DNA from: an uncultured Verrucomicrobiae bacterium | GTDB lineage: Bacteria > Verrucomicrobiota > Verrucomicrobiia > Chthoniobacterales > UBA10450 | Assembly (NCBI GenBank): GCA_963726745.1 | Contig: CAVSDR010000006.1 | Span: 960,001 to 1,024,000, forward strand | Reading direction: 5' to 3' | DNA length: 64,000 nt | Shown: positions 1 to 64,000 of the stretch, piece after piece | Position numbering within the stretch: the stretch's first letter is position 1 | Layout of the letters: the number at the start of each line of letters is the position of its first letter | Translations under genes and position numbers: made by a program | Notes under the pieces: model-generated | What the model was told of the DNA's origin: nothing | Databases searched by the model: none | Seen by the model: only the letters and a program-made list of their open reading frames with translations

Positions 1-1316
1 TGGCCAACCCGACCTACGCCGGCTTGCACGACAAGGCGCGGCGCTTCATCGAGGCGATCGCCGGGAAGAGCGCGGTGCAATTCGCGCACAAGGTCGAGGA
101 AGGCGTGAAAGGCCTGCTCGTCCCGAGCGTGATTTTCGAAGAGCTCGGCTTGCGTTACTACGGCCCGATCGACGGGCACGACATTCCGCTGCTCACCCGC
201 ACTTTCGAATTCCTGAAGACGCAGGACGAGCCAGTGCTGCTCCACATTCTCACGAAGAAGGGCAAAGGCTACGACCCCGCGTTGGCCAAGCCGGACAAGT
301 TCCACGGCCTCGGCAAATACAAGATCGAGAGCGGCGAAACCGCGGCTTCGCCTACGCCGACTTATTCGGAGTTGCTGGGGAAGACGCTGGCTAAATTTGC
401 CGACTCCAACAAGAACATCGTCACCATCACCGCGGCCATGCCCAGTGGCACCGGCCTTGGCCTTTTCCAGGCGCAACATCCCGATCGCTATTTCGACGTC
501 GGCATTGCCGAGGAACACGCGGCCCTCTTTGCCTGCGGTCTCGCGACCCAAGGCTTGAAGCCGTTCCTCACGATCTACTCCACCTTCATGCAGCGCGCTT
601 ATGACATGATCATTCACGACATCGCGCTGCAAAATTTGAACGTCGCGCTTTGCATGGATCGCGCCGGATTAAGCGGCGACGACGGTCCGACGCATCATGG
701 CCTGTTCGACATCGGCTACCTGCGCCACGTCCCTGGGATCGTGCACATGCAGCCGAAGGATGAGGACGAATTCATCGACATGCTCTGGACGATGGCGAAC
801 CACACCAGCGGCCCGATCGCGATTCGATACCCGCGCGGCGCCGGCACCGGCGCGCAGCCCAAACCCGAGCCGAAGCTGCTCGAGATCGGCAAGGCCGAAG
901 TCGTCCAACACGGCCGCGACGTCGCCATTTTCGGACTCGGAAACATGTTCGAAGTCGGCGAAGAAGCGGCGCGCAAACTCGAAGCGCAGGGCTATTCCGT
1001 CGCCTTGATCAACCCGCGCTGGATCAAGCCGCTCGATACCGGCACGCTCGAGTTCTTCGCCCGCGGCTGCCAGGTCGTGGCTACGCTCGAGGACCATGTC
1101 CTGCACAACGGTTTCGGCTGCGCAGTCATGGAACACCTCTCCGAAGCGCGCATCACCACGCCGGTCGTCCGCATCGGCTGGCCGGATCAATTCATCGAGC
1201 ACGGCACCATCCCGATCCTGCGCCAGAAGCATGGCCTAACGAGCGATGCGCTGGTGGAGAAGTTGCTGCCTCTGCTGCAGAAACCCACGCGCCAGCCGCA
1301 GCATAACGTTGCCTAG
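1..1316 (+). CDS. dxs: 1-deoxy-D-xylulose-5-phosphate synthase (5'-truncated by window edge)
   Basis: Motifs YYGPIDGHD, TKKGKGY, ITAAM, FDVGIAEEHA, IYSTFMQRAYD, DRAGLSGDDGPTHHG, IAIRYPRG; frame is open to the window start. Confidence 0.97.
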   Translation, partial: ANPTYAGLHDKARRFIEAIAGKSAVQFAHKVEEGVKGLLVPSVIFEELGLRYYGPIDGHDIPLLTRTFEFLKTQDEPVLLHILTKKGKGYDPALAKPDKFHGLGKYKIESGETAASPTPTYSELLGKTLAKFADSNKNIVTITAAMPSGTGLGLFQAQHPDRYFDVGIAEEHAALFACGLATQGLKPFLTIYSTFMQRAYDMIIHDIALQNLNVALCMDRAGLSGDDGPTHHGLFDIGYLRHVPGIVHMQPKDEDEFIDMLWTMANHTSGPIAIRYPRGAGTGAQPKPEPKLLEIGKAEVVQHGRDVAIFGLGNMFEVGEEAARKLEAQGYSVALINPRWIKPLDTGTLEFFARGCQVVATLEDHVLHNGFGCAVMEHLSEARITTPVVRIGWPDQFIEHGTIPILRQKHGLTSDALVEKLLPLLQKPTRQPQHNVA

Positions 1317-1406
1317 CGCCCCGGCTGCTCGAGTCTTCCAGGTCTGCGCGGGGCGCTTGGTTGCTCCTTGCGGGCGGGTTCATCTTCTCTCTCTTCGCAG
1401 AGCCAA

Positions 1407-2414
1407 ATGAGCGCGATCGAAGTCTCCGGCCTCTCCAAGGTCTATCGCACCTACCGCAAGGAAAGCGGGCTGCGCGGGGCGATCAAAGGGCTCGTCCGGC
1501 GAAAGTATGACGAGACGCGCGCGGCGGACAACGTCTCGTTTACGATCGAAGAAGGAGAATTAGTCGGCTTTCTCGGGCCAAATGGCGCGGGCAAGACGAC
1601 CACACTGAAAATTCTTTCCGGCTTGCTTAATCCGACTGCGGGCGAAGCGCGCGTGCTTGGCTTCATCCCATGGGAGCGGCGCAACGAAATGAAGCGCCAG
1701 TTCTCGCTCGTGATGGGGCAAAAAAACGCGCTCTGGTGGGATTTGCCGGCGCAGGAATCGCTCGAGCTAAATCGCGCAATCTACGGGATCGAGCGCGCGC
1801 GTTTCCAGAAAGTCGTCGGCGGCTTGAGCGAACTCCTGGAAGTAGGCGACAAGATGAACGTGATGGTGCGCGAGCTCTCGTTAGGCGAGCGCATGAAGAT
1901 GGAATTGATCTCGGCCTTGATCCATGAGCCGAAGGTCCTGTTCCTCGATGAACCGACTATCGGTCTCGACGTGGTCAGCCAGAAACGCGTGCGCGAGTTC
2001 CTGCGGGTTTACAACCAGGAGCACAAGATCGTGACCATGCTCACGAGCCATTACATGCAGGACATCGAGGAGCTGTGCGAGCGGGTGATCATCATCGATC
2101 ACGGGAAGATTTTCTTCGATGGCCCGCTCGAGCAGATCATCGATCGCTTCTCGATCGCGAAGATCATCTCGCTGACCTTCGAGGAAAGCGCCGCGCGCGA
2201 TTTCTCCGTCTTCGGCGAAGTGGTCGAGCAAACGCCGCTCTCGGTGCAGTTGAAAGTGCCGCGCGCGCAGGTCACGGAAGTGGCGCGGCAATTACTCGAC
2301 AATTGCAAGGTCACCGACATCAACGTGCAGGAGCTTCCGGTCGAGGAAGTGATCCGGCAGCTTTTCGGCGAGCGCTCCAGCCTGCAGAAAACGGCCGCGG
2401 CCGCGCCGGCTTAG
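1407..2414 (+). CDS. ABC transporter ATP-binding protein (ABC-2/DrrA-like); no permease adjacent
   Basis: Walker A GPNGAGKTT, signature LSLGERMK, Walker [13 protein letters not shown]-loop TSHYM; ATG at 1407. Confidence 0.92.
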   Translation: MSAIEVSGLSKVYRTYRKESGLRGAIKGLVRRKYDETRAADNVSFTIEEGELVGFLGPNGAGKTTTLKILSGLLNPTAGEARVLGFIPWERRNEMKRQFSLVMGQKNALWWDLPAQESLELNRAIYGIERARFQKVVGGLSELLEVGDKMNVMVRELSLGERMKMELISALIHEPKVLFLDEPTIGLDVVSQKRVREFLRVYNQEHKIVTMLTSHYMQDIEELCERVIIIDHGKIFFDGPLEQIIDRFSIAKIISLTFEESAARDFSVFGEVVEQTPLSVQLKVPRAQVTEVARQLLDNCKVTDINVQELPVEEVIRQLFGERSSLQKTAAAAPA

Positions 2415-2680
2415 AAACGTCTTACGAGAGCGCGCTTCAAGTCGTGCGCATACGCCGGGTTGACCTCGAATTGGAAGGTCGCCATTTCCGCGAGCGGCAC
2501 TTCTTCGGCGAACGGGATCGTGGTCACGTAGCCGGCGGAGATCAGGCTGTTCAAGGTATCGGCCACATCCTCCGCATCCATGTGCGAGCCCTCCTGGATT
2601 TCGCCGCCGAGGACGGCTTCGGCAAAGCCCATTGCCCGGACGACCGAGACCTCGCGGCCGGTGAGTTTGATCTGACGCAT
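2411..2680 (-). CDS. small hypothetical protein, possibly winged-helix-like
   Basis: 89-aa ORF with host-like codon usage; fills the gap between convergent genes. Confidence 0.6.
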   Translation of the reverse strand: MRQIKLTGREVSVVRAMGFAEAVLGGEIQEGSHMDAEDVADTLNSLISAGYVTTIPFAEEVPLAEMATFQFEVNPAYAHDLKRALVRRF

Positions 2681-2722
2681 GCGAAGCTTTTAGCAGCTTG
2701 CATACCCGAGCCGCCGGCGGCT

Positions 2723-3569
2723 TCAGGCGCCGTCGCGCGCGAGGTTTGGCAGAAGGTTCTCGCGCAAGGCGCTGGCAAAAGTCGGGAAGCGCGGTTCCCA
2801 ACCGAGCGCGCGCAGCCGGGCATTACGCACGCGTTTGTTGCTCGCGCCGCGTTTGCGCTCGCCGTCGACTGCTGCGGTCGGCGGCAGCTCGCGGGCTAAC
2901 TCTGCGGCGAGAATCGCGTAGGCCTCGCGCTGGAGGAGCGGCGCGTCGTCGGCCACATTGTAGATCTTGCCGGCTAAACCTCGGACCGCCAAAAGAACCA
3001 GTGCGGCCGCGATGTCGTCGCGATGCGCTTGATTGAGGAAGCGCGGGCTCGGATCCAGCGTGGCTTCCCGGGCGAGAAATTTCCGCAGCAAGGCCGAGCG
3101 CCCCGGGCCGTAAATCCCGGCGAGCCGCGCGACGATCCCGCCGCGCGCGAGCACGAACTCCTCCGTCTCGCGCAGAATTTTCCCTGTCTCCCGCTTCGGC
3201 TCGGCCGGGCTTTCCTCGTCCACCCATTCGCCCTCGCGCTGCGCGTAGACGCTCGTGCTGCTGGTGAAAAGAAGCAGCGCCTTGGGGAAAGCGGCCGCGA
3301 GATGGCGCGCGCCCTCGAGATAGACCTGCCGGTAAGCGTCCGCCCCGCCGCCGCCGGAGCTGGCGCAATGGATCACCACCTGCGAAATCACCGGGCGCCG
3401 GCGGCGCGGCCGCGAAGTCGACTGCACGCACCGGATAATTTTTAGCCGACAACTTCTGCGCCGATTCCTCGGAGGCGGTCCAGCCTTCCACTTCCCAGCC
3501 GCGCTCGTGAAACCGGTCTGCCGTGGCCGCGCCCACGTAGCCGCACCCGGCGATGAGCACGCGCGCCAT
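2723..3569 (-). CDS. NAD-dependent epimerase/dehydratase, YeeZ-like SDR (apparent frameshift near 3382)
   Basis: N-terminal VLIAGCGYVG Rossmann motif in ORF 2823..3569; VVIHCA, FTSSTSVY, RLAGIYGPGR, HRDD, YNVAD in ORF 2723..3427. Confidence 0.85.
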
Positions 3570-3575
3570 CGCTCG

Positions 3576-4302
3576 TTAGTCCGTCGCCGCCGCGAGCTCG
3601 ATTTCCTCGAAGGCGATCGGCCTGGGTCGCGCGCACCTGGTGCAGCCGGATGAGCTCGAGCAGCGCCAGGAAAGTGACGACAATTTCCACGCGCGAAGCC
3701 ATCGAGGCGAAAAGCTCGGAGAAGCGCAGCGGCACGCCATCGGCCACGCGCTCGAGGATCCAGGTGATCTTGTCCGAGACGGTGTAATGCTCGCCGAAAA
3801 TCTCGGAGAGATTTTCCCGCGCCTCGATCCGCTTGATCACGTTCTGGAAGGCATTGATCAGCTGGAAAATCCCGACCTCGCCCAGACGCAAAGGCGCCAG
3901 GGCCAGCTCCGGCGCGACCGGTTCGCGCAGGAAAATGCGCTCCTGCTCGAGCTGCCGGACCTGCAGTTGCCCGGCAGCTTCCTTGAACTTTTTGTATTCG
4001 ATCAACTGCCGGATGAGATCCCAGCGCGGATCGTCTTCCTCCACGTCTTCCTCGGGCGGCTGCTGCTCCACCGGCAAGAGGCTGCGGCTCTTGAGATAAA
4101 TCAGGTTCGCCGCCATGACCACGAACTCGCCCGCGACATCGATGTTCAGCTCCTTGAACGCCTGGAGATACTCGAGGTATTGCTTCGTGATCCGCTCGAG
4201 CGAGATCTCGTAGATGTCGAGCTCGTCGCGCTTGATCAGGTAAAGCAGCAGATCGAGCGGGCCCTCGAAAATCTCGAGCTTAACTTTGTAATCGCTCTCC
4301 AT
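3576..4302 (-). CDS. scpA: segregation/condensation protein A, kleisin (apparent frameshift near 3615)
   Basis: FEGPLDLLLYLI, YLKSRSLLP, LIEYKKFKEAA, VVTFLALLEL; C-terminal FEEIEL lies in the shifted frame, ending at TAA 3576-3578. Confidence 0.92.
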
Positions 4303-4328
4303 GCCTCTGCTGCCCGCGCGTGGGCCGC

Positions 4329-5444
4329 TTAAATTGCCTGCACTTTCCGGTGCACCCAGACGCTGTTCACGATCCCGAGACCGAACATGATCATGAGCAC
4401 GAAGGAGCCGCTGTAGCTGATCAACGGCAGCGGCACACCGGTGATCGGCAGCAGCGAGATGGTCATGCCAACGTTCTGGAAGATGTGGGTGAAAATGAGC
4501 GCAGTGATCCCAATCACGAGCAGCAGGCCGAATTGATCGCCCGCACAAAAAGCCACGAAGAGACAGGTGACTAGGAGGAGGGCAAAAGCGCCGAGAAGGA
4601 AGGAGCCGCCCACGAAGCCCCATTGCTCGCCGATGGCGGAGAAGATGTAGTCGTTATGCACCGCGGTCGCCGGGAGAAAGCCAAGCTCGATCTGGGTGTT
4701 CGGCGCCTTGAAACCTTTGCCCGCCCAGCCGCCGGAGCCGATGGCGATGAGCGATTGATTGATCGCCCAAGCCGAGCCCTGCCGGTCGATTTCGGGATTG
4801 ATGAACGCGGTGATGCGCTCTTTTTGATACGGCTTCAGGCCGAGGTTGATCGCCAGGGGCATGGCCGCGACCACCAGGAGAACGATGCAGGCGAGATAGC
4901 GCACCGGAATGCCGGCGACGAATAGCAGCGCGAGCATGACCGGCCCCCAGATGATGACCATGCCGAGATCCGGCTGCATTAAGATGAGCAGGCAGGGCGC
5001 GCCAGCGATCGCGCCGCAGAGCGCGAGCCGGAGCATGGGATGCATCTCGCGGAATTGGCTCAGAAAAAGAGCCAGCACCATGATGCCGGCGATGACCGCA
5101 AGCTGCGCCGGCTGGAAATTGATCGGCCCGAGATGGAGCCAACTGCGCGCGCCATAGACTTTCGTGCCGATGAACTTCGTCAGGATGAGAAAGAAAAGCC
5201 CGGCGAAATACATCGGGAGCGCGCCCCAGCGAACCCAGCGGTAGTCGATCAGGCTGGTGACCATGAAGACGACGAAGCCGACCGCGACCCAGTTGGCCTG
5301 CTTCCGCCAAAACTCCTGCGCGACCGGATCCGAGCGCATATAGGTGGCGCTGTAGACCGCGATCACGCCAAAGATCGCGAGCGCGAGCATGTTCACCAGC
5401 AGGAGCCAGTTCTGGCCGATGAGTTTTCGCAGAAACGGAGACAT
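4329..5444 (-). CDS. rodA: SEDS family peptidoglycan glycosyltransferase (RodA/FtsW)
   Basis: GARSWL, QPDLG, QSLIAIGSGG, HNDYIFS, LLPITGVPLPLISYSGS; multi-TM. Confidence 0.9.
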   Translation of the reverse strand: MSPFLRKLIGQNWLLLVNMLALAIFGVIAVYSATYMRSDPVAQEFWRKQANWVAVGFVVFMVTSLIDYRWVRWGALPMYFAGLFFLILTKFIGTKVYGARSWLHLGPINFQPAQLAVIAGIMVLALFLSQFREMHPMLRLALCGAIAGAPCLLILMQPDLGMVIIWGPVMLALLFVAGIPVRYLACIVLLVVAAMPLAINLGLKPYQKERITAFINPEIDRQGSAWAINQSLIAIGSGGWAGKGFKAPNTQIELGFLPATAVHNDYIFSAIGEQWGFVGGSFLLGAFALLLVTCLFVAFCAGDQFGLLLVIGITALIFTHIFQNVGMTISLLPITGVPLPLISYSGSFVLMIMFGLGIVNSVWVHRKVQAI

Positions 5445-5737
5445 GGGGTTCGAGCGTGCGCCGGTGGCTTCGATTCGCGAAGCCTCGGGAGCGCGCGAAT
5501 ATAGCCACATCGACTGCGGGCGTAAATGCCGGGCTTGGAAACTTCGTGCAAGGAGGCCGCGGCCGGCAGATTTAAGCGCCACCTTGTCGCGACGGAGTTG
5601 CCATGTTGCTGGCTAATTATCTGCACAGACAGATATTTACGCTGCAACGAAAACTATTTTACTCCGCTTCCTTGTCCTCCTTTTTCGCGGCCTTAAACTA
5701 CTCCGGTCACGATAGTATCACCGGAAAGGGAGTCCCA

Positions 5738-6193
5738 ATGGCTGCCAGAAAGACGAAACGAAAACTAGCGCACCCGAGATTGCCGATGCAGCGCCAGCTC
5801 AACCTCGAGCACGAGGGCGAGTACTTCGATCTTCGGGAAATCTTCGACCGCTTGAACGCGCGCTATTTTCGGAATCGTCTCCGCGGATACAAGGTCGTCT
5901 GGGGCCGTCGCCGGAAACGCCGGCCGAAGGAATACTTCGTCTTCGGCACGATCCAGGAAGAGGACCGCATCATCCGGATCAATCCGCGGCTCGATCAGCC
6001 GTTCGTCCCGCGCTGGTTCCTCGAATACATCCTTTATCACGAGATGCTGCACTCAGTAGTGCCGGATGAAATTTTCCCGAGCGGCCGGCGCCGGGTGCAC
6101 ACGGAAGAGTTCAATCGCCGCGAGGCGCTCTTCCCTGGCTATCGCCGCGCCAGGCGGTGGGAAGAAGACAATCTCGCGCGCTTCCTCCGTTAG
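5738..6193 (+). CDS. SprT-like / M48-like zinc metalloprotease domain protein
   Basis: HEMLH (HExxH) plus downstream H in RRVHTEEF; FDRLNARYF; basic N-terminus. Confidence 0.8.
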   Translation: MAARKTKRKLAHPRLPMQRQLNLEHEGEYFDLREIFDRLNARYFRNRLRGYKVVWGRRRKRRPKEYFVFGTIQEEDRIIRINPRLDQPFVPRWFLEYILYHEMLHSVVPDEIFPSGRRRVHTEEFNRREALFPGYRRARRWEEDNLARFLR

Positions 6194-6229
6194 CGTCGCT
6201 CCGCTGCGGGCGTGAGCCCGGTCCGGACC

Positions 6230-7105
6230 TCATACGGCGAGGGTGTCGTTGCTACGTTCTTTTTGATGAGGTACCAAAGGGTTGTCGCGAGCAGCAGGGA
6301 GATCACCTTTGCGCGCCAATTCCTCAGGAGGATTTTCTTCATAGCTTCCGTGGAGCAGGAGTTCGCTCAGCCGTTTCCGGAATGTTTCCGGGGTAAAATT
6401 CCGCTCGATCCGTCGGCGATGGCAGATGGAAATGCCGCCGGTTTCTTCCGAGACGATGATCGCGATCGCGTCCGACTCCTCGGTAATCCCGAGCCCGGCG
6501 CGGTGCCGCAGGCCGAGACTGCGGTCGAGCGTTTCGCGCTGGCTCACCGGGAAAATGCAGGCCGCCGCGGCGATCCGGCCATTGCGCATGACCACGCCGC
6601 CATCGTGCAGCGCGCTCTTTGGGTGAAACAAGGTCAGCAAAAGCTCGACGGAAAAGACGGAGTCGAGCTCGACCCCAGTTTCCTCGTAGACGCGGATCGC
6701 GGTATCACGCTCGATCGCGATCAGCGCGCCGAATTGCTTGTTCGCCAGCTGCGTGACCGCCTCGCCGAGGTCGTGCACCGTCTCGCGTTTCTCACTCGTT
6801 AGGGAAAAGATCGGATGCCCGCCCAGCTCGGCCAGGCCGCGGCGCAGTTCCGGTTGGAAAATCACCACCAGCGCGACCGCGAGGAAGACCGAAAAGCTGC
6901 GGATGATCCAGCCGATCACGGTCAGGTTCAGCAGCTGCGAAATCAGGGTGAGCGTGAGGAAGACAATCGCCAGGCCGGTGAGCACCTTCGCGCCGCGGGT
7001 CCCGCGGAAATAGAGATAGCCGTAGTAGATCCCAACGCTCAGCAGGATGATCTCGAAAAGGCCGCGCCATTTTTCGAGCCAGAGCTGGAGGAGCTGTTGA
7101 ATCAT
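6230..7105 (-). CDS. cdaA: diadenylate cyclase (CdaA/DacA type)
   Basis: Three N-terminal TMs, FQPELRRGL, LHDGG (DGA-type motif), GLRHRA (RHR), VSEETG. Confidence 0.93.
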   Translation of the reverse strand: MIQQLLQLWLEKWRGLFEIILLSVGIYYGYLYFRGTRGAKVLTGLAIVFLTLTLISQLLNLTVIGWIIRSFSVFLAVALVVIFQPELRRGLAELGGHPIFSLTSEKRETVHDLGEAVTQLANKQFGALIAIERDTAIRVYEETGVELDSVFSVELLLTLFHPKSALHDGGVVMRNGRIAAAACIFPVSQRETLDRSLGLRHRAGLGITEESDAIAIIVSEETGGISICHRRRIERNFTPETFRKRLSELLLHGSYEENPPEELARKGDLPAARDNPLVPHQKERSNDTLAV

Positions 7106-7956
7106 ACGACGGGTTCGAGAAGGGCTTCAGTCACACGAAGTGCGGCCGCGTTCGGTTGGACGTCGTGCACCCGCAGGATATTCGCGCCGCGTTCACGCAG
7201 CAGCGCCGTCAGGGCAACGGTCGGCGCGAGGCGATCTTCTGCCGCGGCCAGGTTGTCGGCTATTTTCGCGAGGAAGGATTTCCGCGACACGCCTACCACC
7301 AGCGGACGATCGGCCACGCGTAATTCCGCGAGGTGACGCAGGAGGCGCAGGTTGTGTTTCAACGTTTTCCCGAAGCCGATCCCCGGATCAAACGCAATCG
7401 CCATCGGATCGATGCCGCAGTCTAGGGCGCGGGCATATTCTTGTCGAAAAAATTCCCGCACTTCCGCGATCACGTCGTCATACTGCGGCGCGTCCTGCAT
7501 CGTCCGCGGCGTTCCTTGCATGTGCATGAGGACAAACGCCGCGCCGCTTTCCGCCACGGTCGCGAGCATCTCGCTGTCTCCGCGACCGCCGGTCACGTCG
7601 TTCACGATCGTCGCGCCGGCGGCGACGGCCGCGCGCGCGACCGCGGCCTTCGAAGTGTCGATCGAAAGGAGCGCATCGGTTTCCGCGCGCAGTCGTTCGA
7701 TCACCGGAAGCACGCGGCGCAATTCCTCCGCTTCCGCCACTGGTTCCGCGCCCGGGCGGGTCGACTCGCCGCCGATGTCGAGGATGCGCGCGCCTGCCTG
7801 CGCCATGCGCACGCCCTGCGCGACCGCGCGCTCGTGATCGAAGAATTGTCCGCCATCGGAGAACGAATCCGGGGTGACATTGAGCACGCCCATGAGCAGC
7901 GCGCTGGACGTAAGGTCGAGCATCGCGCCGTCTACTTTCCAAAGCACGGGCGTCAT
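7102..7956 (-). CDS. folP: dihydropteroate synthase
   Basis: MGVLNVTPDSFSDGG, IGGESTRPGA, SIDTSKA, DPGIGFGK, GVSRKSF, RVHDV. Confidence 0.96.
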   Translation of the reverse strand: MTPVLWKVDGAMLDLTSSALLMGVLNVTPDSFSDGGQFFDHERAVAQGVRMAQAGARILDIGGESTRPGAEPVAEAEELRRVLPVIERLRAETDALLSIDTSKAAVARAAVAAGATIVNDVTGGRGDSEMLATVAESGAAFVLMHMQGTPRTMQDAPQYDDVIAEVREFFRQEYARALDCGIDPMAIAFDPGIGFGKTLKHNLRLLRHLAELRVADRPLVVGVSRKSFLAKIADNLAAAEDRLAPTVALTALLRERGANILRVHDVQPNAAALRVTEALLEPVV

Positions 7957-8051
7957 CGGCCACGAGCGTATCACAGCGCGGCGCTTATTCGAAGCCGGCA
8001 AGATTCCGCTCGTTTCTCCTCGGTCGCTCGCGGAGAGTAGCGCTCCTCCTG

Positions 8052-10211
8052 TTGAAATCGAAAACTGAACTGAAGTCCGAGATTCTGCGCATCCTCGGCG
8101 CCCCGAAATACCGGCCGCTCGATAAAACCGAGCTCGCGAAAGCACTCCAGCGCAAGAGCGGCGAGCGCATGCAGCTCAACGAAATCCTGCGCGAGCTCGA
8201 GCGCGATGGCGACATCGCGCGCATCCGCAAGAACCGCTACGTCCTCCCGGCGGAAGCCGACCTCGTGACCGGCTCGCTCCATGTGCACCAGTCCGGTTTT
8301 GCCTTCCTCACGAACGAAGCCAAGCCCGGCGAGAAGGACCTGTTCATTCCCGCGGAAGCTACCGGCACCGCGATGCACGGCGACCGCGTGGTCGCGCGAA
8401 TCACCCGCGACGAGCAATATGCCCGGCACAAGGGCGCCTCCGCGCGCGCCGAGGGCCGCATCATTCGCATCCTCGAGCGCGCGCACGACACCATTGTCGG
8501 CACGCTCCAGCAGTCGCGAAATTTCTTCGTCGTCGTGCCGGATGACCCGCGGATCGTGCACAACGTCTACGTCCCCGCGCCGCAGAACCGGTCGGCTAAA
8601 GTTGGCGACAAAGTGGTCGTGCGCCTCGAGGCGTGGGAATCGCGCCACGTAAATCCTGAGGGCGAGATCGTGGAGAATCTCGGCTCTGCCTCCGCGCCCG
8701 GCGTGGACATGCTTTCGATCATCCGGAAGTTCCATCTGCCCACGGAATTTCCCGCCGCCGTCCTCGCCGAGGCCGAGCAGATCCCGGAGACGGTGGACGC
8801 GTCGCGTTATCCGGAGCGGGAAGATTTGCGCCGGCAGTTCATCGTCACGATCGATCCCGATGACGCGCGCGATTTTGACGACGCGATCAACGTGGAACGC
8901 CTGCCTGGCGGCGGCTGGAGCCTCGGGGTGCACATCGCGGATGTCGCTGCCTATGTCGCCCCCGGCTCCGCGCTCGATCGCGAGGCGGTCAAGCGCGGCA
9001 ACAGCGTTTACCTGCCCGACCGCGTGATCCCGATGCTGCCGGAGCGCCTGAGCAACGGCGTCTGCAGCCTGCGGCCGGACGTCGACCGCCTGACGCATTC
9101 CGTCTTCATCCAGTTCGATCGCGGCGGGAAGCCGCGGCAAACGCGCTTCGCCCGCACCATCATCCGGAGCGCGCGCCGCCTGACCTACCGCCAGGCTTTC
9201 GCATTCTTGAAGTCGCCGCCTAACGACCAGTTGAGCGAGCGCCTCCATGTCGCCTGGGAGCTGGCTTCGCTCCTGCGCAAAAAACGTTTCCAGCAGGGCT
9301 CGCTCGATCTCGATTTCCCCGAGGTGAAAGTCCGCCTCGATGCCGAGGGCAAGCCGGTCGAGCTCGAGCGGATCGAGAACGACGAGTCGCACCAGCTGAT
9401 CGAGGAATTCATGCTCGCGGCCAACGAAGCGGTCGCGCAGGAATTAAAGAACAAGCTCATGCCTTCGGTCTACCGCGTGCACGAGAATCCGGATCCGGAT
9501 AAGCTGGCGGACTACCGCGAGCTCGTCCTGAGCTACAACTACAAGGCGGGCGATCTCACCCAGCGCACCGAACTCCAGCGTCTCCTCGCTTCCTTCCGCG
9601 GAAAGCCGGAGGAACAGGCGCTCAAGATCGGCCTGCTCAAGAGCCTGAAGCGCGCGCGTTACGCGGTCCAACCGCTCGGGCATTACGGATTGTCGAAGGT
9701 CAATTACACGCATTTTACCAGCCCCATCCGGCGCTACGCCGACCTCGTGGTCCACCGCTCCCTGGCGGAACTCGGGTCCGGCCGGAAAGCGCGCGGCGAC
9801 CTCGGGCAACTCGGGTCGCTCGCGGAACACATCTCGATCACCGAGCGCAACGCGGCCGAGGCCGAGATCGAGGCGGTGAAGCTGAAGAAGCTCGAGTATT
9901 TCCAGCGCCAGCTGGAGGCGAAGGAACCGCAGGTCTTCCGCGCCTCCATTCTCGAGGTGAAGAACTTCGGCCTGGTTGTGGAGTTGCCCGATGTGCTCCT
10001 CTCCGGTTTGATCCACGTCTCGTCGCTGACGGACGATTTTTATCACTACAATCCGGCGCAGCGAAAACTCGTCGGCCGGCAATCTCACCGGCAATTTTCC
10101 GTGGGCGACGAAGTGCGTGTGCGGGTTGCCCGGGTCGATACCTTCAAGCGCCAGGTCGACTTCGCTCTGGTCGATGAACGGCCCGCAAAAGCTCCCCGGG
10201 GTCGACGTTAA
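8052..10211 (+). CDS. rnr: ribonuclease R
   Basis: Cold-shock domains, RNB core TIDPDDARDFDDAI, HFTSPIRRYADL, C-terminal S1. Confidence 0.95.
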   Translation: MKSKTELKSEILRILGAPKYRPLDKTELAKALQRKSGERMQLNEILRELERDGDIARIRKNRYVLPAEADLVTGSLHVHQSGFAFLTNEAKPGEKDLFIPAEATGTAMHGDRVVARITRDEQYARHKGASARAEGRIIRILERAHDTIVGTLQQSRNFFVVVPDDPRIVHNVYVPAPQNRSAKVGDKVVVRLEAWESRHVNPEGEIVENLGSASAPGVDMLSIIRKFHLPTEFPAAVLAEAEQIPETVDASRYPEREDLRRQFIVTIDPDDARDFDDAINVERLPGGGWSLGVHIADVAAYVAPGSALDREAVKRGNSVYLPDRVIPMLPERLSNGVCSLRPDVDRLTHSVFIQFDRGGKPRQTRFARTIIRSARRLTYRQAFAFLKSPPNDQLSERLHVAWELASLLRKKRFQQGSLDLDFPEVKVRLDAEGKPVELERIENDESHQLIEEFMLAANEAVAQELKNKLMPSVYRVHENPDPDKLADYRELVLSYNYKAGDLTQRTELQRLLASFRGKPEEQALKIGLLKSLKRARYAVQPLGHYGLSKVNYTHFTSPIRRYADLVVHRSLAELGSGRKARGDLGQLGSLAEHISITERNAAEAEIEAVKLKKLEYFQRQLEAKEPQVFRASILEVKNFGLVVELPDVLLSGLIHVSSLTDDFYHYNPAQRKLVGRQSHRQFSVGDEVRVRVARVDTFKRQVDFALVDERPAKAPRGRR

Positions 10212-10329
10212 CCCCTCAGCGCGAACAGCTCACGCAAGTTTCTCAAATCAAGATGCTTGTGGGTTAAAACAGGGAAAAATTCGCTTTCAGGCACCTAGGG
10301 ATTTTGCTTATGATGAGCCCCTTCCCCCA

Positions 10330-10548
10330 ATGGACAACGTCATCGAAGTGAAAGAACTGCAAATCGAGCGGAAACATTTCCAGCTCGAGCTGCGGGAGAA
10401 TGAGCGCGGAAAATTCCTCCGGATCACGGAGGAGGCGCATGGCCGGCGAAACACGATCATTCTCCCGAGCACCGGGCTGGAGGACTTCACCGCGGCCTTG
10501 GGCACGATCGTCAACGTTGCCAACGAGCGGATCCCCGCCGCCTCTTAA
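10330..10548 (+). CDS. PUR-alpha-like (single PUR repeat) nucleic-acid-binding protein
   Basis: KELQIERKHFQLELRENERGKFLRITEE..RRNTIILP matches the PUR repeat pattern (K.F...L.EN.RG.FL.I.E). Confidence 0.8.
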   Translation: MDNVIEVKELQIERKHFQLELRENERGKFLRITEEAHGRRNTIILPSTGLEDFTAALGTIVNVANERIPAAS

Positions 10549-10910
10549 ACCGGCGATCTTTCCCGAGTCAGGATCACGGCCACGTAGGCCGTTTCCGGCA
10601 GGATGTATTTCCGCAGTTCCAGGCGCACCCGGCGCAGCGGAAAAGTAGCCAGCAACTCGAGTATGATCTCGCTGGCTAAAGTTTCGAGAAGACGGTCGCG
10701 CCGCAGCCCCACGAGGCGTGTCACCGTCTCCGCGACCGCGGCGTAGTTGACGGCATTTTCTATTCGATCGTCCAACTCCGAAAAATCACGCGCCGGCCAA
10801 AGCGTAAGGGAGGCGGTCAGCCGTTGCTCATGAGCGCGTTCTTCGTCCGGAACTCCCACGTGCGCGGAAAGTTCGAGCTGCTCGAGGTGAATCGCGTCGG
10901 CGGCGGGCAT
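10545..10910 (-). CDS. folB: dihydroneopterin aldolase
   Basis: HVGVPDEER...Q, SELDDRIENAVNY, LLETLA, RK. Confidence 0.88.
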   Translation of the reverse strand: MPAADAIHLEQLELSAHVGVPDEERAHEQRLTASLTLWPARDFSELDDRIENAVNYAAVAETVTRLVGLRRDRLLETLASEIILELLATFPLRRVRLELRKYILPETAYVAVILTRERSPV

Positions 10911-11012
10911 GGCAGGAAGGCGCTGGGCGACGGTCGCCCGGGCATGGGCCGCAGTTAAAACAATTCCGTCGCGCGGCACAACTCCGGGGAAAGTTTTCCG
11001 TAGTTAGACGGT

Positions 11013-11543
11013 ATGACTCTCCATCGGACGCGCGTCCGCCGGGGTGTGGCGATCGCCCTCAGCGCCGCAACGCTCGGCGGCGCCCTCGGGCTCTGGACCA
11101 CGGAAGAACCGGCCCGACCGAGGCGGCCTGCCCCGCTCCCGCTGTGCCGCGCGACCGATCTGCCGCAGCCTCCGCCCGCCTTCGATTCCGGGCAGCCGGA
11201 TTGGGATAGCTTCATCGGCGGCGCAGCGCTGGCCACTCGTCCGTTGGATTTCGTTCCGCTCTGGGAGGACAAAGACGGCAGCGAATTTGGCAGCGTTCTG
11301 GGCCTCGGGACCCGCGGCGCCGGCGATCTTTTCCGGTGCACGCGCGATGGCCGGATCCGGCCCGTGGCCCGGTTCGCGTCGGCCACGGGCGGCGCCTCGC
11401 CGCCACCGGAAGAGGAACTCGCCGGGATACTCGATGCCTTGGACGCACCCGCGGTCCCAAGGCCGGCGCCATCGGTCCGTGCGAGCGGCGAAAGTCCCGG
11501 ACTGCGCCAATCGGATCGCAACTTCGTCCTGAACAATCCGTAG
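11013..11543 (+). CDS. hypothetical exported protein with a degenerate Gloeo/Verruco-like repeat
   Basis: N-terminal hydrophobic segment; DKDGSEFGSVLGLGTRGAGDLFRCTRDGRIRPVARF resembles the GloVer repeat. Confidence 0.55.
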   Translation: MTLHRTRVRRGVAIALSAATLGGALGLWTTEEPARPRRPAPLPLCRATDLPQPPPAFDSGQPDWDSFIGGAALATRPLDFVPLWEDKDGSEFGSVLGLGTRGAGDLFRCTRDGRIRPVARFASATGGASPPPEEELAGILDALDAPAVPRPAPSVRASGESPGLRQSDRNFVLNNP

Positions 11544-11551
11544 TTTCCTAT

Positions 11552-12028
11552 ATGCGGGTCGAATGGCTTTTTTTGCGGTGGCTGGTTATCATCGGGGCGA
11601 TTGTCGCAGGCGTGGTTTACGCCACCTCGCATTATCGAGGCGAGGAAGGGGTGCATTACCAGGTGGTGCCGCTGGTCCAGGGAGAGAAAGCGCTGGGCTT
11701 GCCCCTGGCCGGCGTGGTGGTGAATCCGCTCAACCGGCAGGTCTACGCGATTGTCGGTGGCGCGGCCGCGCACCCGGCTAACGGCCCGGATTTCTTTATT
11801 GCTTGGTCGACGTCGGAAGGCCAGACCTTCAGTGCCAATTTCGCAGCCGACAACGGCGGTTGCTCGCTCTGTCGCCTGGGGCCGGAGGGCTCCCTCCTTT
11901 CCCATGAAGCACTGACCGCTGCGGGCTCCAAGGCCAGCAGCGCCAGCCTGGACCGCGAAAGCCTCCAGGTGATTTTGCATGCCCTGCCCCACCGGCATCC
12001 TGCGGAACCGGCCGAAGGCCGCCCATGA
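11552..12028 (+). CDS. hypothetical membrane-anchored/exported protein
   Basis: ATG 8 nt after the upstream stop; N-terminal TM WLVIIGAIVAGVVYA; ATGA overlap with next ORF. Confidence 0.55.
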   Translation: MRVEWLFLRWLVIIGAIVAGVVYATSHYRGEEGVHYQVVPLVQGEKALGLPLAGVVVNPLNRQVYAIVGGAAAHPANGPDFFIAWSTSEGQTFSANFAADNGGCSLCRLGPEGSLLSHEALTAAGSKASSASLDRESLQVILHALPHRHPAEPAEGRP

Positions 12029-12222
12029 GCCGGGTGCGAGACGGTCGTTCATCCTACCGGGCCGCGCCGCGCGCGTGCCCGGTCTGCGGTTCCACCTATC
12101 GCACCCGCGGCATCTGCCCGCATTGCTTCCTGCGGCTGGCGCTCGAGCCGAAAGGAACGCTGGATGCGGCCGCCTTCCAGAAAGCCCTGGACGAGACCGA
12201 GGAACGGCACCCGGGGCTCTAA
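12025..12222 (+). CDS. small zinc-ribbon protein (CPxC-x9-CPxC)
   Basis: CPVCGSTYRTRGICPHCFLRLAL; translationally coupled to the upstream ORF. Confidence 0.6.
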   Translation: MSRVRDGRSSYRAAPRACPVCGSTYRTRGICPHCFLRLALEPKGTLDAAAFQKALDETEERHPGL

Positions 12223-12232
12223 CGTCGACTCG

Positions 12233-12592
12233 TTAGCCGACGCGGAAACGCAGATCGCGGATCACTTTGCCGCCAAAGCGCTGCTTCAGTTTCCGAAGGA
12301 TTTCCGTTTTCGAAATGGTCTCGAATTGGTAGTGCAGCGCGGGCTGCAGGACGCGCACAAAGAGAACGCCCTCGCGCAGGCTTACCGGGGCCGAATGCGC
12401 CGCGATGAAGTCGCCGACTATTTGCTGCCAGGCCTCGAAGACTTCGGCCTCATGGAGGCGCTCTTTCAGGCCGAGCTGCTGCATTAATTTTGGCAGCAAA
12501 TCGGAAGGCGCCTGCCACTTGTCGGGGCGCGGTTTCCGCTCCGGGAGCCCGCGCCATTCCGCGAGCACGGCCGCGCGCAGCGCGGGGCTCAT
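12233..12592 (-). CDS. DUF721 / DciA family protein
   Basis: W..IVG..IAAHS.PVSLREGVLFV...ILRKL...IRDLRF pattern. Confidence 0.85.
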   Translation of the reverse strand: MSPALRAAVLAEWRGLPERKPRPDKWQAPSDLLPKLMQQLGLKERLHEAEVFEAWQQIVGDFIAAHSAPVSLREGVLFVRVLQPALHYQFETISKTEILRKLKQRFGGKVIRDLRFRVG

Positions 12593-12594
12593 GG

Positions 12595-14016
12595 CTAGTA
12601 TTTCCGCCGCATATTAGACGGCAGGATGTTCAGCTCGGTGCGGTATTTCGCGACCGTGCGGCGCGCGATCGGGATGCCGCGCTCGCTCAGGATTTCCACG
12701 ATCTCCTTGTCGCTCAGGGGCGAGCTGCCGTCCTCGCTTTTCACCAGGTCGAGGATCGCTTCCTTCACGCTGGTGTTGCTCATGGCTTCGCCGCTCGCGG
12801 TCTGGTAGCCGGGGGTGAAAAAGTATTTCATCTCAAACACGCCCTGCGGGGTGGACATGTATTTGCCGGAGATGGCGCGGCTCACGGTGGTCTCGTGCAC
12901 GCCCACGACTTCGGCGATCTGCACCATGGTCATCGGCTTGAGATGCGCGCTCCCGTGGTCGAGGAATTCCATCTGCCGCTTCACGATCTCGTGCGCGATG
13001 TTCGAGATCGTCTGCTGCCGCTGGTGGATCGACTTGATGAGGAATTTCCCGCTGCGGATCTTGTCGCGGATGTAGTCCTTCACCTCGCTGCCGTTGCCGT
13101 CCTGCGACATGATGTCCTTGTAGGTGTTGCTGATGCGCAGGTGCGGGATTTGTTCGCCGTTGAGGATGATCTGGTATTCGCCGTCGATTTTTTCCACGGT
13201 TACGTCGGGCAGGACATAATTCTGCGGCGACTCGGCAAAAATCTGGCCCGGCCGAGGATCGAGGCGGGCAATGTTATTCGCGCACTTCTGCACCTGCTCC
13301 GCGCTCAAGCCCATCCGACGGGCGATTTCCGGAAAGCGCCGCTTGCCCAGGTCCTGCATGTGCTCGGCGATGATTTTATACTCCAGGCTGCCCTGCTTGC
13401 CCTCGCGTTTCAGTTGAATCAGGAGGCACTCCTGCAAGTCGCGCGCGCCCACTCCTGGCGGGTAGAAGCTCTGGACGAGCGTGAGCATGTTCTCGAAGTC
13501 GTCCTTCGCGATGCCGGTGTTCATCGACATGTCTTCCGGGCTTGATTGGAGAAAGCCGCTGTCGTCGATGTTACCGATGATCACCTCTGCGGTCTTTCGA
13601 TCATCGGCGTCGAGCGCAGTCTGGTTGAGCTGCCCCATCAGGTGCTGCTGCAGCGTTTCCTGGGTGGCGATGGAATCGAAGAAAAACTGCCGCTTTTCCT
13701 CCTCGCTCTGCGACCGGCCGCTGTAGCTGGCGGATTGCGCCATGTAATCGCGCCATTCGTCATCGAGCTTCGCCAGCTGGTCGAACTCCTCCTTGAACTG
13801 CGCGTCCTCCGCGGCGGTCTTCTCCGGCTCGGGCGTCTCGGGGTTTTCCTCGTTCGCCAGTTCCTCGAGGACCGGGTTCGTCTCCATCTCCTGCTGGACG
13901 AGATTGCGCAGTTCGAGGAGCGGCGCCTGCAGAATCAAAAGACTCTGCTGAAGCTGCGGGGCGAGAACCTGTTGGAGCGAGAGGTTCTGTGTTTGATGCA
14001 TCCCGGGGCCAGCCAT
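12595..14016 (-). CDS. rpoN: RNA polymerase sigma-54 factor
   Basis: Q/L-rich region I, PPGVGARDLQECL, HETTVSRA, RpoN box ARRTVAKYR. Confidence 0.98.
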   Translation of the reverse strand: MAGPGMHQTQNLSLQQVLAPQLQQSLLILQAPLLELRNLVQQEMETNPVLEELANEENPETPEPEKTAAEDAQFKEEFDQLAKLDDEWRDYMAQSASYSGRSQSEEEKRQFFFDSIATQETLQQHLMGQLNQTALDADDRKTAEVIIGNIDDSGFLQSSPEDMSMNTGIAKDDFENMLTLVQSFYPPGVGARDLQECLLIQLKREGKQGSLEYKIIAEHMQDLGKRRFPEIARRMGLSAEQVQKCANNIARLDPRPGQIFAESPQNYVLPDVTVEKIDGEYQIILNGEQIPHLRISNTYKDIMSQDGNGSEVKDYIRDKIRSGKFLIKSIHQRQQTISNIAHEIVKRQMEFLDHGSAHLKPMTMVQIAEVVGVHETTVSRAISGKYMSTPQGVFEMKYFFTPGYQTASGEAMSNTSVKEAILDLVKSEDGSSPLSDKEIVEILSERGIPIARRTVAKYRTELNILPSNMRRKY

Positions 14017-14095
14017 GGTCAGAGGGTAAGTGTCTTGGAGCACTGCGAGCAAGCAGTTTTCGCGCCGCAGGCTTTGCGTCACAAGGTCCGGACGG

Positions 14096-14111
14096 CGGAA
14101 CGCGTCCTGCT
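14096..14111 (+). promoter_or_regulatory. candidate sigma-54 (-24/-12) promoter
   Basis: CGGAACGCGTCCTGCT: GG(14097-98)-N10-GC(14109-10), similar to consensus TGGCACGnnnnTTGCW; lies just upstream of the ORF at 14127. Confidence 0.5.
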
Positions 14112-14126
14112 TAAAAGCGGGTAGCC

Positions 14127-14357
14127 ATGAAAATGCTCCCTGTTGCCGTCGCCGCCGCCATGCTTTGGTCCACGGCGTTCAACTCCGCCCATGCCGCCGC
14201 GGAACCGCCCGACCCTCGCCTGCTTGGCGCCCTTAAGGAAGTGCAAGCTCAACAGGCCCAGATCGCCGAGAACCAGGCGAAGATCGAGGTCAAGCTGGTT
14301 TCCATTGGCGAAGCCGTCCGCGTCGCCCGCATTTACGCCAGCCGGGGAGGCCACTAG
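14127..14357 (+). CDS. small secreted coiled-coil protein
   Basis: Signal peptide ending AHA; heptad-like segment; C-terminal RIYASRGG. Confidence 0.75.
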   Translation: MKMLPVAVAAAMLWSTAFNSAHAAAEPPDPRLLGALKEVQAQQAQIAENQAKIEVKLVSIGEAVRVARIYASRGGH

Positions 14358-14359
14358 CG

Positions 14360-14650
14360 ATGAAACGCATCCTGCTTCTCGCCCTCTTCGCGCTCAGTTT
14401 GTCGGCTATTTTCGCGGCGGCGCAGTCGCCTTCGCCCATGGTCATCGTGCCGGCGGCGAAACCCGCAACCGCCAGCGCCGCGCCGTCCGCCGCCGCGAGT
14501 GCGGACAACGACGCGGCCGTGCTGGAATTACTCCAGCAGATCAAGGCCGCGAACGCCGAAGTCCTGAAGCGTCAGGCGACGGTGCTCGAGCAGTTAGCCG
14601 AGATGGAAAAGGCCGCCGACCAGATCAAAATTTACAGCAAGCGCGGCTAA
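14360..14650 (+). CDS. small secreted coiled-coil protein (paralog of upstream gene)
   Basis: Signal peptide MKRILLLALFALSLSAIFAAA; coiled coil; C-terminal KIYSKRG. Confidence 0.8.
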   Translation: MKRILLLALFALSLSAIFAAAQSPSPMVIVPAAKPATASAAPSAAASADNDAAVLELLQQIKAANAEVLKRQATVLEQLAEMEKAADQIKIYSKRG

Positions 14651-14671
14651 CGCGTTTCCTCAGCGCGCTGG

Positions 14672-16042
14672 CTATTTTTTGGTCTTCGGCTCGAGCTTCC
14701 GGTAAAGCGTCGCCATGCTGATGCCCAGCATGCCGGCTGCCTTCTCACGCGCGCCTTCGACGTGCAGCAAGGTCGCGTCGATGTAGTTCTTCTCCTGCTG
14801 CTGGATGAACTCCTCCAGCGTCTGGCCGACAGGCATCGAGGCCAGCGTTTGCTGCGCCTTGTCGCCTTGCGCTGCGGCCACGATCGCCGGTGGCAGGTCG
14901 CTCGGCAGGATCATGTCTTCATCGCACAACGCACAGGCGCGCTCGATCGCGTTCTCCAGTTCGCGCACGTTGCCTGGGTAATCGTAGCGGCAAAGAATGT
15001 CGACGGCCTGCGGATCGATCTTCTTCGGTTCCCCACCGGTCGCACTGGCCTGCTTTTGCAGGAAGTGATTCACCAAAAGCGGCACGTCTTCGAGCCGCTC
15101 GCGCAACGCCGGGATCTCCACCGGGATGACCGCCAGCCGGTAGTATAAATCTTCGCGAAACGTCCCGTCCTTCATCTTCGGGCCGAGCGGTTCGTTGGTC
15201 GCGCCGACCACGCGCACGTTCACCGGCGAGCTCTTGTTGTCGCCTACCCGCCGCACTTCGCGCTCCTGGAGCACCCGCAGCAATTTCGTCTGCAGCGAAG
15301 TCGCCATCGAGTTCACTTCATCGAGGAAAATCGTCCCGAGGTTCGCTTCCTCGAAGAGCCCGCGCTTGTCGGCCACCGCGCCGGTGAAGGCGCCCTTTTT
15401 GTGCCCGAACAATTCGGACTCGAGCAAATTCTCCGGCAGAGCCGAGCAGTTGATCGCGACGAACGGATGATGTTGCCGGTTGCTATTGAAATGCAGCCCA
15501 CGCGCGACCAGTTCCTTGCCCGTGCCGCTCTCGCCCTGGATCAAAACCGTGCTGTCGGTGTCGGCCACCTTGTTGATTAAATTGTAGACCTGCTGCATCG
15601 CCCGGCTGGTGCCGATGATGTTCTCGAAGCGATATTTGTTTTTGAGTTCCTTGCGGAGGTAAACGTTCTCCCGCAGCGCCGCCTGGTAGTCGAGCGCGCG
15701 CTGCACCGTCATCTGCAGCTCGTCGATCTTGAAGGGCTTGGTCACGTAGTCATACGCGCCCATCTTCATCGCTTCGACCGCGGTCTCGACCGACGCGTAG
15801 GCCGTGATCAGGATCACGGCGGTCTGCCGATGATGCTCCCGCACGTGTCGGAGCACGTCGAAGCCGGTCATCGTTTCCATCTTGATGTCGGCGATCACCA
15901 CCTGCGGCGCGATCGCGTCCAGTTGCTCCACCGCTTTCGGCGCGGAGTTAAATGGGAAGACTTGGTGACCTTTTTCGCGACAGAGCGACCCGATCACTTC
16001 CACCATGGCTGGCTCGTCGTCGATGATGATGATTTTTGCCAT
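14672..16042 (-). CDS. sigma-54-dependent response regulator (NtrC/AtoC family bEBP)
   Basis: Receiver domain, GESGTGKE, ESELFGH..GAFTGA, FLDE, FREDLYYRL, YPGNVREL, Fis-type HTH. Confidence 0.95.
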   Translation of the reverse strand: MAKIIIIDDEPAMVEVIGSLCREKGHQVFPFNSAPKAVEQLDAIAPQVVIADIKMETMTGFDVLRHVREHHRQTAVILITAYASVETAVEAMKMGAYDYVTKPFKIDELQMTVQRALDYQAALRENVYLRKELKNKYRFENIIGTSRAMQQVYNLINKVADTDSTVLIQGESGTGKELVARGLHFNSNRQHHPFVAINCSALPENLLESELFGHKKGAFTGAVADKRGLFEEANLGTIFLDEVNSMATSLQTKLLRVLQEREVRRVGDNKSSPVNVRVVGATNEPLGPKMKDGTFREDLYYRLAVIPVEIPALRERLEDVPLLVNHFLQKQASATGGEPKKIDPQAVDILCRYDYPGNVRELENAIERACALCDEDMILPSDLPPAIVAAAQGDKAQQTLASMPVGQTLEEFIQQQEKNYIDATLLHVEGAREKAAGMLGISMATLYRKLEPKTKK

Positions 16043-16099
16043 AATCGCAGGGCGGAGAGTAGTTTCAGTTTTGAGAAAAGCAACGTCAGAAACGAGAAT

Positions 16100-17287
16100 C
16101 TACCTAGGCAGCGCGACCTCGCCGCGCAACATCCTCCACGGCACTTCGCCGCGAAATTCCACTGCGCTCTCAAACACATCGTCTGCCGCGGTCGCTTCGG
16201 TGGGGACGACGATTAAATCCGCATAAGAACCCGGCGCGATCCGCCCGAGCACTGCTCCACTCTGCAACGCCCGCGCGGGATGCGTTGTCACCATCGCAAG
16301 AATTTCGCGCGCTGAAATTGCTGGCTGTTGCTGGCGAAACTCCCGCATTTCCGCGAAGAGACTCAGATCGTCGTTGCTCGCGAGGCTGTCGGTCGCCAGG
16401 CAAATATTGAACCCGCGCGCGCGCAAATCTCCGAAGCGAAACCGCGTGTGCCCGAAGAACGCATGCGAGCGCGGGCAATGCGCGACATGGAACCGCGGCG
16501 CTGCCTCCAGCAGTCGCAGGTCGTCGTCCGTGAGCTCGTTCACATGCGCCACGATCCAGCGCTCGTCGAGCACCCCCAACTCGAGCAGGTGGGCCAGCGG
16601 CGTGAGCGCGCGCGCGCAATCTCCCATCGGTCGCCCGAGCTCGCGCAGAAACTCAAACATCTCCCCGCGTCCTTCGCGAAACATCGCCATCTCCTCCCGC
16701 GACTCCGCCAGGTGTGTGGTTGCCAGCACACCCGCCGCCGCGGTCGCGCGATATAACTCCGCCGATGCCGTGTAGGGCGCATGCGGCGCGAGCCCACAAG
16801 GTGCCGGCAAAAGAGACAGCACTTTCTCAACGTCGATCCCTCCGCGCAGATCGATCAATTCCGCGAACCACCAGAGCCGCATCGGCAGCGTCGGCAGCTG
16901 GCTGATTAACTCCGGAAACGCTTCCAAATTCGCGATCGTCGTCGTGCCGAAACGCGCCGCCTCCGTGCAGCCCTCGGTAATCGACCGCAGATAATCCTCC
17001 TCACTCCACGACGCTTTCAGGGCGTTGATCGCGCGAATCCATTGCGGAAAAGGCAGCCCGCGCGGGAGCCGGCCGCGCATTCCTGTATAGTCGAGATGGC
17101 AGTGCGCGTTGATTAGCCCCGGCAAGAGCGCGACCTCGCCCAGATCGTGCACTTCCTCACCACCCCAGCGCGCGCGCACCTCTGGCCACCGACCCACCTC
17201 CACGATCCGGTCGCCGGAGACCACGACCGCACCGTTCTCGATCGGAGCGCCCTCCATGGTCACGACCACACGCGCGCGCAGGATCAT
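16100..17287 (-). CDS. metal-dependent amidohydrolase (nucleoside deaminase-like)
   Basis: PGLINAHCH, APHAPY, THLAES, AHCPRSH, LATDSLASN, GSYADL. Confidence 0.88.
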   Translation of the reverse strand: MILRARVVVTMEGAPIENGAVVVSGDRIVEVGRWPEVRARWGGEEVHDLGEVALLPGLINAHCHLDYTGMRGRLPRGLPFPQWIRAINALKASWSEEDYLRSITEGCTEAARFGTTTIANLEAFPELISQLPTLPMRLWWFAELIDLRGGIDVEKVLSLLPAPCGLAPHAPYTASAELYRATAAAGVLATTHLAESREEMAMFREGRGEMFEFLRELGRPMGDCARALTPLAHLLELGVLDERWIVAHVNELTDDDLRLLEAAPRFHVAHCPRSHAFFGHTRFRFGDLRARGFNICLATDSLASNDDLSLFAEMREFRQQQPAISAREILAMVTTHPARALQSGAVLGRIAPGSYADLIVVPTEATAADDVFESAVEFRGEVPWRMLRGEVALPR

Positions 17288-17294
17288 GGGAAAG

Positions 17295-17897
17295 TTACTC
17301 GCCGCCCTTCACCACCTTGCGCGCCTCGGCTACGAGCAGGTTGCACGCTTCCTGGCAAAGCAACGGCAACGCCGCGGCGGCGGCCGGAGTGAATTTTCCC
17401 GGCGGCAACAAGCTCGAAGGCAACGCGTCCGTGGCATCGCGCCGCCAGAGGATCGTGCGCAGGCAACCGCCGTCCGAGCGACAGATGTGGCCGACTAATT
17501 GGTCGATCTGCGCGTCGCTGATCTTCGCGGCCACGCGATACATCCCCGTCTGCCGCCCGAGCGTGGCCCGCAGCGGAGTCGTGGAAAGCGATCCTGATGC
17601 CCAAGCGCGGAAAGCCGCCAGCCGCCCTGGATAGAAAATCTCCAGCGCCTCTCTCACCGCCATCTTGTCGGCTAATTTTAATTCCCAGCCGTGGCGCAGG
17701 TTCGGCGCAGTGCGGAGCGGGCGAAAATTTCCCGCATCGTCGAAGCGCGCGATTTCCTCCGCATCGTCAAACAAAGGCAAATCTTCGCGCCCGCGATCGT
17801 CATGATGACAAAGCACAAAGCCGCCTGCTTCCGTGCGCCGGCCAAAAAGTTGCCCGATGCGAAACGTCGGCGCCGCGAGCCATTCCTCGATCGTCAC
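17295..17897 (-). CDS. DR2241-family protein with putative Fe-S-binding C-terminal domain
   Basis: GNFRPLRTAPNLRHGW, FYPG, LGRQTGMY, C-x5-CLR..LW and LLCQEACN Cys motifs. Confidence 0.75.
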   Translation of the reverse strand: MTIEEWLAAPTFRIGQLFGRRTEAGGFVLCHHDDRGREDLPLFDDAEEIARFDDAGNFRPLRTAPNLRHGWELKLADKMAVREALEIFYPGRLAAFRAWASGSLSTTPLRATLGRQTGMYRVAAKISDAQIDQLVGHICRSDGGCLRTILWRRDATDALPSSLLPPGKFTPAAAAALPLLCQEACNLLVAEARKVVKGGE

Positions 17898-17913
17898 CGC
17901 GGTGGCGTGGGGC

Positions 17914-18375
17914 TCACTTGAACGCGTGGCCCATCATCAGCGCCACCTTTTCCAGCACTTCGCGGTCGTCCTTGGTAAACGCTCGCTCTTTCATCGTATC
18001 GGCAATGATCACGCCCACGACCTTGTCGCTCTGGCTGATCACCGGGACCACGATCTCCGCGCGGGTCGTGTGGAAGCCGGGCAGATAGCGCGGGTCTTTC
18101 CTCACATCCGGCACCACGATGGTTTCGCGCGCTTCCGCGGCCGCGCCGCACAGGCCCTGCGTCGCCGGAAAACGCGGGTAGCAAACCGGTTCATCGCCGC
18201 TCCCCGCGACGGCCACGAAATCGCCCCGGTTCAATTTGTAAACTCCGACCCAGCAATAGCCGCGCGCCTGCTGGATCATTTCGACCATCCGCTTCACATC
18301 TTTCGGGCCGTTCGCGCCCGCGAGAATGAACGCACCCAGCTCCTGCAGCATCTGGATCGTGGCCGGGTCTTTCAC
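17914..18375 (-). CDS. stand-alone GAF domain protein
   Basis: WVGVY, GLCGAAA..RETIVVPDV..DPRY, EIVVPV, GVI..D, F...D..LE. Confidence 0.85.
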   Translation of the reverse strand: MKDPATIQMLQELGAFILAGANGPKDVKRMVEMIQQARGYCWVGVYKLNRGDFVAVAGSGDEPVCYPRFPATQGLCGAAAEARETIVVPDVRKDPRYLPGFHTTRAEIVVPVISQSDKVVGVIIADTMKERAFTKDDREVLEKVALMMGHAFK

Positions 18376-19214
18376 GCGATCGCCTCCTCCGCGGGCTGCG
18401 CTTCGAACGCTTCCACCTGTTCCAAAATCACATCGGCAAAACGCGGTTCCGTCCCGATCGAGCTCGCGTAGAAAAGCGTGCGCCCTTCGAGCAGATGCGG
18501 GTTCCGGCGAAACACGTCGCCCGCGCGTTGCCGCGCCGTGGCCGAGACGCCCGCGTCCTGCTCCATGCCCAGGAGCACGGGAATGTCTTCATAGCTGTGC
18601 AAGCCATCGGCGATGAAGAACGGCACCACGATCACGTTGGGAGTGTGGGTGAGCTTCCTCCAGTCGGCAACCAGCGGCGCCTCCTCCATGTAGACGTTCA
18701 ACACCGAGGCGTAATCGCTCTGCGCGGCGATCGCTTCCGCGGCGCGTTTGGCCGCGACCGCGCTATTATCGTTCAAGCTCGTGCCATGGCCCACAATCAG
18801 CAGGCTGGTCTCCTTTTCCGGAACGCCGGGAGCGATCGCGCGCGCTCGCGCCAGCAAGAGATCGGTCGCAAGGCGATGGTTCCCCACCGGCTCGCAATAT
18901 TTCCAAACCTGCCCGTCGATCCGCGTGGTCACGCGGCCGGCCAGCTCCAGCTCCCGCGGGATCACCGTCTGCGTGAAGTAACCTTCGCTGATGAAATTGG
19001 GGACCACGAAGACTTCGCGAATGCGCGGGCTTTCGAAGAACAGGAGCGCATCGCGCAAGCTCGGCTCCTCTTTCCAGAAACAGCAGGCCACCTCGGAAAA
19101 GAGAGCGCGCTGTCTAATCTCCGCCGCATGCGCCAGGCTCGGCGTGCTCGAGTCCGGGTTCACCGTCGAGCCGTGGCCCACGATCAGGAGCGCGGCATTT
19201 TCTCGGCGCGTCAT
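18372..19214 (-). CDS. CbiX/SirB-family chelatase-like protein (DR2241 N-terminal type)
   Basis: Two CbiX halves: IVGHGS...FWKEEP...VVPNFISEGYF and IVGHGT...VVPFFIADGLHSYEDIP. Confidence 0.85.
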   Translation of the reverse strand: MTRRENAALLIVGHGSTVNPDSSTPSLAHAAEIRQRALFSEVACCFWKEEPSLRDALLFFESPRIREVFVVPNFISEGYFTQTVIPRELELAGRVTTRIDGQVWKYCEPVGNHRLATDLLLARARAIAPGVPEKETSLLIVGHGTSLNDNSAVAAKRAAEAIAAQSDYASVLNVYMEEAPLVADWRKLTHTPNVIVVPFFIADGLHSYEDIPVLLGMEQDAGVSATARQRAGDVFRRNPHLLEGRTLFYASSIGTEPRFADVILEQVEAFEAQPAEEAIA

Positions 19215-19289
19215 GCGGAGAAGGTCAACGCCCTGCGCGCATGGTTCAACGGGCAATTGCACCGCTCGCTCGCGGCGGTAATCTCCCGT

Positions 19290-20318
19290 ATGCGCTTTCG
19301 CACTTACAAAAACACCGATCTCAAAGTGAGCGAAGTCGGCTTCGGGCTCTGGACCATTTCCACCGGGTGGTGGGGGAATTTCACCGAAGGCGAAGCGATC
19401 GCGCTGATGCACAAGGCCTTCGATTTAGGCATCACTTTGTTCGACGCCGCCGACACCTACGGCAATGGTCTGAGCGAGGAGTTGATCGCGAAAGCGTTCC
19501 CAAAACAACGCGACGAAATCGTGATCGCGACCAAGGTCGGCTACGACTTCGTGACTCACGGCGAAAGCCGCGGCCGCGGCCAGCGCGAGATCCCGCAGGA
19601 TTTTTCGCCCGAGGCCATCCGGCGCGCGACTGACGCCGCTTTGAAGCGTCTCAAAACCGACCGCATCGACCTGCTTCAGCTGCACAACATCCGCATGGAA
19701 CAGATCGAGGATGACGCCCTCTGGACCACGCTCGAGGAATTGAAAGCGAGCGGCAAAATCCGCTATCACGGCATCGCCCTCGGGCCTGCCATTGGCTGGA
19801 TGTATGAAGGGATCAATTGCATCCGCGAGCGCGACACCACCAGCGTGCAGCACATCTACAATACGCTCGAGCAGCACCCTGGCCGCGCGATGCACGAGGC
19901 CGCCGCCGAGGCCGGGAAGGACACCATGTTCCTCATCCGCGTGACCCATTCCTCCGGGATGCTCGAGGGAAAATACACCGCCGAGACCGTCTTCCCGCCG
20001 AACGATCACCGGAATCACCGGCCGCGCAGCTGGCTGCTCAACGGGATCAAGAAAGTTGATCGTCTGCGCTTCCTGGAAAACAGCGAGCGCTCGTTAGGCC
20101 AGGCCGCGCTCCAATGGCTCCTGGCGGATGAACGCGTCGCCTCTACCCTGCCGAACATCTACGAGGAGGCGCAGCTGATCGAGTTTGCCAAGGCGCCGGA
20201 AACCGCCCGCCTCACGAGCGAAGAGATGGCGCGCATCGAGGAGGAATACGCGGAGAACTTCGGCGTCGAGCGCGAAGAGCCGAAGTATAAAGGGACGATG
20301 GAATTGGCCGAGGCGTAG
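19290..20318 (+). CDS. aldo/keto reductase
   Basis: VSEVGFGLW, FDAADTYGNGLSE, IATKVG, LKRLKTDRIDLLQLH. Confidence 0.92.
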   Translation: MRFRTYKNTDLKVSEVGFGLWTISTGWWGNFTEGEAIALMHKAFDLGITLFDAADTYGNGLSEELIAKAFPKQRDEIVIATKVGYDFVTHGESRGRGQREIPQDFSPEAIRRATDAALKRLKTDRIDLLQLHNIRMEQIEDDALWTTLEELKASGKIRYHGIALGPAIGWMYEGINCIRERDTTSVQHIYNTLEQHPGRAMHEAAAEAGKDTMFLIRVTHSSGMLEGKYTAETVFPPNDHRNHRPRSWLLNGIKKVDRLRFLENSERSLGQAALQWLLADERVASTLPNIYEEAQLIEFAKAPETARLTSEEMARIEEEYAENFGVEREEPKYKGTMELAEA

Positions 20319-20358
20319 CCGATTTTGGCTCAGCCTAACGAGAAATTAGCCGGCAACT

Positions 20359-22233
20359 TTAGTTCGACCGGTCTTCGTCATCGCTCGGCTCGTCGGTCTG
20401 TTCGCCGTCGGTCTGCGGGCGGCGTTTCTTTCCGCCGGCCGCGACTTTGTAGACGTCCTTAAAAACCTTGCTGATGAGCGGTGCGGCCGAGCTGCCGCCG
20501 TGCACGTTCGCGCCGACGTCGCCCTCGTAAAGCGCGGCGAAGGCGAAGGCCGGCTGCTTCGCCGGCAGGAAACCGGCAAACCAGGCGGCGGTGCGCTCGC
20601 GCTTCTTCGGGCCCCACTGCGCGGTCCCGGTTTTGCCAGCGACTTCCACGCGATCGAGGCCCGCCTGGTGGGCCGTGCCGGACGATCCGCTGACCACATC
20701 GACCATCGCCTCGTGCAGTTGCTCGACCGTGCTCGGCGAGAGCCGCAGCTCGCGCTTTTCGCGCTTCTGGTAAGCGGTCACGATTTCGTTATCGAGTGTC
20801 TGCACCTGCTGCACCAGACGCGTCTGGTAGAAGCGGCCGCCGTTGGCCACGATCCCCATGGCTTGGGCCATTTGCAGCGGCGTGACTTCGCAATCCCCCT
20901 GCCCGATCGAAAGATTGGCGATGTCGCCATTGAGCAACTTCCGCCCGTGCGTCGCCTGCATGAACTTGTCGTTGGGGATCCGGCCTTCCACTTCGCCGCG
21001 CAGCGGAATGCCGCACTTCGCACCGAAGCCCAGCTTCAAGGCCCAATCGATGATCGGATCCGCGCCGGTGCGAATGCCGACCTGGTAGAACCAGGTGTCG
21101 CACGATTCCGTAAGCGCCTCGACAAAGTTGAGCGAGCCGCGATCGGTCTTCTTCCAGTTGTGGAAGGTCACGTTGCCCACGTTGATCGCCGGCGGGCAGG
21201 TGTATTCGTCGCTCGCGTTCACCGCTCCGCTCTCGAGCGCGGCGATGCCGACGGCGACCTTGAAGACCGAGCCCGGCGGATACGAAGAACGGAAGGCCCG
21301 CGGAAGCAGCGGGATGTCGGGGTCGTCCTGCAGCGCCTTGAATTTTTCCGACGAGATCGAAGGGATGAAAGCGTTTGGGTTAAACGTCGGCCACGAAGCC
21401 ATCGCGAGGATGTCGCCATTGTTCGGATCAACGACCACAATGGCGCCGCGCTTGGCCTTGGCCTCGAGCGCTTTTTCCGCCAACTCCTGCAAGCGCACAT
21501 CGATCGTCGTGACCACGGTGTAGCCCGGCACCGGCGGCTTGATGATGCGCTCGGAGGTTTTGCGGCCGTCCTTGTCGAAGGTCATTTTGTATTCGCCATG
21601 CTGCCCGGTGAGCATGGTGTTGAAGGTTTGCTCGAGGCCTTCGCGGCCTTCCGTCTCCGGCCAAAGCACCTCATGATTATCAATCGCGCCGTCGGGATTC
21701 CGCCCGGTCTTGCCGGTAAATCCGATCACGTGTCCGGCGAGGCGGCCGCGGGGATAAACGCGGATGTAAATCGGCCGAAGAAGCATCGCTTCCGGGAGCT
21801 TTTTCTTGAGCTGATCGGACTGCTCCTCACTCAAATTCTGCGCCACCTCCAGCGGGAGAATGCCGCGGTTGTGGTAATGCCGCAGGATCAACTCATCGGA
21901 AATGCGGAGCGAGCGACCAAGGGCCTTCTCCGCGGCGGCCACGCGTTCGCGGGCGAAGGCGACCGCTTCTTTATCGGAAAATTCCAGCGGCGTCGGGAAG
22001 CTGATCGCTAGGTTGTAGCTTAATTTATTCTGCGCCAGCGGCTCGCCGTAGCGGTCGACGATCTGCCCGCGCGGCGCCGGAATATCGAGCACGTAGGCGC
22101 GCGCGGATTTTTGCGTCTCGTACGTCGGGACGATGGTCTCCTCGACCTGGTCCGGCGCCGGGCTCGCCTCCGGCTGGGCGCGCACCAGCGCAGGCAAAGC
22201 GGCGAGCAGGAGAGCAGCGAGGAGTTTATTCAC
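20359..22233 (-). CDS. mrdA: penicillin-binding protein 2 (class B PBP)
   Basis: PAPRGQIVDR, GREGLE, PPGSVFK (SxxK), SCD, AGKTGTAQ, HGG. Confidence 0.9.
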   Translation of the reverse strand: MNKLLAALLLAALPALVRAQPEASPAPDQVEETIVPTYETQKSARAYVLDIPAPRGQIVDRYGEPLAQNKLSYNLAISFPTPLEFSDKEAVAFARERVAAAEKALGRSLRISDELILRHYHNRGILPLEVAQNLSEEQSDQLKKKLPEAMLLRPIYIRVYPRGRLAGHVIGFTGKTGRNPDGAIDNHEVLWPETEGREGLEQTFNTMLTGQHGEYKMTFDKDGRKTSERIIKPPVPGYTVVTTIDVRLQELAEKALEAKAKRGAIVVVDPNNGDILAMASWPTFNPNAFIPSISSEKFKALQDDPDIPLLPRAFRSSYPPGSVFKVAVGIAALESGAVNASDEYTCPPAINVGNVTFHNWKKTDRGSLNFVEALTESCDTWFYQVGIRTGADPIIDWALKLGFGAKCGIPLRGEVEGRIPNDKFMQATHGRKLLNGDIANLSIGQGDCEVTPLQMAQAMGIVANGGRFYQTRLVQQVQTLDNEIVTAYQKREKRELRLSPSTVEQLHEAMVDVVSGSSGTAHQAGLDRVEVAGKTGTAQWGPKKRERTAAWFAGFLPAKQPAFAFAALYEGDVGANVHGGSSAAPLISKVFKDVYKVAAGGKKRRPQTDGEQTDEPSDDEDRSN

Positions 22234-22314
22234 GGAGCTAGAACAGATAGCAGTCTCGCACCGTTCGTAAATCGGCCGCACGCGCCGCGTCGGGCCGCGG
22301 GAAAAACAATGCGT

Positions 22315-22842
22315 CTACGGAGTCGGCTGCGCGCTCGCGGCCGGCGCAGCGCTCGGCACCGGTTTCACCGCCGGCTGCGGCCCGGTCACACCCACGGCGA
22401 GATCGGCGGGCGTTGGCGGGTTGCCCTCCGTGATCGCAGGACCTTCGCCCCCGGGGGTCGGATTGGTTACCGTGTTCGGCGCGCCGACCGCAGGTCCGCT
22501 CTCCGGAGCAGCCGCCGCGACTGAAGCCCCCGGTGAAGCTGCCGGGATTGCCGTGGTCGGGCTGGTTTTCATCAATTCCTGCCGCAAACCGCTGGTGGTG
22601 CCGCTGCGGTGGGCATAGAGCACCGAGAGGAGAAAAGTGAGAAAGAAGAACGTGCCCGCGAGCCAGCCGGTTACTTTAGTCAGCACATTGGTGGTCTGGG
22701 CGCCGAAGATATTGTCCGTGACTCCGCCGCCAAAGGCTGCGCCCAAGCCCTCGCTTTTCGGACGCTGCATGAGGATGACCAGGATCATCAGGAGCGAAAC
22801 CAGCACGAAGATGACGAGGACGACGTTAAGTAGGATGGCCAT
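22315..22842 (-). CDS. secG: preprotein translocase subunit SecG with Pro/Ala-rich tail
   Basis: ILMQRPKSEGLGAAFGGG...FGA...LTKVT; two TMs. Confidence 0.9.
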   Translation of the reverse strand: MAILLNVVLVIFVLVSLLMILVILMQRPKSEGLGAAFGGGVTDNIFGAQTTNVLTKVTGWLAGTFFFLTFLLSVLYAHRSGTTSGLRQELMKTSPTTAIPAASPGASVAAAAPESGPAVGAPNTVTNPTPGGEGPAITEGNPPTPADLAVGVTGPQPAVKPVPSAAPAASAQPTP

Positions 22843-22904
22843 TTTGCGGACGGGCAATATGTCCAAAGGCTGGCGTTTGTAAAACAGCAGTCGAAGGTGG
22901 CCCG

Positions 22905-23960
22905 ATGCAGGTCCGCGGCGAACATTTCCAGACCATCTGGCTGAAGCCGGACGACCCGCGCGTGGTCCAGATCATTGACCAGCGCTTTCTCCCCCACCGC
23001 TTCGTCATTGAAGACCTGCACACCGTCGCGGAAATGGCGGTCGCGATTCGCGAAATGCACGTCCGCGGCGCGGGCTTGATCGGCGCGGCGGCGGGCTACG
23101 GAATGTATCTGGCGGCGCTCGCGGGCGAGGATCTCGCGCGAGCCGCCGCGCTCTTGAAAGCCACCCGCCCGACCGCGGTCAACCTCGCCTGGGCGGTCGA
23201 GCGCCAGCTCGCGAGCGACGATCCCCTGCGCACCGCGCGCGAGATTGCGGCCGAGGACGCGGACTTTTGCCGACGCATTGGCGAGCACGGAATTGGCCTC
23301 CTGCGCGAGATCGCCGCGCGCAAAAACGGCGCGCCGGTCAACGTGCTCACGCATTGCAACGCCGGCTGGCTCGCCTTCGTCGATTACGGCTCCGCGACCG
23401 CGCCGATCTATGCGGCGCACGACGCCGGCCTCGCGGTCCACGTTTGGGTCGACGAAACCCGTCCGCGCAACCAGGGCGCCAAGCTGACCGCCTGGGAACT
23501 CGGCGAGCACGGCGTGCCGCACACGGTTATTGCCGACAACACCGGCGGCCACTTAATGCAGCGCGGGCTGGTCGATCTCGTGATCGTCGGGACCGATCGC
23601 ACCACCTTCACCGGCGACGTCGCGAACAAGATCGGGACCTACCTGAAAGCGCTCGCGGCGCAGGATAACGGCGTGCCCTTCTATGTTGCCCTGCCCTCCT
23701 CCTCGTTTGACTGGGAGTTGCGCGAGGGCGCGGAGATTCCGATCGAGGAACGTGGCGCCGAGGAAGTGAAATTTGCCGACGGGATGGCGAATGGCGAAGT
23801 CGTCGAGGTGCGTCTGACGCCGGAGCACAGCGCCGCGGCGAACTACGGCTTCGACGTTACTCCGCGAAGATTAATCAGCGGATTGATCACCGAGCGCGGC
23901 CTCTGCCAGGCGAACGAGGAGAGCATTCTCGGCCTTTACCCAGAGCGGAGAAAAGCGTGA
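22905..23960 (+). CDS. mtnA: S-methyl-5-thioribose-1-phosphate isomerase
   Basis: DQRFLP, MHVRGA, RPTAVNL, LTHCNAG, DETRP.NQG, VANKIGTY, FDVTP. Confidence 0.95.
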   Translation: MQVRGEHFQTIWLKPDDPRVVQIIDQRFLPHRFVIEDLHTVAEMAVAIREMHVRGAGLIGAAAGYGMYLAALAGEDLARAAALLKATRPTAVNLAWAVERQLASDDPLRTAREIAAEDADFCRRIGEHGIGLLREIAARKNGAPVNVLTHCNAGWLAFVDYGSATAPIYAAHDAGLAVHVWVDETRPRNQGAKLTAWELGEHGVPHTVIADNTGGHLMQRGLVDLVIVGTDRTTFTGDVANKIGTYLKALAAQDNGVPFYVALPSSSFDWELREGAEIPIEERGAEEVKFADGMANGEVVEVRLTPEHSAAANYGFDVTPRRLISGLITERGLCQANEESILGLYPERRKA

Positions 23961-24550
23961 GCGAGACCGGTGTCATCAAGTTCCACTGCGAGCGGGAACC
24001 CGGCACCGTCCCGGCTTTCGAAGGCTTCGAGGCAATCCAGCGAACGCGGCGCAAGCTCCAGCAACTGCGCCTGCTCGGCGTGGGCGCGGACGGGATCGGC
24101 TACGGCAATCTCAGCCTGCGCGTTGGCCTAACGAATGAATTTTTCATCACCGGCTCCGGCACCGGCGGCCTCCCGCAGCTCGGCCTGGAAGACGTGGCCC
24201 GGGTGACGGCGGTCGACTTCGCGCGCAACTGGCTCCGCTGCACGGGCGGGACAGTCGCTTCCTCGGAATCGCTCACGCACGCTGCGATCTACGCCGCTGC
24301 GCCCAAGGTGCTGGCTATTCTCCACGGGCACAGCTCCGCGCTCTGGACGCGCCTGCGCGACCGCGTGCCGACTACCTCCGCTGCGGTCGAATACGGCACG
24401 CCCGCGATGGCCGCGGAAGTGCAGCGTCTCTTCGCGGAGACCGAGGTGCGCGAGCACGGACTCTTCATCATGGGCGGGCACGAGGGCGGCCTGATTGCTT
24501 TCGGCGCAAGCCTCGACGAAGCGCTGGCGCGCGTCCTCAGCGCTCCTTAA
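23957..24550 (+). CDS. class II aldolase/adducin family protein (MtnB- or Ald2-like)
   Basis: GNLSLR, ITGSG, SSESLTH, ILHGH, GH; GTGA overlap with mtnA. Confidence 0.85.
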   Translation: MSETGVIKFHCEREPGTVPAFEGFEAIQRTRRKLQQLRLLGVGADGIGYGNLSLRVGLTNEFFITGSGTGGLPQLGLEDVARVTAVDFARNWLRCTGGTVASSESLTHAAIYAAAPKVLAILHGHSSALWTRLRDRVPTTSAAVEYGTPAMAAEVQRLFAETEVREHGLFIMGGHEGGLIAFGASLDEALARVLSAP

Positions 24551-25329
24551 GCCGCGGTTTTGCGCGCAAGCTTCTGCGCGTTCCAGATCGCGTCGAGCTC
24601 CGCGAGCCCGAGTTCGCCAAGTTGTTTCCCTTGCGCGTGGACTTCGTCCTCCATTTCGTTGAAGCGATGGACGAATTTATCCGTCGCTTTCTGGAGCAAA
24701 GTTTCCGCGTCGAGGTGCTGCTTGCGCGCCAGGTTCACCACCGCAAAAAGCAGGTCGCCGATCTCCTCCGCGATCTCAGTTTCGCCGCCCGCCGCAACCG
24801 CTTCCTTCGTCTCCGCGAGTTCCTCGTCGATCTTCGCGACCACGTCCGCGATCGTGTCCCAATCGAAGTGCACGTGCGCCGCTTTCTTCTGCACCTTCTG
24901 CGCGCGCATCAACGCCGGCAGCGCCTCGGCCACGCCGGTGAGGTAATGCTTTTGCGTCCCGCGTTTCTCCTCGCGCTTCACGTTGTCCCACAGCTTCACC
25001 ACCTCGCCGGCGTCGCGCGCCTGGTCCTCGCCGAAGACGTGCGGGTGCCGGCGGATAAGCTTCGCGGTCAGGTCGGTGATCACTTCCTCCGCGCCGAAAT
25101 TTGCGCGCTCGCTCGCGATCTGCGCGTGCATCAGCACGAGCAACAAAACGTCGCCTAATTCCTCGCGCAGGTTCACGTCGTCGTTCTCCCGCACCGCGTG
25201 CGCGACCTCGTAAGCCTCCTCGAGCAGCTTCGGGATGAGCGATTCATTCGTCTGCTCGCGGTCCCACGGGCAACCGTCCGGCGCGCGCAGGTGCGCGATC
25301 ACCTCGCGCAGTTGGTCAAAGGCGGTCAT
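24547..25329 (-). CDS. mazG: nucleoside triphosphate pyrophosphohydrolase MazG
   Basis: LRAPDGCPWDREQT, EEAYE, EELGD, KLIRRHPHVF, EEIGDLLF. Confidence 0.96.
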   Translation of the reverse strand: MTAFDQLREVIAHLRAPDGCPWDREQTNESLIPKLLEEAYEVAHAVRENDDVNLREELGDVLLLVLMHAQIASERANFGAEEVITDLTAKLIRRHPHVFGEDQARDAGEVVKLWDNVKREEKRGTQKHYLTGVAEALPALMRAQKVQKKAAHVHFDWDTIADVVAKIDEELAETKEAVAAGGETEIAEEIGDLLFAVVNLARKQHLDAETLLQKATDKFVHRFNEMEDEVHAQGKQLGELGLAELDAIWNAQKLARKTAA

Positions 25330-25337
25330 GGCGCAAT

Positions 25338-26060
25338 CTATATGCGCCAGAGCGATCGGTGCGCGCCGAATTCCGAAATCTCGCCGGTAGTTTTCTTGCC
25401 GACGTAAATCGTGATCCCGATGACGAGCGCGAAAGTGCCGGCAAAAAGCACCGCCACCAGCCAGGAAGGGATATGCCCGATGCTCAGGCTGCGATAAAAG
25501 GCCCACGCGCTATCGATCGGCTCGCTCGCGTGCAGAAAGATCTTCGTGACCCACGCGACCATGATCAGGATGAAGATGAAGGTGTAGTTCCGTTTCAGGC
25601 GCCGGCCGACCGCTTCGAGTTTGCTGATCTTGAAGCGCGGCAGGATGAGATCTTCGCAGACCAGCTTCTTCCATTCGCCCTGCAGCATCTGGCGATTTTC
25701 CATCACCATCGGGACGAGGAAATGCGCCTCGAGCATGCGCACCCGGGCGCGGAAGGCATCGTAGAAGCGATAGCGCCGCGCCTCGATCCAGAGCATCCCC
25801 CAGACGATCGCGAGATTGAAAAAGAAGATGATGTGCGGGACCTCGCGGTTCGAAAAAGCGATCGTGATAATCGCGGTGCTGGAGGTGATGGCCCAGTTCG
25901 TGGTGATGTCGAGCCGCTGCCGCCAGATCATGATCCGCCCGAGTTCGCCGCGGTAGAAATGCGACATCGCATTGACGTAACCGGGGTCGTAGATGCTGCG
26001 CTGGAGCGAGACGGTGCGCTCAGTGCTGCTGCTTTCGGGCGAAGTGTTTTCGGTTGCCAC
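25338..26060 (-). CDS. DUF2270 family membrane protein
   Basis: HFYRGE..R...WRQRLD.TTNWA, IEARRYRFYD. Confidence 0.85.
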   Translation of the reverse strand: MATENTSPESSSTERTVSLQRSIYDPGYVNAMSHFYRGELGRIMIWRQRLDITTNWAITSSTAIITIAFSNREVPHIIFFFNLAIVWGMLWIEARRYRFYDAFRARVRMLEAHFLVPMVMENRQMLQGEWKKLVCEDLILPRFKISKLEAVGRRLKRNYTFIFILIMVAWVTKIFLHASEPIDSAWAFYRSLSIGHIPSWLVAVLFAGTFALVIGITIYVGKKTTGEISEFGAHRSLWRI

Positions 26061-26128
26061 GCGTTGGTCGTTAACTGGATAACTGCTTTGCCGCGCGAAG
26101 CCAACTTTTCCTCCGGCGAACTCTCCTT

Positions 26129-26596
26129 ATGGCTGTGGTCCTTTCTGATCTGCTCGCGGAAGAACGGGTGCTGCTCGAGTTGCGCGCGCGCACCCGGGAC
26201 GACGCACTCCGGGAAATCGTGGGCGTGATGCAGAGCGATGCCGCCCTGAAAGCGGCGGATAAATTCCTCGCGCAGGTCCAGGCGCGCGAAACCGCCAGCT
26301 CCACCTATGTCGGAAATGGCGTTGCTTTCCCGCATGCGCGCAGCGAGTTCGCTGCGGAGATGGTGCTGGGGATCGGACGCAGCTCAGCAGGCGTGCCTTT
26401 CGGCGATCAAGGGGCGCGCGCTCATCTCATCTTCCTGGTCGCGGTGCCGCAACGGATGGTGACGGATTACCTCGTCTGCATGGGCGCGCTCGCGCGCCTA
26501 ACGAAAGCAGAGGCCACGCGCACCGCATTGCTTGAGGCGGCGACCGCGTCGGAGTTGGTTGAGCTCTTGCGCGCGGGCTCGCTCCTGCTGCACTAA
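26129..26596 (+). CDS. PTS EIIA (fructose/Ntr type) domain protein
   Basis: RE..SST.VGNGVAFPHAR phospho-His motif. Confidence 0.9.
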   Translation: MAVVLSDLLAEERVLLELRARTRDDALREIVGVMQSDAALKAADKFLAQVQARETASSTYVGNGVAFPHARSEFAAEMVLGIGRSSAGVPFGDQGARAHLIFLVAVPQRMVTDYLVCMGALARLTKAEATRTALLEAATASELVELLRAGSLLLH

Positions 26597-27333
26597 TGGG
26601 AGCTGGACGCTTCCAGCGGCGGCAGGTCGGTGCGCGCGCGCTGCCGCCGGTAATACCAGCGATGCAGACGATGCGGCGAAAGGCCGAGCTTGAAGAGCAA
26701 GAGGAAGAGACCGTTCTGGATGCTCTTCCGCCAGGCGCCTTCGCGCAGATGGCGGCGCGAGGAAGTTTGCACTGGCGGATCGAGCACGACCACCGGGCCG
26801 GCGGCGCGCAGTCGGCGCGAGAATTCCACGTCCTCCATCAGGGGAATTTCCGCGAAGCCGCCGAGCTCCCGGAAGACGCTCCGCCGCACGAAGACCGATT
26901 GATCGCCGAAGAGCGTGCCGCCGTTCCGCGTGAGGAAACGCGCCACCGGCTCGAGCCACCGGAGCCGCGGATGCCGGTCGTCGAACTTCCGGTAGAAGGC
27001 GCCACCCACGATTCCCCCGGCGCTCATCTTGCTGGCTAATTCCCGCAGGTGCACCGCCGTCATCTCGGTGTCGGCGTGTTGGAACAAGAGCACCTCGCCG
27101 CGGGCGTGGCGCGCGCCGAGATTCATCTGCGCGCCGCGGCTGGGCGTGGGGCAACGGAGAAACTGCGCGCCGTGCGCCCGCGCGACCTGTTCGCAGGCCG
27201 CGTCGCCGGAGGCATCGACGACGATGATTTCGCCGGCGGAAATCGTAGGCAAAAGCTGTGCGAGATCTTCCGCGTCGCGCCAGCAGGGAATGACCACGCT
27301 GATCGTCGCCGGCGCGGGCGCCTCGGCGCTCAC
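26593..27333 (-). CDS. GT2 glycosyltransferase (TIGR04283-like)
   Basis: ISVVIP, RGAQMN.GA, LLFQHADT, FGDQS.FV, PLMEDV, TSSRR; GTG start at 27333. Confidence 0.85.
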   Translation of the reverse strand: MSAEAPAPATISVVIPCWRDAEDLAQLLPTISAGEIIVVDASGDAACEQVARAHGAQFLRCPTPSRGAQMNLGARHARGEVLLFQHADTEMTAVHLRELASKMSAGGIVGGAFYRKFDDRHPRLRWLEPVARFLTRNGGTLFGDQSVFVRRSVFRELGGFAEIPLMEDVEFSRRLRAAGPVVVLDPPVQTSSRRHLREGAWRKSIQNGLFLLLFKLGLSPHRLHRWYYRRQRARTDLPPLEASSSH

Positions 27334-28178
27334 GAGTTTTTCTTCAGGAGCTGCGCGCGGGCGCGGTCGAGCGCGCGCCGTTCCGCCGTCGTCAGGCTGT
27401 TGATGCCGTGCTGGCTGATCTTGTCGAGCAACGGGTCGATCGACTCGTAGACATCCTCGGGCTCGACCGTGCGGCGCGCGCTCGCGCGCGGCACGACCTT
27501 GAATTTCGGCTTCGGCTGCAGCCGCTCGCGGATGTTCGTGAGCCACTCGAACTCCGAGCCGATCCCGCGCGAGCGAATGTAGAAGAAGGCCACGGCGACG
27601 GTGGTCCAAAGAACCACGAGCGAACTCCAGTCGTGCGCGGCTAGCGCGGCCAAGGTGCCGATGGCCACAAGGATGAGCGCGATCCACTTCGTCTGGATGC
27701 GCAGGAGCATCATCTCCATCGAAGGATAGATGCTGGCAAAGGCGAGGAAGATGCCGAAATGCAGCGCGCCGGAGCCGACCAACCCGAGCCGCAAGACCAG
27801 GCCGAGGGCGGTCAAGACCAGCGCCGGCACAAACAGCAGCAGCGCATAGAGCGTGATGAAACCGCGCCGCCCGATGAAGCGCTCCACCTCCCGCCCGAAG
27901 GTGAAGAGCATATACATCTCGATGGCAAACCAGAGCAGCCCCGAGGGCGCATGCACCAGCGCGTAGGTGCAGAGCCGCCAGATTTCGCCCGCGCCCAGGA
28001 CGAGTGCACTGTCGAACGGCAGATAATTCAAAAACCCGGCCTGCGTGCCGGCAAAGAGCAGCGCGGTCAGGACCGCCGCGGCCACGTGGACCCCAACAAG
28101 CAGCGTGGTCACATCGACCGGGTAACGCCCGACCCAGGTCACCGGCTTATACTCGTCCGAAGTGGCGACGCCGAACAT
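27330..28178 (-). CDS. rhomboid-like membrane protein with C-terminal DUF6576-like domain
   Basis: EIWRLCTY..VH, FG.EVE..IG, multi-TM; IDPLLDKISQHGINSLT..ER tail. Confidence 0.75.
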   Translation of the reverse strand: MFGVATSDEYKPVTWVGRYPVDVTTLLVGVHVAAAVLTALLFAGTQAGFLNYLPFDSALVLGAGEIWRLCTYALVHAPSGLLWFAIEMYMLFTFGREVERFIGRRGFITLYALLLFVPALVLTALGLVLRLGLVGSGALHFGIFLAFASIYPSMEMMLLRIQTKWIALILVAIGTLAALAAHDWSSLVVLWTTVAVAFFYIRSRGIGSEFEWLTNIRERLQPKPKFKVVPRASARRTVEPEDVYESIDPLLDKISQHGINSLTTAERRALDRARAQLLKKNS

Positions 28179-28329
28179 TGCTCGAAATAAACGGCGCGCC
28201 CTCCGCTTCCGCAAGCGGCGTTCCGCGCCGACCAGCGGGCCGCCGGCCGAACGACGCGCGATTACCTTTGGACAACGCTCCCCCTAGAAAATATCCTGTC
28301 AGTCCCTTCGCGCCCGAAGGAGCAAACCT

Positions 28330-30129
<1,800 letters not shown>

Positions 30130-30141
<12 letters not shown>

Positions 30142-30201
30142 CAGGATTCCGCAGGATTTCCCCTAATCCTGTTCATCCTGAAAATCCTGTCAATCCTGTC
30201 T
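30130..30201. repeat. inverted-repeat element built from 9-bp tandem units (ACAGGATT/AATCCTGT)
   Basis: GACAGGATT AACAGGATT CCGCAGGATT ... AATCCTGTT CATCCTGAA AATCCTGTC AATCCTGTC. Confidence 0.85.
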
Positions 30202-30252
30202 AGTTCGTCTGGGGTTAGTTGCGCCGGAAGTCCGCCGCCCGGATAGTCTCCG

Positions 30253-33200
30253 GTGGTTCCGAAGAAAGCAGAAAAACCCTGCGTCACCGCGCCCGCGGAA
30301 CGCGGCTGCGTGGAGATTCGCGGAGCGCGGCAGAATAATCTCAAGGGGATCGATCTCGACCTGCCGCTGGGGGAATTAACCGTCATCACCGGCCCGAGCG
30401 GGAGCGGCAAATCCAGCCTCGCCTTCGACACCATCTACGCGGAAGGCCAGCGGCGTTACGTCGAGACCTTCTCGCCTTACATGCGGCAGTTCCTCGACCG
30501 GATGGACAAGCCGCGCGTCGACGAAATCCGCGGCATCCCGCCGGCGATCGCGATCGAGCAGGCGAATCCGGTGAAGTCGTCGCGCTCGACCGTCGGCACG
30601 ATGACCGAGATCAACGATTACCTGAAGCTCCTCTGGCCGCGCGTGGCGCACGCATTTTGTCCGAATTGCGCGCGCGAGATCCGGCCCGAGACCGCGCAGT
30701 CGATCGCCGCGGAAATCCTCCGCGACCACGCCGGCACCAATGTGCTGCTTACTTTCTGGGTCACGGTTCCGCCGAAGACTGAGCCGCGCGATTTCTTCCA
30801 ATTTATCCAGGCCCAGGGCTACCTGCGCGTCTGGCTGAACGGCGCGATCGTGCGCGCCGATACCGAGGAAAAAATCCCGCGGCTCGGCGGCCGGGTGCAG
30901 GTCATCCAGGACCGGATCAAGGTCAGCGACGAGAACCGCGCGCGCCTGACCGAGGCGCTCGAGACCGCGCTCCGCTTCGGCAAAGACCGGATCAACGTGA
31001 TCCCGGAAACCGAAGGCGGGAAGGCGGAGAGCCCGGCTGTGCCCTACTCCACCGGCTGGCATTGCGCGCATTGCGATCTCGACATCCGCCCGCCCACGCC
31101 CGGGCTTTTCAGTTTCAACAGCCCGTTAGGCGCCTGCCCGGAATGCCGCGGCTTCGGACGCACGATCGCGATCGATTACCAGCGCGCGATTCCCGATCGC
31201 TCGCTCTCGATCGCGCAGGGCGCGGTCCGGGTATTCCGCGGCGAAGAGATGGGCGAATCGCAGAAAGATTTGCTCCGGGCCTGCGCGCGGGAGGAGATCG
31301 ATCCGCATCTGCCCTTCGAGGAATTGCCGAAGGCCGACCAGGAGTTCGTGCTCAACGGCGAGCGCAAGAACGGCGAATACACCGAGGACGATTACGCGAG
31401 CGACCGCTGGTATGGAGTGAAGGGTTTCTTCAAGTGGCTCGAGAGCAAAACCTACAAGATGCACGTGCGCGTGCTTCTCAGTCGCTACCGCGCTTACACC
31501 ACCTGCCCGAGCTGCAACGGCGGCCGCTTCCAGCCGGAGGCGCTCAACTACCGCATCCTCACCGAAGCGTCGCCGGCGACGACCAACGGCTCCCAACGCC
31601 CGGCGCGACCGACGCAATTGACCCTCCCCGACCTGGCCGCGCTCCCGGTGCACCGCGCGCGCGCTTTGCTCGCGGAGCTGAAGTTGCCGCCTAACGACTC
31701 CACCGCCGCGATGCTCGCGCGCGAAGTCTCGACGCGGCTGAATTACCTTTGCGAAGTCGGCCTGGGCTACCTCACGCTCGACCGCTCCACGCGCACGCTC
31801 AGCGGCGGCGAAGTGCAACGGGTCAACCTCACCACCTGCCTCGGCGCCTCGCTCGTGAACACGCTTTTCGTGATGGACGAGCCGAGCGTCGGCCTGCATC
31901 CGCGCGATGTCAGCCGCCTCATCCGCGTGATGCACGACCTGCGCGACAAAGGGAACACGCTCCTCGTGGTCGAGCACGAGGAAGCGGTCATCCGCACCGC
32001 CGATCACCTGGTCGACATCGGCCCGGATCGCGGCGAACGCGGCGGCGAACTGGTCTTCGAGGGCACGCTCGAGCAGATGCTCGCCGCCCGTGGTTCGCGG
32101 TCGCTCACCCGCGATTATCTCACCGGCGAAAAGCGCATCCCGGTCCCGAAGTCGCGCCGCAAATCGGCTTCCGTGCTCAAGATCACGGGCGCGCGCGAGC
32201 ACAACCTCCGGAAAATAGACGTCGAGATTCCGCTCGGCGTTTTCACCTGCGTCACCGGCGTCTCCGGTTCCGGAAAGTCGACCCTGATTCACGACGTCCT
32301 TTATCGCCACCTGCTCCAGGCGAAAGGCCAGGCGACCGAACAGGAACCCGGCGCCTGCAAGTCGGTCAGCGGCGCACACCGCATCGGCGACGTCGATCAT
32401 GGTCGATCAGTCGCAACTCGCGCGCACTCCGCGTTCGACGCCGATTCTTTACCTCGGCCTCTACGATCGCGTGCGCGAACTCTTCGCCGCGCTTCCCGAG
32501 GCGCAGGCCCAGGGGCTGACCGCGAGCGCCTTCTCCTTCAACTCCGGCAGCGGCCGTTGCGAGCGTTGCTCCGGGACCGGCTTCGAGAAGATCGAGATGC
32601 AATTCCTGAGCGATCTCTTCGTCCGCTGCGCCGAGTGCGAAGGGACGCGTTTCCAGCCGCACATCCTCCGGGTGAAGCTCCACGGGCAATCGATCCACGA
32701 CGTCCTGCAGATGACTGTGCGCGAGGCGATCGCCTTCTTCGCCCAGATCGGCGAGTCGGAGAAATTAGGCGACAAGATGGACGTGCTCGATGAGGTCGGG
32801 CTCGGTTACATCCGGCTCGGCCAGCCGTTGAACACCCTCAGCGGCGGCGAATCACAGCGGCTCAAGCTGGTCGCGCACCTCGGCGAAACCGGAGACGCGA
32901 AGGCGGAAACCGGGAAGCTCTTCATCTTCGACGAGCCAACCGTCGGGCTGCATTTCGACGATGTCGCCCTGCTCGTCAGGGTGTTCCAGCGCCTGGTCGC
33001 CGCCGGGCATTCGATCGTCGTGATCGAGCACAATCTCGAGGTGATCAAATGCGCCGATTGGGTGATCGACATCGGCCCGGAAGCGGGCGACGACGGCGGC
33101 TTGATCGTGGCCGCGGGCACTCCAGAGAATGTCGCCAAAGTCGAAGCGAGCCACACCGGCCGTTATCTCCGCACGGTTCTGCCGGGCGCCGCTGATGGGG

Positions 33201-35923
33201 CGCGCGGCAAACGAAACGGCGCCGCCCAGGTTCCGGCGGCTCCGCTGCGCTACGCGCAAGATGAAGAGGAGAGCTTCCTCCGCGTGGCCGAGGAACCGAC
33301 GGGCAACGGCCGGCCGAATGCGCACGCCATCCAGATTCACGGCGCCCGCGAGCATAACCTGAAGAACATCTCGTTAGGCATCCCGCGCGATCAGATGGTC
33401 ATCATCACCGGGTTGAGCGGCTCGGGAAAATCGACGCTCGCCTTCGATATCCTTTTCGCCGAAGGCCAGCGCCGTTTTCTCGACAGCATGTCGCCCTACG
33501 CGCGGCAGTTCGTCGAGCAGATGGAAAAGCCGGATGTCGACCTGGTGGAAGGTCTTCCGCCGAGCGTCGCGATCGAGCAGCGGGTCACGCGCGGCGGCGG
33601 CAAATCCACCGTGGCCACGGTCACCGAGGTTTACCATTTTCTCCGGCTGCTCTTTGCCAAGACCGGCACGCAGTTTTGCCCGGATTGCGATCTCCCGGTG
33701 GAGAAGCAGAGCCTGGCCGCGATCGTGAAACAGGTGGAGGCCGCGGCCAAACGCGGCCCGCTCAAGGTGCTCGCGCCGCTGGTGAAAGCGCGCAAAGGCT
33801 TCCACACCGACGTCGCCCGCTGGGCCGAGCGCCAGGGCTTCGATACGCTCTTCGTCGACGGCCAGCTCCTGCCGATCGCGCAGTTCCGCAAGCTCGAGCG
33901 CTTCAAGGAACACACGATCGACGTGGTCGTGGGCGTGATCGACGCCAAGCGCATCCTGAAAGCGCGCAACCTGGTGCAGCGTGCGCTCGACATCGGCCGC
34001 GGCACGGCCCACCTGCTCGATGCGCAGCAGCGCGTCTCGGTCATGAGCACGGAGATGAGTTGCCCGGGTTGCGGGCGCGCTTTCGAGGAACTCGACCCGC
34101 GCCTCTTCTCGTTCAATTCGCCCCACGGCGCCTGCGCGGAATGCGGCGGTTTTGGCGAGATCTGGAAACGCCCGAGCGCGGACGACAATGGCGACTCCGT
34201 GCTGGAAAACGAACTCGCGGCCGACCGCGAGTTTGAAGGGCTCGACGAGGAGGAAGCGCACGAGTGCCCGGCCTGCCACGGCTCGCGCCTGAACCCGATC
34301 GCGCGCCACGTCCGCGTGCAGGGCCAGACGATCGACCACTTCACCGCGCTCTCCGCGATCGAGTCGCTCAACTTGCTGGGTAAACTTCGTTTCCGCGGCA
34401 ACCAAAAGGTAATCGCGGCCGACCTTGTCCCGGAGATTAGACAGCGCCTTGAATTCATGGAGAACGTCGGCCTGGGCTACCTCTCGTTAGGCCGCTCGGC
34501 CAAGACGCTCAGCGGCGGCGAGTCGCAGCGCATCCGTTTGGCCGCGCAGCTCGGCTCCAACCTGCGCGGCGTTCTTTACGTGCTCGACGAGCCGACCATC
34601 GGCCTGCATCCGCGCGACAATGTCCGCCTGCTCGAGACGCTGACCGCTTTGCGCGAGAAAGGGAACTCGCTCGTGATCGTGGAGCACGATGAGGAAACGA
34701 TGCGCCGGGCGGATCACATCATCGATCTCGGACCAGGCGCGGGCATGCATGGCGGGGAGATCGTGGTCCAGGGGACGCTCGCGGAGATCAAGGCGCACCA
34801 GGGTTCCGAGACCGGCCGCTGCCTGCGCGCGCCGCTCTCGCATCCGACGCGGAAAGAGCGCCGTTCGTTAGGCGAGGTCGAGCATTGGATCGAAATCCGC
34901 GGCGCGACCGCGCACAATCTGAAGAACGTCGACGCGCGCTTTCCGGTGAACCGGCTCTCGGTCATCACCGGAATTTCCGGCAGCGGCAAGTCGACCCTGA
35001 TGCGCTCGGTCCTTTTGCCGGCGATTCGCGATGGCTTGAAGAAGGGCAAGAGCGGCAAGGGCGAGCTCTTCAGCACCGTCCAGGGCGCAGAATTTTTCGA
35101 AACGGTCTACGAAGTCGACCAGTCGCCCATCGGCAAAACCTCGCGCTCCACGCCCGCGACCTACATCAAGGTCTTCGACGAAATCCGGAACCTCTACGCG
35201 CAGCTCCCGGTCTCGCGCGTGCGCGGTTACACGAACACGCGCTTCTCCTTCAACACCGAGGGCGGCCGCTGCGAAACCTGCAAGGGCCAGGGCGTGATCA
35301 AGGTCGAGATGAGCTTCCTCCCGAGCAGCTACCTGCCCTGCGAAGACTGCGGCGGCCGGCGCTACAACGCGCAGACGCTCGAGGTGCTCTACAATGAGAA
35401 GTCGATTGGCGACGTCATGGAGATGACGCTCGAGCAGGCCGCGGAATTTTTTGCGACCAATGTGAAGATCGCGCGCCCGCTCCGGCTCCTGGTCGACACC
35501 GGCCTCGGCTACCTGAAACTCGGCCAGCCCAGCCCGACGCTCAGCGGCGGCGAAGCGCAACGCCTAAAGCTCGTGACCGAGCTCGCGCGCGGCACCGGTC
35601 GCGCGCAAAACGAGCGCATCCGCAAAATGCGCAAGCCGAAGTCGACGCTCTATCTCTTGGAAGAACCAACCATCGGCCTGCACATGGCCGACGTGGAGTT
35701 GCTCCTGAAAGTGCTCCATCGCCTGGTCGACGAAGGCAACACCGTGATCGTGATCGAGCACAACCTGAGCGTGATCGCGGAAGCGGACTACCTCGTCGAC
35801 ATCGGCCCCGAGGCTGGTGCCGATGGCGGCGAGGTGGTCGCGATTGGCACGCCCGAAGAAGTGGCGAAGAATCGCCTGAGCCGCACGGCTCCGTTCCTGC
35901 GCGAAGTCTTGCGCGGCAGTTAG
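30253..35923 (+). CDS. uvrA: tandem-fused (double-length) excinuclease ABC subunit A (apparent frameshift near 32395)
   Basis: Four Walker A motifs ([32 protein letters not shown]), four LSGGE signatures, multiple CxxC fingers; ORFs 30253..32793 and 32399..35923 join at GDV/IMVDQS. Confidence 0.93.
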
Positions 35924-35983
35924 GCGATTCGTCGTTGTGATACTCCCACTCGACGCTCAGGCCTCCGTGCGATAAGAGCAGCC

Positions 35984-36940
35984 GTGGACGCGCTCGCCTA
36001 CTACCTGCATAACCTCGATCCGTTCATCTTTCGCGTCACCGAGACCTTTGGCCCGCGCTGGTATGGAATGGCCTACGTCAGCGCCTTTATCTGCGGCTTT
36101 CTCTTGCTCCGCTGGCTCGCGCAGAAAGGCTACGCCGACCTCGCGGTGTCGCAGGTGGGCGACTTCATTACCTGGGCGGCGTTCTTTGGGGTGATGGTCG
36201 GCGGCCGCCTGGGCTACGTCCTCTTTTACCGGCCGCAGATGTTGCGCGATCCGCTCTCGATCCTGCGCGTCTGGGAAGGCGGAATGGCCTCGCACGGCGG
36301 GATCATCGGGCTGGTTCTCTTCACGCTTTATTACTCGCGGAAGCACGGGCTCTCCTGGACAAATTTAGGCGACAACTTGTGCGTCGTGGCCCCGATCGGT
36401 CTCTTCTTTGGGCGCTGCGCGAATTTCATCAACGGCGAGCTCTACGGTCGCTTCGCCTCGGTGCCGTGGGCGGTGCAATTCCCGAAAGAACTGCTCGATG
36501 GCGAGAACCCGGCCCTGACCGAGCAAGCCGTCGCCCTGGCCCACCAGATCAATCCGCTGGCTAATTCTCCGGACGCCGTGGTGGCACTGGCGCACACCGA
36601 TCCACGGATCCACGAGATGCTGCGCAGCATTCTCCCGCCGCGGCATCCTTCGCAAATCTACGAGGGTCTGGTCGAGGGCGTCCTGCTTTTCCTCATTCTC
36701 TGGATCGTGCGCACGCGTTTCCGCACCCCGAACGGCGTCATCACCGGGCTCTTCCTCGCGCTCTACGCTGTCGGGCGGATCATTGTGGAAAACTTCCGTG
36801 AACCGGACGCGTCGCTCATCGGGCCGTTCACTCGCGGACAATTTTTCTCCTTCTTCCTCGTGGTGCTCGGGATCGCTTTCATCGTCGTGGCCAAGTTGCG
36901 GCCGCATTATCCGCGGAAGCGCGCAGCGACCGCTGCGTAA
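35984..36940 (+). CDS. lgt: prolipoprotein diacylglyceryl transferase
   Basis: RWYG, GGRLGYVLFY, WEGGMASHGG, GRCANFINGELYGR, HPSQIYE, FREPD. Confidence 0.96.
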   Translation: MDALAYYLHNLDPFIFRVTETFGPRWYGMAYVSAFICGFLLLRWLAQKGYADLAVSQVGDFITWAAFFGVMVGGRLGYVLFYRPQMLRDPLSILRVWEGGMASHGGIIGLVLFTLYYSRKHGLSWTNLGDNLCVVAPIGLFFGRCANFINGELYGRFASVPWAVQFPKELLDGENPALTEQAVALAHQINPLANSPDAVVALAHTDPRIHEMLRSILPPRHPSQIYEGLVEGVLLFLILWIVRTRFRTPNGVITGLFLALYAVGRIIVENFREPDASLIGPFTRGQFFSFFLVVLGIAFIVVAKLRPHYPRKRAATAA

Positions 36941-37009
36941 TACTTCCGGCCGCGTCCCGGGCGATCCGCGCTTTCCCCGGCGCCGGACTTCCGCTATTGA
37001 TCGCTCAAC

Positions 37010-37774
37010 TTGGCGCCCGTGATTCTTCTGCCGCTTCTCGCCGCCGGCGGTCTGCCGTTTGCCCTCGAGCACGCGACCCTTGCCGGCAAGATCATCATCG
37101 CCTTCCTCCTCGTCGGCTCGATCTTCAGCTGGTCGGTCATGCTCACGAAACTGCGCGTGGTGCGCTTCGCGCGAAAACAGACCGCACGCTTCCGCGCCGC
37201 CTTCCGCCAGGATCGCCAGCCGCTGCGCCTCTTCGAGCATCACGCGCATTTTCCCGGCTCGCCCCTCTACCAGGTCTACCGCGCCGGCTGCGAGGAGATG
37301 AGCTTCCACTTGTTAGGCAGCGCCGAAGTGGACGAGACTTTCCGCGCCCGCCTGGAAATAGCCGACAAGATCTCGCCTGCGCAGATGGGCGCGGTCAATG
37401 CCGCGATGGAACGCGCCGTCGGCGAGACCGCGCTCGGCCTGGAGTCGCAAATGATCCTGCTCGCGACCGCGGTCAGCGGCTCGCCCTTCCTCGGCCTGCT
37501 CGGGACTGTTTGGGGCGTGATGGACACCTTCACCGACGTGGCCGTGGCCGGCTCGCCCAACATCGCCACGATGGCGCCTGGCGTCTCCGGGGCGCTCATC
37601 ACCACGGTCATGTCACTCTGCGTCGCCATTCCCGCGATGTTCGGCTACAACTTTCTCGTCACCAGCATCCGCAGCCTCGTGGTGGAGATGGATAACTTCG
37701 CCGCGGAGCTGGGCTCGGAGTTCGAGCACAAATACGTCGATCACAGCCCGCAGGCGGGAGCGTTTCGGCGATGA
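37010..37774 (+). CDS. MotA/TolQ/ExbB proton channel family protein
   Basis: PFLGLLGTVWGVM, APGVSGALITT, VAIPA..GYN. Confidence 0.93.
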   Translation: MAPVILLPLLAAGGLPFALEHATLAGKIIIAFLLVGSIFSWSVMLTKLRVVRFARKQTARFRAAFRQDRQPLRLFEHHAHFPGSPLYQVYRAGCEEMSFHLLGSAEVDETFRARLEIADKISPAQMGAVNAAMERAVGETALGLESQMILLATAVSGSPFLGLLGTVWGVMDTFTDVAVAGSPNIATMAPGVSGALITTVMSLCVAIPAMFGYNFLVTSIRSLVVEMDNFAAELGSEFEHKYVDHSPQAGAFRR

Positions 37775-37803
37775 GCCCGATCGCGGCGGAAGCCTAACGA
37801 CCG

Positions 37804-38229
37804 ATGCGCCGCTACTCCCAACGCACCACCCTCTCGACTCTCTCCGAGATCAACGTCACGCCGTTGCTCGATCTCGCGTTCGTCCTCCTGATTATCTTCA
37901 TCATCACCACGCCACTCCTGGAGAATAGCCTCACGCTCTCCGTGCCCACGAGCGGCGCGGCCAAGGCGGCGATCGATCCCGCGAAAGTGCAGACGGTTTC
38001 GATCGACCGCGACGAGACGCTCCACTTCAACGAGGAAACGGTCAGCACCGAGATCTTGAGCGAGCGACTCGCGACCTTGAAGCAGGAGAACCCGGACGCC
38101 GCCGTCGTCGTCCGCCCCGATCGCACCTTGCCGGTGCAGAAACTCGTCCAGGTGATGGATCTCCTCCAGCGCGCGCAGATCACCAAAGTCGGCCTGGCCA
38201 CGACCGCGGAACCGCCGCCGGCGCCATGA
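37804..38229 (+). CDS. ExbD/TolR family protein
   Basis: EINVTPLLDLAFVLLIIFII. Confidence 0.93.
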   Translation: MRRYSQRTTLSTLSEINVTPLLDLAFVLLIIFIITTPLLENSLTLSVPTSGAAKAAIDPAKVQTVSIDRDETLHFNEETVSTEILSERLATLKQENPDAAVVVRPDRTLPVQKLVQVMDLLQRAQITKVGLATTAEPPPAP

Positions 38230-39074
38230 CCCCGCGGCGGAGCTTCTGGCGCAACGTCGGCGTCATCGGCGCGCTCCACCTTGTCGTCCTGTTCGCGCTC
38301 TACCGCTGGGGCGCTGAGCGGACCACGAAGCCGCTCCGCACGGACATCCTTTGGATGTCGAGCGCGACCGCTGCGAGCACCGAGAGCCTGCCGCCGGCGA
38401 CCGAATCGCCGACCCTCCCGGCTGAGACTCCGCCGCCGGCGGAAACTCCCGCGCCGACGCCGCCGCCGGAACCCGAGCCAAGCGCGACCCCGGACCTTGT
38501 CGTGCCCTCGCCCACCGCCACGCCGCCGCCGTCACCCACGCCCAAAGCGACCGCCACGCCCAAGCCGAAGAAAGCCAAGCGCAACCTGCCCGAGCCGACT
38601 CCGCGCAAAAAACAGCCAGCAAAATCCAAACCGAAAGCCACGCCCGCGAAGCCGAAGAAAACCGCCCAGCCTAACGAGCGCAAGACCACCTCGGCGAAGG
38701 TCAAGATTTCCGAGACCAGGACCGGCCGCGCCGCGGCCGGGGCCGGCGAAAGTGGCAACAGCAGCGGCGGCGGCGATCCTTCCCGCTTCAACTGGTATGG
38801 CAACATGCTCCACGACCGTTTCTTTGGCGCCTGGACGCAGCCCAAGACCGCCGAGGCCACCGGCAGCCGCATGTCCGCGCTTGTCCTCCTGCGGATCGAA
38901 GCCGACGGCCGCGTTTCGAAGTTCGAGATCGTCCGCTCCTCCGGCAACGTGGTCGTGGACGAGTCGGTCAACGCGGTGGCAAAACGCGTGACCGCGGTCG
39001 ATCCGCTCCCGGCCGGGATGGCACCGCGCGGATTCTACGAAGTGAAAATCAACTTCGAGCTGAACGTGGAATAG
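38226..39074 (+). CDS. TonB/TolA family protein
   Basis: N-terminal TM with His, Pro/Lys-rich linker, TonB-C-like W..P...I..DG.V..SSGN..VD. Confidence 0.88.
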   Translation: MTPRRSFWRNVGVIGALHLVVLFALYRWGAERTTKPLRTDILWMSSATAASTESLPPATESPTLPAETPPPAETPAPTPPPEPEPSATPDLVVPSPTATPPPSPTPKATATPKPKKAKRNLPEPTPRKKQPAKSKPKATPAKPKKTAQPNERKTTSAKVKISETRTGRAAAGAGESGNSSGGGDPSRFNWYGNMLHDRFFGAWTQPKTAEATGSRMSALVLLRIEADGRVSKFEIVRSSGNVVVDESVNAVAKRVTAVDPLPAGMAPRGFYEVKINFELNVE

Positions 39075-40086
39075 CTAAAGGAGTGCGACCGCTTTCCCTT
39101 CGCGTCCCTCCACCTGCTCGAGCGTGCATTGCCGCGGCGCCTTATCTTTCCGCCAGCGAACGATTTTCGTGCCGTGCCGGAATCGCCCCCCGGTGAAATG
39201 GTCGTAGGTCACTTCGACGACGATCTTCGGGTCCACCGGAACCCACTCCGCGCTCCGTTCCGTGCTCCAGCGGCTCGGGCCGCCCGGGGCGTCGCCGGTA
39301 AAGCCGGGCGCCTTCTTGAGTGCTTCAAACTTCTTTGTTAATGCCGGGCGCTCGCTGGCCTTGAAGGCCGAGGAAAATCCGACGTGATGCAAGAGGCCTT
39401 CGTCGTCGTAGAGGCCGAGGAGGAGCGAGCCGAGCTGGTTGCCTTTGCTCGCGTAACGGAAGCCGCCGACCACGCAATCGACCGTGCGAATTTGTTTCAC
39501 TTTCACCATCGCGGTCCGCTCGCCGGAGGCATAGGCCGCGTCGAGTTGCTTTGCGATCACGCCATCGAGATCGCCGCCGACTCGGTCGAACCAGCGCTTG
39601 CGCTTTCTTCAGGTCGGTCGTCGCCGGCGAAAGCCGCAAGTTGCCGGCTAAATTTTTGCCGGCGAATTGCTCCAGCCGCTTCCGGCGCGTCCGCAGAGGC
39701 TCGCCCACGAGCGAGTCTTTCCCTTCGGCGAGCAAGTCGAAGACCACGAACATCGCCGGGTGCGCCGCGGCCAGTTTTTGCACCCGGCTGGCAGCGGGAT
39801 GGAGCCGCAGCTGCAGCTCGTCGAAGGAAAGCGCGCCCTCGATTTCAATCACCAATTCCCCATCGAGGACGAACTTTTTTGCCGGCACTTTCTCGAGCGC
39901 AGCCACGACGTCGGGAAAGTAACGTGCGAGCGGCTGCCCGGCTTTCGATTGCAGATAAACCTCCTTGCCGTCACGAAAGGCGACGCAGCGGAAGCCATCC
40001 CATTTCGGCTCGTATTGCCATTCATTGCCCGTCGGGATTTCGTCGACCGAGCGAGCTTCCATCGGCGGCAGCGGTGGCTGGAGCAT
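39075..40086 (-). CDS. ATP-dependent DNA ligase, LigC-like (apparent frameshift near 39595)
   Basis: YEPKWDGFR (KxDG), VLDGELV, FDLL, then GVIAK...Y..GER..MVKVK, GSLLLGLYD, GGPSRW, RFRHG..RWR.DK. Confidence 0.9.
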
Positions 40087-40688
40087 CAAGAATATCTTCG
40101 CGGCTCGAGCTTCGGCGGGCGTTTCCCTTTTCGCACTGCGCCGAGCACCGGGGCGTAGGTCAGCTCCGTCCGGTCGACCGCGCAGCGCAGGAGCAAGCCG
40201 CCGCGGCTCATGTCGCCGCGCCCCACGAAATCGGCCGGAAAGAGCAGGCGCTCGCCAAATTTTGCCAGCAAGACGTCGACGTATTTGCCGGTGGCGATGC
40301 TGCCTAGCAAGACGATTTCCCGGCGGGCCGGCAACGCGGCCACATCCCGCTCCAGCGGTGCGCGGTAGCGCGGGTCGTCCTCGCTAATGTCGACCTCGCC
40401 AAAGGCCCGCAGCTCCGCGAGCGAGAGCGGGTGATCGGCGCGCAGCAGCCCGCGATTGGGCGTGATCACGAGCACGTTTTCCGGCGGGGCGAAGGCGGAG
40501 GCGTAAGCCAGTTTCCCGCGAAAGTAGAGGCCGCTGAGGAAGGTGAAGACTTCGCCAAGAGTCGGTGGCTGCGGACTGCGCAGGCGCTGCGCGAGGGCGA
40601 ATTGCGCGCGCGCGCTCATGAGCATTTGCGCGCGCTTGCCGCCCGCATAGGCCGGCGAGAGGAGGAAGACGCGGGATTTCCCGGTCAT
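40086..40688 (-). CDS. conserved hypothetical protein
   Basis: FLLSPA..GG.RA, FLSGLYFRGKLAYA, VITPNRGL, VLLGSIATGKY, FVGRGDMSRGGLLLR; overlaps both neighbours. Confidence 0.75.
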   Translation of the reverse strand: MTGKSRVFLLSPAYAGGKRAQMLMSARAQFALAQRLRSPQPPTLGEVFTFLSGLYFRGKLAYASAFAPPENVLVITPNRGLLRADHPLSLAELRAFGEVDISEDDPRYRAPLERDVAALPARREIVLLGSIATGKYVDVLLAKFGERLLFPADFVGRGDMSRGGLLLRCAVDRTELTYAPVLGAVRKGKRPPKLEPRRYS

Positions 40689-41047
40689 GGAGCAGCGGTG
40701 CGGCTGCGGTGCGCTTCCATCTCCGCAAGGTGCGCCTCGGTCCAGCGGCAGAGGGTTTGCAGCGGCCCGAGAAGCGAGCGGCCGAGCGGCGTGAGGGTGT
40801 ATTCCACTTTCGGCACGGCTTGCGGGTAGACCTTTCGCCGCACCAGCCCGTCGCGCTCGAGACTGCGCAGGGTTTGCGTGAGGACTTTTTGCGAGATGTC
40901 GCCGATCTCCCGCTGGAGCGCGCCGTAACGGTAGGTCCCGCCGGCCAGCACCTGGATAATAATAGCCGTCCACTTGTCCGCGATCCGGTCGAGGACCAGG
41001 CGCGAGGGACAGCCGGCGCTCAGGACCGAGTAGCTGCTTTTCCCCAT
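40685..41047 (-). CDS. HxlR family winged-helix transcriptional regulator
   Basis: CPSR.VLD.IADKW, ISQKVLTQTLR.LERDGLV.R, PKVEYTLT.LG. Confidence 0.92.
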   Translation of the reverse strand: MGKSSYSVLSAGCPSRLVLDRIADKWTAIIIQVLAGGTYRYGALQREIGDISQKVLTQTLRSLERDGLVRRKVYPQAVPKVEYTLTPLGRSLLGPLQTLCRWTEAHLAEMEAHRSRTAAP

Positions 41048-41140
41048 CTGCCTCTCTAGGACGGATCGCCTCCAGCGCAAGCCCGCGCCGGCCCCTGCGC
41101 GCTTGTCTTTTTCGCGGGTTGATCGGACCTTTTCCTTGCA

Positions 41141-42430
41141 GTGAAAATCCTGATCGTCGGCAGCGGCGGACGCGAACATGCGCTCGCCTGGAAACTGAAG
41201 CAGTCCCCCCGCGTGCGGGAGATTTTCACCGCTCCCGGGAACGCCGGGACCGCGCACGTGGGCGAGAACGTCCCGATCTCCGCGCACGAGATCGGGAAGC
41301 TGGCGGACTTTGCGCAGGCGCAAAGCATCGACCTCACGGTCATCGGCCCGGACGATCCGCTGGCCGCGGGCGTGGTCGATCTTTTCCAAGCCCGCGGACT
41401 GCGCGTCTTTGGCCCCACAAAGAGCGCGGCGCGGCTGGAATCGTCGAAGATTTTTGCGAAGGAAATGATGCGCCGCAGCGGCGTGCCCACGGCGATGGCG
41501 GGCTCGTTTAGCAAGTCGGAGGACGCGCTCAAATTCTGCGAGCGCCTCGACTTTTACCCGAAGGTGATCAAGGCCGACGGTCTCGCACTCGGCAAGGGCG
41601 TGGTCATCGCGCAGACCTGCGACGAGGCCAAGGCGGCGATCGACGAAATGATGAACCAGCAGCGCTTCGGCGAAGCGGGACAGCGCATCGTGGTGGAGGA
41701 ATTTCTCCGCGGCACCGAGTGCTCGCTGCATGCGCTGGTGAGTGGCGAGCGCTATCTCCTGCTCGCGACCGCGCGCGACCACAAGCGCGCGCTCGAGGGC
41801 GACCGCGGGCCGAACACCGGCGGGATGGGCGCGCTCAGCCCGGCCGAGAATTGGGGCGCGGCCGAGGAGGAACGGTTTCATCGCGAGATCATGTGGCCGT
41901 TGCTCGAAGGTCTGCGGCAGCAGGGGATCGGTTTTCGCGGCCTGCTTTTCCCGGGGGTGATGTTGACCGCGGAAGGTCCGCGCGTGCTCGAGTTTAACTG
42001 CCGCTTCGGCGACCCGGAGACGCAGGCGATCCTCCCGCGTTTGCGCTCGGATTTGCTCGAGCTGCTCGAGGCGACGGTCGACGGCACCCTCGAAAAAGTC
42101 GCGCTCGAGTGGGATCCGCGCTGCGCGGTCACGGTGGTCATGGCTTCCGGCGGTTACCCCGGAAAATACGAGACCGGCCGCGAAATCCATGGGCTCGAGG
42201 AGTGCCGCGAGCTCGAAGACGTGGAGGTCTTCCACGCGGGCACGCGTCTCGAGAGCGGCCGCGTGGTCACGGCCGGCGGGCGCGTGCTCGCGGTGACCGC
42301 GCTGGGCGAGGACGTCGCGCAAGCGCGCGCGCGGGCCTACGCGGCGGTCGAACGGATTCGCTTCGAAGGGGCGCATTACCGGCGGGACATTGCCCTCCCG
42401 GCGGTTGCGGCTAAGGTCGCAGGCCACTGA
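41141..42430 (+). CDS. purD: phosphoribosylamine--glycine ligase
   Basis: GSGGREHA, LESSK.FAK, KADGLA.GKGV, GPNTGGMG, EFNCRFGDPE, GGRVL. Confidence 0.97.
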   Translation: MKILIVGSGGREHALAWKLKQSPRVREIFTAPGNAGTAHVGENVPISAHEIGKLADFAQAQSIDLTVIGPDDPLAAGVVDLFQARGLRVFGPTKSAARLESSKIFAKEMMRRSGVPTAMAGSFSKSEDALKFCERLDFYPKVIKADGLALGKGVVIAQTCDEAKAAIDEMMNQQRFGEAGQRIVVEEFLRGTECSLHALVSGERYLLLATARDHKRALEGDRGPNTGGMGALSPAENWGAAEEERFHREIMWPLLEGLRQQGIGFRGLLFPGVMLTAEGPRVLEFNCRFGDPETQAILPRLRSDLLELLEATVDGTLEKVALEWDPRCAVTVVMASGGYPGKYETGREIHGLEECRELEDVEVFHAGTRLESGRVVTAGGRVLAVTALGEDVAQARARAYAAVERIRFEGAHYRRDIALPAVAAKVAGH

Positions 42431-43518
42431 TGTCGCGCCGCCTTTTCCTTCTCTTCTCGGCGGCGCTCTTTTTCACGGATGCTCTCCAGGCGCAATCGCC
42501 CGCGCCCAGCCCATCGGCCACGGCGTCGCCCACGCCCGCACCGTCGCCCACTACAGAAGAAATAGTCGGCAAGATGGCGCCGGCCGATCTCCAGCAGGCG
42601 ATCCAGTTGCTCAAGAGCAATTACATCAACCCGGAAGCGTTAAGCGAAGTGGAGTTGAATCGTGCGATGCTCCTGGGCGTGGTCGAGCGCCTCGGTCCGG
42701 GCGCCCTCGTCCTCGCGGAGCGGGCGACGCAGCCTAACGAGACCAGCGCGCCGTTCTTCGGCGAAGTGCTCGAAGGCCATGTGGCCTACCTGCGCTTCGG
42801 TGCGCTGACCCCGGCGAATCTCCAGGCGCTCGACGCCTTCTGGGGCACGCTCCAGGCCAAGAAAATCGACGCGGTGGTGGTCGACCTGCGCGCGAGCGCA
42901 ACCACGAACGACTTCGCGCTCGCGGCCGAGTTTGCCAAGCGTTTCGTGGCCCGCGGGAAGCCGCTCTTCACCCTGCGAAAAAGCTCGGCCAAGCAGGAGC
43001 GGACCTTCGCAAATGAGCGCGAGCCGCTTTTCCAAGGTCTCCTCCTGGTGCTCGCGGACGAGGAAACCGCCGGGCCCGCGGAAGCGATTGCCGGCATTTC
43101 CCGTCTCTACAGCAAGGCGCTCGTGATCGGCCAGCCGACCGCCGGCCAGGCGGTGGAATATGCCGACCTGCCGATGAGCGGAGGACGCATCCTGCGCGTG
43201 GCCGTGGCCGAGGCCATCCTGCCCGATGGCCGCTCGCTCTTTCCCCGCGGGGTCGCGCCGGATCTCGCGGTGCAAATGCTCGCGGCCGACAAGCGCACCG
43301 TCTTTGAGCAAAGCCGCGAGAAAGGGATCGCGCCGTTTATTTTCGAAAACGAACGCCCGCACCTGAACGAGGCCGCGCTCCTCGCCGGGCGCAACCCGGA
43401 GATCGAGGCCATGGAAGCCGCGCAACGCCGTCGGAACGAGAAACCAAAAACGCTCGACCCGGTGCTGCAACGCGCGATCGACGTGATCACTTCTCTCGCG
43501 ATTTACCAGCAAAAGTAG
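42430..43518 (+). CDS. S41 (CtpA-like) peptidase homolog, catalytic residues apparently substituted
   Basis: Signal peptide, AYLRF, VVDLR, LVLAD..TAGPAE, VIGQPTAGQA, GV.PD, DPVLQRA. Confidence 0.75.
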   Translation: MSRRLFLLFSAALFFTDALQAQSPAPSPSATASPTPAPSPTTEEIVGKMAPADLQQAIQLLKSNYINPEALSEVELNRAMLLGVVERLGPGALVLAERATQPNETSAPFFGEVLEGHVAYLRFGALTPANLQALDAFWGTLQAKKIDAVVVDLRASATTNDFALAAEFAKRFVARGKPLFTLRKSSAKQERTFANEREPLFQGLLLVLADEETAGPAEAIAGISRLYSKALVIGQPTAGQAVEYADLPMSGGRILRVAVAEAILPDGRSLFPRGVAPDLAVQMLAADKRTVFEQSREKGIAPFIFENERPHLNEAALLAGRNPEIEAMEAAQRRRNEKPKTLDPVLQRAIDVITSLAIYQQK

Positions 43519-43526
43519 CCCGCCCC

Positions 43527-44225
43527 GTGAACCCGCTCGAGGAACGCATCGGCCACAAATTTCGCAACTCGCTCCTGCTCGCGGAAGCGCTCACGCATCC
43601 CAGCCTGGGTCACGAAACCCAGCGGCATCACTTCGATAATCAGCGCCTGGAGTTCCTCGGCGATGCCGTCCTGCAGCTTATCATCACCGAGCATCTCTAC
43701 GCGCTTTTCCCGCGCGAACCCGAAGGCCGGCTGACGAAATTGCGTTCGCGCCTGGTTTCGCGCGAAGCGCTCCGCGGCCATGCCCACCGGCTGGAGCTGG
43801 GGAAATTCCTCCTCATGGGCCGCGGCGAGGAAGCCAGCGGCGGGCGCGAGCGGACCTCGACTTTAGCCGACGCTTTCGAGGCGCTCCTGGGCGCGATTTA
43901 TCTCGATACCGATCTCGCAACCGCGCGGCGTTTTGTCCTCGCGCTCGCGAGCGATGACCTCGCCCTGATCGAACAGGAGCCGGTCGACATCAACCCAAAG
44001 GGCCACCTGCAGGAGACGCTGCAGGCGATCTCGCCGCGCAGTCCGGTTTACCAGCTGCTTTCAGAGAGCGGGCGCGAGCACGAGAAGACGTTCGTGGTGC
44101 GCGTCGTCTGGGAAGGGATCTCGCTCGGCGAAGGCAGCGGCAAAAGCAAAAAGCAGGCGGAAACCGCGGCCGCGATCGTCGCCATGCAGCAGCGCGCCTG
44201 GGAACGGACCTTTCCCTCGGACTAA
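43527..44225 (+). CDS. rnc: ribonuclease III
   Basis: ALTHPS, NQRLEFLGDAVL, ADAFEALLGAIYLD, dsRBD. Confidence 0.96.
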   Translation: MNPLEERIGHKFRNSLLLAEALTHPSLGHETQRHHFDNQRLEFLGDAVLQLIITEHLYALFPREPEGRLTKLRSRLVSREALRGHAHRLELGKFLLMGRGEEASGGRERTSTLADAFEALLGAIYLDTDLATARRFVLALASDDLALIEQEPVDINPKGHLQETLQAISPRSPVYQLLSESGREHEKTFVVRVVWEGISLGEGSGKSKKQAETAAAIVAMQQRAWERTFPSD

Positions 44226-45013
44226 AGCTCGTCCTGCGGCTGATGATTCAATGCCTGCAAGCCGTCTGCCCAGGTGAAGTGCTGCGCGATCGCGCGGCTC
44301 ACGTAATTTTTCGCCACGCGGATGGCGTCGGCTAAATCGCGTCCCGCGGCCAGGCCCGCGGCGATCGCGGCCGAGTAGGTGCAGCCGGTTCCGTGCGTCT
44401 GCACCCCGCGCGTGAAAGGGGCGGCAAATTCCTCCACGCCGCCCGCGGTGCAGAGCAGATCGATCGCGACTCTTCCGCCGAGATGCCCGCCCTTGAGCAA
44501 CACCGGCACGCCATAGCGCGCACGCAATTCCTCCCCTGCGGCGTGCATTTCCGCGAGCGCGCGTATCGGCCGGCCGAGCAGCGTGGAAGCTTCATCGAGA
44601 TTCGGCGTGAGCACCGCCGCCAGCGGGAAAAGCTCGCGCTCATAAGTGCTCACGGCTTCGGCCTGCAAGAGGAGATCGCCACTCGTCGCCACCATCACCG
44701 GATCGACCACCAGGGGAATGGTGCCCCCGCGCAGGACTTCGACCACGCGCGCGACAATCTCCGGCGAATGCAACAGGCCGGTCTTGATCGCGCCCACGGG
44801 AAAATTAGCCAGCAAGATGCGAATTTGTTCCGCGACCATTTCGGGCGCGACCGGGTCGATGCGCGTGACTTTGCCGGGCGTCTCTGCGACCACACAGGTG
44901 AGCGCAGTTAAGCCGTAAACGCCGAGCGCACTGAAGGTCTTCAGGTCCGCCTGCGCGCCCGCGCCAGCGCTGCAATCCGAGCCCGCGATCGTGAGCGCTA
45001 CGGGAATGCTCAT
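44222..45013 (-). CDS. thiD: hydroxymethylpyrimidine/phosphomethylpyrimidine kinase
   Basis: LTIAGSD.SAGAG.QADLK, VVDPVM, TPNL.EA, LKGGH, THGTGCT. Confidence 0.95.
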   Translation of the reverse strand: MSIPVALTIAGSDCSAGAGAQADLKTFSALGVYGLTALTCVVAETPGKVTRIDPVAPEMVAEQIRILLANFPVGAIKTGLLHSPEIVARVVEVLRGGTIPLVVDPVMVATSGDLLLQAEAVSTYERELFPLAAVLTPNLDEASTLLGRPIRALAEMHAAGEELRARYGVPVLLKGGHLGGRVAIDLLCTAGGVEEFAAPFTRGVQTHGTGCTYSAAIAAGLAAGRDLADAIRVAKNYVSRAIAQHFTWADGLQALNHQPQDEL

Positions 45014-45040
45014 GCTGCGCCGCGGTGCGGCTACTGCTCG

Positions 45041-45274
45041 TTAGGCGCCGTCGGCGCCGATGGCCTCGACCGGGCAGCCTTCCATCGCTTCCTTGCAGAG
45101 GGCTTCCTCGTCGGGCGATTCCGGCTGCTTGTAGACAAAGGAATGGCCGCCGTCGTCGTTCCGCTTGAAGTTCGCGGGTGCGGTTTCACGGCAGAGATCG
45201 CAGTCGATGCACTGGTCGTCCACGTAGAAAGTGCCGCCTACGTTTTCGGGATATTTGTTTGCTGCGTCAGCCAT
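45041..45274 (-). CDS. single-cluster ferredoxin
   Basis: CIDCDLC...CPVEAI. Confidence 0.92.
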   Translation of the reverse strand: MADAANKYPENVGGTFYVDDQCIDCDLCRETAPANFKRNDDGGHSFVYKQPESPDEEALCKEAMEGCPVEAIGADGA

Positions 45275-45385
45275 TTTTCCTAGGGAAATTAGGGCGCAAG
45301 ATTAAAAAGAAACCACCGCGGCGCAATGCTTATTTGCGAAACGCGGCCTCTCCCGCGCAACCATCCGCAACGCCAGAGGCGAAGG

Positions 45386-45661
45386 ATGAGTGTGCCCACG
45401 GTGAAGCGTCAAAAGAGCAAAGCCTCCGCTGGCAAGACGGTGCGCGCGCTCCTGCTCGAGCTGCCGATCTACGGCGCGCTCGTCGTCGGCTACTTCTTCG
45501 CGGTCCTGCATTTCCTCAGCGACTGGCTGCAGCATCTCCATCAGCACCAGACCTTCGCCTACGCGATCGTCGCGATCGTGCTCGTGATCGGCCAGGCCGT
45601 CGTCCTCGAGTGGGTCAGCACGCTCTTGCTCCGGTTTTTCCAGGGAGGCCGCTCGGAGTAA
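45386..45661 (+). CDS. small two-TM membrane protein
   Basis: Two hydrophobic segments; first gene of an apparent operon with TauE and USP genes. Confidence 0.65.
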   Translation: MSVPTVKRQKSKASAGKTVRALLLELPIYGALVVGYFFAVLHFLSDWLQHLHQHQTFAYAIVAIVLVIGQAVVLEWVSTLLLRFFQGGRSE

Positions 45662-45667
45662 TCGCAA

Positions 45668-46564
45668 ATGCATTTCCCGATTTCCGGCGCGGAGATCAAT
45701 CCGTTCTATCTCGTCTTCATCGGCTTCCTTATCGGGATGCTCGGCGGCTTTTTCGGCGTTGGCGGCAGCTTCATCGCCGGGCCGGCCTTGCGCGCCGTCG
45801 GGTTGGATTGGAATTTCGCCGTCGGCACTGATCTTGCCCATATCGTCGGCAAATCGGTCGTAGCCGCGAAGCGTCACCGCGCGCTCGGGAATGTCGACCT
45901 GCGCCTCGGCTTGATCATGGCGCTCGGGACCATCGGCGGCGCGGAAGTAGGGGCGCAGTTGATCGAGGCGCTGAAGCGCGCGGGCAACGTCAACTTTGTC
46001 GTCAGCATCGTCTCGGTCACGATCTACGTGAGCATCTCCGGCTTCATGGCCTGGGAAGGCTGGCGCACCTTGCGGACGAAGCGCGGGAAGCGCACGCGGG
46101 ACCACAATTCCTTCGCCGGGCTCACCCGCGCGGTTCAACGGATCCAGCTCGCGCCGATGATCTCGCTGCCTGCTTCCGGGGTGAAGTCGATCAGCATCTG
46201 GGTGATTATTTTCGTCTCCTTCTTTGCCGGGTTGCTGGCCGGCTTTCTCGGCGGCGGCGGTGGCTACATCCGCATGCCGATGCTGGTTTACGTGCTCGGA
46301 ATTCCCACGCACCTGGCCGTGGGCACAGACCTCTTCGAGATCATCATTTCGGCCAGCTACGGCACCTTCACCCACGCGATGAAAGGCAACGTCGACATCA
46401 TGATCGCGCTCGTGATGCACACCGGCGCGGCCATCGGCGCGCAGATCGGCGCGATCGCCACGCAATATTTCACCGGCCCAAAAATCCGCCTCGCCTTCGT
46501 GCCGCTGCCGTTGATCGGCGCGGCCATCGTCATTTACACTTTGCTCACCGGAAACAAACTTTAG
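45668..46564 (+). CDS. sulfite exporter TauE/SafE (TSUP) family protein
   Basis: Repeated GFFGVGG...P and GFLGGGGG..MP, AVGTDL twice; multi-TM. Confidence 0.9.
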   Translation: MHFPISGAEINPFYLVFIGFLIGMLGGFFGVGGSFIAGPALRAVGLDWNFAVGTDLAHIVGKSVVAAKRHRALGNVDLRLGLIMALGTIGGAEVGAQLIEALKRAGNVNFVVSIVSVTIYVSISGFMAWEGWRTLRTKRGKRTRDHNSFAGLTRAVQRIQLAPMISLPASGVKSISIWVIIFVSFFAGLLAGFLGGGGGYIRMPMLVYVLGIPTHLAVGTDLFEIIISASYGTFTHAMKGNVDIMIALVMHTGAAIGAQIGAIATQYFTGPKIRLAFVPLPLIGAAIVIYTLLTGNKL

Positions 46565-46571
46565 CGAACCG

Positions 46572-47447
46572 ATGCGTCTCTTGATTTGCAGCGATGGAAC
46601 CGAGACGGCCGACAAGCCGGCGCACATCGGCGGCATCGTTGCCGGCGCCTGCCGGGCGGAGGTGACGCTGCTCGGGATCGCCGAGCGCGAACCGGACGAG
46701 CCTGCGCTCCGCCGCGCGCTCGAAACCGAGGCCGCAACGTTGCGGAAGCTCGGGGTCGAGCCGGCGATCGTGCTCCGCCATGGCGAACCGATCGCGCAAA
46801 TCCTCCACCAGACGGTCGAGGAAAAGTCCGATCTCGTAGTCGTAGGCGCGCGCGGTCGGCGGATCAGCGGCGAGTTCACCCATTCGCCGCGCACCTACGA
46901 GGTGATCAAGGCCATCCCGGCGCCGGTGCTTATCGCCACCGGGCGTTGCGACCAGGTCGCGAAATTTCTCGTCTGCACCGGCGGCAAAAAATACATCGAC
47001 GACGCGGTCAAGCTCACCGGCGAAATCGCCGCCTGCGCCGGCGCCTCCGTTACCTTGCTCCATGTGATGGCCGAGCCGCCGGCGATCTATGCCGACCTCG
47101 CGCGGCTCGAGGAAGACGTGGAGGGACTCCTCGCCGGCGAATCCGAACTGGGTCGGAATTTGCGCACGCAAAAAGAAGGGCTGGAGAAGCTGGGCGTGCC
47201 CGTGGCCGTGCGCGTCCGCCAGGGCTTCGTGCTCGACGAAGTTTTCCGCGAGCTTGCCGAGGGCGATTACGACCTGATCGTCACCGGCTCCTCGCAAGCG
47301 CGCGGGCCGCTGCGGCATTACATCATGGGCGACATCACCCGCAGCATCGTCAATCGCGCGCGCTGTCCGGTGCTGGTCGCGCGGCCCGCGGCGCACGGCG
47401 GCGGCGGAATCTGGTCGGCGTTCAAGAACGCCCTCGGCCTTTCGTAG
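46572..47447 (+). CDS. universal stress protein (tandem USP domains)
   Basis: G.P..QIL...DLVVVGARG; DLIVTGS...MGDITRSIV..A.CPVLV. Confidence 0.9.
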   Translation: MRLLICSDGTETADKPAHIGGIVAGACRAEVTLLGIAEREPDEPALRRALETEAATLRKLGVEPAIVLRHGEPIAQILHQTVEEKSDLVVVGARGRRISGEFTHSPRTYEVIKAIPAPVLIATGRCDQVAKFLVCTGGKKYIDDAVKLTGEIAACAGASVTLLHVMAEPPAIYADLARLEEDVEGLLAGESELGRNLRTQKEGLEKLGVPVAVRVRQGFVLDEVFRELAEGDYDLIVTGSSQARGPLRHYIMGDITRSIVNRARCPVLVARPAAHGGGGIWSAFKNALGLS

Positions 47448-47458
47448 CCGCGCCAGAT

Positions 47459-48241
47459 TTAGCCGTCGTCTTCACTCGGCCGCAGCGCGGCAATCCCGCC
47501 GCTCTGCGCGCGCATCAGCGCCTCGCCGATCAGGACCGCGTTCACTCCGCAGGCCCGCACGCGCGCGATATCCGCCGCGCTCCGCAGTCCACTTTCACTC
47601 ACCAGGAGCATTCCATTCGGCACTTCCTCGCTCAGCGTTTCCGTCACCGCGAGATCGACCTCGAAGGTCGCGAGGTTGCGATTGTTGATCCCGATAATCT
47701 GCGCGTCGGTCTCGAGCGCCCGCTCCATCTCCGCGAGCGTGTGCACCTCCACGAGCACGTCGAGATGGTAACGCCCGGCCGCTTCCAGCAACTCGATCAA
47801 TTGCTCCTGCGCCAGCGCGGCCACGATCAGCAGGATGGCGTCCGCGCCCGCGGCCGAGGCCTCGGCGATCTGCACCTCGTCGAGGATGAAATCCTTCCGC
47901 AAGAGCGGCACCTCCACCGCCGCGCGGATCTGCGCGAGGTAATCCAGGTGACCCTGGAAAAATTGCTCATCGGTCAACACCGAGATCGCCTCCGCACCGG
48001 CGCGCGCGTAGTTCCGCGCGATCGCCACCGGGTCGAACGACTCCACGATCACCCCTGCAGAAGGCGAGGCTTTCTTCACCTCCGCGATGAGCGCCAGCCG
48101 ATCGGGCCCCTGGTCAAGCGCGGCGTGGAAGCTGCGAAAATCATTCCGCTGCAGCGCGCGCGCGCGCAATTCCTCGCGCCGTGGCCGCAGCCGCGCGATC
48201 TCCGCCCGTTTCACCTCGAGGATTTCGTCCAGCCGGCTCAC
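47459..48241 (-). CDS. trpC: indole-3-glycerol phosphate synthase
   Basis: IAEVKKASPS, ISVLTD..FF.G, LRKDFI, LVEVH, GINNRNL, VSESG. Confidence 0.96.
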   Translation of the reverse strand: MSRLDEILEVKRAEIARLRPRREELRARALQRNDFRSFHAALDQGPDRLALIAEVKKASPSAGVIVESFDPVAIARNYARAGAEAISVLTDEQFFQGHLDYLAQIRAAVEVPLLRKDFILDEVQIAEASAAGADAILLIVAALAQEQLIELLEAAGRYHLDVLVEVHTLAEMERALETDAQIIGINNRNLATFEVDLAVTETLSEEVPNGMLLVSESGLRSAADIARVRACGVNAVLIGEALMRAQSGGIAALRPSEDDG

Positions 48242-48268
48242 GCGTTTCTCTAGCAGAAGCGCACGATC

Positions 48269-49221
48269 TTGCACCGGAATCTCTCCGCCGCGCTCCGGCG
48301 TGCGTATCTTTCCCTGGTGTCTTCCCTTCCCTCACCGCGGCGCACGCGGCGCGCTGGCGTCTCGCGCTGGCTGCGCCATCTCCTGCGCGAGAGCACCGTG
48401 GAAGCGCGCCGGCCAGTGCCTGCCGCCTTTGCCCGACCCGAGCCGCACACCTGGCCTAACGACCGGATCACCGCTGCCTGGCTCGGCCACTCCAGTGTGC
48501 TGCTTAATTTCTGCGGCCTTCACATCCTGACCGATCCCGTTCTTTTCCCGCGCATCGGCGTTCGCCTGCCTGGCTTTACCCTGGGACCGAAACGCCTCAC
48601 TGCGCCTGCGCTGCGCGTCGAGGAGCTGCCGCCGATCGATCTCGTCCTGCTCTCGCACGCGCACTTCGATCACTTCGACCTGCGCACGCTCCATCAACTG
48701 CCGCGGAGCGCGGAAGTGATCACCGCCGCGCGCACCGCCGATCTCCTGCGCTGGACGCGTTTCCAGAAAAAAACCGAGCTCCGTTGGGGCGAGAGCGCAC
48801 AATTAGACAGCGGCTTGAAAGTGACCGCTTTCGAGGTGCGGCATTGGGGCGCGCGCCTGCAGACCGACACCTATCGCGGCTACAACGGCTACGTCCTCGA
48901 ACATCGCGGCCGGCGGATTCTTTTCGGAGGCGACACCGCGATGACGGATCATTTCGCAAGCCTCCGCGGCGCGCGGCCCTTCGATCTCGCACTCATGGCC
49001 ATCGGCGCCTACGATCCGTGGATCCGCGCGCACGCCACCCCGGAGGAAGCCATCGCCATGGCCGATGCCGCAGGCGCGGAACACATCATGCCGTTGCATC
49101 ACCAGACTTTTCGCCTGAGCGCGGAGCCCTTCCGCGAACCGATCGAGCGCTTCGAGGCGGCCCTGGCCGCGATCCGCATCGCGTCGCCTTGCGCGAGATC
49201 GGCGAAACTTTTCGCCTGTGA
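48269..49221 (+). CDS. MBL-fold metallo-hydrolase, RomA/NAPE-PLD-like (apparent frameshift near 49170)
   Basis: WLGHSS, LTDP, SHAHFDH, HWG, FGGDT, IGAYDP, H.TPEEA; C-terminal IGETFRL* in the shifted frame. Confidence 0.88.
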
Positions 49222-50380
49222 TCCGGCGCGCGCTGTTCGTGGGTTGGTTTCGGCGCCAGCGTGGTGCTCCTGCTTGGCTCGCTCTTCACCCTCGCGAGCG
49301 CGCCCAACGCCGTCTTCTGGATCATCGCAATCGTCTTTGCGGAATGGGGACATTGGATTGCGCCCGGCGCGTTCCTGCTCGCGCTCCTGGCCTTTCGCGG
49401 CGGAAAAATTGGGCGCGCCACCGCCGTGCTCGCGCTCGTGGCCGGCGCGCTTTGCCTCACGCCGACGCTCCGCGCGTGGCAACTTGCGCGCACTTTGCCG
49501 GAACGCTGCACTGCCGCTTTCGGCCCGGCGGAGATTGGCCGCGAGCCGTTCAAGTTGCTCACTCTTTTTCGCGGAGTGCCGACCGATGGCGTCAGCCGCA
49601 CCGAGCACATCTACGGACGACCCGAAGGAAAAAAACTCACGCTCGATTTCTATCAAACGGACGCGGGCAAGCAGGCGCGGCCGCTCATCATCACGGTGCA
49701 CGGGGGCGCTTGGGATCGCGGCAGCCGCCGCGAGTTGCCGGCGATCAATCGCTACCTCGCGCATCGCGGCTATGCGGTCGCGGCGATCGATTACCGCCTC
49801 GCGCCGAAGTGGACTTTCCCCGCGCCGGTGGACGATGTCTTCCGCGCGATCGATTACTTGAAAGCGCACGCGCAAGAGCTGCGGATCGATCCTTCGCGCA
49901 TCGCGATTTTCGGCCGCTCCGCCGGCGGCCAGATCGCGCTTTCCGCCGGCTACGCCGGGCGCGATCCGGGCATCCGCGCGGTGATCGATTTCTACGGCCC
50001 GGCCGACCTCTTGTTAGGCTACAACGTCCCCAGCCGGAAGTGGGTCCTCGACTCTCAGCAGTCGCTCATCCAATACGTCCCCGGCACGCCCGACTCGAAT
50101 CCCGCCGGCTACCGCGCGGCTTCCGCGATCCAGTTCGTCGATGCGCACACGCCGCCGACCTTCCTGCTCCACGGCCGGCTGGACCCGATCGTTTGGCCGA
50201 TGCAAAGCGAGGCGCTGGCGGCGAAATTAGCCAGCGAGATGCGGCCGCATTTGTTCCTTGAATTGCCGTGGGCCACGCATGGCTGCGATGCGAATCTCAG
50301 CGGGCCGAGCGGCCAGCTCGCGCTCTACGTGCTCGATCGCCTGCTCGCTTCCGTCTTCGCCGAGCCAGACGACTCGTTAG
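49218..50380 (+). CDS. membrane-anchored alpha/beta hydrolase (esterase/lipase); apparent frameshifts near 49250 and near the 3' end
   Basis: HGGAW oxyanion motif, GRSAGG nucleophile, D in LDPIV, H in ATHG; N-terminal TMs; end coordinate approximate. Confidence 0.85.
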
Positions 50381-51258
50381 GCCAGTTCCACCCCGGTCAG
50401 CCGCTGGAAGGCTTCCCGGTATTTTGCCGTCGTTTTCTCGATCACATCCGCCGGGAGATGCGGGCCGGGCGGCATCTTGTCCCACGAGAGCGTCTCGAGA
50501 TAGTCGCGCACGAATTGCTTGTCGAAACTCGGCGGGCTTTGGCCGACGACGTATTGATCGGCCGGCCAAAAACGCGAGGAATCCGGCGTGAGGCATTCAT
50601 CGATCAGCAACAACTCGCCGTCTAAAAGCCCGAACTCGAACTTCGTGTCCGCGACGATGATCCCCCGCTCCGCGGCATGCGCGCGGCCGGCTTCGTAAAC
50701 CTTGAGGCTCAGGTCGCGCACTTCGCGCGCGCGTTCCTCGCCGATCATCCGGCAACACTCCGCCCAGTCGATATTCAGGTCGTGGCCGGCCTCGCTCTTG
50801 GTCGACGGGGTGAAGATCGGCTCGGGCAACTGCGAGGCCAGCTGCAGATTAGCCGGCAACTTGTGCCCGCAAACTTCCCCTGTGGCTTGGTAATCTTTCC
50901 AACCGGAACCCGCGAGATACCCGCGCACGACGCACTCCACCGGGAGCGGCTCGGTCTTGCGCACGATCATCGAGCGCCCCTCGAGCACCTCACGAAAGTC
51001 CGCCAGCTCCGGCGGCAATTCGAACTGCGCCGCGAGCAGGTGGGTCTTCAGAAAAGTGAAGCGTCCGAACCAAAAAGCGGAGATCTGGTTCAAGACCGCG
51101 CCTTTGTCGGGAATTGGATCCGGCAGGATGACGTCGAACGCTGAAAGCCGATCCGTGGCCACGAAGAGGAGGTTGTCTCCGAGGTCGAAGACCTCGCGCA
51201 CTTTGCCGCTGCGGAGCTTCGGGATGGGGAGATCGAGCGAAGAGATCGGGGCGGGCAT
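50377..51258 (-). CDS. purC: phosphoribosylaminoimidazolesuccinocarboxamide synthase
   Basis: [54 protein letters not shown]. Confidence 0.97.
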
Positions 51259-51264
51259 CTCCGA

Positions 51265-51352
51265 AAACGTTCCACGTCCAAGGTCCAAGGTTCAACGTCC
51301 AAATGGCCGCTGCGTTCAACGTTGGACGTTGCGCGTCGGACGTTGGACGTTG
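51265..51352. repeat. inverted-repeat element built from 7-bp tandem units (AACGTCC/GGACGTT)
   Basis: AACGTTC CACGTCC AAGGTCC AAGGTTC AACGTCC ... GGACGTT GCGCGTC GGACGTT GGACGTT. Confidence 0.85.
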
Positions 51353-51360
51353 CCCCTTCC

Positions 51361-52528
51361 ATGGCCGGCCTCGTCATCAAACCCCGCGCGCGCATCCTCC
51401 ATGGCCACGACTGGGTCTTCACCGGCGAAGTCCTGAAGGCGTTTGGCAACCCGGTGGACGGCGAGGTCGTCTCGCTCAAGGACGGGAAGGATCGCTTGTT
51501 AGGCAGCGCGATCTACAACAGCAAGTCGCAGATCGTCGCGCGGCGTTTCTCGCGCAAACGCCAGGAGCTCGACCTCGATTTTTTCCAGCGCCGAATCGCG
51601 CAGGCGCTGGCATACCGCGAACGCCGCGGGATCGATCCACGTCTTTGCCGCCTCGTCTGGAGCGAGAGCGACGGGCTTCCCGGCGTGATCGTCGACCGCT
51701 ACGGCGATCACCTGGTGCTGCAGACGCTCACCCTCGCGATGGACCAGCGGAAGGCGCTCATCGTCGAAGCGCTGCGCACGCTCGGGCCGCGCGCGATTAT
51801 TGAGCGAAACGATGCCAGCGTCCGCCGGGCCGAGGGGATGGAGCTGCAAACCGGCGTGCTCTTCGGCGAGGCGCCGGGAGAGATCGAGCTCGAGATCGGC
51901 GGGCTGCGTTTCGTGGTCGACCTCCTGCAGGCGCAAAAGACCGGCTTCTACCTCGACCAACTGCCGCACTACCGCGCGGTCGCGGAGTTCTTCCAAGGGC
52001 AAACGCGTGCTCGATTGCTTTACCAGCCAGGGCGCCTTTGCGCTCGCTTGCGCGAAGGCCGGCGCCGAAACCGTGATCGCGGTCGAGGGCAGCAGCGAGA
52101 GCCTGGCGGCGGCGCGCGCCAATGCGGAGCGGAATGGGCTCAAGGTGAATTGGGTCGAGCAGGACGTCTTCGATTTCCTGCGCGCGGCCGAGAAGGCCGA
52201 GGCGCAATACGACCTGATCATCCTCGATCCGCCTTCCTTCACCAAGACCAAGGGCGGCTTGCACAACGCCCTGCGCGGTTATCGCGAGCTGCACGTGCGC
52301 GCCTTCAAGTTGCTCTCGAAGGACGGGATGCTCGCGACTTTTTCCTGCTCGCACCACGTGGGCGAAAACGCCTTTGCCCAGATGCTGGCCGATGCGCTGG
52401 TCGATGCCCACCGCTCCGCGCGCCGCCTCCGGCGCTTCGAGCAGGCGCTCGATCACCCGGTGCTCCCGACTTTGCCGGAGACGGAATATTTCAAGGGCGT
52501 CCTCCTGGAGATGATGCCGGGTCGTTAG
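51361..52528 (+). CDS. RlmI-like SAM-dependent rRNA methyltransferase (apparent frameshift near 51990)
   Basis: PUA-like GHDWVF, ESDGLPG, QKTGFYLDQ, VLDCF, LDPPSF, SCS. Confidence 0.9.
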
Positions 52529-52536
52529 GCAGCAAG

Positions 52537-53249
52537 ATGATGGACCCGGAAAATTTAGACAACGAGTTCGCCGCGCTCGCGCCCTGGATCTTCCAGTTCC
52601 GCATCGGTGCGCGCGATTTTGGCGGCGGGATCAGCGCGGTGGGCGATGAACGCCTGGCGCAGTTTTGGAGTTTCGCGCCCGCGCGCGCGCCGCATCCTCG
52701 AGCTCGGTTCGCTCGAAGGCGCGCACACCGTGCAACTCGCGGCCCGGCCGGGAGTGGAGGAAGTGGTCGCGATCGAAGGGCGCGCGGCTAACATTCGCAA
52801 AGCCGAACTGGTCACGCGCCTGCTCGAAGTGCGGAACGTGCGCTACGTCGAGGCGAACCTGGAGACGACCGACCTCCTGGCGCAGTTCGGCCGCTTCGAC
52901 GCGATCTTTTGCTCCGGCCTGCTTTATCACCTGCCGGAGCCGTGGAAGCTGATCGAGCAATTCCCGCAGTGTCGCGCCTTTGCTCTTCGTCTGGACGCAT
53001 TACTCCGATGACTTGATCGCCAACGAAACCCGCCACGAAATGCGCGGGCAGGTGCACGTGGAAGGCGGGCCGGACGAGCCGCTCAGCGGCATGTCTGCGA
53101 CCGCGTTTTGGCCAACGCTTGGATCGCTGACCAAGCTGCTCACGCGTTCCGGTTACCGCACGATCGAGTTCATCCGTCACGACCCGACGCATCAGAATTC
53201 CCCCGCGATCACTTTCGGCGCGCGGACTGCGGATTACCTCGACGCCTAA
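52537..53249 (+). CDS. class I SAM-dependent methyltransferase (two apparent frameshifts near 52685 and 52970)
   Basis: PWIFQF, ILELGSLEG, AIEGR..N, FDAIFCSGLLYHL..P; three consecutive frames join. Confidence 0.8.
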
Positions 53250-53252
53250 CGA

Positions 53253-54054
53253 ATGCAGTGGTTCATCGGGATCAACGAAGGCTGCCCGGCCTGGAAGCAG
53301 TATGCCGACATGGCCAAGGTGGCGATCCACACCGCCCTCCGGCATACGCAGCTTGAGCCGCATTGCCTTTACGATGGCGGCGAGAATGACTTCACCGCCT
53401 GGCTCCGGCGGCGCGGCGTGCGGATTATCCCGTGCGAGAGTTTCCTCCGTCCGGAGCTGGCGCAACTGGCCGACCGGATGGGCAATCCCGAGCTCCTGCC
53501 GGCAACGCGCGGGGTCTTCCTCCGGGTGGAATTGCCCTCGCTGCAGGAGCGCCTGGGCCTCGACGACCGCGTGCTTTACACCGATTGCGACGTGATCTTT
53601 CGCCGCGACGTGGCCGAGATCTTGTCGGCTAACGAGTGCAAGTATTTCGCGGTCGCAGTCGAGTCGGACCGCACTTTAGCCGACGACATGAACTCGGGAG
53701 TGATGTGGATGAATCTCCCGGCGATGCGCGCGCGCGACGCGGAGTTTCGCGCGTATCTCCGGGAGAACATCGACGCGCTCCCGGCGATGAGTTGGGATCA
53801 GGGCGGCTACCGGAATTTCTACCGCTCGGCGGAAGGCCGGCCGCTCTGGGACACGCTCTCGCCGGAAATGAACTGGAAGCCGGTACTGGGGCGACGAGGC
53901 TTCGGCGCGAATCGTGCATTTCCACGGGCCGAAGCCGTTCCAGCAGCCTTACATCGACTCGCACTACCAGGAGTTGAAGTTCCTCACCGGCGGCGCCTAT
54001 GCGGAGGTTTGCGCGGAGTGGGCTGAGCTCCTGCGCGAGGCCGACGCGGCCTAA
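53253..54054 (+). CDS. GT8-like glycosyltransferase (apparent frameshift near 53880)
   Basis: LYTDCDVIF (DxD), NSGVM, WDQG, NWKP then YWG...HFHGPKP in the shifted frame. Confidence 0.8.
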
Positions 54055-54060
54055 CGAGCG

Positions 54061-55083
54061 CTACTTTTCCGCAACCGCGAAAAGATGCAGGTGCACCGGG
54101 ATGCCTTCCGGCATCCTTAGGGGATGCGGCGCGTAGCTGGTGACTTCCACCGTTCGAAAATGCCGCTGGAGAAGGGCGCGCAAGCTTGCGCGGGTGAAGA
54201 AGTTTTTGTGATCCGCCTCGAGCAAATGCCACGGCACCACCTGCCAGGCGCTGAAGTAGGGAATGACCTCGAGATTCGGGACCGAGAAGAGCGCCCGGCG
54301 GCGGATGGAACGCGCGATCTCGCCGAGAAAAACCTCCGGCGCAGCGATGTGCTCCAGCACTTCCACGCAGATGGCGTCGTCAAATTCCCCGTCCGCACAG
54401 GGCAGATGGGCGCCTTCGACTTTGCGAAAGGGCAACCCGCGCCGCTCGAGTCGCGCCCAGCAATCCGGCGTCACCTCAAGGCCAGTCCACGCATGGCCCG
54501 CGGCGAGCAGCGCCGGTCCATACGCGCCTGCGCCGCAGCCGACGTCGAGCACGGAACCGCCCGCGGGGAGATGTTGTTCGAGCAACGAAAGCGTTTCGCC
54601 ACCCGGCGTTTCCACCGGCGGACCGGAACCGTAAATGCGGTCGCGCGGAAGCACCTCCTCTTGCTCGGGGTGAACCACGTCGCCATAGGGGCGCGTCTCC
54701 AGTTGCGCGGAAACGAGCGTCACCTCCGCAGTCGCCATCTTGCTGGCTAAATTTTCCCCAGGCCACTCGGCGGTCACGGTGAGCTCCGCGGTTTCTGCCG
54801 GTCCCGCGGCGCGCGCCAGGATGCGGAAGCCAGTCGGCGTGTCCGCGGGCAATTGCATCGCCGCGCAAACATCCGGCCTAACGAACAGTAGCCGCGTCTC
54901 CCCCACGCACGCGCCGTTGACCCAGGCGCGCACCAGGCAGGCAGCGGGATCGCGCTCCGGCGCCCAGAGCCAGCCGCTGAGCAGGAACGCTTCCGCGAAG
55001 AGCTTCTCGCCGGCGCGCGGTTCATCGAGGTAAGCCGTGGCCCCCTCGAGCATCGGCCAGGATGGGAGCGCGGCATCGGGCAT
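54061..55083 (-). CDS. class I SAM-dependent methyltransferase with N-terminal Ig-like (RPDV) domain
   Basis: VLDVGCGAG, FD...CVEVLEH, SVPN; N-terminal GW...RPDV...GF. Confidence 0.85.
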   Translation of the reverse strand: MPDAALPSWPMLEGATAYLDEPRAGEKLFAEAFLLSGWLWAPERDPAACLVRAWVNGACVGETRLLFVRPDVCAAMQLPADTPTGFRILARAAGPAETAELTVTAEWPGENLASKMATAEVTLVSAQLETRPYGDVVHPEQEEVLPRDRIYGSGPPVETPGGETLSLLEQHLPAGGSVLDVGCGAGAYGPALLAAGHAWTGLEVTPDCWARLERRGLPFRKVEGAHLPCADGEFDDAICVEVLEHIAAPEVFLGEIARSIRRRALFSVPNLEVIPYFSAWQVVPWHLLEADHKNFFTRASLRALLQRHFRTVEVTSYAPHPLRMPEGIPVHLHLFAVAEK

Positions 55084-55235
55084 GGAGCGACAGTTAAAGC
55101 CTCGTCGGCCCGCACGCGACGCGATTTTCCGGAAACTTCCTCGGGAAAACTCTGGAATTCACGCGCTTGAAGTCTTATATCCCTGCACGGGCAGCCCGGC
55201 GCCGATTCGCGCCTCGGTTCCCGTAAATCCACCCC

Positions 55236-55859
55236 ATGGCCGAACGAATCCGACCGATCGAACAGATGCTCGAACTTAACGAAGGCGAAGCCGGTTCCAC
55301 GGAGCATCTCGACTCGCAGGTCCAGAAGGCGCAGGAGCAATTGCTCGTGCTCAAGCGCCAGCAGGAGCAGATCGAGAAACAAAAGCGCGAGCTCGAGGAA
55401 TTGAGCCGCCGCCAGGAAGAGCTGGAGCGCGGCCGCGCGGAAATGACCGACAAGCTCACGCGCTCGCTCGTCGTCCTGGAGCGCGAAGCCTATGACTCGC
55501 AGAAGAAGCTCGAGCAGATTCGCGCGACCCGCGAGAGCTTCGAGCAACACCTCGAACTGCTCGAGGCGATCGATCCGAAGAGCTGGAACCAGGCGGACCT
55601 GCACAAGGAATTAAGTCGCTCCCTAAGCACGGTGGACGATGCGCGCACCGAGTTTAGCCAGCAACGCAGCCGCCTCTCCGCGACCACGAGCGACGACCAT
55701 GGCGAAGTGGCGCTCCCAGACGCGGCCTCCGACTCCTCGTTAGGCGGGAGCAACAATTTCGTCCAGTGGATGCAGATCGGTTTTGCCTTCACCTTGCCGC
55801 TGATCGTCCTCGGGCTGATCGCGCTCCTGCTCGTCTTCCTCCTCGTCCCGCGCGCCTAA
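55236..55859 (+). CDS. coiled-coil protein with C-terminal TM
   Basis: E/Q/K/R-rich heptads; C-terminal hydrophobic helix. Confidence 0.8.
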   Translation: MAERIRPIEQMLELNEGEAGSTEHLDSQVQKAQEQLLVLKRQQEQIEKQKRELEELSRRQEELERGRAEMTDKLTRSLVVLEREAYDSQKKLEQIRATRESFEQHLELLEAIDPKSWNQADLHKELSRSLSTVDDARTEFSQQRSRLSATTSDDHGEVALPDAASDSSLGGSNNFVQWMQIGFAFTLPLIVLGLIALLLVFLLVPRA

Positions 55860-55862
55860 TCG

Positions 55863-56228
55863 ATGCCCCGCCGACCTTCCAAAAGCGGAACTCCGCTGAC
55901 CGCCAAGCAGGAAGAGCTGGCCCGGCGCGAGCAAAAGCTGCGCGATGAAATGCAGCAGCTCGAGCGCGAGATCGCCGAGGCCCCGAAGCGCGCCGCGGAA
56001 AAGTCCCGCCGCCAGCGCGAGCAAATACACGAGCGCGCGAGCGCCGGCGGCAGCCGGCTGGATGTCTCGATCGCGCTAAACGACAAACGCTTTCTCGATG
56101 GCGGCCGCTACAGCGGCAAGCGCGGTGCCTTGCGCAAGGAACGTCGCGAAGGCCGCTTCGTTTTCCTGGTGCTGGTGATCGCGCTGGTGGTCGCGGTGCT
56201 GTGGTTGATGAGCAACCTGCGCTTCTAG
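55863..56228 (+). CDS. coiled-coil protein with C-terminal TM
   Basis: Heptad N-terminus, basic patch, terminal TM FVFLVLVIALVVAVLWLM. Confidence 0.75.
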   Translation: MPRRPSKSGTPLTAKQEELARREQKLRDEMQQLEREIAEAPKRAAEKSRRQREQIHERASAGGSRLDVSIALNDKRFLDGGRYSGKRGALRKERREGRFVFLVLVIALVVAVLWLMSNLRF

Positions 56229-56236
56229 CGCGCACC

Positions 56237-56518
56237 ATGGCCGACTTCGACGTGGCCGACGTCGCGCGTCTCGCGCGCCTGCAGCTGACCCCGGAGGAGA
56301 CGGCGCTTTTCCAGGGACAACTCGCGCGCGTCCTGCGCTACGCCGACGAGCTGGCGGGGATCGACGTGACCGGCGTGGAAGCGGCGGCTCATTCCATTCC
56401 AATGTTTGATGTCACCCGCGCGGACGAAGCACGGCCGGGCTTCAGCGCGGAGGAAGCGCTGGCTAATGCGCCGCGGCAGGCGAACCACCTTTTCCTGGTG
56501 ACCAAGGTGGTCGAATGA
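56237..56518 (+). CDS. gatC: Asp/Glu-tRNA amidotransferase subunit C
   Basis: VARLARL, L..IDV.GVE, R.DE, ALANAP, F.V.KV. Confidence 0.92.
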   Translation: MADFDVADVARLARLQLTPEETALFQGQLARVLRYADELAGIDVTGVEAAAHSIPMFDVTRADEARPGFSAEEALANAPRQANHLFLVTKVVE

Positions 56519-57950
56519 CGCCATCGATCGCGGAAGCGCGCGCACTTCTGCAGGCGGGCGAAGTTTCCTCGCGCGAATTGCTCGAGACGCTGCATGCGCG
56601 GATCGAGGAACTCGATCCCCAGCTCGGTGCTTATCTTTCGCGCGACCTGCCCGCGGCGCTTCGCGAGGCGGAGCGCGCCGATCTTAGCCAGCCACTTGGC
56701 GGCGTGCCGATCGCGCTCAAGGACAACCTCAATCTCCAGGGCCAGCCCTGCACTTGCGCCTCGCGCATGCTGGCAAATTTCCAATCGCCCTACGACGCCA
56801 CGGTTGTGCAAAAGCTCCGCACGGCGGGCGCGATCCCTTTCGGCAAAACCAATCTCGACGAGTTTGCGATGGGTTCCTCGACCGAGAACTCGAGCGTGCG
56901 CCCGACGTTGAATCCGTGGGATCGCACTCGCGTGGCCGGCGGCTCGAGCGGCGGTTCGGCGGTCGCAGTCGCGGCGGGGCTGGCGATTGGCTGCGCTCGG
57001 CACGGACACCGGAGGCTCGGTGCGACAGCCGGCGGCCTTTAACGGCATCGTCGGCCTGAAGCCAACCTACGGCCGCGTCTCGCGTTACGGCGTGGTCGCT
57101 TACGCTTCTTCGCTCGACCAGGTGGGACCGATGACGCGCGACGTGCGCGATGCCGCGCTCGTGCTGAACGCGATTGCCGGACACGATCCGCACGATTCTA
57201 CTTCGCTGCGGGAAACAGCCGGCGACTTCACCGCGCTCCTCGGCCGCGATTTGCAGGGCGTGCGCCTGGGCGTGGCCCGCGAGCATGCGCAACCCGGGAC
57301 CGATCCGCAGGTGCAGGCGGCGGTGGAGGCCGCGGCGCGGCAATTGGAGTCGTTAGGCGCGGAGCTCGTGGAAATTTCCCTGCCGCATACCGAGGTCGAC
57401 GGTGGCGACCTATTACCTCCTCGCGACCGCCGAGGCGTCGGCTAATCTCGCGCGCTACGATGGCGTGCGTTACGGCCATCGCGCGGAGCAGCCGCGCGAT
57501 CTCCTGGAGCATTACACGCGCACGCGCGCGGAAGGGTTCGGCGCGGAAGTGAAGCGCCGCATTCTCCTCGGCACCTATGTGCTCAGCGCCGGCTATTACG
57601 ACGCCTACTACCTGCGCGCGCAAAAGGTGCGCACGCTCATCCGGCAGGATTTCGCGCGCGCCTTCGAGCAGGTGGATGCGATCCTCTCGCCGACTTCGCC
57701 GGTCCCGGCGTTCAAGCTCGGGGCGCACACGGCCGATCCGCTGCAGCTTTATTTAGCCGACATTTTCACCGTGCCGGCGAATCTCACCGGGCTGCCCGCG
57801 CTGAGCGTGCCGTGCGGTTTCGCGGAAGTGGAGGGAGCGCGCCTGCCGATCGGCCTGCAACTTATGGGGGACGCGCTCGACGAAGCGCGCCTCTTGCAAA
57901 TCGCCTACGCCTACGAACAAGCGACGGATTGGCATCGCGCCCGGCCATGA
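56515..57950 (+). CDS. gatA: Asp/Glu-tRNA amidotransferase subunit A (apparent frameshifts near 56985 and 57398)
   Basis: [55 protein letters not shown]. Confidence 0.94.
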
Positions 57951-59197
57951 GGAGCCCGCGTCATTTCCGGCTGCTCGCGGCGCTCTTCGCGCTCGTGGTC
58001 ATGACCTTTTCCGCGATCGCAATTGCGAATGCGCTCCTGCCCGGAAAGACGATCAAGGACTACGAGCTCTGGCATGCCACCGGCCAGCAGATGCTCCACG
58101 GCGAGGCGATCTACCCGGAGAAACGCGGCGCGAAATTCGACTTCATGTATCCGCCGGCCGCAGCCGCGTTGCTCGCGCCGGTGAGCTTGCTCGGGCGCAC
58201 CGGTGTGGTCGTGGCGTTGGCGGCGATCACAGCAGCCGCGTGGCTTGCGAGCATCCTGCTCTCGGTGCGCCTGGCGACAGGCAAATGGGGGCGGCAACAC
58301 TTCCTGCTCTACGCGCTCCCGAGCCTGCTCGTGATCGTTTACGTCTGGAGCAATTTCCACATCGGCCAGCCGAGCCTCGTGCTCCTCGCGCTGCTGCTGG
58401 GCGCGTTTCTCGCGCTGCAAACTTGCCGGCAAATTTTAGCCGGCGCGCTCATCGCGCTCGCCGCGGGGATCAAGGCCTTCCCGTTTGTCGCGATCGTTTA
58501 TCTGCTTTATCGCCGCTACTGGATCGCGGCTGCCTCGCTCCTGCTCGCGCTCGTGCTGCTGCTTTTCGCGTTGCCCGCGGCCTTCCGCGGAATCGATGGC
58601 GCGCGCGCCGATCTTGTCCGCTGGACCGAGGGGATGCTCTTGAAATACGACGAGAAAGGCGTGGCCCAGCGCCCGGGCCGGAGCAATTCCTGGAAGAACC
58701 AAAGCATCTTCGGCGTGGCCAATCGCCTCCTGCGGCACATCGATGCGGACGAGCAATACAACCGCCACGTGCCGATCTACGTGAACCTGGCCGACCTGAG
58801 TTTCACCGCGGTGAACCGCATCGTCGTTGGCACCGGTTTGCTTCTTGGACTGGTCTATCTCGCGGTCATGCCGCGACGCGATCGGCGCACCCGCGAGAGC
58901 GATGCGCTGGAGTTTGCGCTCTTCCTGCTGCTCCTGCTCATGTTCACGCCGCTGGCCTTTGGTTACCTCTTCGCGACACTGCTTTATCCGTTTACCGTAG
59001 TCGTGGCGCGCCTGCTCGCGCGGCCGCAGCGTTCGCTCTGGATCGCCGCAGGAATTGCCGTCGCGCTGCTCGCGCTCACGCTGCCCTTCCAGCGCGGGGC
59101 GCAACTTTACGGGAACACCTTCCTCGCCACGCTCACCCTTTTCCTCGGCCTGGCTTGGGAGCTTTGGCGGCTGAAGCGCACCCCGCCCGCGGCCTAA
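57947..59197 (+). CDS. GT87 (DUF2029) polyprenol-phosphate-dependent glycosyltransferase
   Basis: KDY, FMYPP, GQ, IKAFP, NQS; multi-TM; ATGA overlap with gatA. Confidence 0.85.
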
Positions 59198-59904
59198 CGA
59201 CTCCGCCGCCGGAAGACTGCCGCGAGCCAGCGGAGCGCGAAGATCGCGGCCACCCGGAAGCTCATCTTCGAGGCCCCGCGCGCGCGGTCGCGGAAAGCGA
59301 TTGGGATTTCGATTACGCGCAGCTTGGGCCGGCCATGGACGATGATCTCGAAGGCTATTTTGAAACCGGTCGCGGCGGAGGCGAGTGCGAGGAGCGACTC
59401 GCGCCGGATGGCGAAGAAGCCACACATGGAATCGTGCACGCCGGTCAGCGGGTAAGCCATACCGGCGGCCACGCGCGACATCGCCCGCCGAGGCAACGGC
59501 CAGCCTGGCGTGGTCCCGCCGCGGACATAGCGGCTGCCGATAACCATGTCCGCGCGGGCTTCGGTGATTGGTCGGATTAACTCCGGGATGCGCTCCGGCG
59601 GATGGCTCAAGTCGGCATCCATGACCACGAGCAAGTCGCCGCTCGCAGCCTTTGCCCCGGCGATGACCGCGCCAGCCAAGCCGAGCGTGGGCGCGTGGCG
59701 CTCGAGCAAGCGCACGGCGTGCGCCGCTCCCAGGGCGCGGACGCGGGCTTGCGTGCCGTCAGTTGAGCCATCGTCGACCACGATGATCTCGCGGCAGTCC
59801 GGCATCGCCTGGAGAATTTGCCTAACGAGCGGTTTGACGTTCTCCGCCTCGTTCAAGGTCGGCACGATGACCGAGAGCGTTTGCGCGGCGATAGGAGGCG
59901 GCAC
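59194..59904 (-). CDS. polyprenol monophosphomannose synthase-like GT2
   Basis: VIVPTLNEAEN, VVDDGSTDGT, MDADLSHPP, GSRYV.GG, F.DR..G.SKM; GTG start inferred. Confidence 0.9.
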   Translation of the reverse strand: MPPPIAAQTLSVIVPTLNEAENVKPLVRQILQAMPDCREIIVVDDGSTDGTQARVRALGAAHAVRLLERHAPTLGLAGAVIAGAKAASGDLLVVMDADLSHPPERIPELIRPITEARADMVIGSRYVRGGTTPGWPLPRRAMSRVAAGMAYPLTGVHDSMCGFFAIRRESLLALASAATGFKIAFEIIVHGRPKLRVIEIPIAFRDRARGASKMSFRVAAIFALRWLAAVFRRRSR

Positions 59905-59912
59905 AGTAAGCG

Positions 59913-59985
59913 AGCCGAAGACGGGACTCGAACCCGTGACCTGCTGATTACGAATCAGCTGCTCTACCAACTGAGCTACTTCGGC
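59913..59985 (-). tRNA. tRNA-Thr (anticodon CGT), CCA not encoded
   Basis: GCCGAAG acceptor stem, TAGCTCAGTTGGTAGAGC D arm, GCTGA-TTCGTAA-TCAGC anticodon arm, GGTTCGAGTCC T arm. Confidence 0.96.
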
Positions 59986-60055
59986 GAATGCGGGAGCCGA
60001 AGATGGCACCCACGGCAGAGACGGGCAAGCGGAAGCTCGCCTGCCAGCTCGCTGT

Positions 60056-61045
60056 CTATTTCGGCAGCAACTCGCCCACGAGGCCTTGTTCTTCCTTCAA
60101 CTCGGCGACGGAAGCGTCAATCTTCCCGCGGCTGAATTCGTCGAGCTTCACGCCTTGGACGATCTCCCATTTGCCATCGGCCGTGGTGCGGATCGGGAAG
60201 GAAGCGATCAGGCCCTGCTCGATTCCGTAGCTGCCATCGGAGCAAACCGCGACGCTGTGCCAATCGCCCTGCGCCGTTGGGTTGGTGAGGCTGCGGACGG
60301 TGTCGATGATCGCGTTCGCGGCGGAACCGGCGGAGGAAAGGCCGCGCGCCTTGATGATCGCCGCGCCGCGTTTCTGCACGTCGGGGATGAAGGTTTCCTT
60401 GAGCCAGCTCGCGTCCGTGATCACGTCGGTCGCCGGTTTGCCACCGATCTTGGCGTTGGTGAAATCAGGATACTGCGTGGCGGAATGATTGCCCCAGATG
60501 GTCATGTTCGTGACCTCGGTCACGTCCACGCCGGCCTTCTGCGCGAGCTGCGCCTTGGCGCGGTTTTCATCGAGCCGGGTCATGGCAAACCAGCGGTCGC
60601 CCGGGATGGAGCGGGCGTTGTTCATCGCGATCAGGCAATTGGTGTTGCAGGGATTCCCGATCACGAGGATGCGCACATCCTTGGCCGCGTTCGCCTCGAT
60701 CGCCTGGCCCTGGCCGATGAAGATCTTGCCGTTGATCCCGAGCAGGTCGCCGCGTTCCATCCCCGCTTTCCGCGGGACACTGCCGACGAGCAGGGCCCAA
60801 TTCACGTCCTTGAAGCCTTCGTTCAGGTCGGAGGTGGCGACGATTCCCTTAAGCAGCGGGAAGGCGCAATCGTCCAGCTCCATGACCACGCCCTTGAGCG
60901 CGTCGAGCGCCGGCGGAATCTCGATCAAGTTCAACTGCACCGGCTGGTCGGGGCCGAACATGGCGCCGGAAGCGACCCGGAAAAGGAGGGAGTAACCGAT
61001 TTGCCCGGCAGCGCCGGTAATCGCGACTTTGATCGGAGATTTCAT
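60056..61045 (-). CDS. mdh: malate dehydrogenase
   Basis: [46 protein letters not shown]. Confidence 0.97.
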
Positions 61046-61053
61046 CTGACTTC

Positions 61054-61151
61054 TTTAGCCACGGATGGACCCGGATGAAACCCGGATTTTCGAAAGAAGA
61101 GCCCCTTCTGCCTTCCATCCGTGTTTCATCCGTGTTCGTCCGTGGCCTAAA
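61054..61151. repeat. inverted-repeat element built from ~10-bp tandem units (CACGGATG/CATCCGTG)
   Basis: TTTAGCCACGGATGGACCCGGATGAAACCCGGAT ... ATCCGTGTTTCATCCGTGTTCGTCCGTGGCCTAAA. Confidence 0.85.
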
Positions 61152-62844
61152 CTCTCCCGGTCTTCTCGAGGAGCGACCGCACTAGCTTCATCCGCTCCTT
61201 GAGCGCGCGGCGCGTGCGGAGGCGCTTCATGGTGAAGCGGAGGCGCTGGCTCCAGTTCGAATCGGCCGCGGTCCCGGGGACGTTGAAACGCTCGGTCCCG
61301 CCGAGCAGGTCGGTGATCATGACGATGGCCATCCAGGAATTGCTCCGGAAAAGGCCGCGCAAGCTTGCCGGGTAAAAGTCGCGCTCGTAGTCCGGCGTTC
61401 TCGCCGAGGGCTTCGATCCCCGCAAAGCGCGCGATCTTCTCGAGATCGCCGCGGGCTTGTTCGCGCGTCGGGCTTTCCGGATCGAAAGCTTCGTCCCACA
61501 GCGCGCGCATCGGCTTGTGATCGTGCGTAGCGTAGGTCGCGACCGAGAGCCGCTCGTATTCCTCGCCCGGGGACGATCCGGCCATCCGGCGTGCTCTCCC
61601 ACTGCGGAATCTTGAAGCCGGCTAATGCCTAACGACTGCAAGCTTGGCCGCACGTAAGGCGGCACCGTGCCGAGGTCCTCGCCCACGAGCCGCGTGCTCC
61701 CGGCGGCTTCCAGGGCCATGCGCAAATATTCTTCGCCCTCGCGGCGATTCGCCGCGGCGCGGTCCGGCGCTTCGTCATCGCGCGGTGCGAAGCCGGGGGC
61801 GCGGCCGCCGGTTTTTTCCAGCATCTCTTCGCACGACAACGGGAGAAACTCGGGATTCCGCTGCGGCCGCCAGGGGAAGGCGTAGATCCGGTAGAAGCCG
61901 AGCACGTGATCGATCCGGAAGACGTGAAAGATCCGCCGCACCCCGCGCACGCGCTGCCGCCACCAGGCGAAGTCATGCGCCCGCATTGCCTCCCAATTAT
62001 ACAGCGGGATGCCCCAGTTTTGCCCCCACTTCTGGGTGAACTCGTCGTCCTTGAAGTAAGGCTCCGGGGGCGCGCCGCCCGACCAATCGAGCTTAAAACG
62101 ATCGGGCCAGGAGTAGACGTCGGCGCTGTAGTAGCTCACGCCAAAAGGGATGTCGCCCATGAGTGCGACGCCACGCTCGTCGGCATAATTTTTCACTGCG
62201 ATCCACTGGTCGTAGGCGAGCCATTGGACGTAGCGGAAAAATTGCGCGCGCTCCGCGAAACGCTCCTGCGCTGCGGCCGGCTCCGCTTTCAGCCAGGCAT
62301 GCGCCGCTTCCACCGACTGGTGCTCTTCCCGCCAAAGATCCCAGGCTTCGCTCTCGCCGTTCTCCTCCATGAGCACGCGGAAAAAGACATAAGGCTCGAG
62401 CCAGGAGGCTTCCTTTTCGCAGAAAGCAGTGAAGCTCTCGGCGGCATCCGCGCGCCCTTGGAAACGGGCGAAAGCTTTCTCGAGCAAGGCGCGCTTGAGC
62501 TTCCGCACCTCCCGGTAGCTCACTGGTCCCGTGCGCAATTTAGCCAGCGAGATGGCGGCCAGAACCTCATCGTAATCCTCCTGCGTGAGGTCCTCTGGTG
62601 AGCCCGGGGCAAGATGTAAGGTCAGCGGCTCGATCGCAGTCGCGCTGATCGCATTGTAAGGGCTGTTGTCCCCGCCGGTTTCGTTGATCGGCAGGAGCTG
62701 CACGAGCTTGAACCCAATACTCGCGGCCCAGTCGACGAACTGCCGGAGCGCCGCGAGGTCGCCAATCCCGAGATCGTCCTCCGTGCGCAAGGCGAAGAGC
62801 GGAGTGAGCACGCCGGCTATTTTTTGGTCAGGGGAGAGGGTCAT
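61147..62844 (-). CDS. malQ: 4-alpha-glucanotransferase, GH77 (two compensating apparent frameshifts near 61622 and 61400)
   Basis: GIGD, QLLPIN, SPY, GDIP.GV, GAPP, GQNWG.P.Y, RIDH.LG, GEDLG, THD in shifted frame, NVPGT...NW. Confidence 0.92.
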   Translation of the reverse strand: MTLSPDQKIAGVLTPLFALRTEDDLGIGDLAALRQFVDWAASIGFKLVQLLPINETGGDNSPYNAISATAIEPLTLHLAPGSPEDLTQEDYDEVLAAISLAKLRTGPVSYREVRKLKRALLEKAFARFQGRADAAESFTAFCEKEASWLEPYVFFRVLMEENGESEAWDLWREEHQSVEAAHAWLKAEPAAAQERFAERAQFFRYVQWLAYDQWIAVKNYADERGVALMGDIPFGVSYYSADVYSWPDRFKLDWSGGAPPEPYFKDDEFTQKWGQNWGIPLYNWEAMRAHDFAWWRQRVRGVRRIFHVFRIDHVLGFYRIYAFPWRPQRNPEFLPLSCEEMLEKTGGRAPGFAPRDDEAPDRAAANRREGEEYLRMALEAAGSTRLVGEDLGTVPPYVRPSLQSLGISRLQDSAVGEHAGWPDRPRARNTSGSRSRPTLRTITSRCARCGTKLSIRKARRANKPAAISRRSRALRGSKPSARTPDYERDFYPASLRGLFRSNSWMAIVMITDLLGGTERFNVPGTAADSNWSQRLRFTMKRLRTRRALKERMKLVRSLLEKTGRV

Positions 62845-62850
62845 TTGGGT

Positions 62851-62930
62851 CCACAGATTACGCAGATTTCACGGATTGTTTTACCAACAGATTCACCTCA
62901 TAGAACTGCGCTCATCGGCGGGATCTGTGG
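62851..62930. repeat. degenerate inverted-repeat element built from 9-bp tandem units (CACAGATT/ATCTGTG)
   Basis: CCACAGATT ACGCAGATT TCACGGATT ... AACTGCG ATCGGCG ATCTGTGG. Confidence 0.7.
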
Positions 62931-62936
62931 GACAAC

Positions 62937-64000
62937 TCACCGCCGCGAGACCTGCCAGTCTTCGAGGAGCTCGGTTGGGATCTCTTTCAGGAAGCGCGAG
63001 GGGCGCTGGAACATCTCGCCGTAGCCGGCGTTCAGGCGCATGTGCGGGTAGGTCAGATAAAGCTCGTCGCGGGCGCGCGTGACCGCGACGTAAAACAGCC
63101 GGCGCTCTTCCTCGATCGCTTCGCGGGTGTCGAGCGAGCGGGTGCTGGGAAACATCCCATCGGTCAGCCAGATGACGAAGACGGTGTGATACTCCAGGCC
63201 TTTCGCCTGGTGCACGGAGGAAAGGTTCACCGCTTCCTTGTCCTCGTTAGGCTGCGGCGCGGCCTCGGCGTCGACGTTGCTGATCAAGGCGAGCTGCGCG
63301 AGGAACTCGTTCACGTCTTTGAACTGCCGCGAGAAAGCTGCGAGCTGGTTCAGGTCTTCGCGCCGGAGCTCGTAGTTGCTGAAGTTCGCCTTGGCGTAGT
63401 CGTCGTAGATCGCTTCCACGATCGAGGTGATCATTTCCGCGGGCGGGTTCGGCACTCCGCCCGGCGCGATCTCGTCCAAAGTGTAGGCTAATTGCTCCCA
63501 CGATTTCTTCGAGCGCGCGCCTACCGGCAACGCGCGCAGGCGTTCGCCCCAGTTCTTCAGGTCGCCGTCCGCCTCGAGCGATTTCTCCCAGGCGCTCCAG
63601 AGCCCGTCGGCGCTTTTGTTCCCGATACCGGGGAGAAGCTTCACCATCCGCTTGAACGCCACTTCGTCGCGCGGGTTGGCCACGAAGCGGATGAAGGCGG
63701 CCACGTCCTTGATGTGCGCCTGCTCGAAGAAACGCACCCCGCTGGTGATCTGGTAAGGGATGCCGCGGCGCGAGAGTTCGAGCTGCAGTTCGACCGCGTG
63801 ATAATGCGCGCGATAAAGCACCGCGATCTCGTCCAGCTCGATGCCTTCATCGCGCAACTCCAGGATGCGCTGCGCGACGAAGCGCGGCCTGCTCGCCGCC
63901 ATCGTTCAAGCGCCACCACCGCGGGCTTGAGCTCATTCGTCGGCGCGCGTGGAGCTGAGCTCTTTTTTGAACTGCTCCACGTTCGGCGCGATCGCTGCGT
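62937..64000 (-). CDS. UvrD/PcrA-family ATP-dependent helicase (5'-truncated; apparent frameshift near 63890)
   Basis: IAVLYRA, FFE..HIKD, LPGIG, LSSVHQAKGLEY, EERRLFYVAVTRA, PSRFL.EI. Confidence 0.92.

Follow-up and report, generated by a model that had tools for sequence, protein, structure and literature searches.

The word in a 64-kb window

The window, by which we mean the whole stretch of 64,000 nucleotides analysed here, contains 29 exact matches to the nine-letter word GCCTAACGA, 18 on the + strand and 11 on the - strand, and each lies where a preliminary description of this DNA had placed it. That description put the chance expectation at about 0.4 copies, a value borne out by 100 dinucleotide-preserving shuffles of the window, which yield a mean of 0.35 copies and a maximum of 2. 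If up to one mismatch is allowed, 45 matches are found versus 11.1 expected; the six one-mismatch sites named previously (6796, 28486, 31123, 37310, 50011 and 51496) are all present, and 10 more were found.

Copies on the + strand lie within a + strand gene ending at 1316 (1234..1242), an RNase R-like gene with an RNB domain (8052-10211; copy at 9218..9226), a class II aldolase gene (23957-24550; 24126..24134), a PTS EIIA gene (26129-26596; 26496..26504), a UvrA-like ORF (30253-32793; 31689..31697), a TonB_2-domain gene (38226-39074; 38669..38677), a peptidase S41 gene (42430-43518; 42732..42740) and a metallo-beta-lactamase-fold ORF (48269-49861; 48454..48462). The PEPCK gene carries two + strand copies (29166..29174 and 30018..30026), both read as P-N-E and both common only to L005; at the first, relatives have PPDE, PPAH or PPKH. 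Other + strand copies are antisense within - strand genes for a methyltransferase (54061-55083; 54876..54884), a GT2 glycosyltransferase (59194-60009; 59820..59828) and a 4-alpha-glucanotransferase (61147-62844; 61627..61635), or fall in spacers, namely the convergent spacer between gene ends at 20318 and 20359 (20333..20341), the spacer between a gene end at 37774 and a gene start at 37804 (37792..37800) and the spacer 54026-54061 (54049..54057). Copies on the - strand are found in an aldo/keto reductase gene (18495-20318; 20091..20099), at three sites in a second UvrA-like ORF (32399-35923; 33371..33379, 34484..34492 and 34865..34873), in an alpha/beta-hydrolase gene (49261-50625; 50374..50382), in a gene of unknown family (55236-55859; 55737..55745), in an amidase fragment (56987-57445; 57350..57358) and, in sense, in a - strand UvrD_C helicase gene (62937-63902; 63244..63252). 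The - strand copy at 1878..1886 lies antisense in an ABC ATPase gene (1368-2414) reading ...RELSLGERMKMEL..., where TCG-TTA-GGC encodes the S-L-G of the LSLGE signature, as the preliminary description had read it. The word also supplies stop codons at gene ends, again as claimed: its TAA ends a - strand ferredoxin gene (45041-45274; copy at 45038..45046, -), an ORF at 52980-53249 (53244..53252, +) and a GT87 gene (57812-59197; 59192..59200, +, a copy that also overlaps the end of the - strand GT2 gene), and TAG, read on the + strand, ends a methyltransferase gene (51800-52528; 52522..52530, -).

Several one-mismatch variants in the window belong to classes that are enriched throughout the genome. 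These are GCCTAACAA (position 8 G>A; 28486..28494 on the - strand, and also 37310, 50011 and 51496), whose class is enriched 43-fold, GGCTAACGA (position 2 C>G; 12230..12238 on the - strand, and also 53627 on the + strand), enriched 39-fold, CCCTAACGA (position 1 G>C; 6796..6804, - strand), enriched 59-fold, and GACTAACGA (position 2 C>A; 3573..3581, - strand), enriched 42-fold.

Abundance and placement across the source genome

The source genome (G000, seven contigs, 94.7% complete) holds 1,312 copies of the word, or 0.385 per kb, and GCCTAACGAG is its commonest 10-mer. Enrichment extends beyond the window, with all seven contigs carrying 0.32-0.53 copies/kb. An order-3 Markov model predicts 19.7 copies, or 5.3 once word-like sites are masked, and the 927 copies in coding sequence compare with 16-27 (about 21) when synonymous codons are shuffled (10 runs) and 4-10 when codon order is shuffled (five runs), so that the observed counts are far above both kinds of null. 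Counts per gene look Poisson-like. Perfect copies outnumber all one-off variants in the genome combined (1,123), and tolerance is confined to certain letters: at positions 1, 2 and 8 variants show 16-59-fold enrichment, whereas those at positions 3-7 occur at background (0.4-1.8-fold), with the exceptions of GCATAACGA (3.9-fold) and GCCTAATGA (zero copies). Beyond the nine-letter core there are preferences for G at position 10, T at position 11 and A/T at position 14, and intergenic sites show identical flank preferences.

The word is a DNA-level signal, neither a peptide nor an RNA one. Its sites are read in sense in two frames (422) and antisense in two frames (504), with a further 130 at gene ends and 256 in intergenic DNA. 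The codons through which it is accommodated are rare in called genes, as had been claimed (TTA and CTA are 2.9% and 1.5% of leucine codons, and AGG is 1.9% of arginine codons), and the word contains 14.8% of all TTA and 15.1% of all CTA codons there. No replichore polarity is seen: strand counts are 681:631 genome-wide, every 50-100-kb bin is close to 50:50, and adjacent copies share an orientation in 0.503 of cases. Copies avoid one another at short range, with 47 gaps of less than 250 bp versus 121 expected, a 1.1-1.3-fold excess of gaps of 250-2,000 bp, and a nearest copy no farther than 100 bp away at 1.6% of sites versus 7.6% of random points. Pairs of copies on opposite strands and no more than 60 bp apart number only two, and the density of the word is much alike in convergent, divergent and tandem spacers (0.41-0.50/kb). 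Of the stretches free of the word, the two longest are low-GC polysaccharide/O-antigen islands (C7:60,030-95,400 and C6:413,728-437,792).

Distribution among relatives and turnover of sites

All 18 other genomes from the genus are enriched in the word. So are nearly all of 151 genomes, and most of the 36 genera they represent, in one soil Chthoniobacterales family known only from metagenome-assembled genomes. Density in the family ranges from 0.1 to 1.4 copies/kb, and the highest count is 4,336 copies in 3.2 Mb. Genus g19 is without the word, and g36 and g46 are poor in it. In 12 sister families the word is not enriched, with 0-19 copies each, below the control word. Some 170 further assemblies from the family contain the word, many of them in several hundred contigs, and it is therefore not an assembly artefact. 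In addition, a short contig from one public soil sequencing run (X1) spans site 29166 without a change, which is weak support for that site, as the run may be the window's own sample.

When 148 sites of relatives were mapped onto the source genome, 37 (about one quarter) were identical, most others differed at 2-5 letters, and 20 were gapped. Both PEPCK sites replace variable residues, with no insertion or deletion relative to relatives. Such alignments show that sites arise by substitution rather than by insertion.

Identity with the end of integron attC sites

In the consensus for attC sites, the R'' box is RYYYAAC and the R' box is GTTRRRY. The attC family of these bacteria begins with the word: its first 10 bases, a conserved 5' end made up of the R'' box GCCTAAC and GAG, are exactly the same letters. 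The reverse complement of the word contains the core site GTTAGGC. The source genome has 14 attC sites, and a cassette array lies at G000:C6:736,573-744,893; the same attC family, whose alignment shows the canonical fold, is also present in G022, G053, G056 and G023. Outside the family the word lies partly within cassette arrays, and in G022 an attC location was confirmed for 7 of the 19 copies. This correspondence, which was missed in the preliminary description, is new here. The word had been called undescribed, and our literature searches found no description of it; its identity with the R'' end changes the meaning of "undescribed" and adds a rival reading.

Discussion

The best explanation of these data is that one large soil Chthoniobacterales (Verrucomicrobiota) family carries GCCTAACGA(G) as a signature word at the level of DNA. 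As to what the signature does, the best fit is a tag for DNA uptake similar to the DUS or USS, by which Neisseria and Haemophilus recognise self-DNA and select what they take up; to this reading we give slightly less than an even chance. The DUS of Neisseriaceae is read by the minor pilin ComP. Like the word, the DUS is a non-palindromic sequence of 9-12 letters, present at about 0.4-1.4/kb equally on both strands and within genes in tolerant frames; it is family-wide with differences among lineages, poor in islands, and found alongside type IV pilus and competence genes. The USS of Pasteurellaceae likewise combines a 9-letter core with weaker flank preferences, an excess of perfect over one-off copies, even spacing, and amino acid changes at weakly constrained residues. 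Uptake sequences are, in the account of 10.1101/2025.10.24.684340, so far described for two families only.

There are also differences. About half of DUS and USS copies lie in terminators, many as inverted pairs, whereas the word lacks an association with either, and the lack of inverted pairs counts against an uptake tag. The flanks of the USS are AT-rich, helically phased tracts, none of which were seen around the word. DUS dialects differ by one or two letters, whereas the additional words found here are unrelated: the source genome has a second, species-specific hyper-abundant word whose copies do not avoid those of the first, and a relative carries AAGATCGACA at 1.6/kb alongside the word. 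Several words are not explained by one uptake receptor, which also argues against this reading. Finally, the DUS has ComP as its receptor, whereas for the word, which belongs to another phylum, no reader and no ComP-like receptor was identified. The source genome does have ComEC, DprA and a weak ComEA-like match, together with six PilT-family ATPases, three secretins and, above the cut-off, 16 prepilin-type genes. ComEC, however, occurs in 142 of the 151 family genomes, all 13 genomes of the word-less g19 among them, and competence genes therefore say nothing specific. The earlier suggestion of a DUS/USS-like or other binding or repair mark is thus supported in part. It withstands each of the refuting tests proposed with it, given the nulls, the spread, the absence of polarity and the depletion in islands, but no receptor emerged, and the near-universal competence genes fail to follow the distribution of the word.

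Alternatively, a conserved orphan DNA methyltransferase could target the word, which selection would then keep for chromosome organisation or for methylation-dependent processing of transforming DNA, a reading that we consider unlikely. The model here is HIP1 (GCGATCGC) of cyanobacteria, for which such roles are now proposed and which is likewise hyper-abundant in genes, conserved beyond neutral expectation and long without a known function (PMC5861425, 10.1101/2024.09.10.611283, PMC13756078); the scale of enrichment, the occurrence in genes and the partial positional conservation of the word resemble what is reported for it (PMC5861425). HIP1 has now been linked to transformation, which its methylated form is reported to raise (10.1101/2024.09.10.611283), and is hypothesised to be an uptake sequence (PMC13756078). 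A candidate enzyme exists, a beta-class adenine methyltransferase with no restriction-like neighbour (G000:C3:981,068-982,042), which was detected in 28 of 29 family genomes tested (65-76% identity) versus 1 of 12 sister families, there weakly (28% identity). Genera poor in the word have it too, however, namely g19 (10 of 10), g36 and g46. Moreover, HIP1 is palindromic, has known cognate methylases and recurs with a 10-90-kb periodicity, whereas the word is asymmetric, without a known methylase, and shows no 5-200-kb periodicity on two 1-Mb contigs (p = 0.47 and 0.57).

It is quite unlikely that the word is a self marker resembling Chi, which a helicase-nuclease, or some other nuclease of defence or repair, would recognise on DNA ends and which would switch that enzyme from degradation to recombination, thereby protecting the cell's own DNA. 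The Chi and KOPS words known to date favour the leading strand. They share with the word over-representation and asymmetry in the core genome, and the role would suit a frequent, family-specific word missing from islands, dense enough for any break to have a site in the right orientation no more than about 5 kb away. Nonetheless, Chi and KOPS are polar relative to replication and the word is entirely without polarity, and a word of 9-10 letters at 67-250-fold enrichment is far above Chi sites as we know them. Furthermore, the sole PDDEXK_1 match in the 94.7%-complete genome is weak (31.8 bits, in a 470-aa ORF), and therefore no obvious RecB, AddA or AddB is present.

Very unlikely, in our estimation, is the possibility that the copies are lone R boxes (GTTAGGC) bound or cut by an integron integrase or a related tyrosine recombinase, which could offer secondary sites for recombination or act as a sink for binding. 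Besides the identity with the R'' box plus GAG and the copies in cassette arrays outside the family, the tolerance profile mirrors attC variation, with positions 1-2 free and CTAAC strict. A lone copy, however, lacks the partner R' box, the L box and the hairpin of an attC site; copies sit in housekeeping genes, arise by substitution, and number 1,312 versus 14 true attC sites in the source genome; and a cell would be harmed by cassettes entering 900 coding sites. Nor does abundance of the word track the integrase. With TIGR02249 matches above the cut-off as the criterion, 8 of the 12 sister families without the genome-wide word have the enzyme, and so do g19 and g36, both poor in the word, but it was not found in the word-rich G000 (7 contigs), G088, or G079 and G067 (each in about 20 contigs), a comparison to be read with the frequent location of integrase genes at contig ends in mind. 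A neutral bias, in which very-short-patch-like repair converts near-cognates to a functionless word, would account for a force acting on DNA irrespective of gene or strand, but is highly improbable given that one-off variants at strict positions are at background rather than drained (except GCCTAATGA), that the enrichment of variants at three positions fits graded recognition and not a single directed conversion, that counterpart sequences in the source genome and its relatives differ at 2-5 letters in both directions, and that mutual avoidance within 250 bp is not predicted.

On the explanation that we favour, a force that reads double-stranded sequence keeps the word at 0.1-1.4 copies/kb regardless of strand, gene, frame or position, and sites are continually created at weakly constrained residues, gene ends and spacers and continually lost. 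The likeliest mechanism is the one known for the DUS in Neisseriaceae and the USS in Pasteurellaceae: a component of the DNA-uptake machinery would bind the word preferentially, and fragments from word-bearing kin would be taken up and recombined more often. Because the word is identical to the 5' end of attC, the reader probably owes its specificity to integron cassettes, either derived from them or adjusted to them. Molecular drive resulting from preferred uptake would then fill the core genome with the word.

Abundance of the word in the genome

The 9-mer GCCTAACGA, which a preliminary description of this DNA had likened to a DNA-uptake sequence, occurs 29 times in the window (18 copies on the forward strand and 11 on the reverse), and every coordinate listed for it was matched. 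The accompanying estimate of approximately 0.4 expected copies also holds, as dinucleotide-preserving shuffles of the window yield a mean of 0.35 and a maximum of 2. The six one-mismatch variants that had been named are present together with ten more, and when up to one mismatch is permitted the window contains 45 matches versus 11.1 expected. Moreover, the enrichment extends beyond the window, with 0.32-0.53 copies/kb on every contig of G000, the genome to which the window belongs (3.41 Mb, 7 contigs, 63.7% GC) and in which it spans C6:960,001-1,024,000. Genome-wide there are 1,312 copies, making this the second commonest 9-mer, and its 10-mer form GCCTAACGAG is the commonest 10-mer, with 820 copies.

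These counts far exceed the Markov and codon-shuffle nulls that had been recommended as checks. An order-3 Markov model predicts 19.7 copies genome-wide, or 5.3 when sites within two mismatches of the word are masked. Coding sequences hold 927 copies versus about 21 from codon shuffling (16-27 in 10 runs of synonymous-codon shuffling within called genes; codon-order shuffling gave 4-10 in 5 runs), where frame and coding counts are approximate because genes were called with a crude in-house caller. An artefact, codon usage or a peptide motif can be ruled out as the source of the word on the basis of its spread through the family, its mixture of frames and orientations, and the codon-shuffle nulls. 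The soil run X1, the only public read set with matches and possibly the source sample of the window itself, confirms the word at one site, but only 17% of sampled words are present in its short, low-depth contigs.

Placement, flanks and spacing

As originally proposed, the word is carried by different frames, by codons that are rare in G000 (TTA, CTA and AGG) and by stop codons at gene ends. In this genome 926 copies lie wholly within called genes, reading S-L-G in antisense frame 0 (422 copies), x-L-T-x in sense frame 1 (220), P-N-E/D in sense frame 2 (202) and V-R in antisense frame 1 (82). The two frames that introduce stops are occupied only at gene ends, which are overlapped by 130 copies whose TAA or TAG provides the stop codon, and a further 256 copies are intergenic. 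Approximately 15% of the genome's TTA codons and approximately 15% of its CTA codons are found inside the word. Density is 0.33/kb in coding sequence versus 0.41-0.50/kb in spacers, and a comparison of tandem, divergent and convergent spacers revealed neither a density difference nor a convergent excess. Flanking preferences extend to position 10 (G), position 11 (T, not G), position 13 (not T) and position 14 (A or T). Intergenic copies exhibit the same preferences, which are thus part of the signal carried by the DNA.

Copies are randomly oriented at all scales (neighbour concordance 0.503, bins near 50:50), and a genome-wide search of G000 found no replichore polarity (681 forward and 631 reverse copies), so the recasting as a polar signal that strong polarity would have called for does not arise. 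Copies also avoid each other: gaps shorter than 250 bp number 47 versus 121 expected, with an excess at 250-2,000 bp, and only 2 opposite-strand pairs within 60 bp are found among the 1,312 copies. Periodicity was sought between 5 and 200 kb and none was detected (p = 0.47 on contig C3 and 0.57 on C6). Counts per gene are approximately Poisson for a given gene length, and maintenance-type genes of the window contribute four copies in UvrA-like ORFs and one in a UvrD-like gene.

The predicted depletion of islands is evident in the two longest word-free gaps, which span 35 kb (C7:60,030-95,400) and 24 kb (C6:413,728-437,792). Both are low-GC islands (0.59-0.60) of the polysaccharide/O-antigen type, with genes for DegT aminotransferases, glycosyltransferases, Wzy, Wzz, an ABC-2 transporter and exosortase.

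Two gene models of the window deserve separate comment. The two UvrA-like ORFs at 30253-35923 (846 and 1,174 aa) overlap, and one base missing from the public contig at 32394 would fuse them in frame; most likely, a single very long double-UvrA gene has been broken by a frameshift in the assembly. At 56201-57445 an amidase appears to be split across up to three consecutive ORFs. The ORF at 56987-57445, the only one scanned, matches Amidase positions 145-281 of 445, and the arrangement suggests frameshift errors or a pseudogene.

Recognition profile

Perfect copies in G000 (1,312) outnumber the sum of all 27 one-off variants (1,123). When computed against a masked background, enrichment is 16-59-fold for variants at positions 1, 2 and 8, with the exception of TCCTAACGA (3.6-fold), and 5-fold for the A-to-G variant at position 9. 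Changes at positions 3-7 stay at background level (0.4-1.8-fold), apart from GCATAACGA at 3.9-fold and GCCTAATGA with zero copies, and the word thus has a strict core, CTAAC, with graded flanks. Of the 2,782 CTAAC pentamers in the genome, 2,187 fall in CTAAC[GA]A.

Spread and turnover among relatives

The word is characteristic of one family (f1) of soil Chthoniobacterales in the Verrucomicrobiota, which may be the GTDB family that includes Candidatus Udaeobacter. All 18 genus mates carry 138-2,291 copies versus 20-118 of a control word, and the sister families of the order (12) have 0-19 copies, under the control word. In a survey of 151 family genomes from 36 genera nearly all are enriched, with a maximum of 4,336 copies in 3.2 Mb (G079), and the genera near control level are g19 (13 genomes), g36 and g46. 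Word density within the genus of the window spans approximately 15-fold. Given DNA identities of about 75-79%, the low densities may be roughly the remnant expected of a once-dense word under neutral decay.

The preliminary description had looked to related genomes for conservation, and in this respect the family-wide enrichment is borne out whereas the positions of individual sites are mostly not conserved. Among 312 sites in sampled DNA from six relatives, 148 map over the motif to G000, where 37 are identical, 20 are gapped and the rest mostly differ by 2-5 letters. For example, both sites in the PEPCK gene of G000 are common to only one close relative, and other lineages carry the word in other alignment columns. 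Variable residues there have been replaced by the word (PPNE versus PPDE, PPAH or PPKH) with zero indels. The sites are substitutions, which rules out a transposon footprint or insertion. These tallies take in the unpublished genomes G001, G008, G032, G036, G043 and G162, and no conclusion hangs on those alone.

An isolated cluster was observed at a contig end of G022 (G022:C2:640583-643004, L141), a sister-family genome otherwise without the word. It comprises four exact copies plus variants in approximately 3 kb, none of them in an integron cassette recombination site (attC), and may reflect transfer from, or mis-binning with, the word-rich family.

Identity with the end of an integron attC family

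A search of G000 for CTAAC-dense tracts returned a single one (G000:C6:735-747 kb), which contains a cassette array outside the window (G000:C6:736,573-744,893; L135:4573-12893). Its 14 same-strand elements of 119-127 nt are separated by 235-750 bp except at two larger gaps, the cassettes being short, and run from RYCTAAC-GAGAAC... to ...CATCGCMTG-GTTAGRY. As judged by eye, 11 of 13 consecutive pairs have an R' box at the end of the first element that matches, as its reverse complement, the R'' box beginning the second, a signature of circular gene cassettes. Integron attC sites are known by their consensus, RYYYAAC/GTTRRRY, and by a characteristic folded architecture. The fold predicted from 21 aligned elements of three genomes is this architecture, with an R box, an unpaired spacer, a bulged L box and a variable loop, and 8 of its 22 consensus pairs have compensatory changes. 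No integron integrase was found in the nine ORFs flanking the array, nor any TIGR02249 match over the cut-off in G000, and the array is thus of the integrase-free CALIN type.

Members of this attC family are also present in other genomes. G022, from sister family f5, has an attC array and, 456 bp from an integron integrase, a further site; within the word-bearing family, G053 (genus g36) has four sites near an integrase and G056 (genus g39) has one; and G023, from sister family f6, has attC left ends only. In the fetched stretches around the integrase genes of G021, G026, G030 and G119 no attC was recognised, which should not be taken as absence.

This attC family opens with the genome-wide word, identical letter for letter over ten bases. 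We estimate the chance that a random 9-mer matches RYYYAAC on either strand at approximately 0.6%. Genome-wide, G022 has 19 copies of the word and G053 has 13. Because the attC form occurs where the genome-wide word does not, it is probably the older of the two.

Further hyper-abundant words

G000 carries a second DNA-level word, roughly SAWNKYGYYGGCTAAWT and also written GYYGGCTAAWT. The pattern G[CT][CT]G[GT]CTAA has 1,348 matches in this genome, in both gene orientations and several frames, including an example inside the window at PEPCK alignment column 236. Its core GCTGGCTAA is enriched in only 2 of 19 genomes of the genus, G000 (479 copies) and G015 (127). Copies of the second and first words show no avoidance of each other in G000 and are placed independently, ruling out that the two are interchangeable.

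A different word, AAGATCGACA, reaches 4,653 copies (1.6/kb) in the 2.9-Mb genome G056 (= G175) of genus g39, as in loci L105-L111 and L004. It is non-polar, with equal strands in fetched G056 DNA, and this genome also carries GCCTAACGA at approximately 0.55/kb. AAGATCGACA was noted in G179 as well, and a related genome has 1,052 copies. No such hyper-abundant word was found in a g19 genome sampled over 52 kb. When AAGATCGACA and the second word of G000 were compared by eye with attC, the partial resemblance (CAAGATC in common) was at about chance level. The commonest 12-14-mers of G000 are hexamer tandem repeats of GCCAAC (approximately 140 copies) and CCGACT (approximately 55).

Candidate readers and DNA enzymes

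Competence genes and orphan methyltransferases had been suggested as leads. Genes of both kinds are present, but ComEC and the methyltransferase are also found in word-poor genera. The uptake genes of G000 are ComEC, DprA and a weak ComEA-like match, and its pilus genes over the cut-off are six PilT-family ATPases, three secretins and 16 of prepilin type; none of these is tied to the word. ComEC is near-universal in the family, word-poor g19 included, and shows no association with the word, so the uptake genes are permissive only. The ComEC gene itself (G000:C6:231809-234352) contains three word copies in 2.5 kb. One weak PDDEXK_1 match was returned from G000 by a search that did not include RecC or AdnAB, and no RecB or AddAB is thus obvious.

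The DNA methyltransferases of G000 comprise one beta-class adenine enzyme, two or three gamma-class fragments and one C5 enzyme. The gene for the beta-class enzyme (G000:C3:981068-982042; L132:15068-16039) has no restriction-like neighbour. It is found in 28 of the 29 family genomes tested, at 65-76% identity, and weakly in 1 of 12 from sister families. Its distribution matches the family but extends to the word-poor genera.

Discussion

The word is a real, DNA-level and family-wide feature. The force that maintains it acts independently of position, and individual sites turn over continually. Several properties are shared with the DNA uptake sequences known as DUS and USS. The word is short and asymmetric, its copies number in the hundreds to thousands and greatly exceed nulls that take composition into account, and its orientations are equal without replichore polarity. 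It is common to a family, with g19, g36 and g46 near control level, is not enriched in sister families, and is depleted in hypervariable DNA, as represented by the two largest gaps examined. By analogy, it is quite possible, if short of probable, that uptake bias and recombination maintain the word, as they do DUS and USS. Word size, density, strand symmetry and the frames used all count in favor of this model, and even spacing, the predominance of perfect over one-off copies, family scope with turnover and the poverty of islands fit it as well. However, inverted terminator pairs are frequent among DUS and USS, whereas here 2 pairs and no convergent-spacer excess were found. The coexistence of several unrelated words is also a misfit, as is a reader that is only putative: Neisseriaceae DUS have ComP as receptor, and the 16 prepilin-type genes of G000 are candidates only.

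Sequence-specific DNA uptake is described as established for two proteobacterial families only (10.1101/2025.10.24.684340), with cyanobacterial HIP1 lately proposed as a third case (PMC13756078). The hairpin repeats of PMC11893778 belong to a different kind of element, rarely located within genes. Judging by the titles and abstracts of the matches listed, neither a description of this word nor an uptake word tied to attC was found.

A HIP1-like or methylation-linked word is rather unlikely, even though a family-specific adenine methyltransferase exists. HIP1 is a palindrome with a methylase target and 10-90-kb periodic spacing, whereas the word of G000 is asymmetric and without periodicity. 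Moreover, a Dam-type (PF02086) methyltransferase was sought in G000 and not found, and the adenine methyltransferase is also present in word-poor genera. The word does resemble HIP1 in how strongly it is enriched, in lying within genes and in its partly conserved positions (PMC5861425), and methylated HIP1 raises transformation (10.1101/2024.09.10.611283). A Chi-like role is improbable, since Chi and KOPS are polar to replication and the word is not. Slightly less probable again is that the copies are integrase-related half-sites, as their identity with the attC 5' end might suggest. Integrase presence does not track the word: a gene over the cut-off is found in 25 of 43 genomes tested, including 8 of 12 from sister families as well as the word-poor genera g19 and g36, but not in word-rich G000, G079, G067 or G088, although integrase genes are often at contig ends in these assemblies. 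Furthermore, lone copies do not qualify as attC sites by their R''/R' and L boxes or a 57-141-nt hairpin, and they avoid each other below 250 bp and sit in conserved genes without insertions. A neutral repair bias is highly improbable, because near-cognate variants are undrained, which is evidence against one directed repair step.

If uptake does maintain the word, its match to attC allows a more specific and distinctly tentative proposal, which we regard as unlikely though not far-fetched: the family's self-DNA tag might have been copied from integron cassettes through an uptake component that binds attC ends, and then spread through the core genome. A component for DNA uptake, or for another kind of DNA import, would have evolved to grab the conserved attC 5' end (GCCTAACGAG), such that environmental gene cassettes would be captured more. 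Uptake-biased recombination would then have placed the word about once per 1-3 kb across the core genome. The lineage-specific extra words of G000 and genus g39 would reflect a fast-evolving, multi-copy reader family, with several tags read by one cell.

The identity of word and attC end makes a coupling of uptake specificity and cassette capture directly testable. In addition, the word, if it is such a tag, would give a globally common soil family a sequence handle for binning, for the design of acceptable DNA and for detecting transfer, with the word cluster of G022 as an example. The picture of one receptor and one word does not account for a family with several unrelated words, of which some are confined to a species, and a new family of readers may lie behind their coexistence. 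If the word is the same kind of tag as DUS and USS, then self-preferring DNA exchange would be widespread in soil.

Follow-up and report, generated by a model that had tools for sequence, protein, structure and literature searches.

GYYGGCTAA is a strongly over-represented word imposed on the coding sequence of a Verrucomicrobiae bacterium

Results

The nonamer GYYGGCTAA, which we call motif 2, is a real and strongly over-represented signal imposed on coding sequence. A pattern search of the window, that is, the whole stretch of 64,000 nt that was analysed, returned 28 exact copies, 15 on the plus strand and 13 on the minus strand, and every coordinate listed in the initial annotation proved exact. 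That annotation had guessed an expectation of about 2; dinucleotide-preserving shuffles of the window gave a mean of 1.15 (sd 1.04, maximum 5), and at least 28 copies were obtained in 0 of 100 shuffles. Besides the copies discussed below, GCTGGCTAA was found on the plus strand at 386..394, 5608..5616, 10671..10679, 27031..27039 and 36556..36564 and on the minus strand at 44805..44813, 50227..50235, 56684..56692 and 62540..62548. The form GCCGGCTAA was found at 2969..2977 and 39643..39651 (plus) and at 20346..20354 (minus), and GTCGGCTAA at 8591..8599, 17667..17675 and 44327..44335 (plus) and at 3442..3450, 43863..43871 and 53676..53684 (minus).

The window also holds 29 copies of a second word, motif 1 (GCCTAACGA). 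Taken together, exact copies of both words amount to one per 1.12 kb, in agreement with the density first noted, and the large share of CTAA/TTAG tetramers ascribed to them was borne out: GGCTAA and GCCTAA supply 80 of the 112 tetramers in the window and 3,583 of 6,289 genome-wide.

The host is a soil bacterium. Its whole genome (G000, 3.4 Mb) contains 1,139 copies of GYYGGCTAA. The nonamer forms the conserved core of a longer, degenerate word of 18 nt, S-A-W-N-K-Y-G-Y-Y-G-G-C-T-A-A-W-W-Y. The profile of this word found 4,463 sites, about 1.3 per kb, compared with 79 in the reversed genome used as the control. In the window, 108 profile sites scored above 12 (380..63494; 53 plus, 55 minus), and these include 25 of the 28 exact copies; the top score belongs to GCTGGCTAA at 54742..54750 (plus). 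The A/T run described after TAA was confirmed genome-wide, with A or T at the next three bases in 84%, 68% and 62% of copies. Apart from a single additional T, the word can also be read as a quasi-dyad, AANTTGCC|GGC(T)AANTT.

Plus and minus strands had equal counts of sites throughout, by contig and by 100-kb bin, also across the GC-skew switch in C2, and no strand or replichore bias was seen. Density was even (variance/mean of counts per 10 kb, 1.04), a search for arrays of sites found none, and neighbours were rarer than expected within about 250 bp. Sites are sparser in low-GC islands, and the biggest stretches free of them are low-GC and contain a C5 methylase with a Z1 protein, an OLD-type nuclease with a UvrD helicase, glycosyltransferase clusters and ORFans.

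We then consider the relation of motif 2 to codons. The ORF calls are crude and leave about 25% of the genome uncovered; by these calls, 793 copies lie in ORFs and 346 of the 1,139 lie beyond them. The codons said to be forced, GCT-AAW or TTA-GCC, are indeed those of the main phases: 343 of the 793 in-ORF copies have the opposite-strand phase TTA-GCC-RRC and 294 have xxG-YYG-GCT-AAW, while AGC-CRR accounts for 101 and the two remaining sense phases for 55. The stop-creating phase is rare (P0/P0 273, P1/P1 47, P2/P2 10). As a consequence for codon choice, motif-2 sites span 2.2% of codons and contain 27.6% of TTA codons.

The concentration of most copies in one codon phase would suit an origin of the excess in codon, dicodon or peptide usage, for example of Leu-Ala-Asn/Lys. 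In ORFs, however, 770 exact copies were observed. Five runs of synonymous shuffling left 40-71, and four runs of dicodon-chain resampling, in which the protein was preserved, left 67-94; the corresponding values for profile sites were 3,245, 234-255 and 288-328. About a tenfold excess thus outlives both protein-preserving procedures, and the dicodon explanation raised in the initial annotation therefore fails. Moreover, the word and its flanks are identical in the sense, antisense, other-phase and no-ORF classes, and relatives use other codons for the same peptides. The usage reading is already contradicted by these data, and we consider it hardly credible. Motif 2 acts at the DNA level, as is seen from its flanks, the lack of strand bias, the avoidance of the stop phase and the resampling.

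Within the genus, the enrichment of motif 2 is patchy, and its distribution is polyphyletic. Strong enrichment of GYYGGCTAAW was confined to G000, G011 and G015, with a weak excess in G017 and G009. In grouping, G000 falls with G013, which is poor in the word, and away from G011, which is rich in it. Variant forms occur in two further genomes: GAKCGYGYYGKCT numbers 1,260 in G036, against 5 in its control and 119 in G000, and GTCGGCWAWTTT numbers 179 in G011, against 2 in its control. The word itself is rarely shared at orthologous positions, where it was found in 0/43 cases in G002, 0/45 in G013, 1/36 in G015, 1/30 in G017 and 2/25 in G011.

BLAST extraction illustrates these differences. At 50849..50857 (minus) G000 has GCCGGCTAA and five relatives have GCCGGCCGG, GCCGGCGGG, GCCGAGCGG or TCCGCCCGG. 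The GCTGGCTAA at 55654..55662 (minus) is present also at the orthologous position of G015 and G017. At 56458..56466 (plus) GCTGGCTAA entails a changed amino acid, because the relatives have GCTGCAAAA or GCTGCAGAA. The GTCGGCTAA at 57437..57445 (plus) is common to G015, the others having the synonymous GGCCAAC or GGCGAAT, and in the GTCGGCTAA at 57753..57761 (minus) Leu is encoded by TTA, compared with CTC or CTG in relatives. Motif 2 arose mostly through third-codon-position changes on near-match sequences, and sometimes through amino-acid changes. Derived changes towards motif 2 numbered 98 against 9, a count that is biased by site selection and is no independent evidence.

On average, motif-2 sites differ from relatives at 3.2 of 18 columns; therefore a single systematic basecalling error, suggested earlier as a possible source of all copies, cannot explain them. 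The caution expressed about the GCCGGCTAA in malQ (61617..61625, plus) was justified. Alignment with relatives showed that the indel is real, G000 being one base longer than 4/4 aligned relatives (5/5 in the BLAST extraction), and this copy is doubtful because it contains one of three G000-specific single-base insertions within about 230 nt. This copy and the thin public-read cover of the window are what would speak for motif 2 as a whole being an assembly or basecalling artefact. Against it, in addition to the 3.2 differing columns and the avoidance of the stop-creating phase, gaps not a multiple of three occur in only 3/40 multiply aligned sites, all three in poorly aligned stretches; related words are enriched in the independent fragmented assemblies G011 (590 contigs) and G036 (20 contigs fetched, none as long as 35 kb); and the GCCGGCTAA at 58436..58444 (minus) is unchanged in a short contig of the public run X1. 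We see next to no likelihood in an artefact.

The columns changed relative to other species were +1 (19), +4 (14), -11 (10), -8 (8), and -9, +3 and +5 (7 each). These changes bear on the idea that motif 2 has no function and results from a bias of mutation or repair tied to sequence, for example that of a methyltransferase coupled to very-short-patch-type repair, which has been discussed for HIP1. After the 5' flank, GGCTAA (514) vastly outnumbers GGCCAA (8) and GGCGAA (16), the genome has a C5 cytosine methylase, and such systems are lineage-specific, all of which would fit. In contrast, the changes are scattered over many columns, several of those at +1 are G-to-T and not deamination, the word covers 18 nt and is both degenerate and non-palindromic, and the methylase sits in a word-free island. 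We therefore regard such a bias as quite unlikely.

Motif 2 is independent of motif 1. The CTAA said to be common to both was borne out, and both hybrids GTCGGCTAACGAG were located, each as GTCGGCTAA followed by CGAG (12233..12241, minus; 53624..53632, plus). Genome-wide there are 240 GGCTAACGA hybrids, of which 92 have GYY upstream; the flanks typical of motif 2 are weakly present in hybrids, 38% having A at -10. Such features would suit a single bipartite system with the motifs as its half-sites, or a single profile spelt in two ways. However, within 400 bp of the 4,463 motif-2 sites the distances of CCTAACGA (1,514 copies) were flat whichever way the two words were oriented to each other, with 26-63 per 40-bp bin where about 40 were expected, and no preferred spacing or orientation was found in this range; the sole peak consisted of 11 overlapping hybrids at distance 0. 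Information lies 3' of CTAA in motif 1 (GCCTAACGA-G-T) and 5' in motif 2 (S-A-W-N-K-Y-G-Y-Y-G-G). The species distributions also differ: GCCTAACGA is enriched in 19/19 genomes of the genus, and in G013, for example, motif 1 occurs 2,291 times and motif 2 occurs 38 times, compared with 1,312 and 958 in G000. On these three grounds we reject the half-sites proposed at first, and a common system or profile is very improbable. The other initial proposal, two dialects of one signal, is right only in a loose sense, given the opposite placement of information around the shared CTAA. The motifs are separate words; reading both would take a pair of readers or a pair of reading modes.

Discussion

As the best explanation we tentatively propose that motif 2 may be a species-level uptake or 'self' tag, similar to DUS or USS, for a sequence-specific DNA-binding protein; this could well be so, at somewhat less than an even chance. 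DNA fragments bearing the word would be preferentially taken up or retained; alleles that create the word would then spread by homologous recombination (molecular drive), and each lineage would drift towards whatever its own reader prefers. That the distribution is polyphyletic suggests a reader, or a reader specificity, that changes or moves from one lineage to another. The enrichment, DNA-level signal, even spread, lineage behaviour, uptake genes and DUS parallels speak for an uptake tag. Against it, motif 2 is far more degenerate than DUS and USS cores, and all of its statistical features fit an array for another DNA-binding protein equally well.

G000 has ComEC (849-aa open frame), DprA, three secretin hits, a PilB-like ATPase, PilC-like proteins and about 10 prepilins; in control searches ComEC and DprA matched in 10 and 11 of 14 genomes, and both are common in non-competent bacteria. 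No reader was found. Next to dprA, G000, G015 and G002 have a minor-pilin and DUF7305 cassette that G011, G013 and G017 lack; it therefore does not track the word. The sole ComEA-like ORF scored 29.3 bits (cut-off 27), and its frame seems disrupted past one HhH motif.

A somewhat unlikely alternative is that the sites are an array, kept by per-site selection, to which an abundant protein binds sequence-specifically without any part in uptake; it could be a nucleoid-organising protein, or the sites could be a 'self' mark read by a defence or repair system. The quasi-dyad suits a dimeric binder, and the even density, the short-range spacing, the depletion in defence-gene islands, and the patchy distribution with variant forms, which fits a mobile or fast-evolving reader, are all compatible with it. 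On the other hand, no candidate protein was found, and DNA outside genes is not preferred, as the counts beyond ORF calls indicate. We know of no nucleoid or defence system that writes thousands of 18-nt coding sites at a cost in rare codons and amino acids.

Among known systems, a close parallel to an uptake tag is the DNA uptake sequence (DUS) of Neisseriaceae, whose reader is the minor pilin ComP (PMC3630211, PMC3868556). DUS are described as having lineage dialects that follow phylogeny and a stop codon in one frame, and two dialects may share one genome, as in Simonsiella muelleri (PMC3630211). Both DUS and motif 2 are non-palindromic, lie within coding DNA on both strands at about 1 per kb, have a stop codon in one frame and lineage dialects, and coexist with a second word; the DUS spelling GCCGTCTGAA even recalls GCCGGCTAA. 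In contrast, DUS belongs to another phylum and is an exact 10-12-mer, whereas motif 2 is an 18-nt degenerate profile that departs from phylogeny, is stacked on an unrelated genus-wide word and has no ComP-like reader found.

The USS is built from a core plus an AT-tract, and in both USS and motif 2 a conserved core precedes an A/T-rich flank, many copies lie within genes in permissive frames, and lineage subtypes occur. This uptake signal sequence is that of Pasteurellaceae (PMC1626085). Its core and taxon are not those of motif 2, in which no helically phased second A/T tract was seen out to +17.

HIP1 (GCGATCGC) of cyanobacteria, recently linked to transformation efficiency (PMC5861425, PMC4390886, bioRxiv 10.1101/2024.09.10.611283), is likewise a hyper-abundant in-gene word kept at the DNA level, with quasi-regular spacing and a long obscure function. 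HIP1 is, however, a perfect palindrome that is linked with orphan methyltransferases and conserved phylum-wide, whereas motif 2 is asymmetric and limited to a few species.

Motif 1 resembles motif 2 in CTAA, in copy number and in its dispersal through genes. It differs in that GCCTAACGA matches the 5' end of integron attC sites, as seen at the attC starts of the G022 cassette array (GCCTAACGAG...GGTTAGGC). The attC core consensus is RYYYAAC, and the C that it demands follows motif 2 in only 12% of copies genome-wide. In the G022 array, motif 2 lies between the attC sites, not inside them.

Copy number and shape of the second word

A pattern search of the window returned 28 copies of the second word, GYYGGCTAA, at exactly the coordinates and on exactly the strands that the initial annotation had listed. 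The G+C content of the window, which lies at C6:960001-1024000, is 61-66%; its dinucleotide-preserving shuffles contained 1.15 copies on average, and 0 of 100 shuffles reached 28. In the whole source genome (G000; 3.41 Mb in 7 contigs) the word occurs 1,139 times, with about equal numbers on the two strands in every contig. The contexts of all these copies keep S at 6 bases and A (81%) at 5 bases upstream, K-Y directly 5' of the first G, and W-W-W 3' of TAA. When the 5' flank alone was fixed, the hexamer that followed was GGCTAA in 514 cases, GCCTAA in 186, GGCAAA in 179, GGCTAT in 175 and GTCTAA in 121, while GGCCAA and GGCGAA followed in just 8 and 16.

Iterative refinement converged on an 18-nt profile, S-A(92%)-W-N-K-Y-G-Y-Y-G-G(64%)-C(82%)-T(81%)-A(86%)-A(68%)-W-T-Y, with an information content of 18.9 bits. 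At a score above 12 this profile has 4,463 sites in G000 (1.31 per kb) versus 79 in the reversed genome used as control, and at a stricter cut 3,834 versus 40. The window holds 108 of the sites scoring above 12, and 25 of the 28 exact copies are among them. The word is degenerate, and even its most frequent exact 14-mer has just 26 copies in G000. It is built as a quasi-dyad, AANTTGCC|GGC(T)AANTT, carrying one additional T. This T, at +1, is present in 81%, and the symmetric variant GGCAAA is in the minority (179 against 514 for GGCTAA). A perfect palindrome of the HIP1 type can be dismissed because of this extra T.

A signal at the level of DNA

With crude ORF calls, 793 copies of GYYGGCTAA lie inside ORFs and 346 outside. 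Those inside are read as xxG-YYG-GCT-AAW (294), as TTA-GCC-RRC on the opposite strand (343), as AGC-CRR (101) or in other phases (55). The flanks are alike in all these classes of phase and orientation and in the uncalled DNA. A GC3-phase test, which is independent of the ORF calls, placed 273 copies in P0/P0, 47 in P1/P1 and 10 in P2/P2, the phase that creates a stop codon; the remainder were ambiguous or mixed.

We then compared the real genome with genomes resampled with the proteins fixed. There were 770 exact copies in ORFs, compared to 40-71 after synonymous shuffling (5 runs) and 67-94 after dicodon-chain resampling (4 runs). For the profile sites in ORFs the real number was 3,245, and the same two procedures gave 234-255 (5 runs) and 288-328 (4 runs). 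The excess is thus about tenfold over both procedures, and therefore dicodon usage, which the initial annotation had considered as a source of the enrichment, does not remove it. That is, the second word is a DNA-level signal, and a codon or peptide effect does not account for its excess. Its sites span 2.2% of codons and take in 27.6% of all TTA codons, and at least one site is present in 1,647 of the 2,183 called ORFs. The idea of hidden stops ("ambush") and that of rare-codon regulation were both rejected, as each leaves unexplained an 18-nt context that is alike in both orientations. A dispersed repeat of the REP/MITE type was rejected because the flanks beyond 18 nt are unrelated and most copies lie in ORFs.

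Relation to the genus-wide word and to attC cores

The main CTAA context classes in G000 are the first, genus-wide word GCCTAACGA (1,312) and GGCTAA[AT] (1,235), and there are 240 hybrids of the form GGCTAACGA. The information lies 3' of CTAA in the first word and 5' of it in the second. The distances and orientations between the two words are flat to 400 bp, so that no preferred spacing or orientation exists within this range. The species ranges also differ; GCCTAACGA is enriched in 19 of the 19 genomes sampled from the genus and in 0 of 12 further families of the order. The initial annotation had suggested that the two words might be half-sites of a bipartite recognition system. From the opposite position of the information, the flat spacing and the different species distribution, we conclude that they are two words and not half-sites of one.

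The core consensus of integron attC sites is RYYYAAC for R'' and GTTRRRY for R'. In the compared genome G022, the region C7:93000-97732 is an integron cassette array with 7 attC sites that start with GCCTAACGA or GCCTAACGT, and at least 6 of the 7 visibly finish in GGTTAGGC, about 90-150 nt downstream. These starts match the first word, which confirms that the first word is the attC core of this order. The second word was rejected as an attC core, because C follows TAA in just 12% of its copies and because the two GGCTAA copies in the G022 array sit between attC sites.

Distribution along the genome

Each full 100-kb bin of G000 contains 110-151 profile sites, and the variance/mean ratio per 10 kb is 1.04. 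The two strands bear equal numbers of sites in each contig and each 100-kb bin, with no shift where the GC skew changes sign in contig C2. The orientation thus does not follow the direction of replication, and a polar sequence of the Chi or KOPS type is ruled out. Arrays or special repeat elements were also rejected, as the maximum is 7 sites per kb and such windows are fewer than a Poisson distribution predicts. Two site-pair distances, 74 and 118 bp, recur, and the sequences involved are unrelated.

Pairs of sites closer than about 250 bp are rarer than expected. At distances of 30-240 bp there are 449 same-strand pairs versus about 634 expected, and 416 opposite-strand pairs versus about 586 expected; the deficit is strongest for same-strand pairs below 90 bp (95 versus 199 expected). 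Despite this short-range avoidance, there are 105 overlapping palindromic pairs, namely 75 of GGCTAA(W)TTAGCC and 30 of TTAGCCGGCTAA.

The density of sites is positively correlated with GC (r = 0.42). The biggest site-free gaps are 4-9 kb long, are mostly low in GC and mostly lack the first word as well. The gene content of 11 of the 12 gaps fetched (41 ORFs) was analyzed by family search, which found a C5 cytosine methylase and a Z1-domain protein, an OLD-type ATPase-TOPRIM nuclease and a UvrD helicase, and glycosyltransferase and sugar-modifying genes, in addition to many ORFs without a family. The nuclease lies beside the helicase, a pair that is Gabija-like by domain content. The largest gaps without either word are the low-GC islands at C5:210172-219285, C2:1-7579 and C6:428350-432450, which together carry the C5 methylase/Z1, nuclease/helicase, and glycosyltransferase plus methyltransferase clusters. 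We infer that the low-GC islands are recently acquired DNA. A further stretch with almost no motif sites, C2:218716-230183, contains a seemingly split ThiC, with one ORF for the ThiC-associated domain and a separate ORF whose match to the radical-SAM ThiC profile is confined to positions 200-270.

Species range and variant forms

Among the genus genomes, GYYGGCTAAW occurs 958 times in G000, 394 times in G011, 254 times in G015, 135 times in G017 and 90 times in G009, and the other 14 have at most about twice the control counts. Among 121 genomes drawn from across the family, which did not include G011, the degenerate pattern stood out only in G000 (1,225 versus 16 in the control), in G036 of another genus (269 versus 19) and in G015 (107 versus 25). 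All statements on G036 rest on that one genome, which is flagged as unpublished, and G001, G008, G032 and G043 entered by counts only. An unrooted tree of six taxa (six loci, 11,262 columns) joined G000 with the word-poor G013 at a support of 100 and placed G011 with G002 and the pair of G015 and G017, itself supported at 100. Since G000 groups with a word-poor genome, the enrichment is polyphyletic, or else it was repeatedly lost.

When the profile was refined on a 242-kb sample of G036 and a 97-kb sample of G011, the core G-Y-Y-G-G-C-T was kept and the weights of the flanks differed. Counts in whole genomes bore this out. GAKCGYGYYGKCT was counted 1,260 times in G036 (control 5), 42 in G011, 119 in G000 (control 11), 40 in G015, 29 in G002 and 22 in G013, and GTCGGCWAWTTT 62, 179 (control 2), 117 (control 2), 35, 16 and 14 times in the same six genomes. 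A zero-order ranking of k-mers in the relatives' samples gave mostly CG-rich codon words. Words based on CGATCG or TCGCGA (CGCGATCG, TCGCGATC, ATCGCGAT) reached 6-15 times the zero-order expectation in the samples of G002, G011, G013, G015, G017 and G036. They may reflect nothing more than codon structure, or else another word that these relatives have in common.

Origin of the sites

The DNA identity of the relatives to G000 is about 70-85%. We compared orthologous loci for the window positions 1-20000 and 50001-64000; 56 of the 108 sites could be aligned to at least one relative. A site scoring above 12 was present at the orthologous position in 0 of 43 aligned cases in G002, 0 of 45 in G013, 1 of 36 in G015, 1 of 30 in G017 and 2 of 25 in G011. 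Of the first 13 exact copies to be aligned, the one at 55654 is also present in G015 and G017, and the one at 57437 in G015.

At 33 sites with at least two ungapped orthologs, G000 differs from the majority of the relatives in a mean of 3.24 of the 18 columns. Changes toward the word were counted at 98 versus 9, a tally that is biased by the choice of sites. The initial annotation had looked to ortholog alignments for synonymous changes that converge on the word. Third codon positions (+1, +4, -11, -8) account for most of the differences, and 15 of the 27 sites in called ORFs have no amino-acid change, as in the copy at 57753, where a Leu codon is TTA in G000 and CTC or CTG in the relatives; the other 12 have at least one amino-acid change. 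It is improbable that the word is a by-product of repair or mutation, because many columns change and several of the +1 changes are G-to-T. A hotspot of m5C deamination was rejected because several of the ancestral +1 bases are G.

Possible artefacts and the copy in malQ

The evidence argues against an artefact of assembly or basecalling. One systematic basecalling error, which the initial annotation had raised, is made unlikely by the codon-phase bias and by differences from the relatives that span multiple columns. Related words are enriched in independent, fragmented assemblies (G011 in 590 contigs; 20 fetched G036 contigs all below 35 kb), and gaps of a length not divisible by three occurred at just 3 of 40 multiply aligned sites, all in poorly aligned stretches. 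Public reads gave one study with part of the window (word share 0.11). The contigs of that run, X1, are short and thin, and the one displayed record that spans a copy of the word has the copy at 58436 unchanged; the region of the malQ indels is uncovered.

In the malQ-like gene on the minus strand (window 61150-61760), G000 has three single-base insertions within about 230 nt compared to G011, G015, G017 and G002. As a result, about 75 codons of an ORF of 565 aa, the conserved THDH stretch among them, are read out of frame, and the frame is regained after the third insertion. Either the gene is in a compensated, pseudogene-like state or the assembly is wrong locally. Because one of the insertions lies inside the copy at 61617 and the region has no public reads, this copy is doubtful, and the caution expressed about it in the initial annotation was justified.

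Possible function and meaning of the word

We tentatively take the second word to be an uptake tag or self tag, a possibility that we regard as real and short of probable. DNA bearing the word would be taken up preferentially, and recombination would then spread the alleles that bear it. We commit to this reading on the strength of the likeness to DUS/USS tags and of the competence-type genes present in G000. Like those tags, the word has a high, even and strand-symmetric density, is written into genes beyond codon preference, contains a stop codon in one frame, is depleted in islands and has variant forms. The part of the DUS literature consulted (PMC3630211) describes dialects, two of which can coexist in a single genome, and a constraint by the stop codon. 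In contrast, the distribution of the second word speaks against an uptake tag, as dialects should follow the phylogeny of the group whereas its enrichment is polyphyletic in the six-taxon tree. A further point against it is that every statistic of the word would be explained equally well if it were read by another kind of DNA-binding protein, a reading that we consider rather unlikely.

We speculate, with considerable doubt, that these soil Verrucomicrobia possess a two-tier code of self-recognition, in which the genus-wide word, also the integron attC core, is joined by a fast-evolving second tag. The reader of this tag would move or be re-tuned between lineages, thousands of new sites would arise within congeneric divergence time, and each species would have its own variant form.

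The full profile and true copy number of the second word, its independence from the first word and the failure of the bipartite reading are new here, as are the few shared orthologous sites, the polyphyletic distribution and the variant forms of G011 and G036. Our full-text literature search found no paper on uptake-like words in Verrucomicrobia and nothing relevant on natural competence in Udaeobacter or on uptake words in metagenome-assembled genomes. To our knowledge, uptake tags are established experimentally in only two proteobacterial families. The case described here is that of a second word at the level of the species, independent of the genus-wide one and lying on top of it, in a soil lineage that is abundant and uncultured; its variant forms are not congruent with phylogeny. 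As an uptake tag, it would mean that sequence-biased DNA exchange is wider than thought and can be layered and that its specificity can turn over quickly, and metagenomes could then be used to test how recombination barriers evolve among soil bacteria. If the word serves no uptake system, whatever reads it would belong to a hitherto undescribed kind of DNA-binding system. The profile tells the DNA of the G000 species from that of close relatives, which helps to bin sequences and to recognize foreign DNA.

Candidate genes for a reader

G000 encodes ComEC, DprA, secretins, a PilB-like ATPase, PilC-like proteins and about 10 prepilins. Genes of the ComEC, DprA, pilus and secretin types are common in non-competent bacteria as well. 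Loci with candidate minor pilins lie at C6:622-626 kb, C3:584-587 kb, C5:155-159 kb and C3:1,032-1,035 kb. We sought a reader of the word through one candidate, a pilin cassette beside dprA, by its presence or absence in six genomes. Located downstream of topA-dprA (G000 C6:623400-626150), this cassette combines an ORF of 232 aa with a prepilin-like ORF and the gene of a DUF7305 protein. G000, G015 and G002 carry it, and G011, G013 and G017 cleanly lack it. Its presence does not track the second word, which speaks against an uptake tag.

The sole ComEA-like ORF of G000 (C2:230151-230438, 95 aa) is a marginal match and looks disrupted. It has one good helix-hairpin-helix motif followed by an Arg/Ser-rich tail, which resembles the result of a frameshift or truncation. 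A paralogous pair of a prepilin and a DUF7305 protein is located at C3:584-587 kb of G000.
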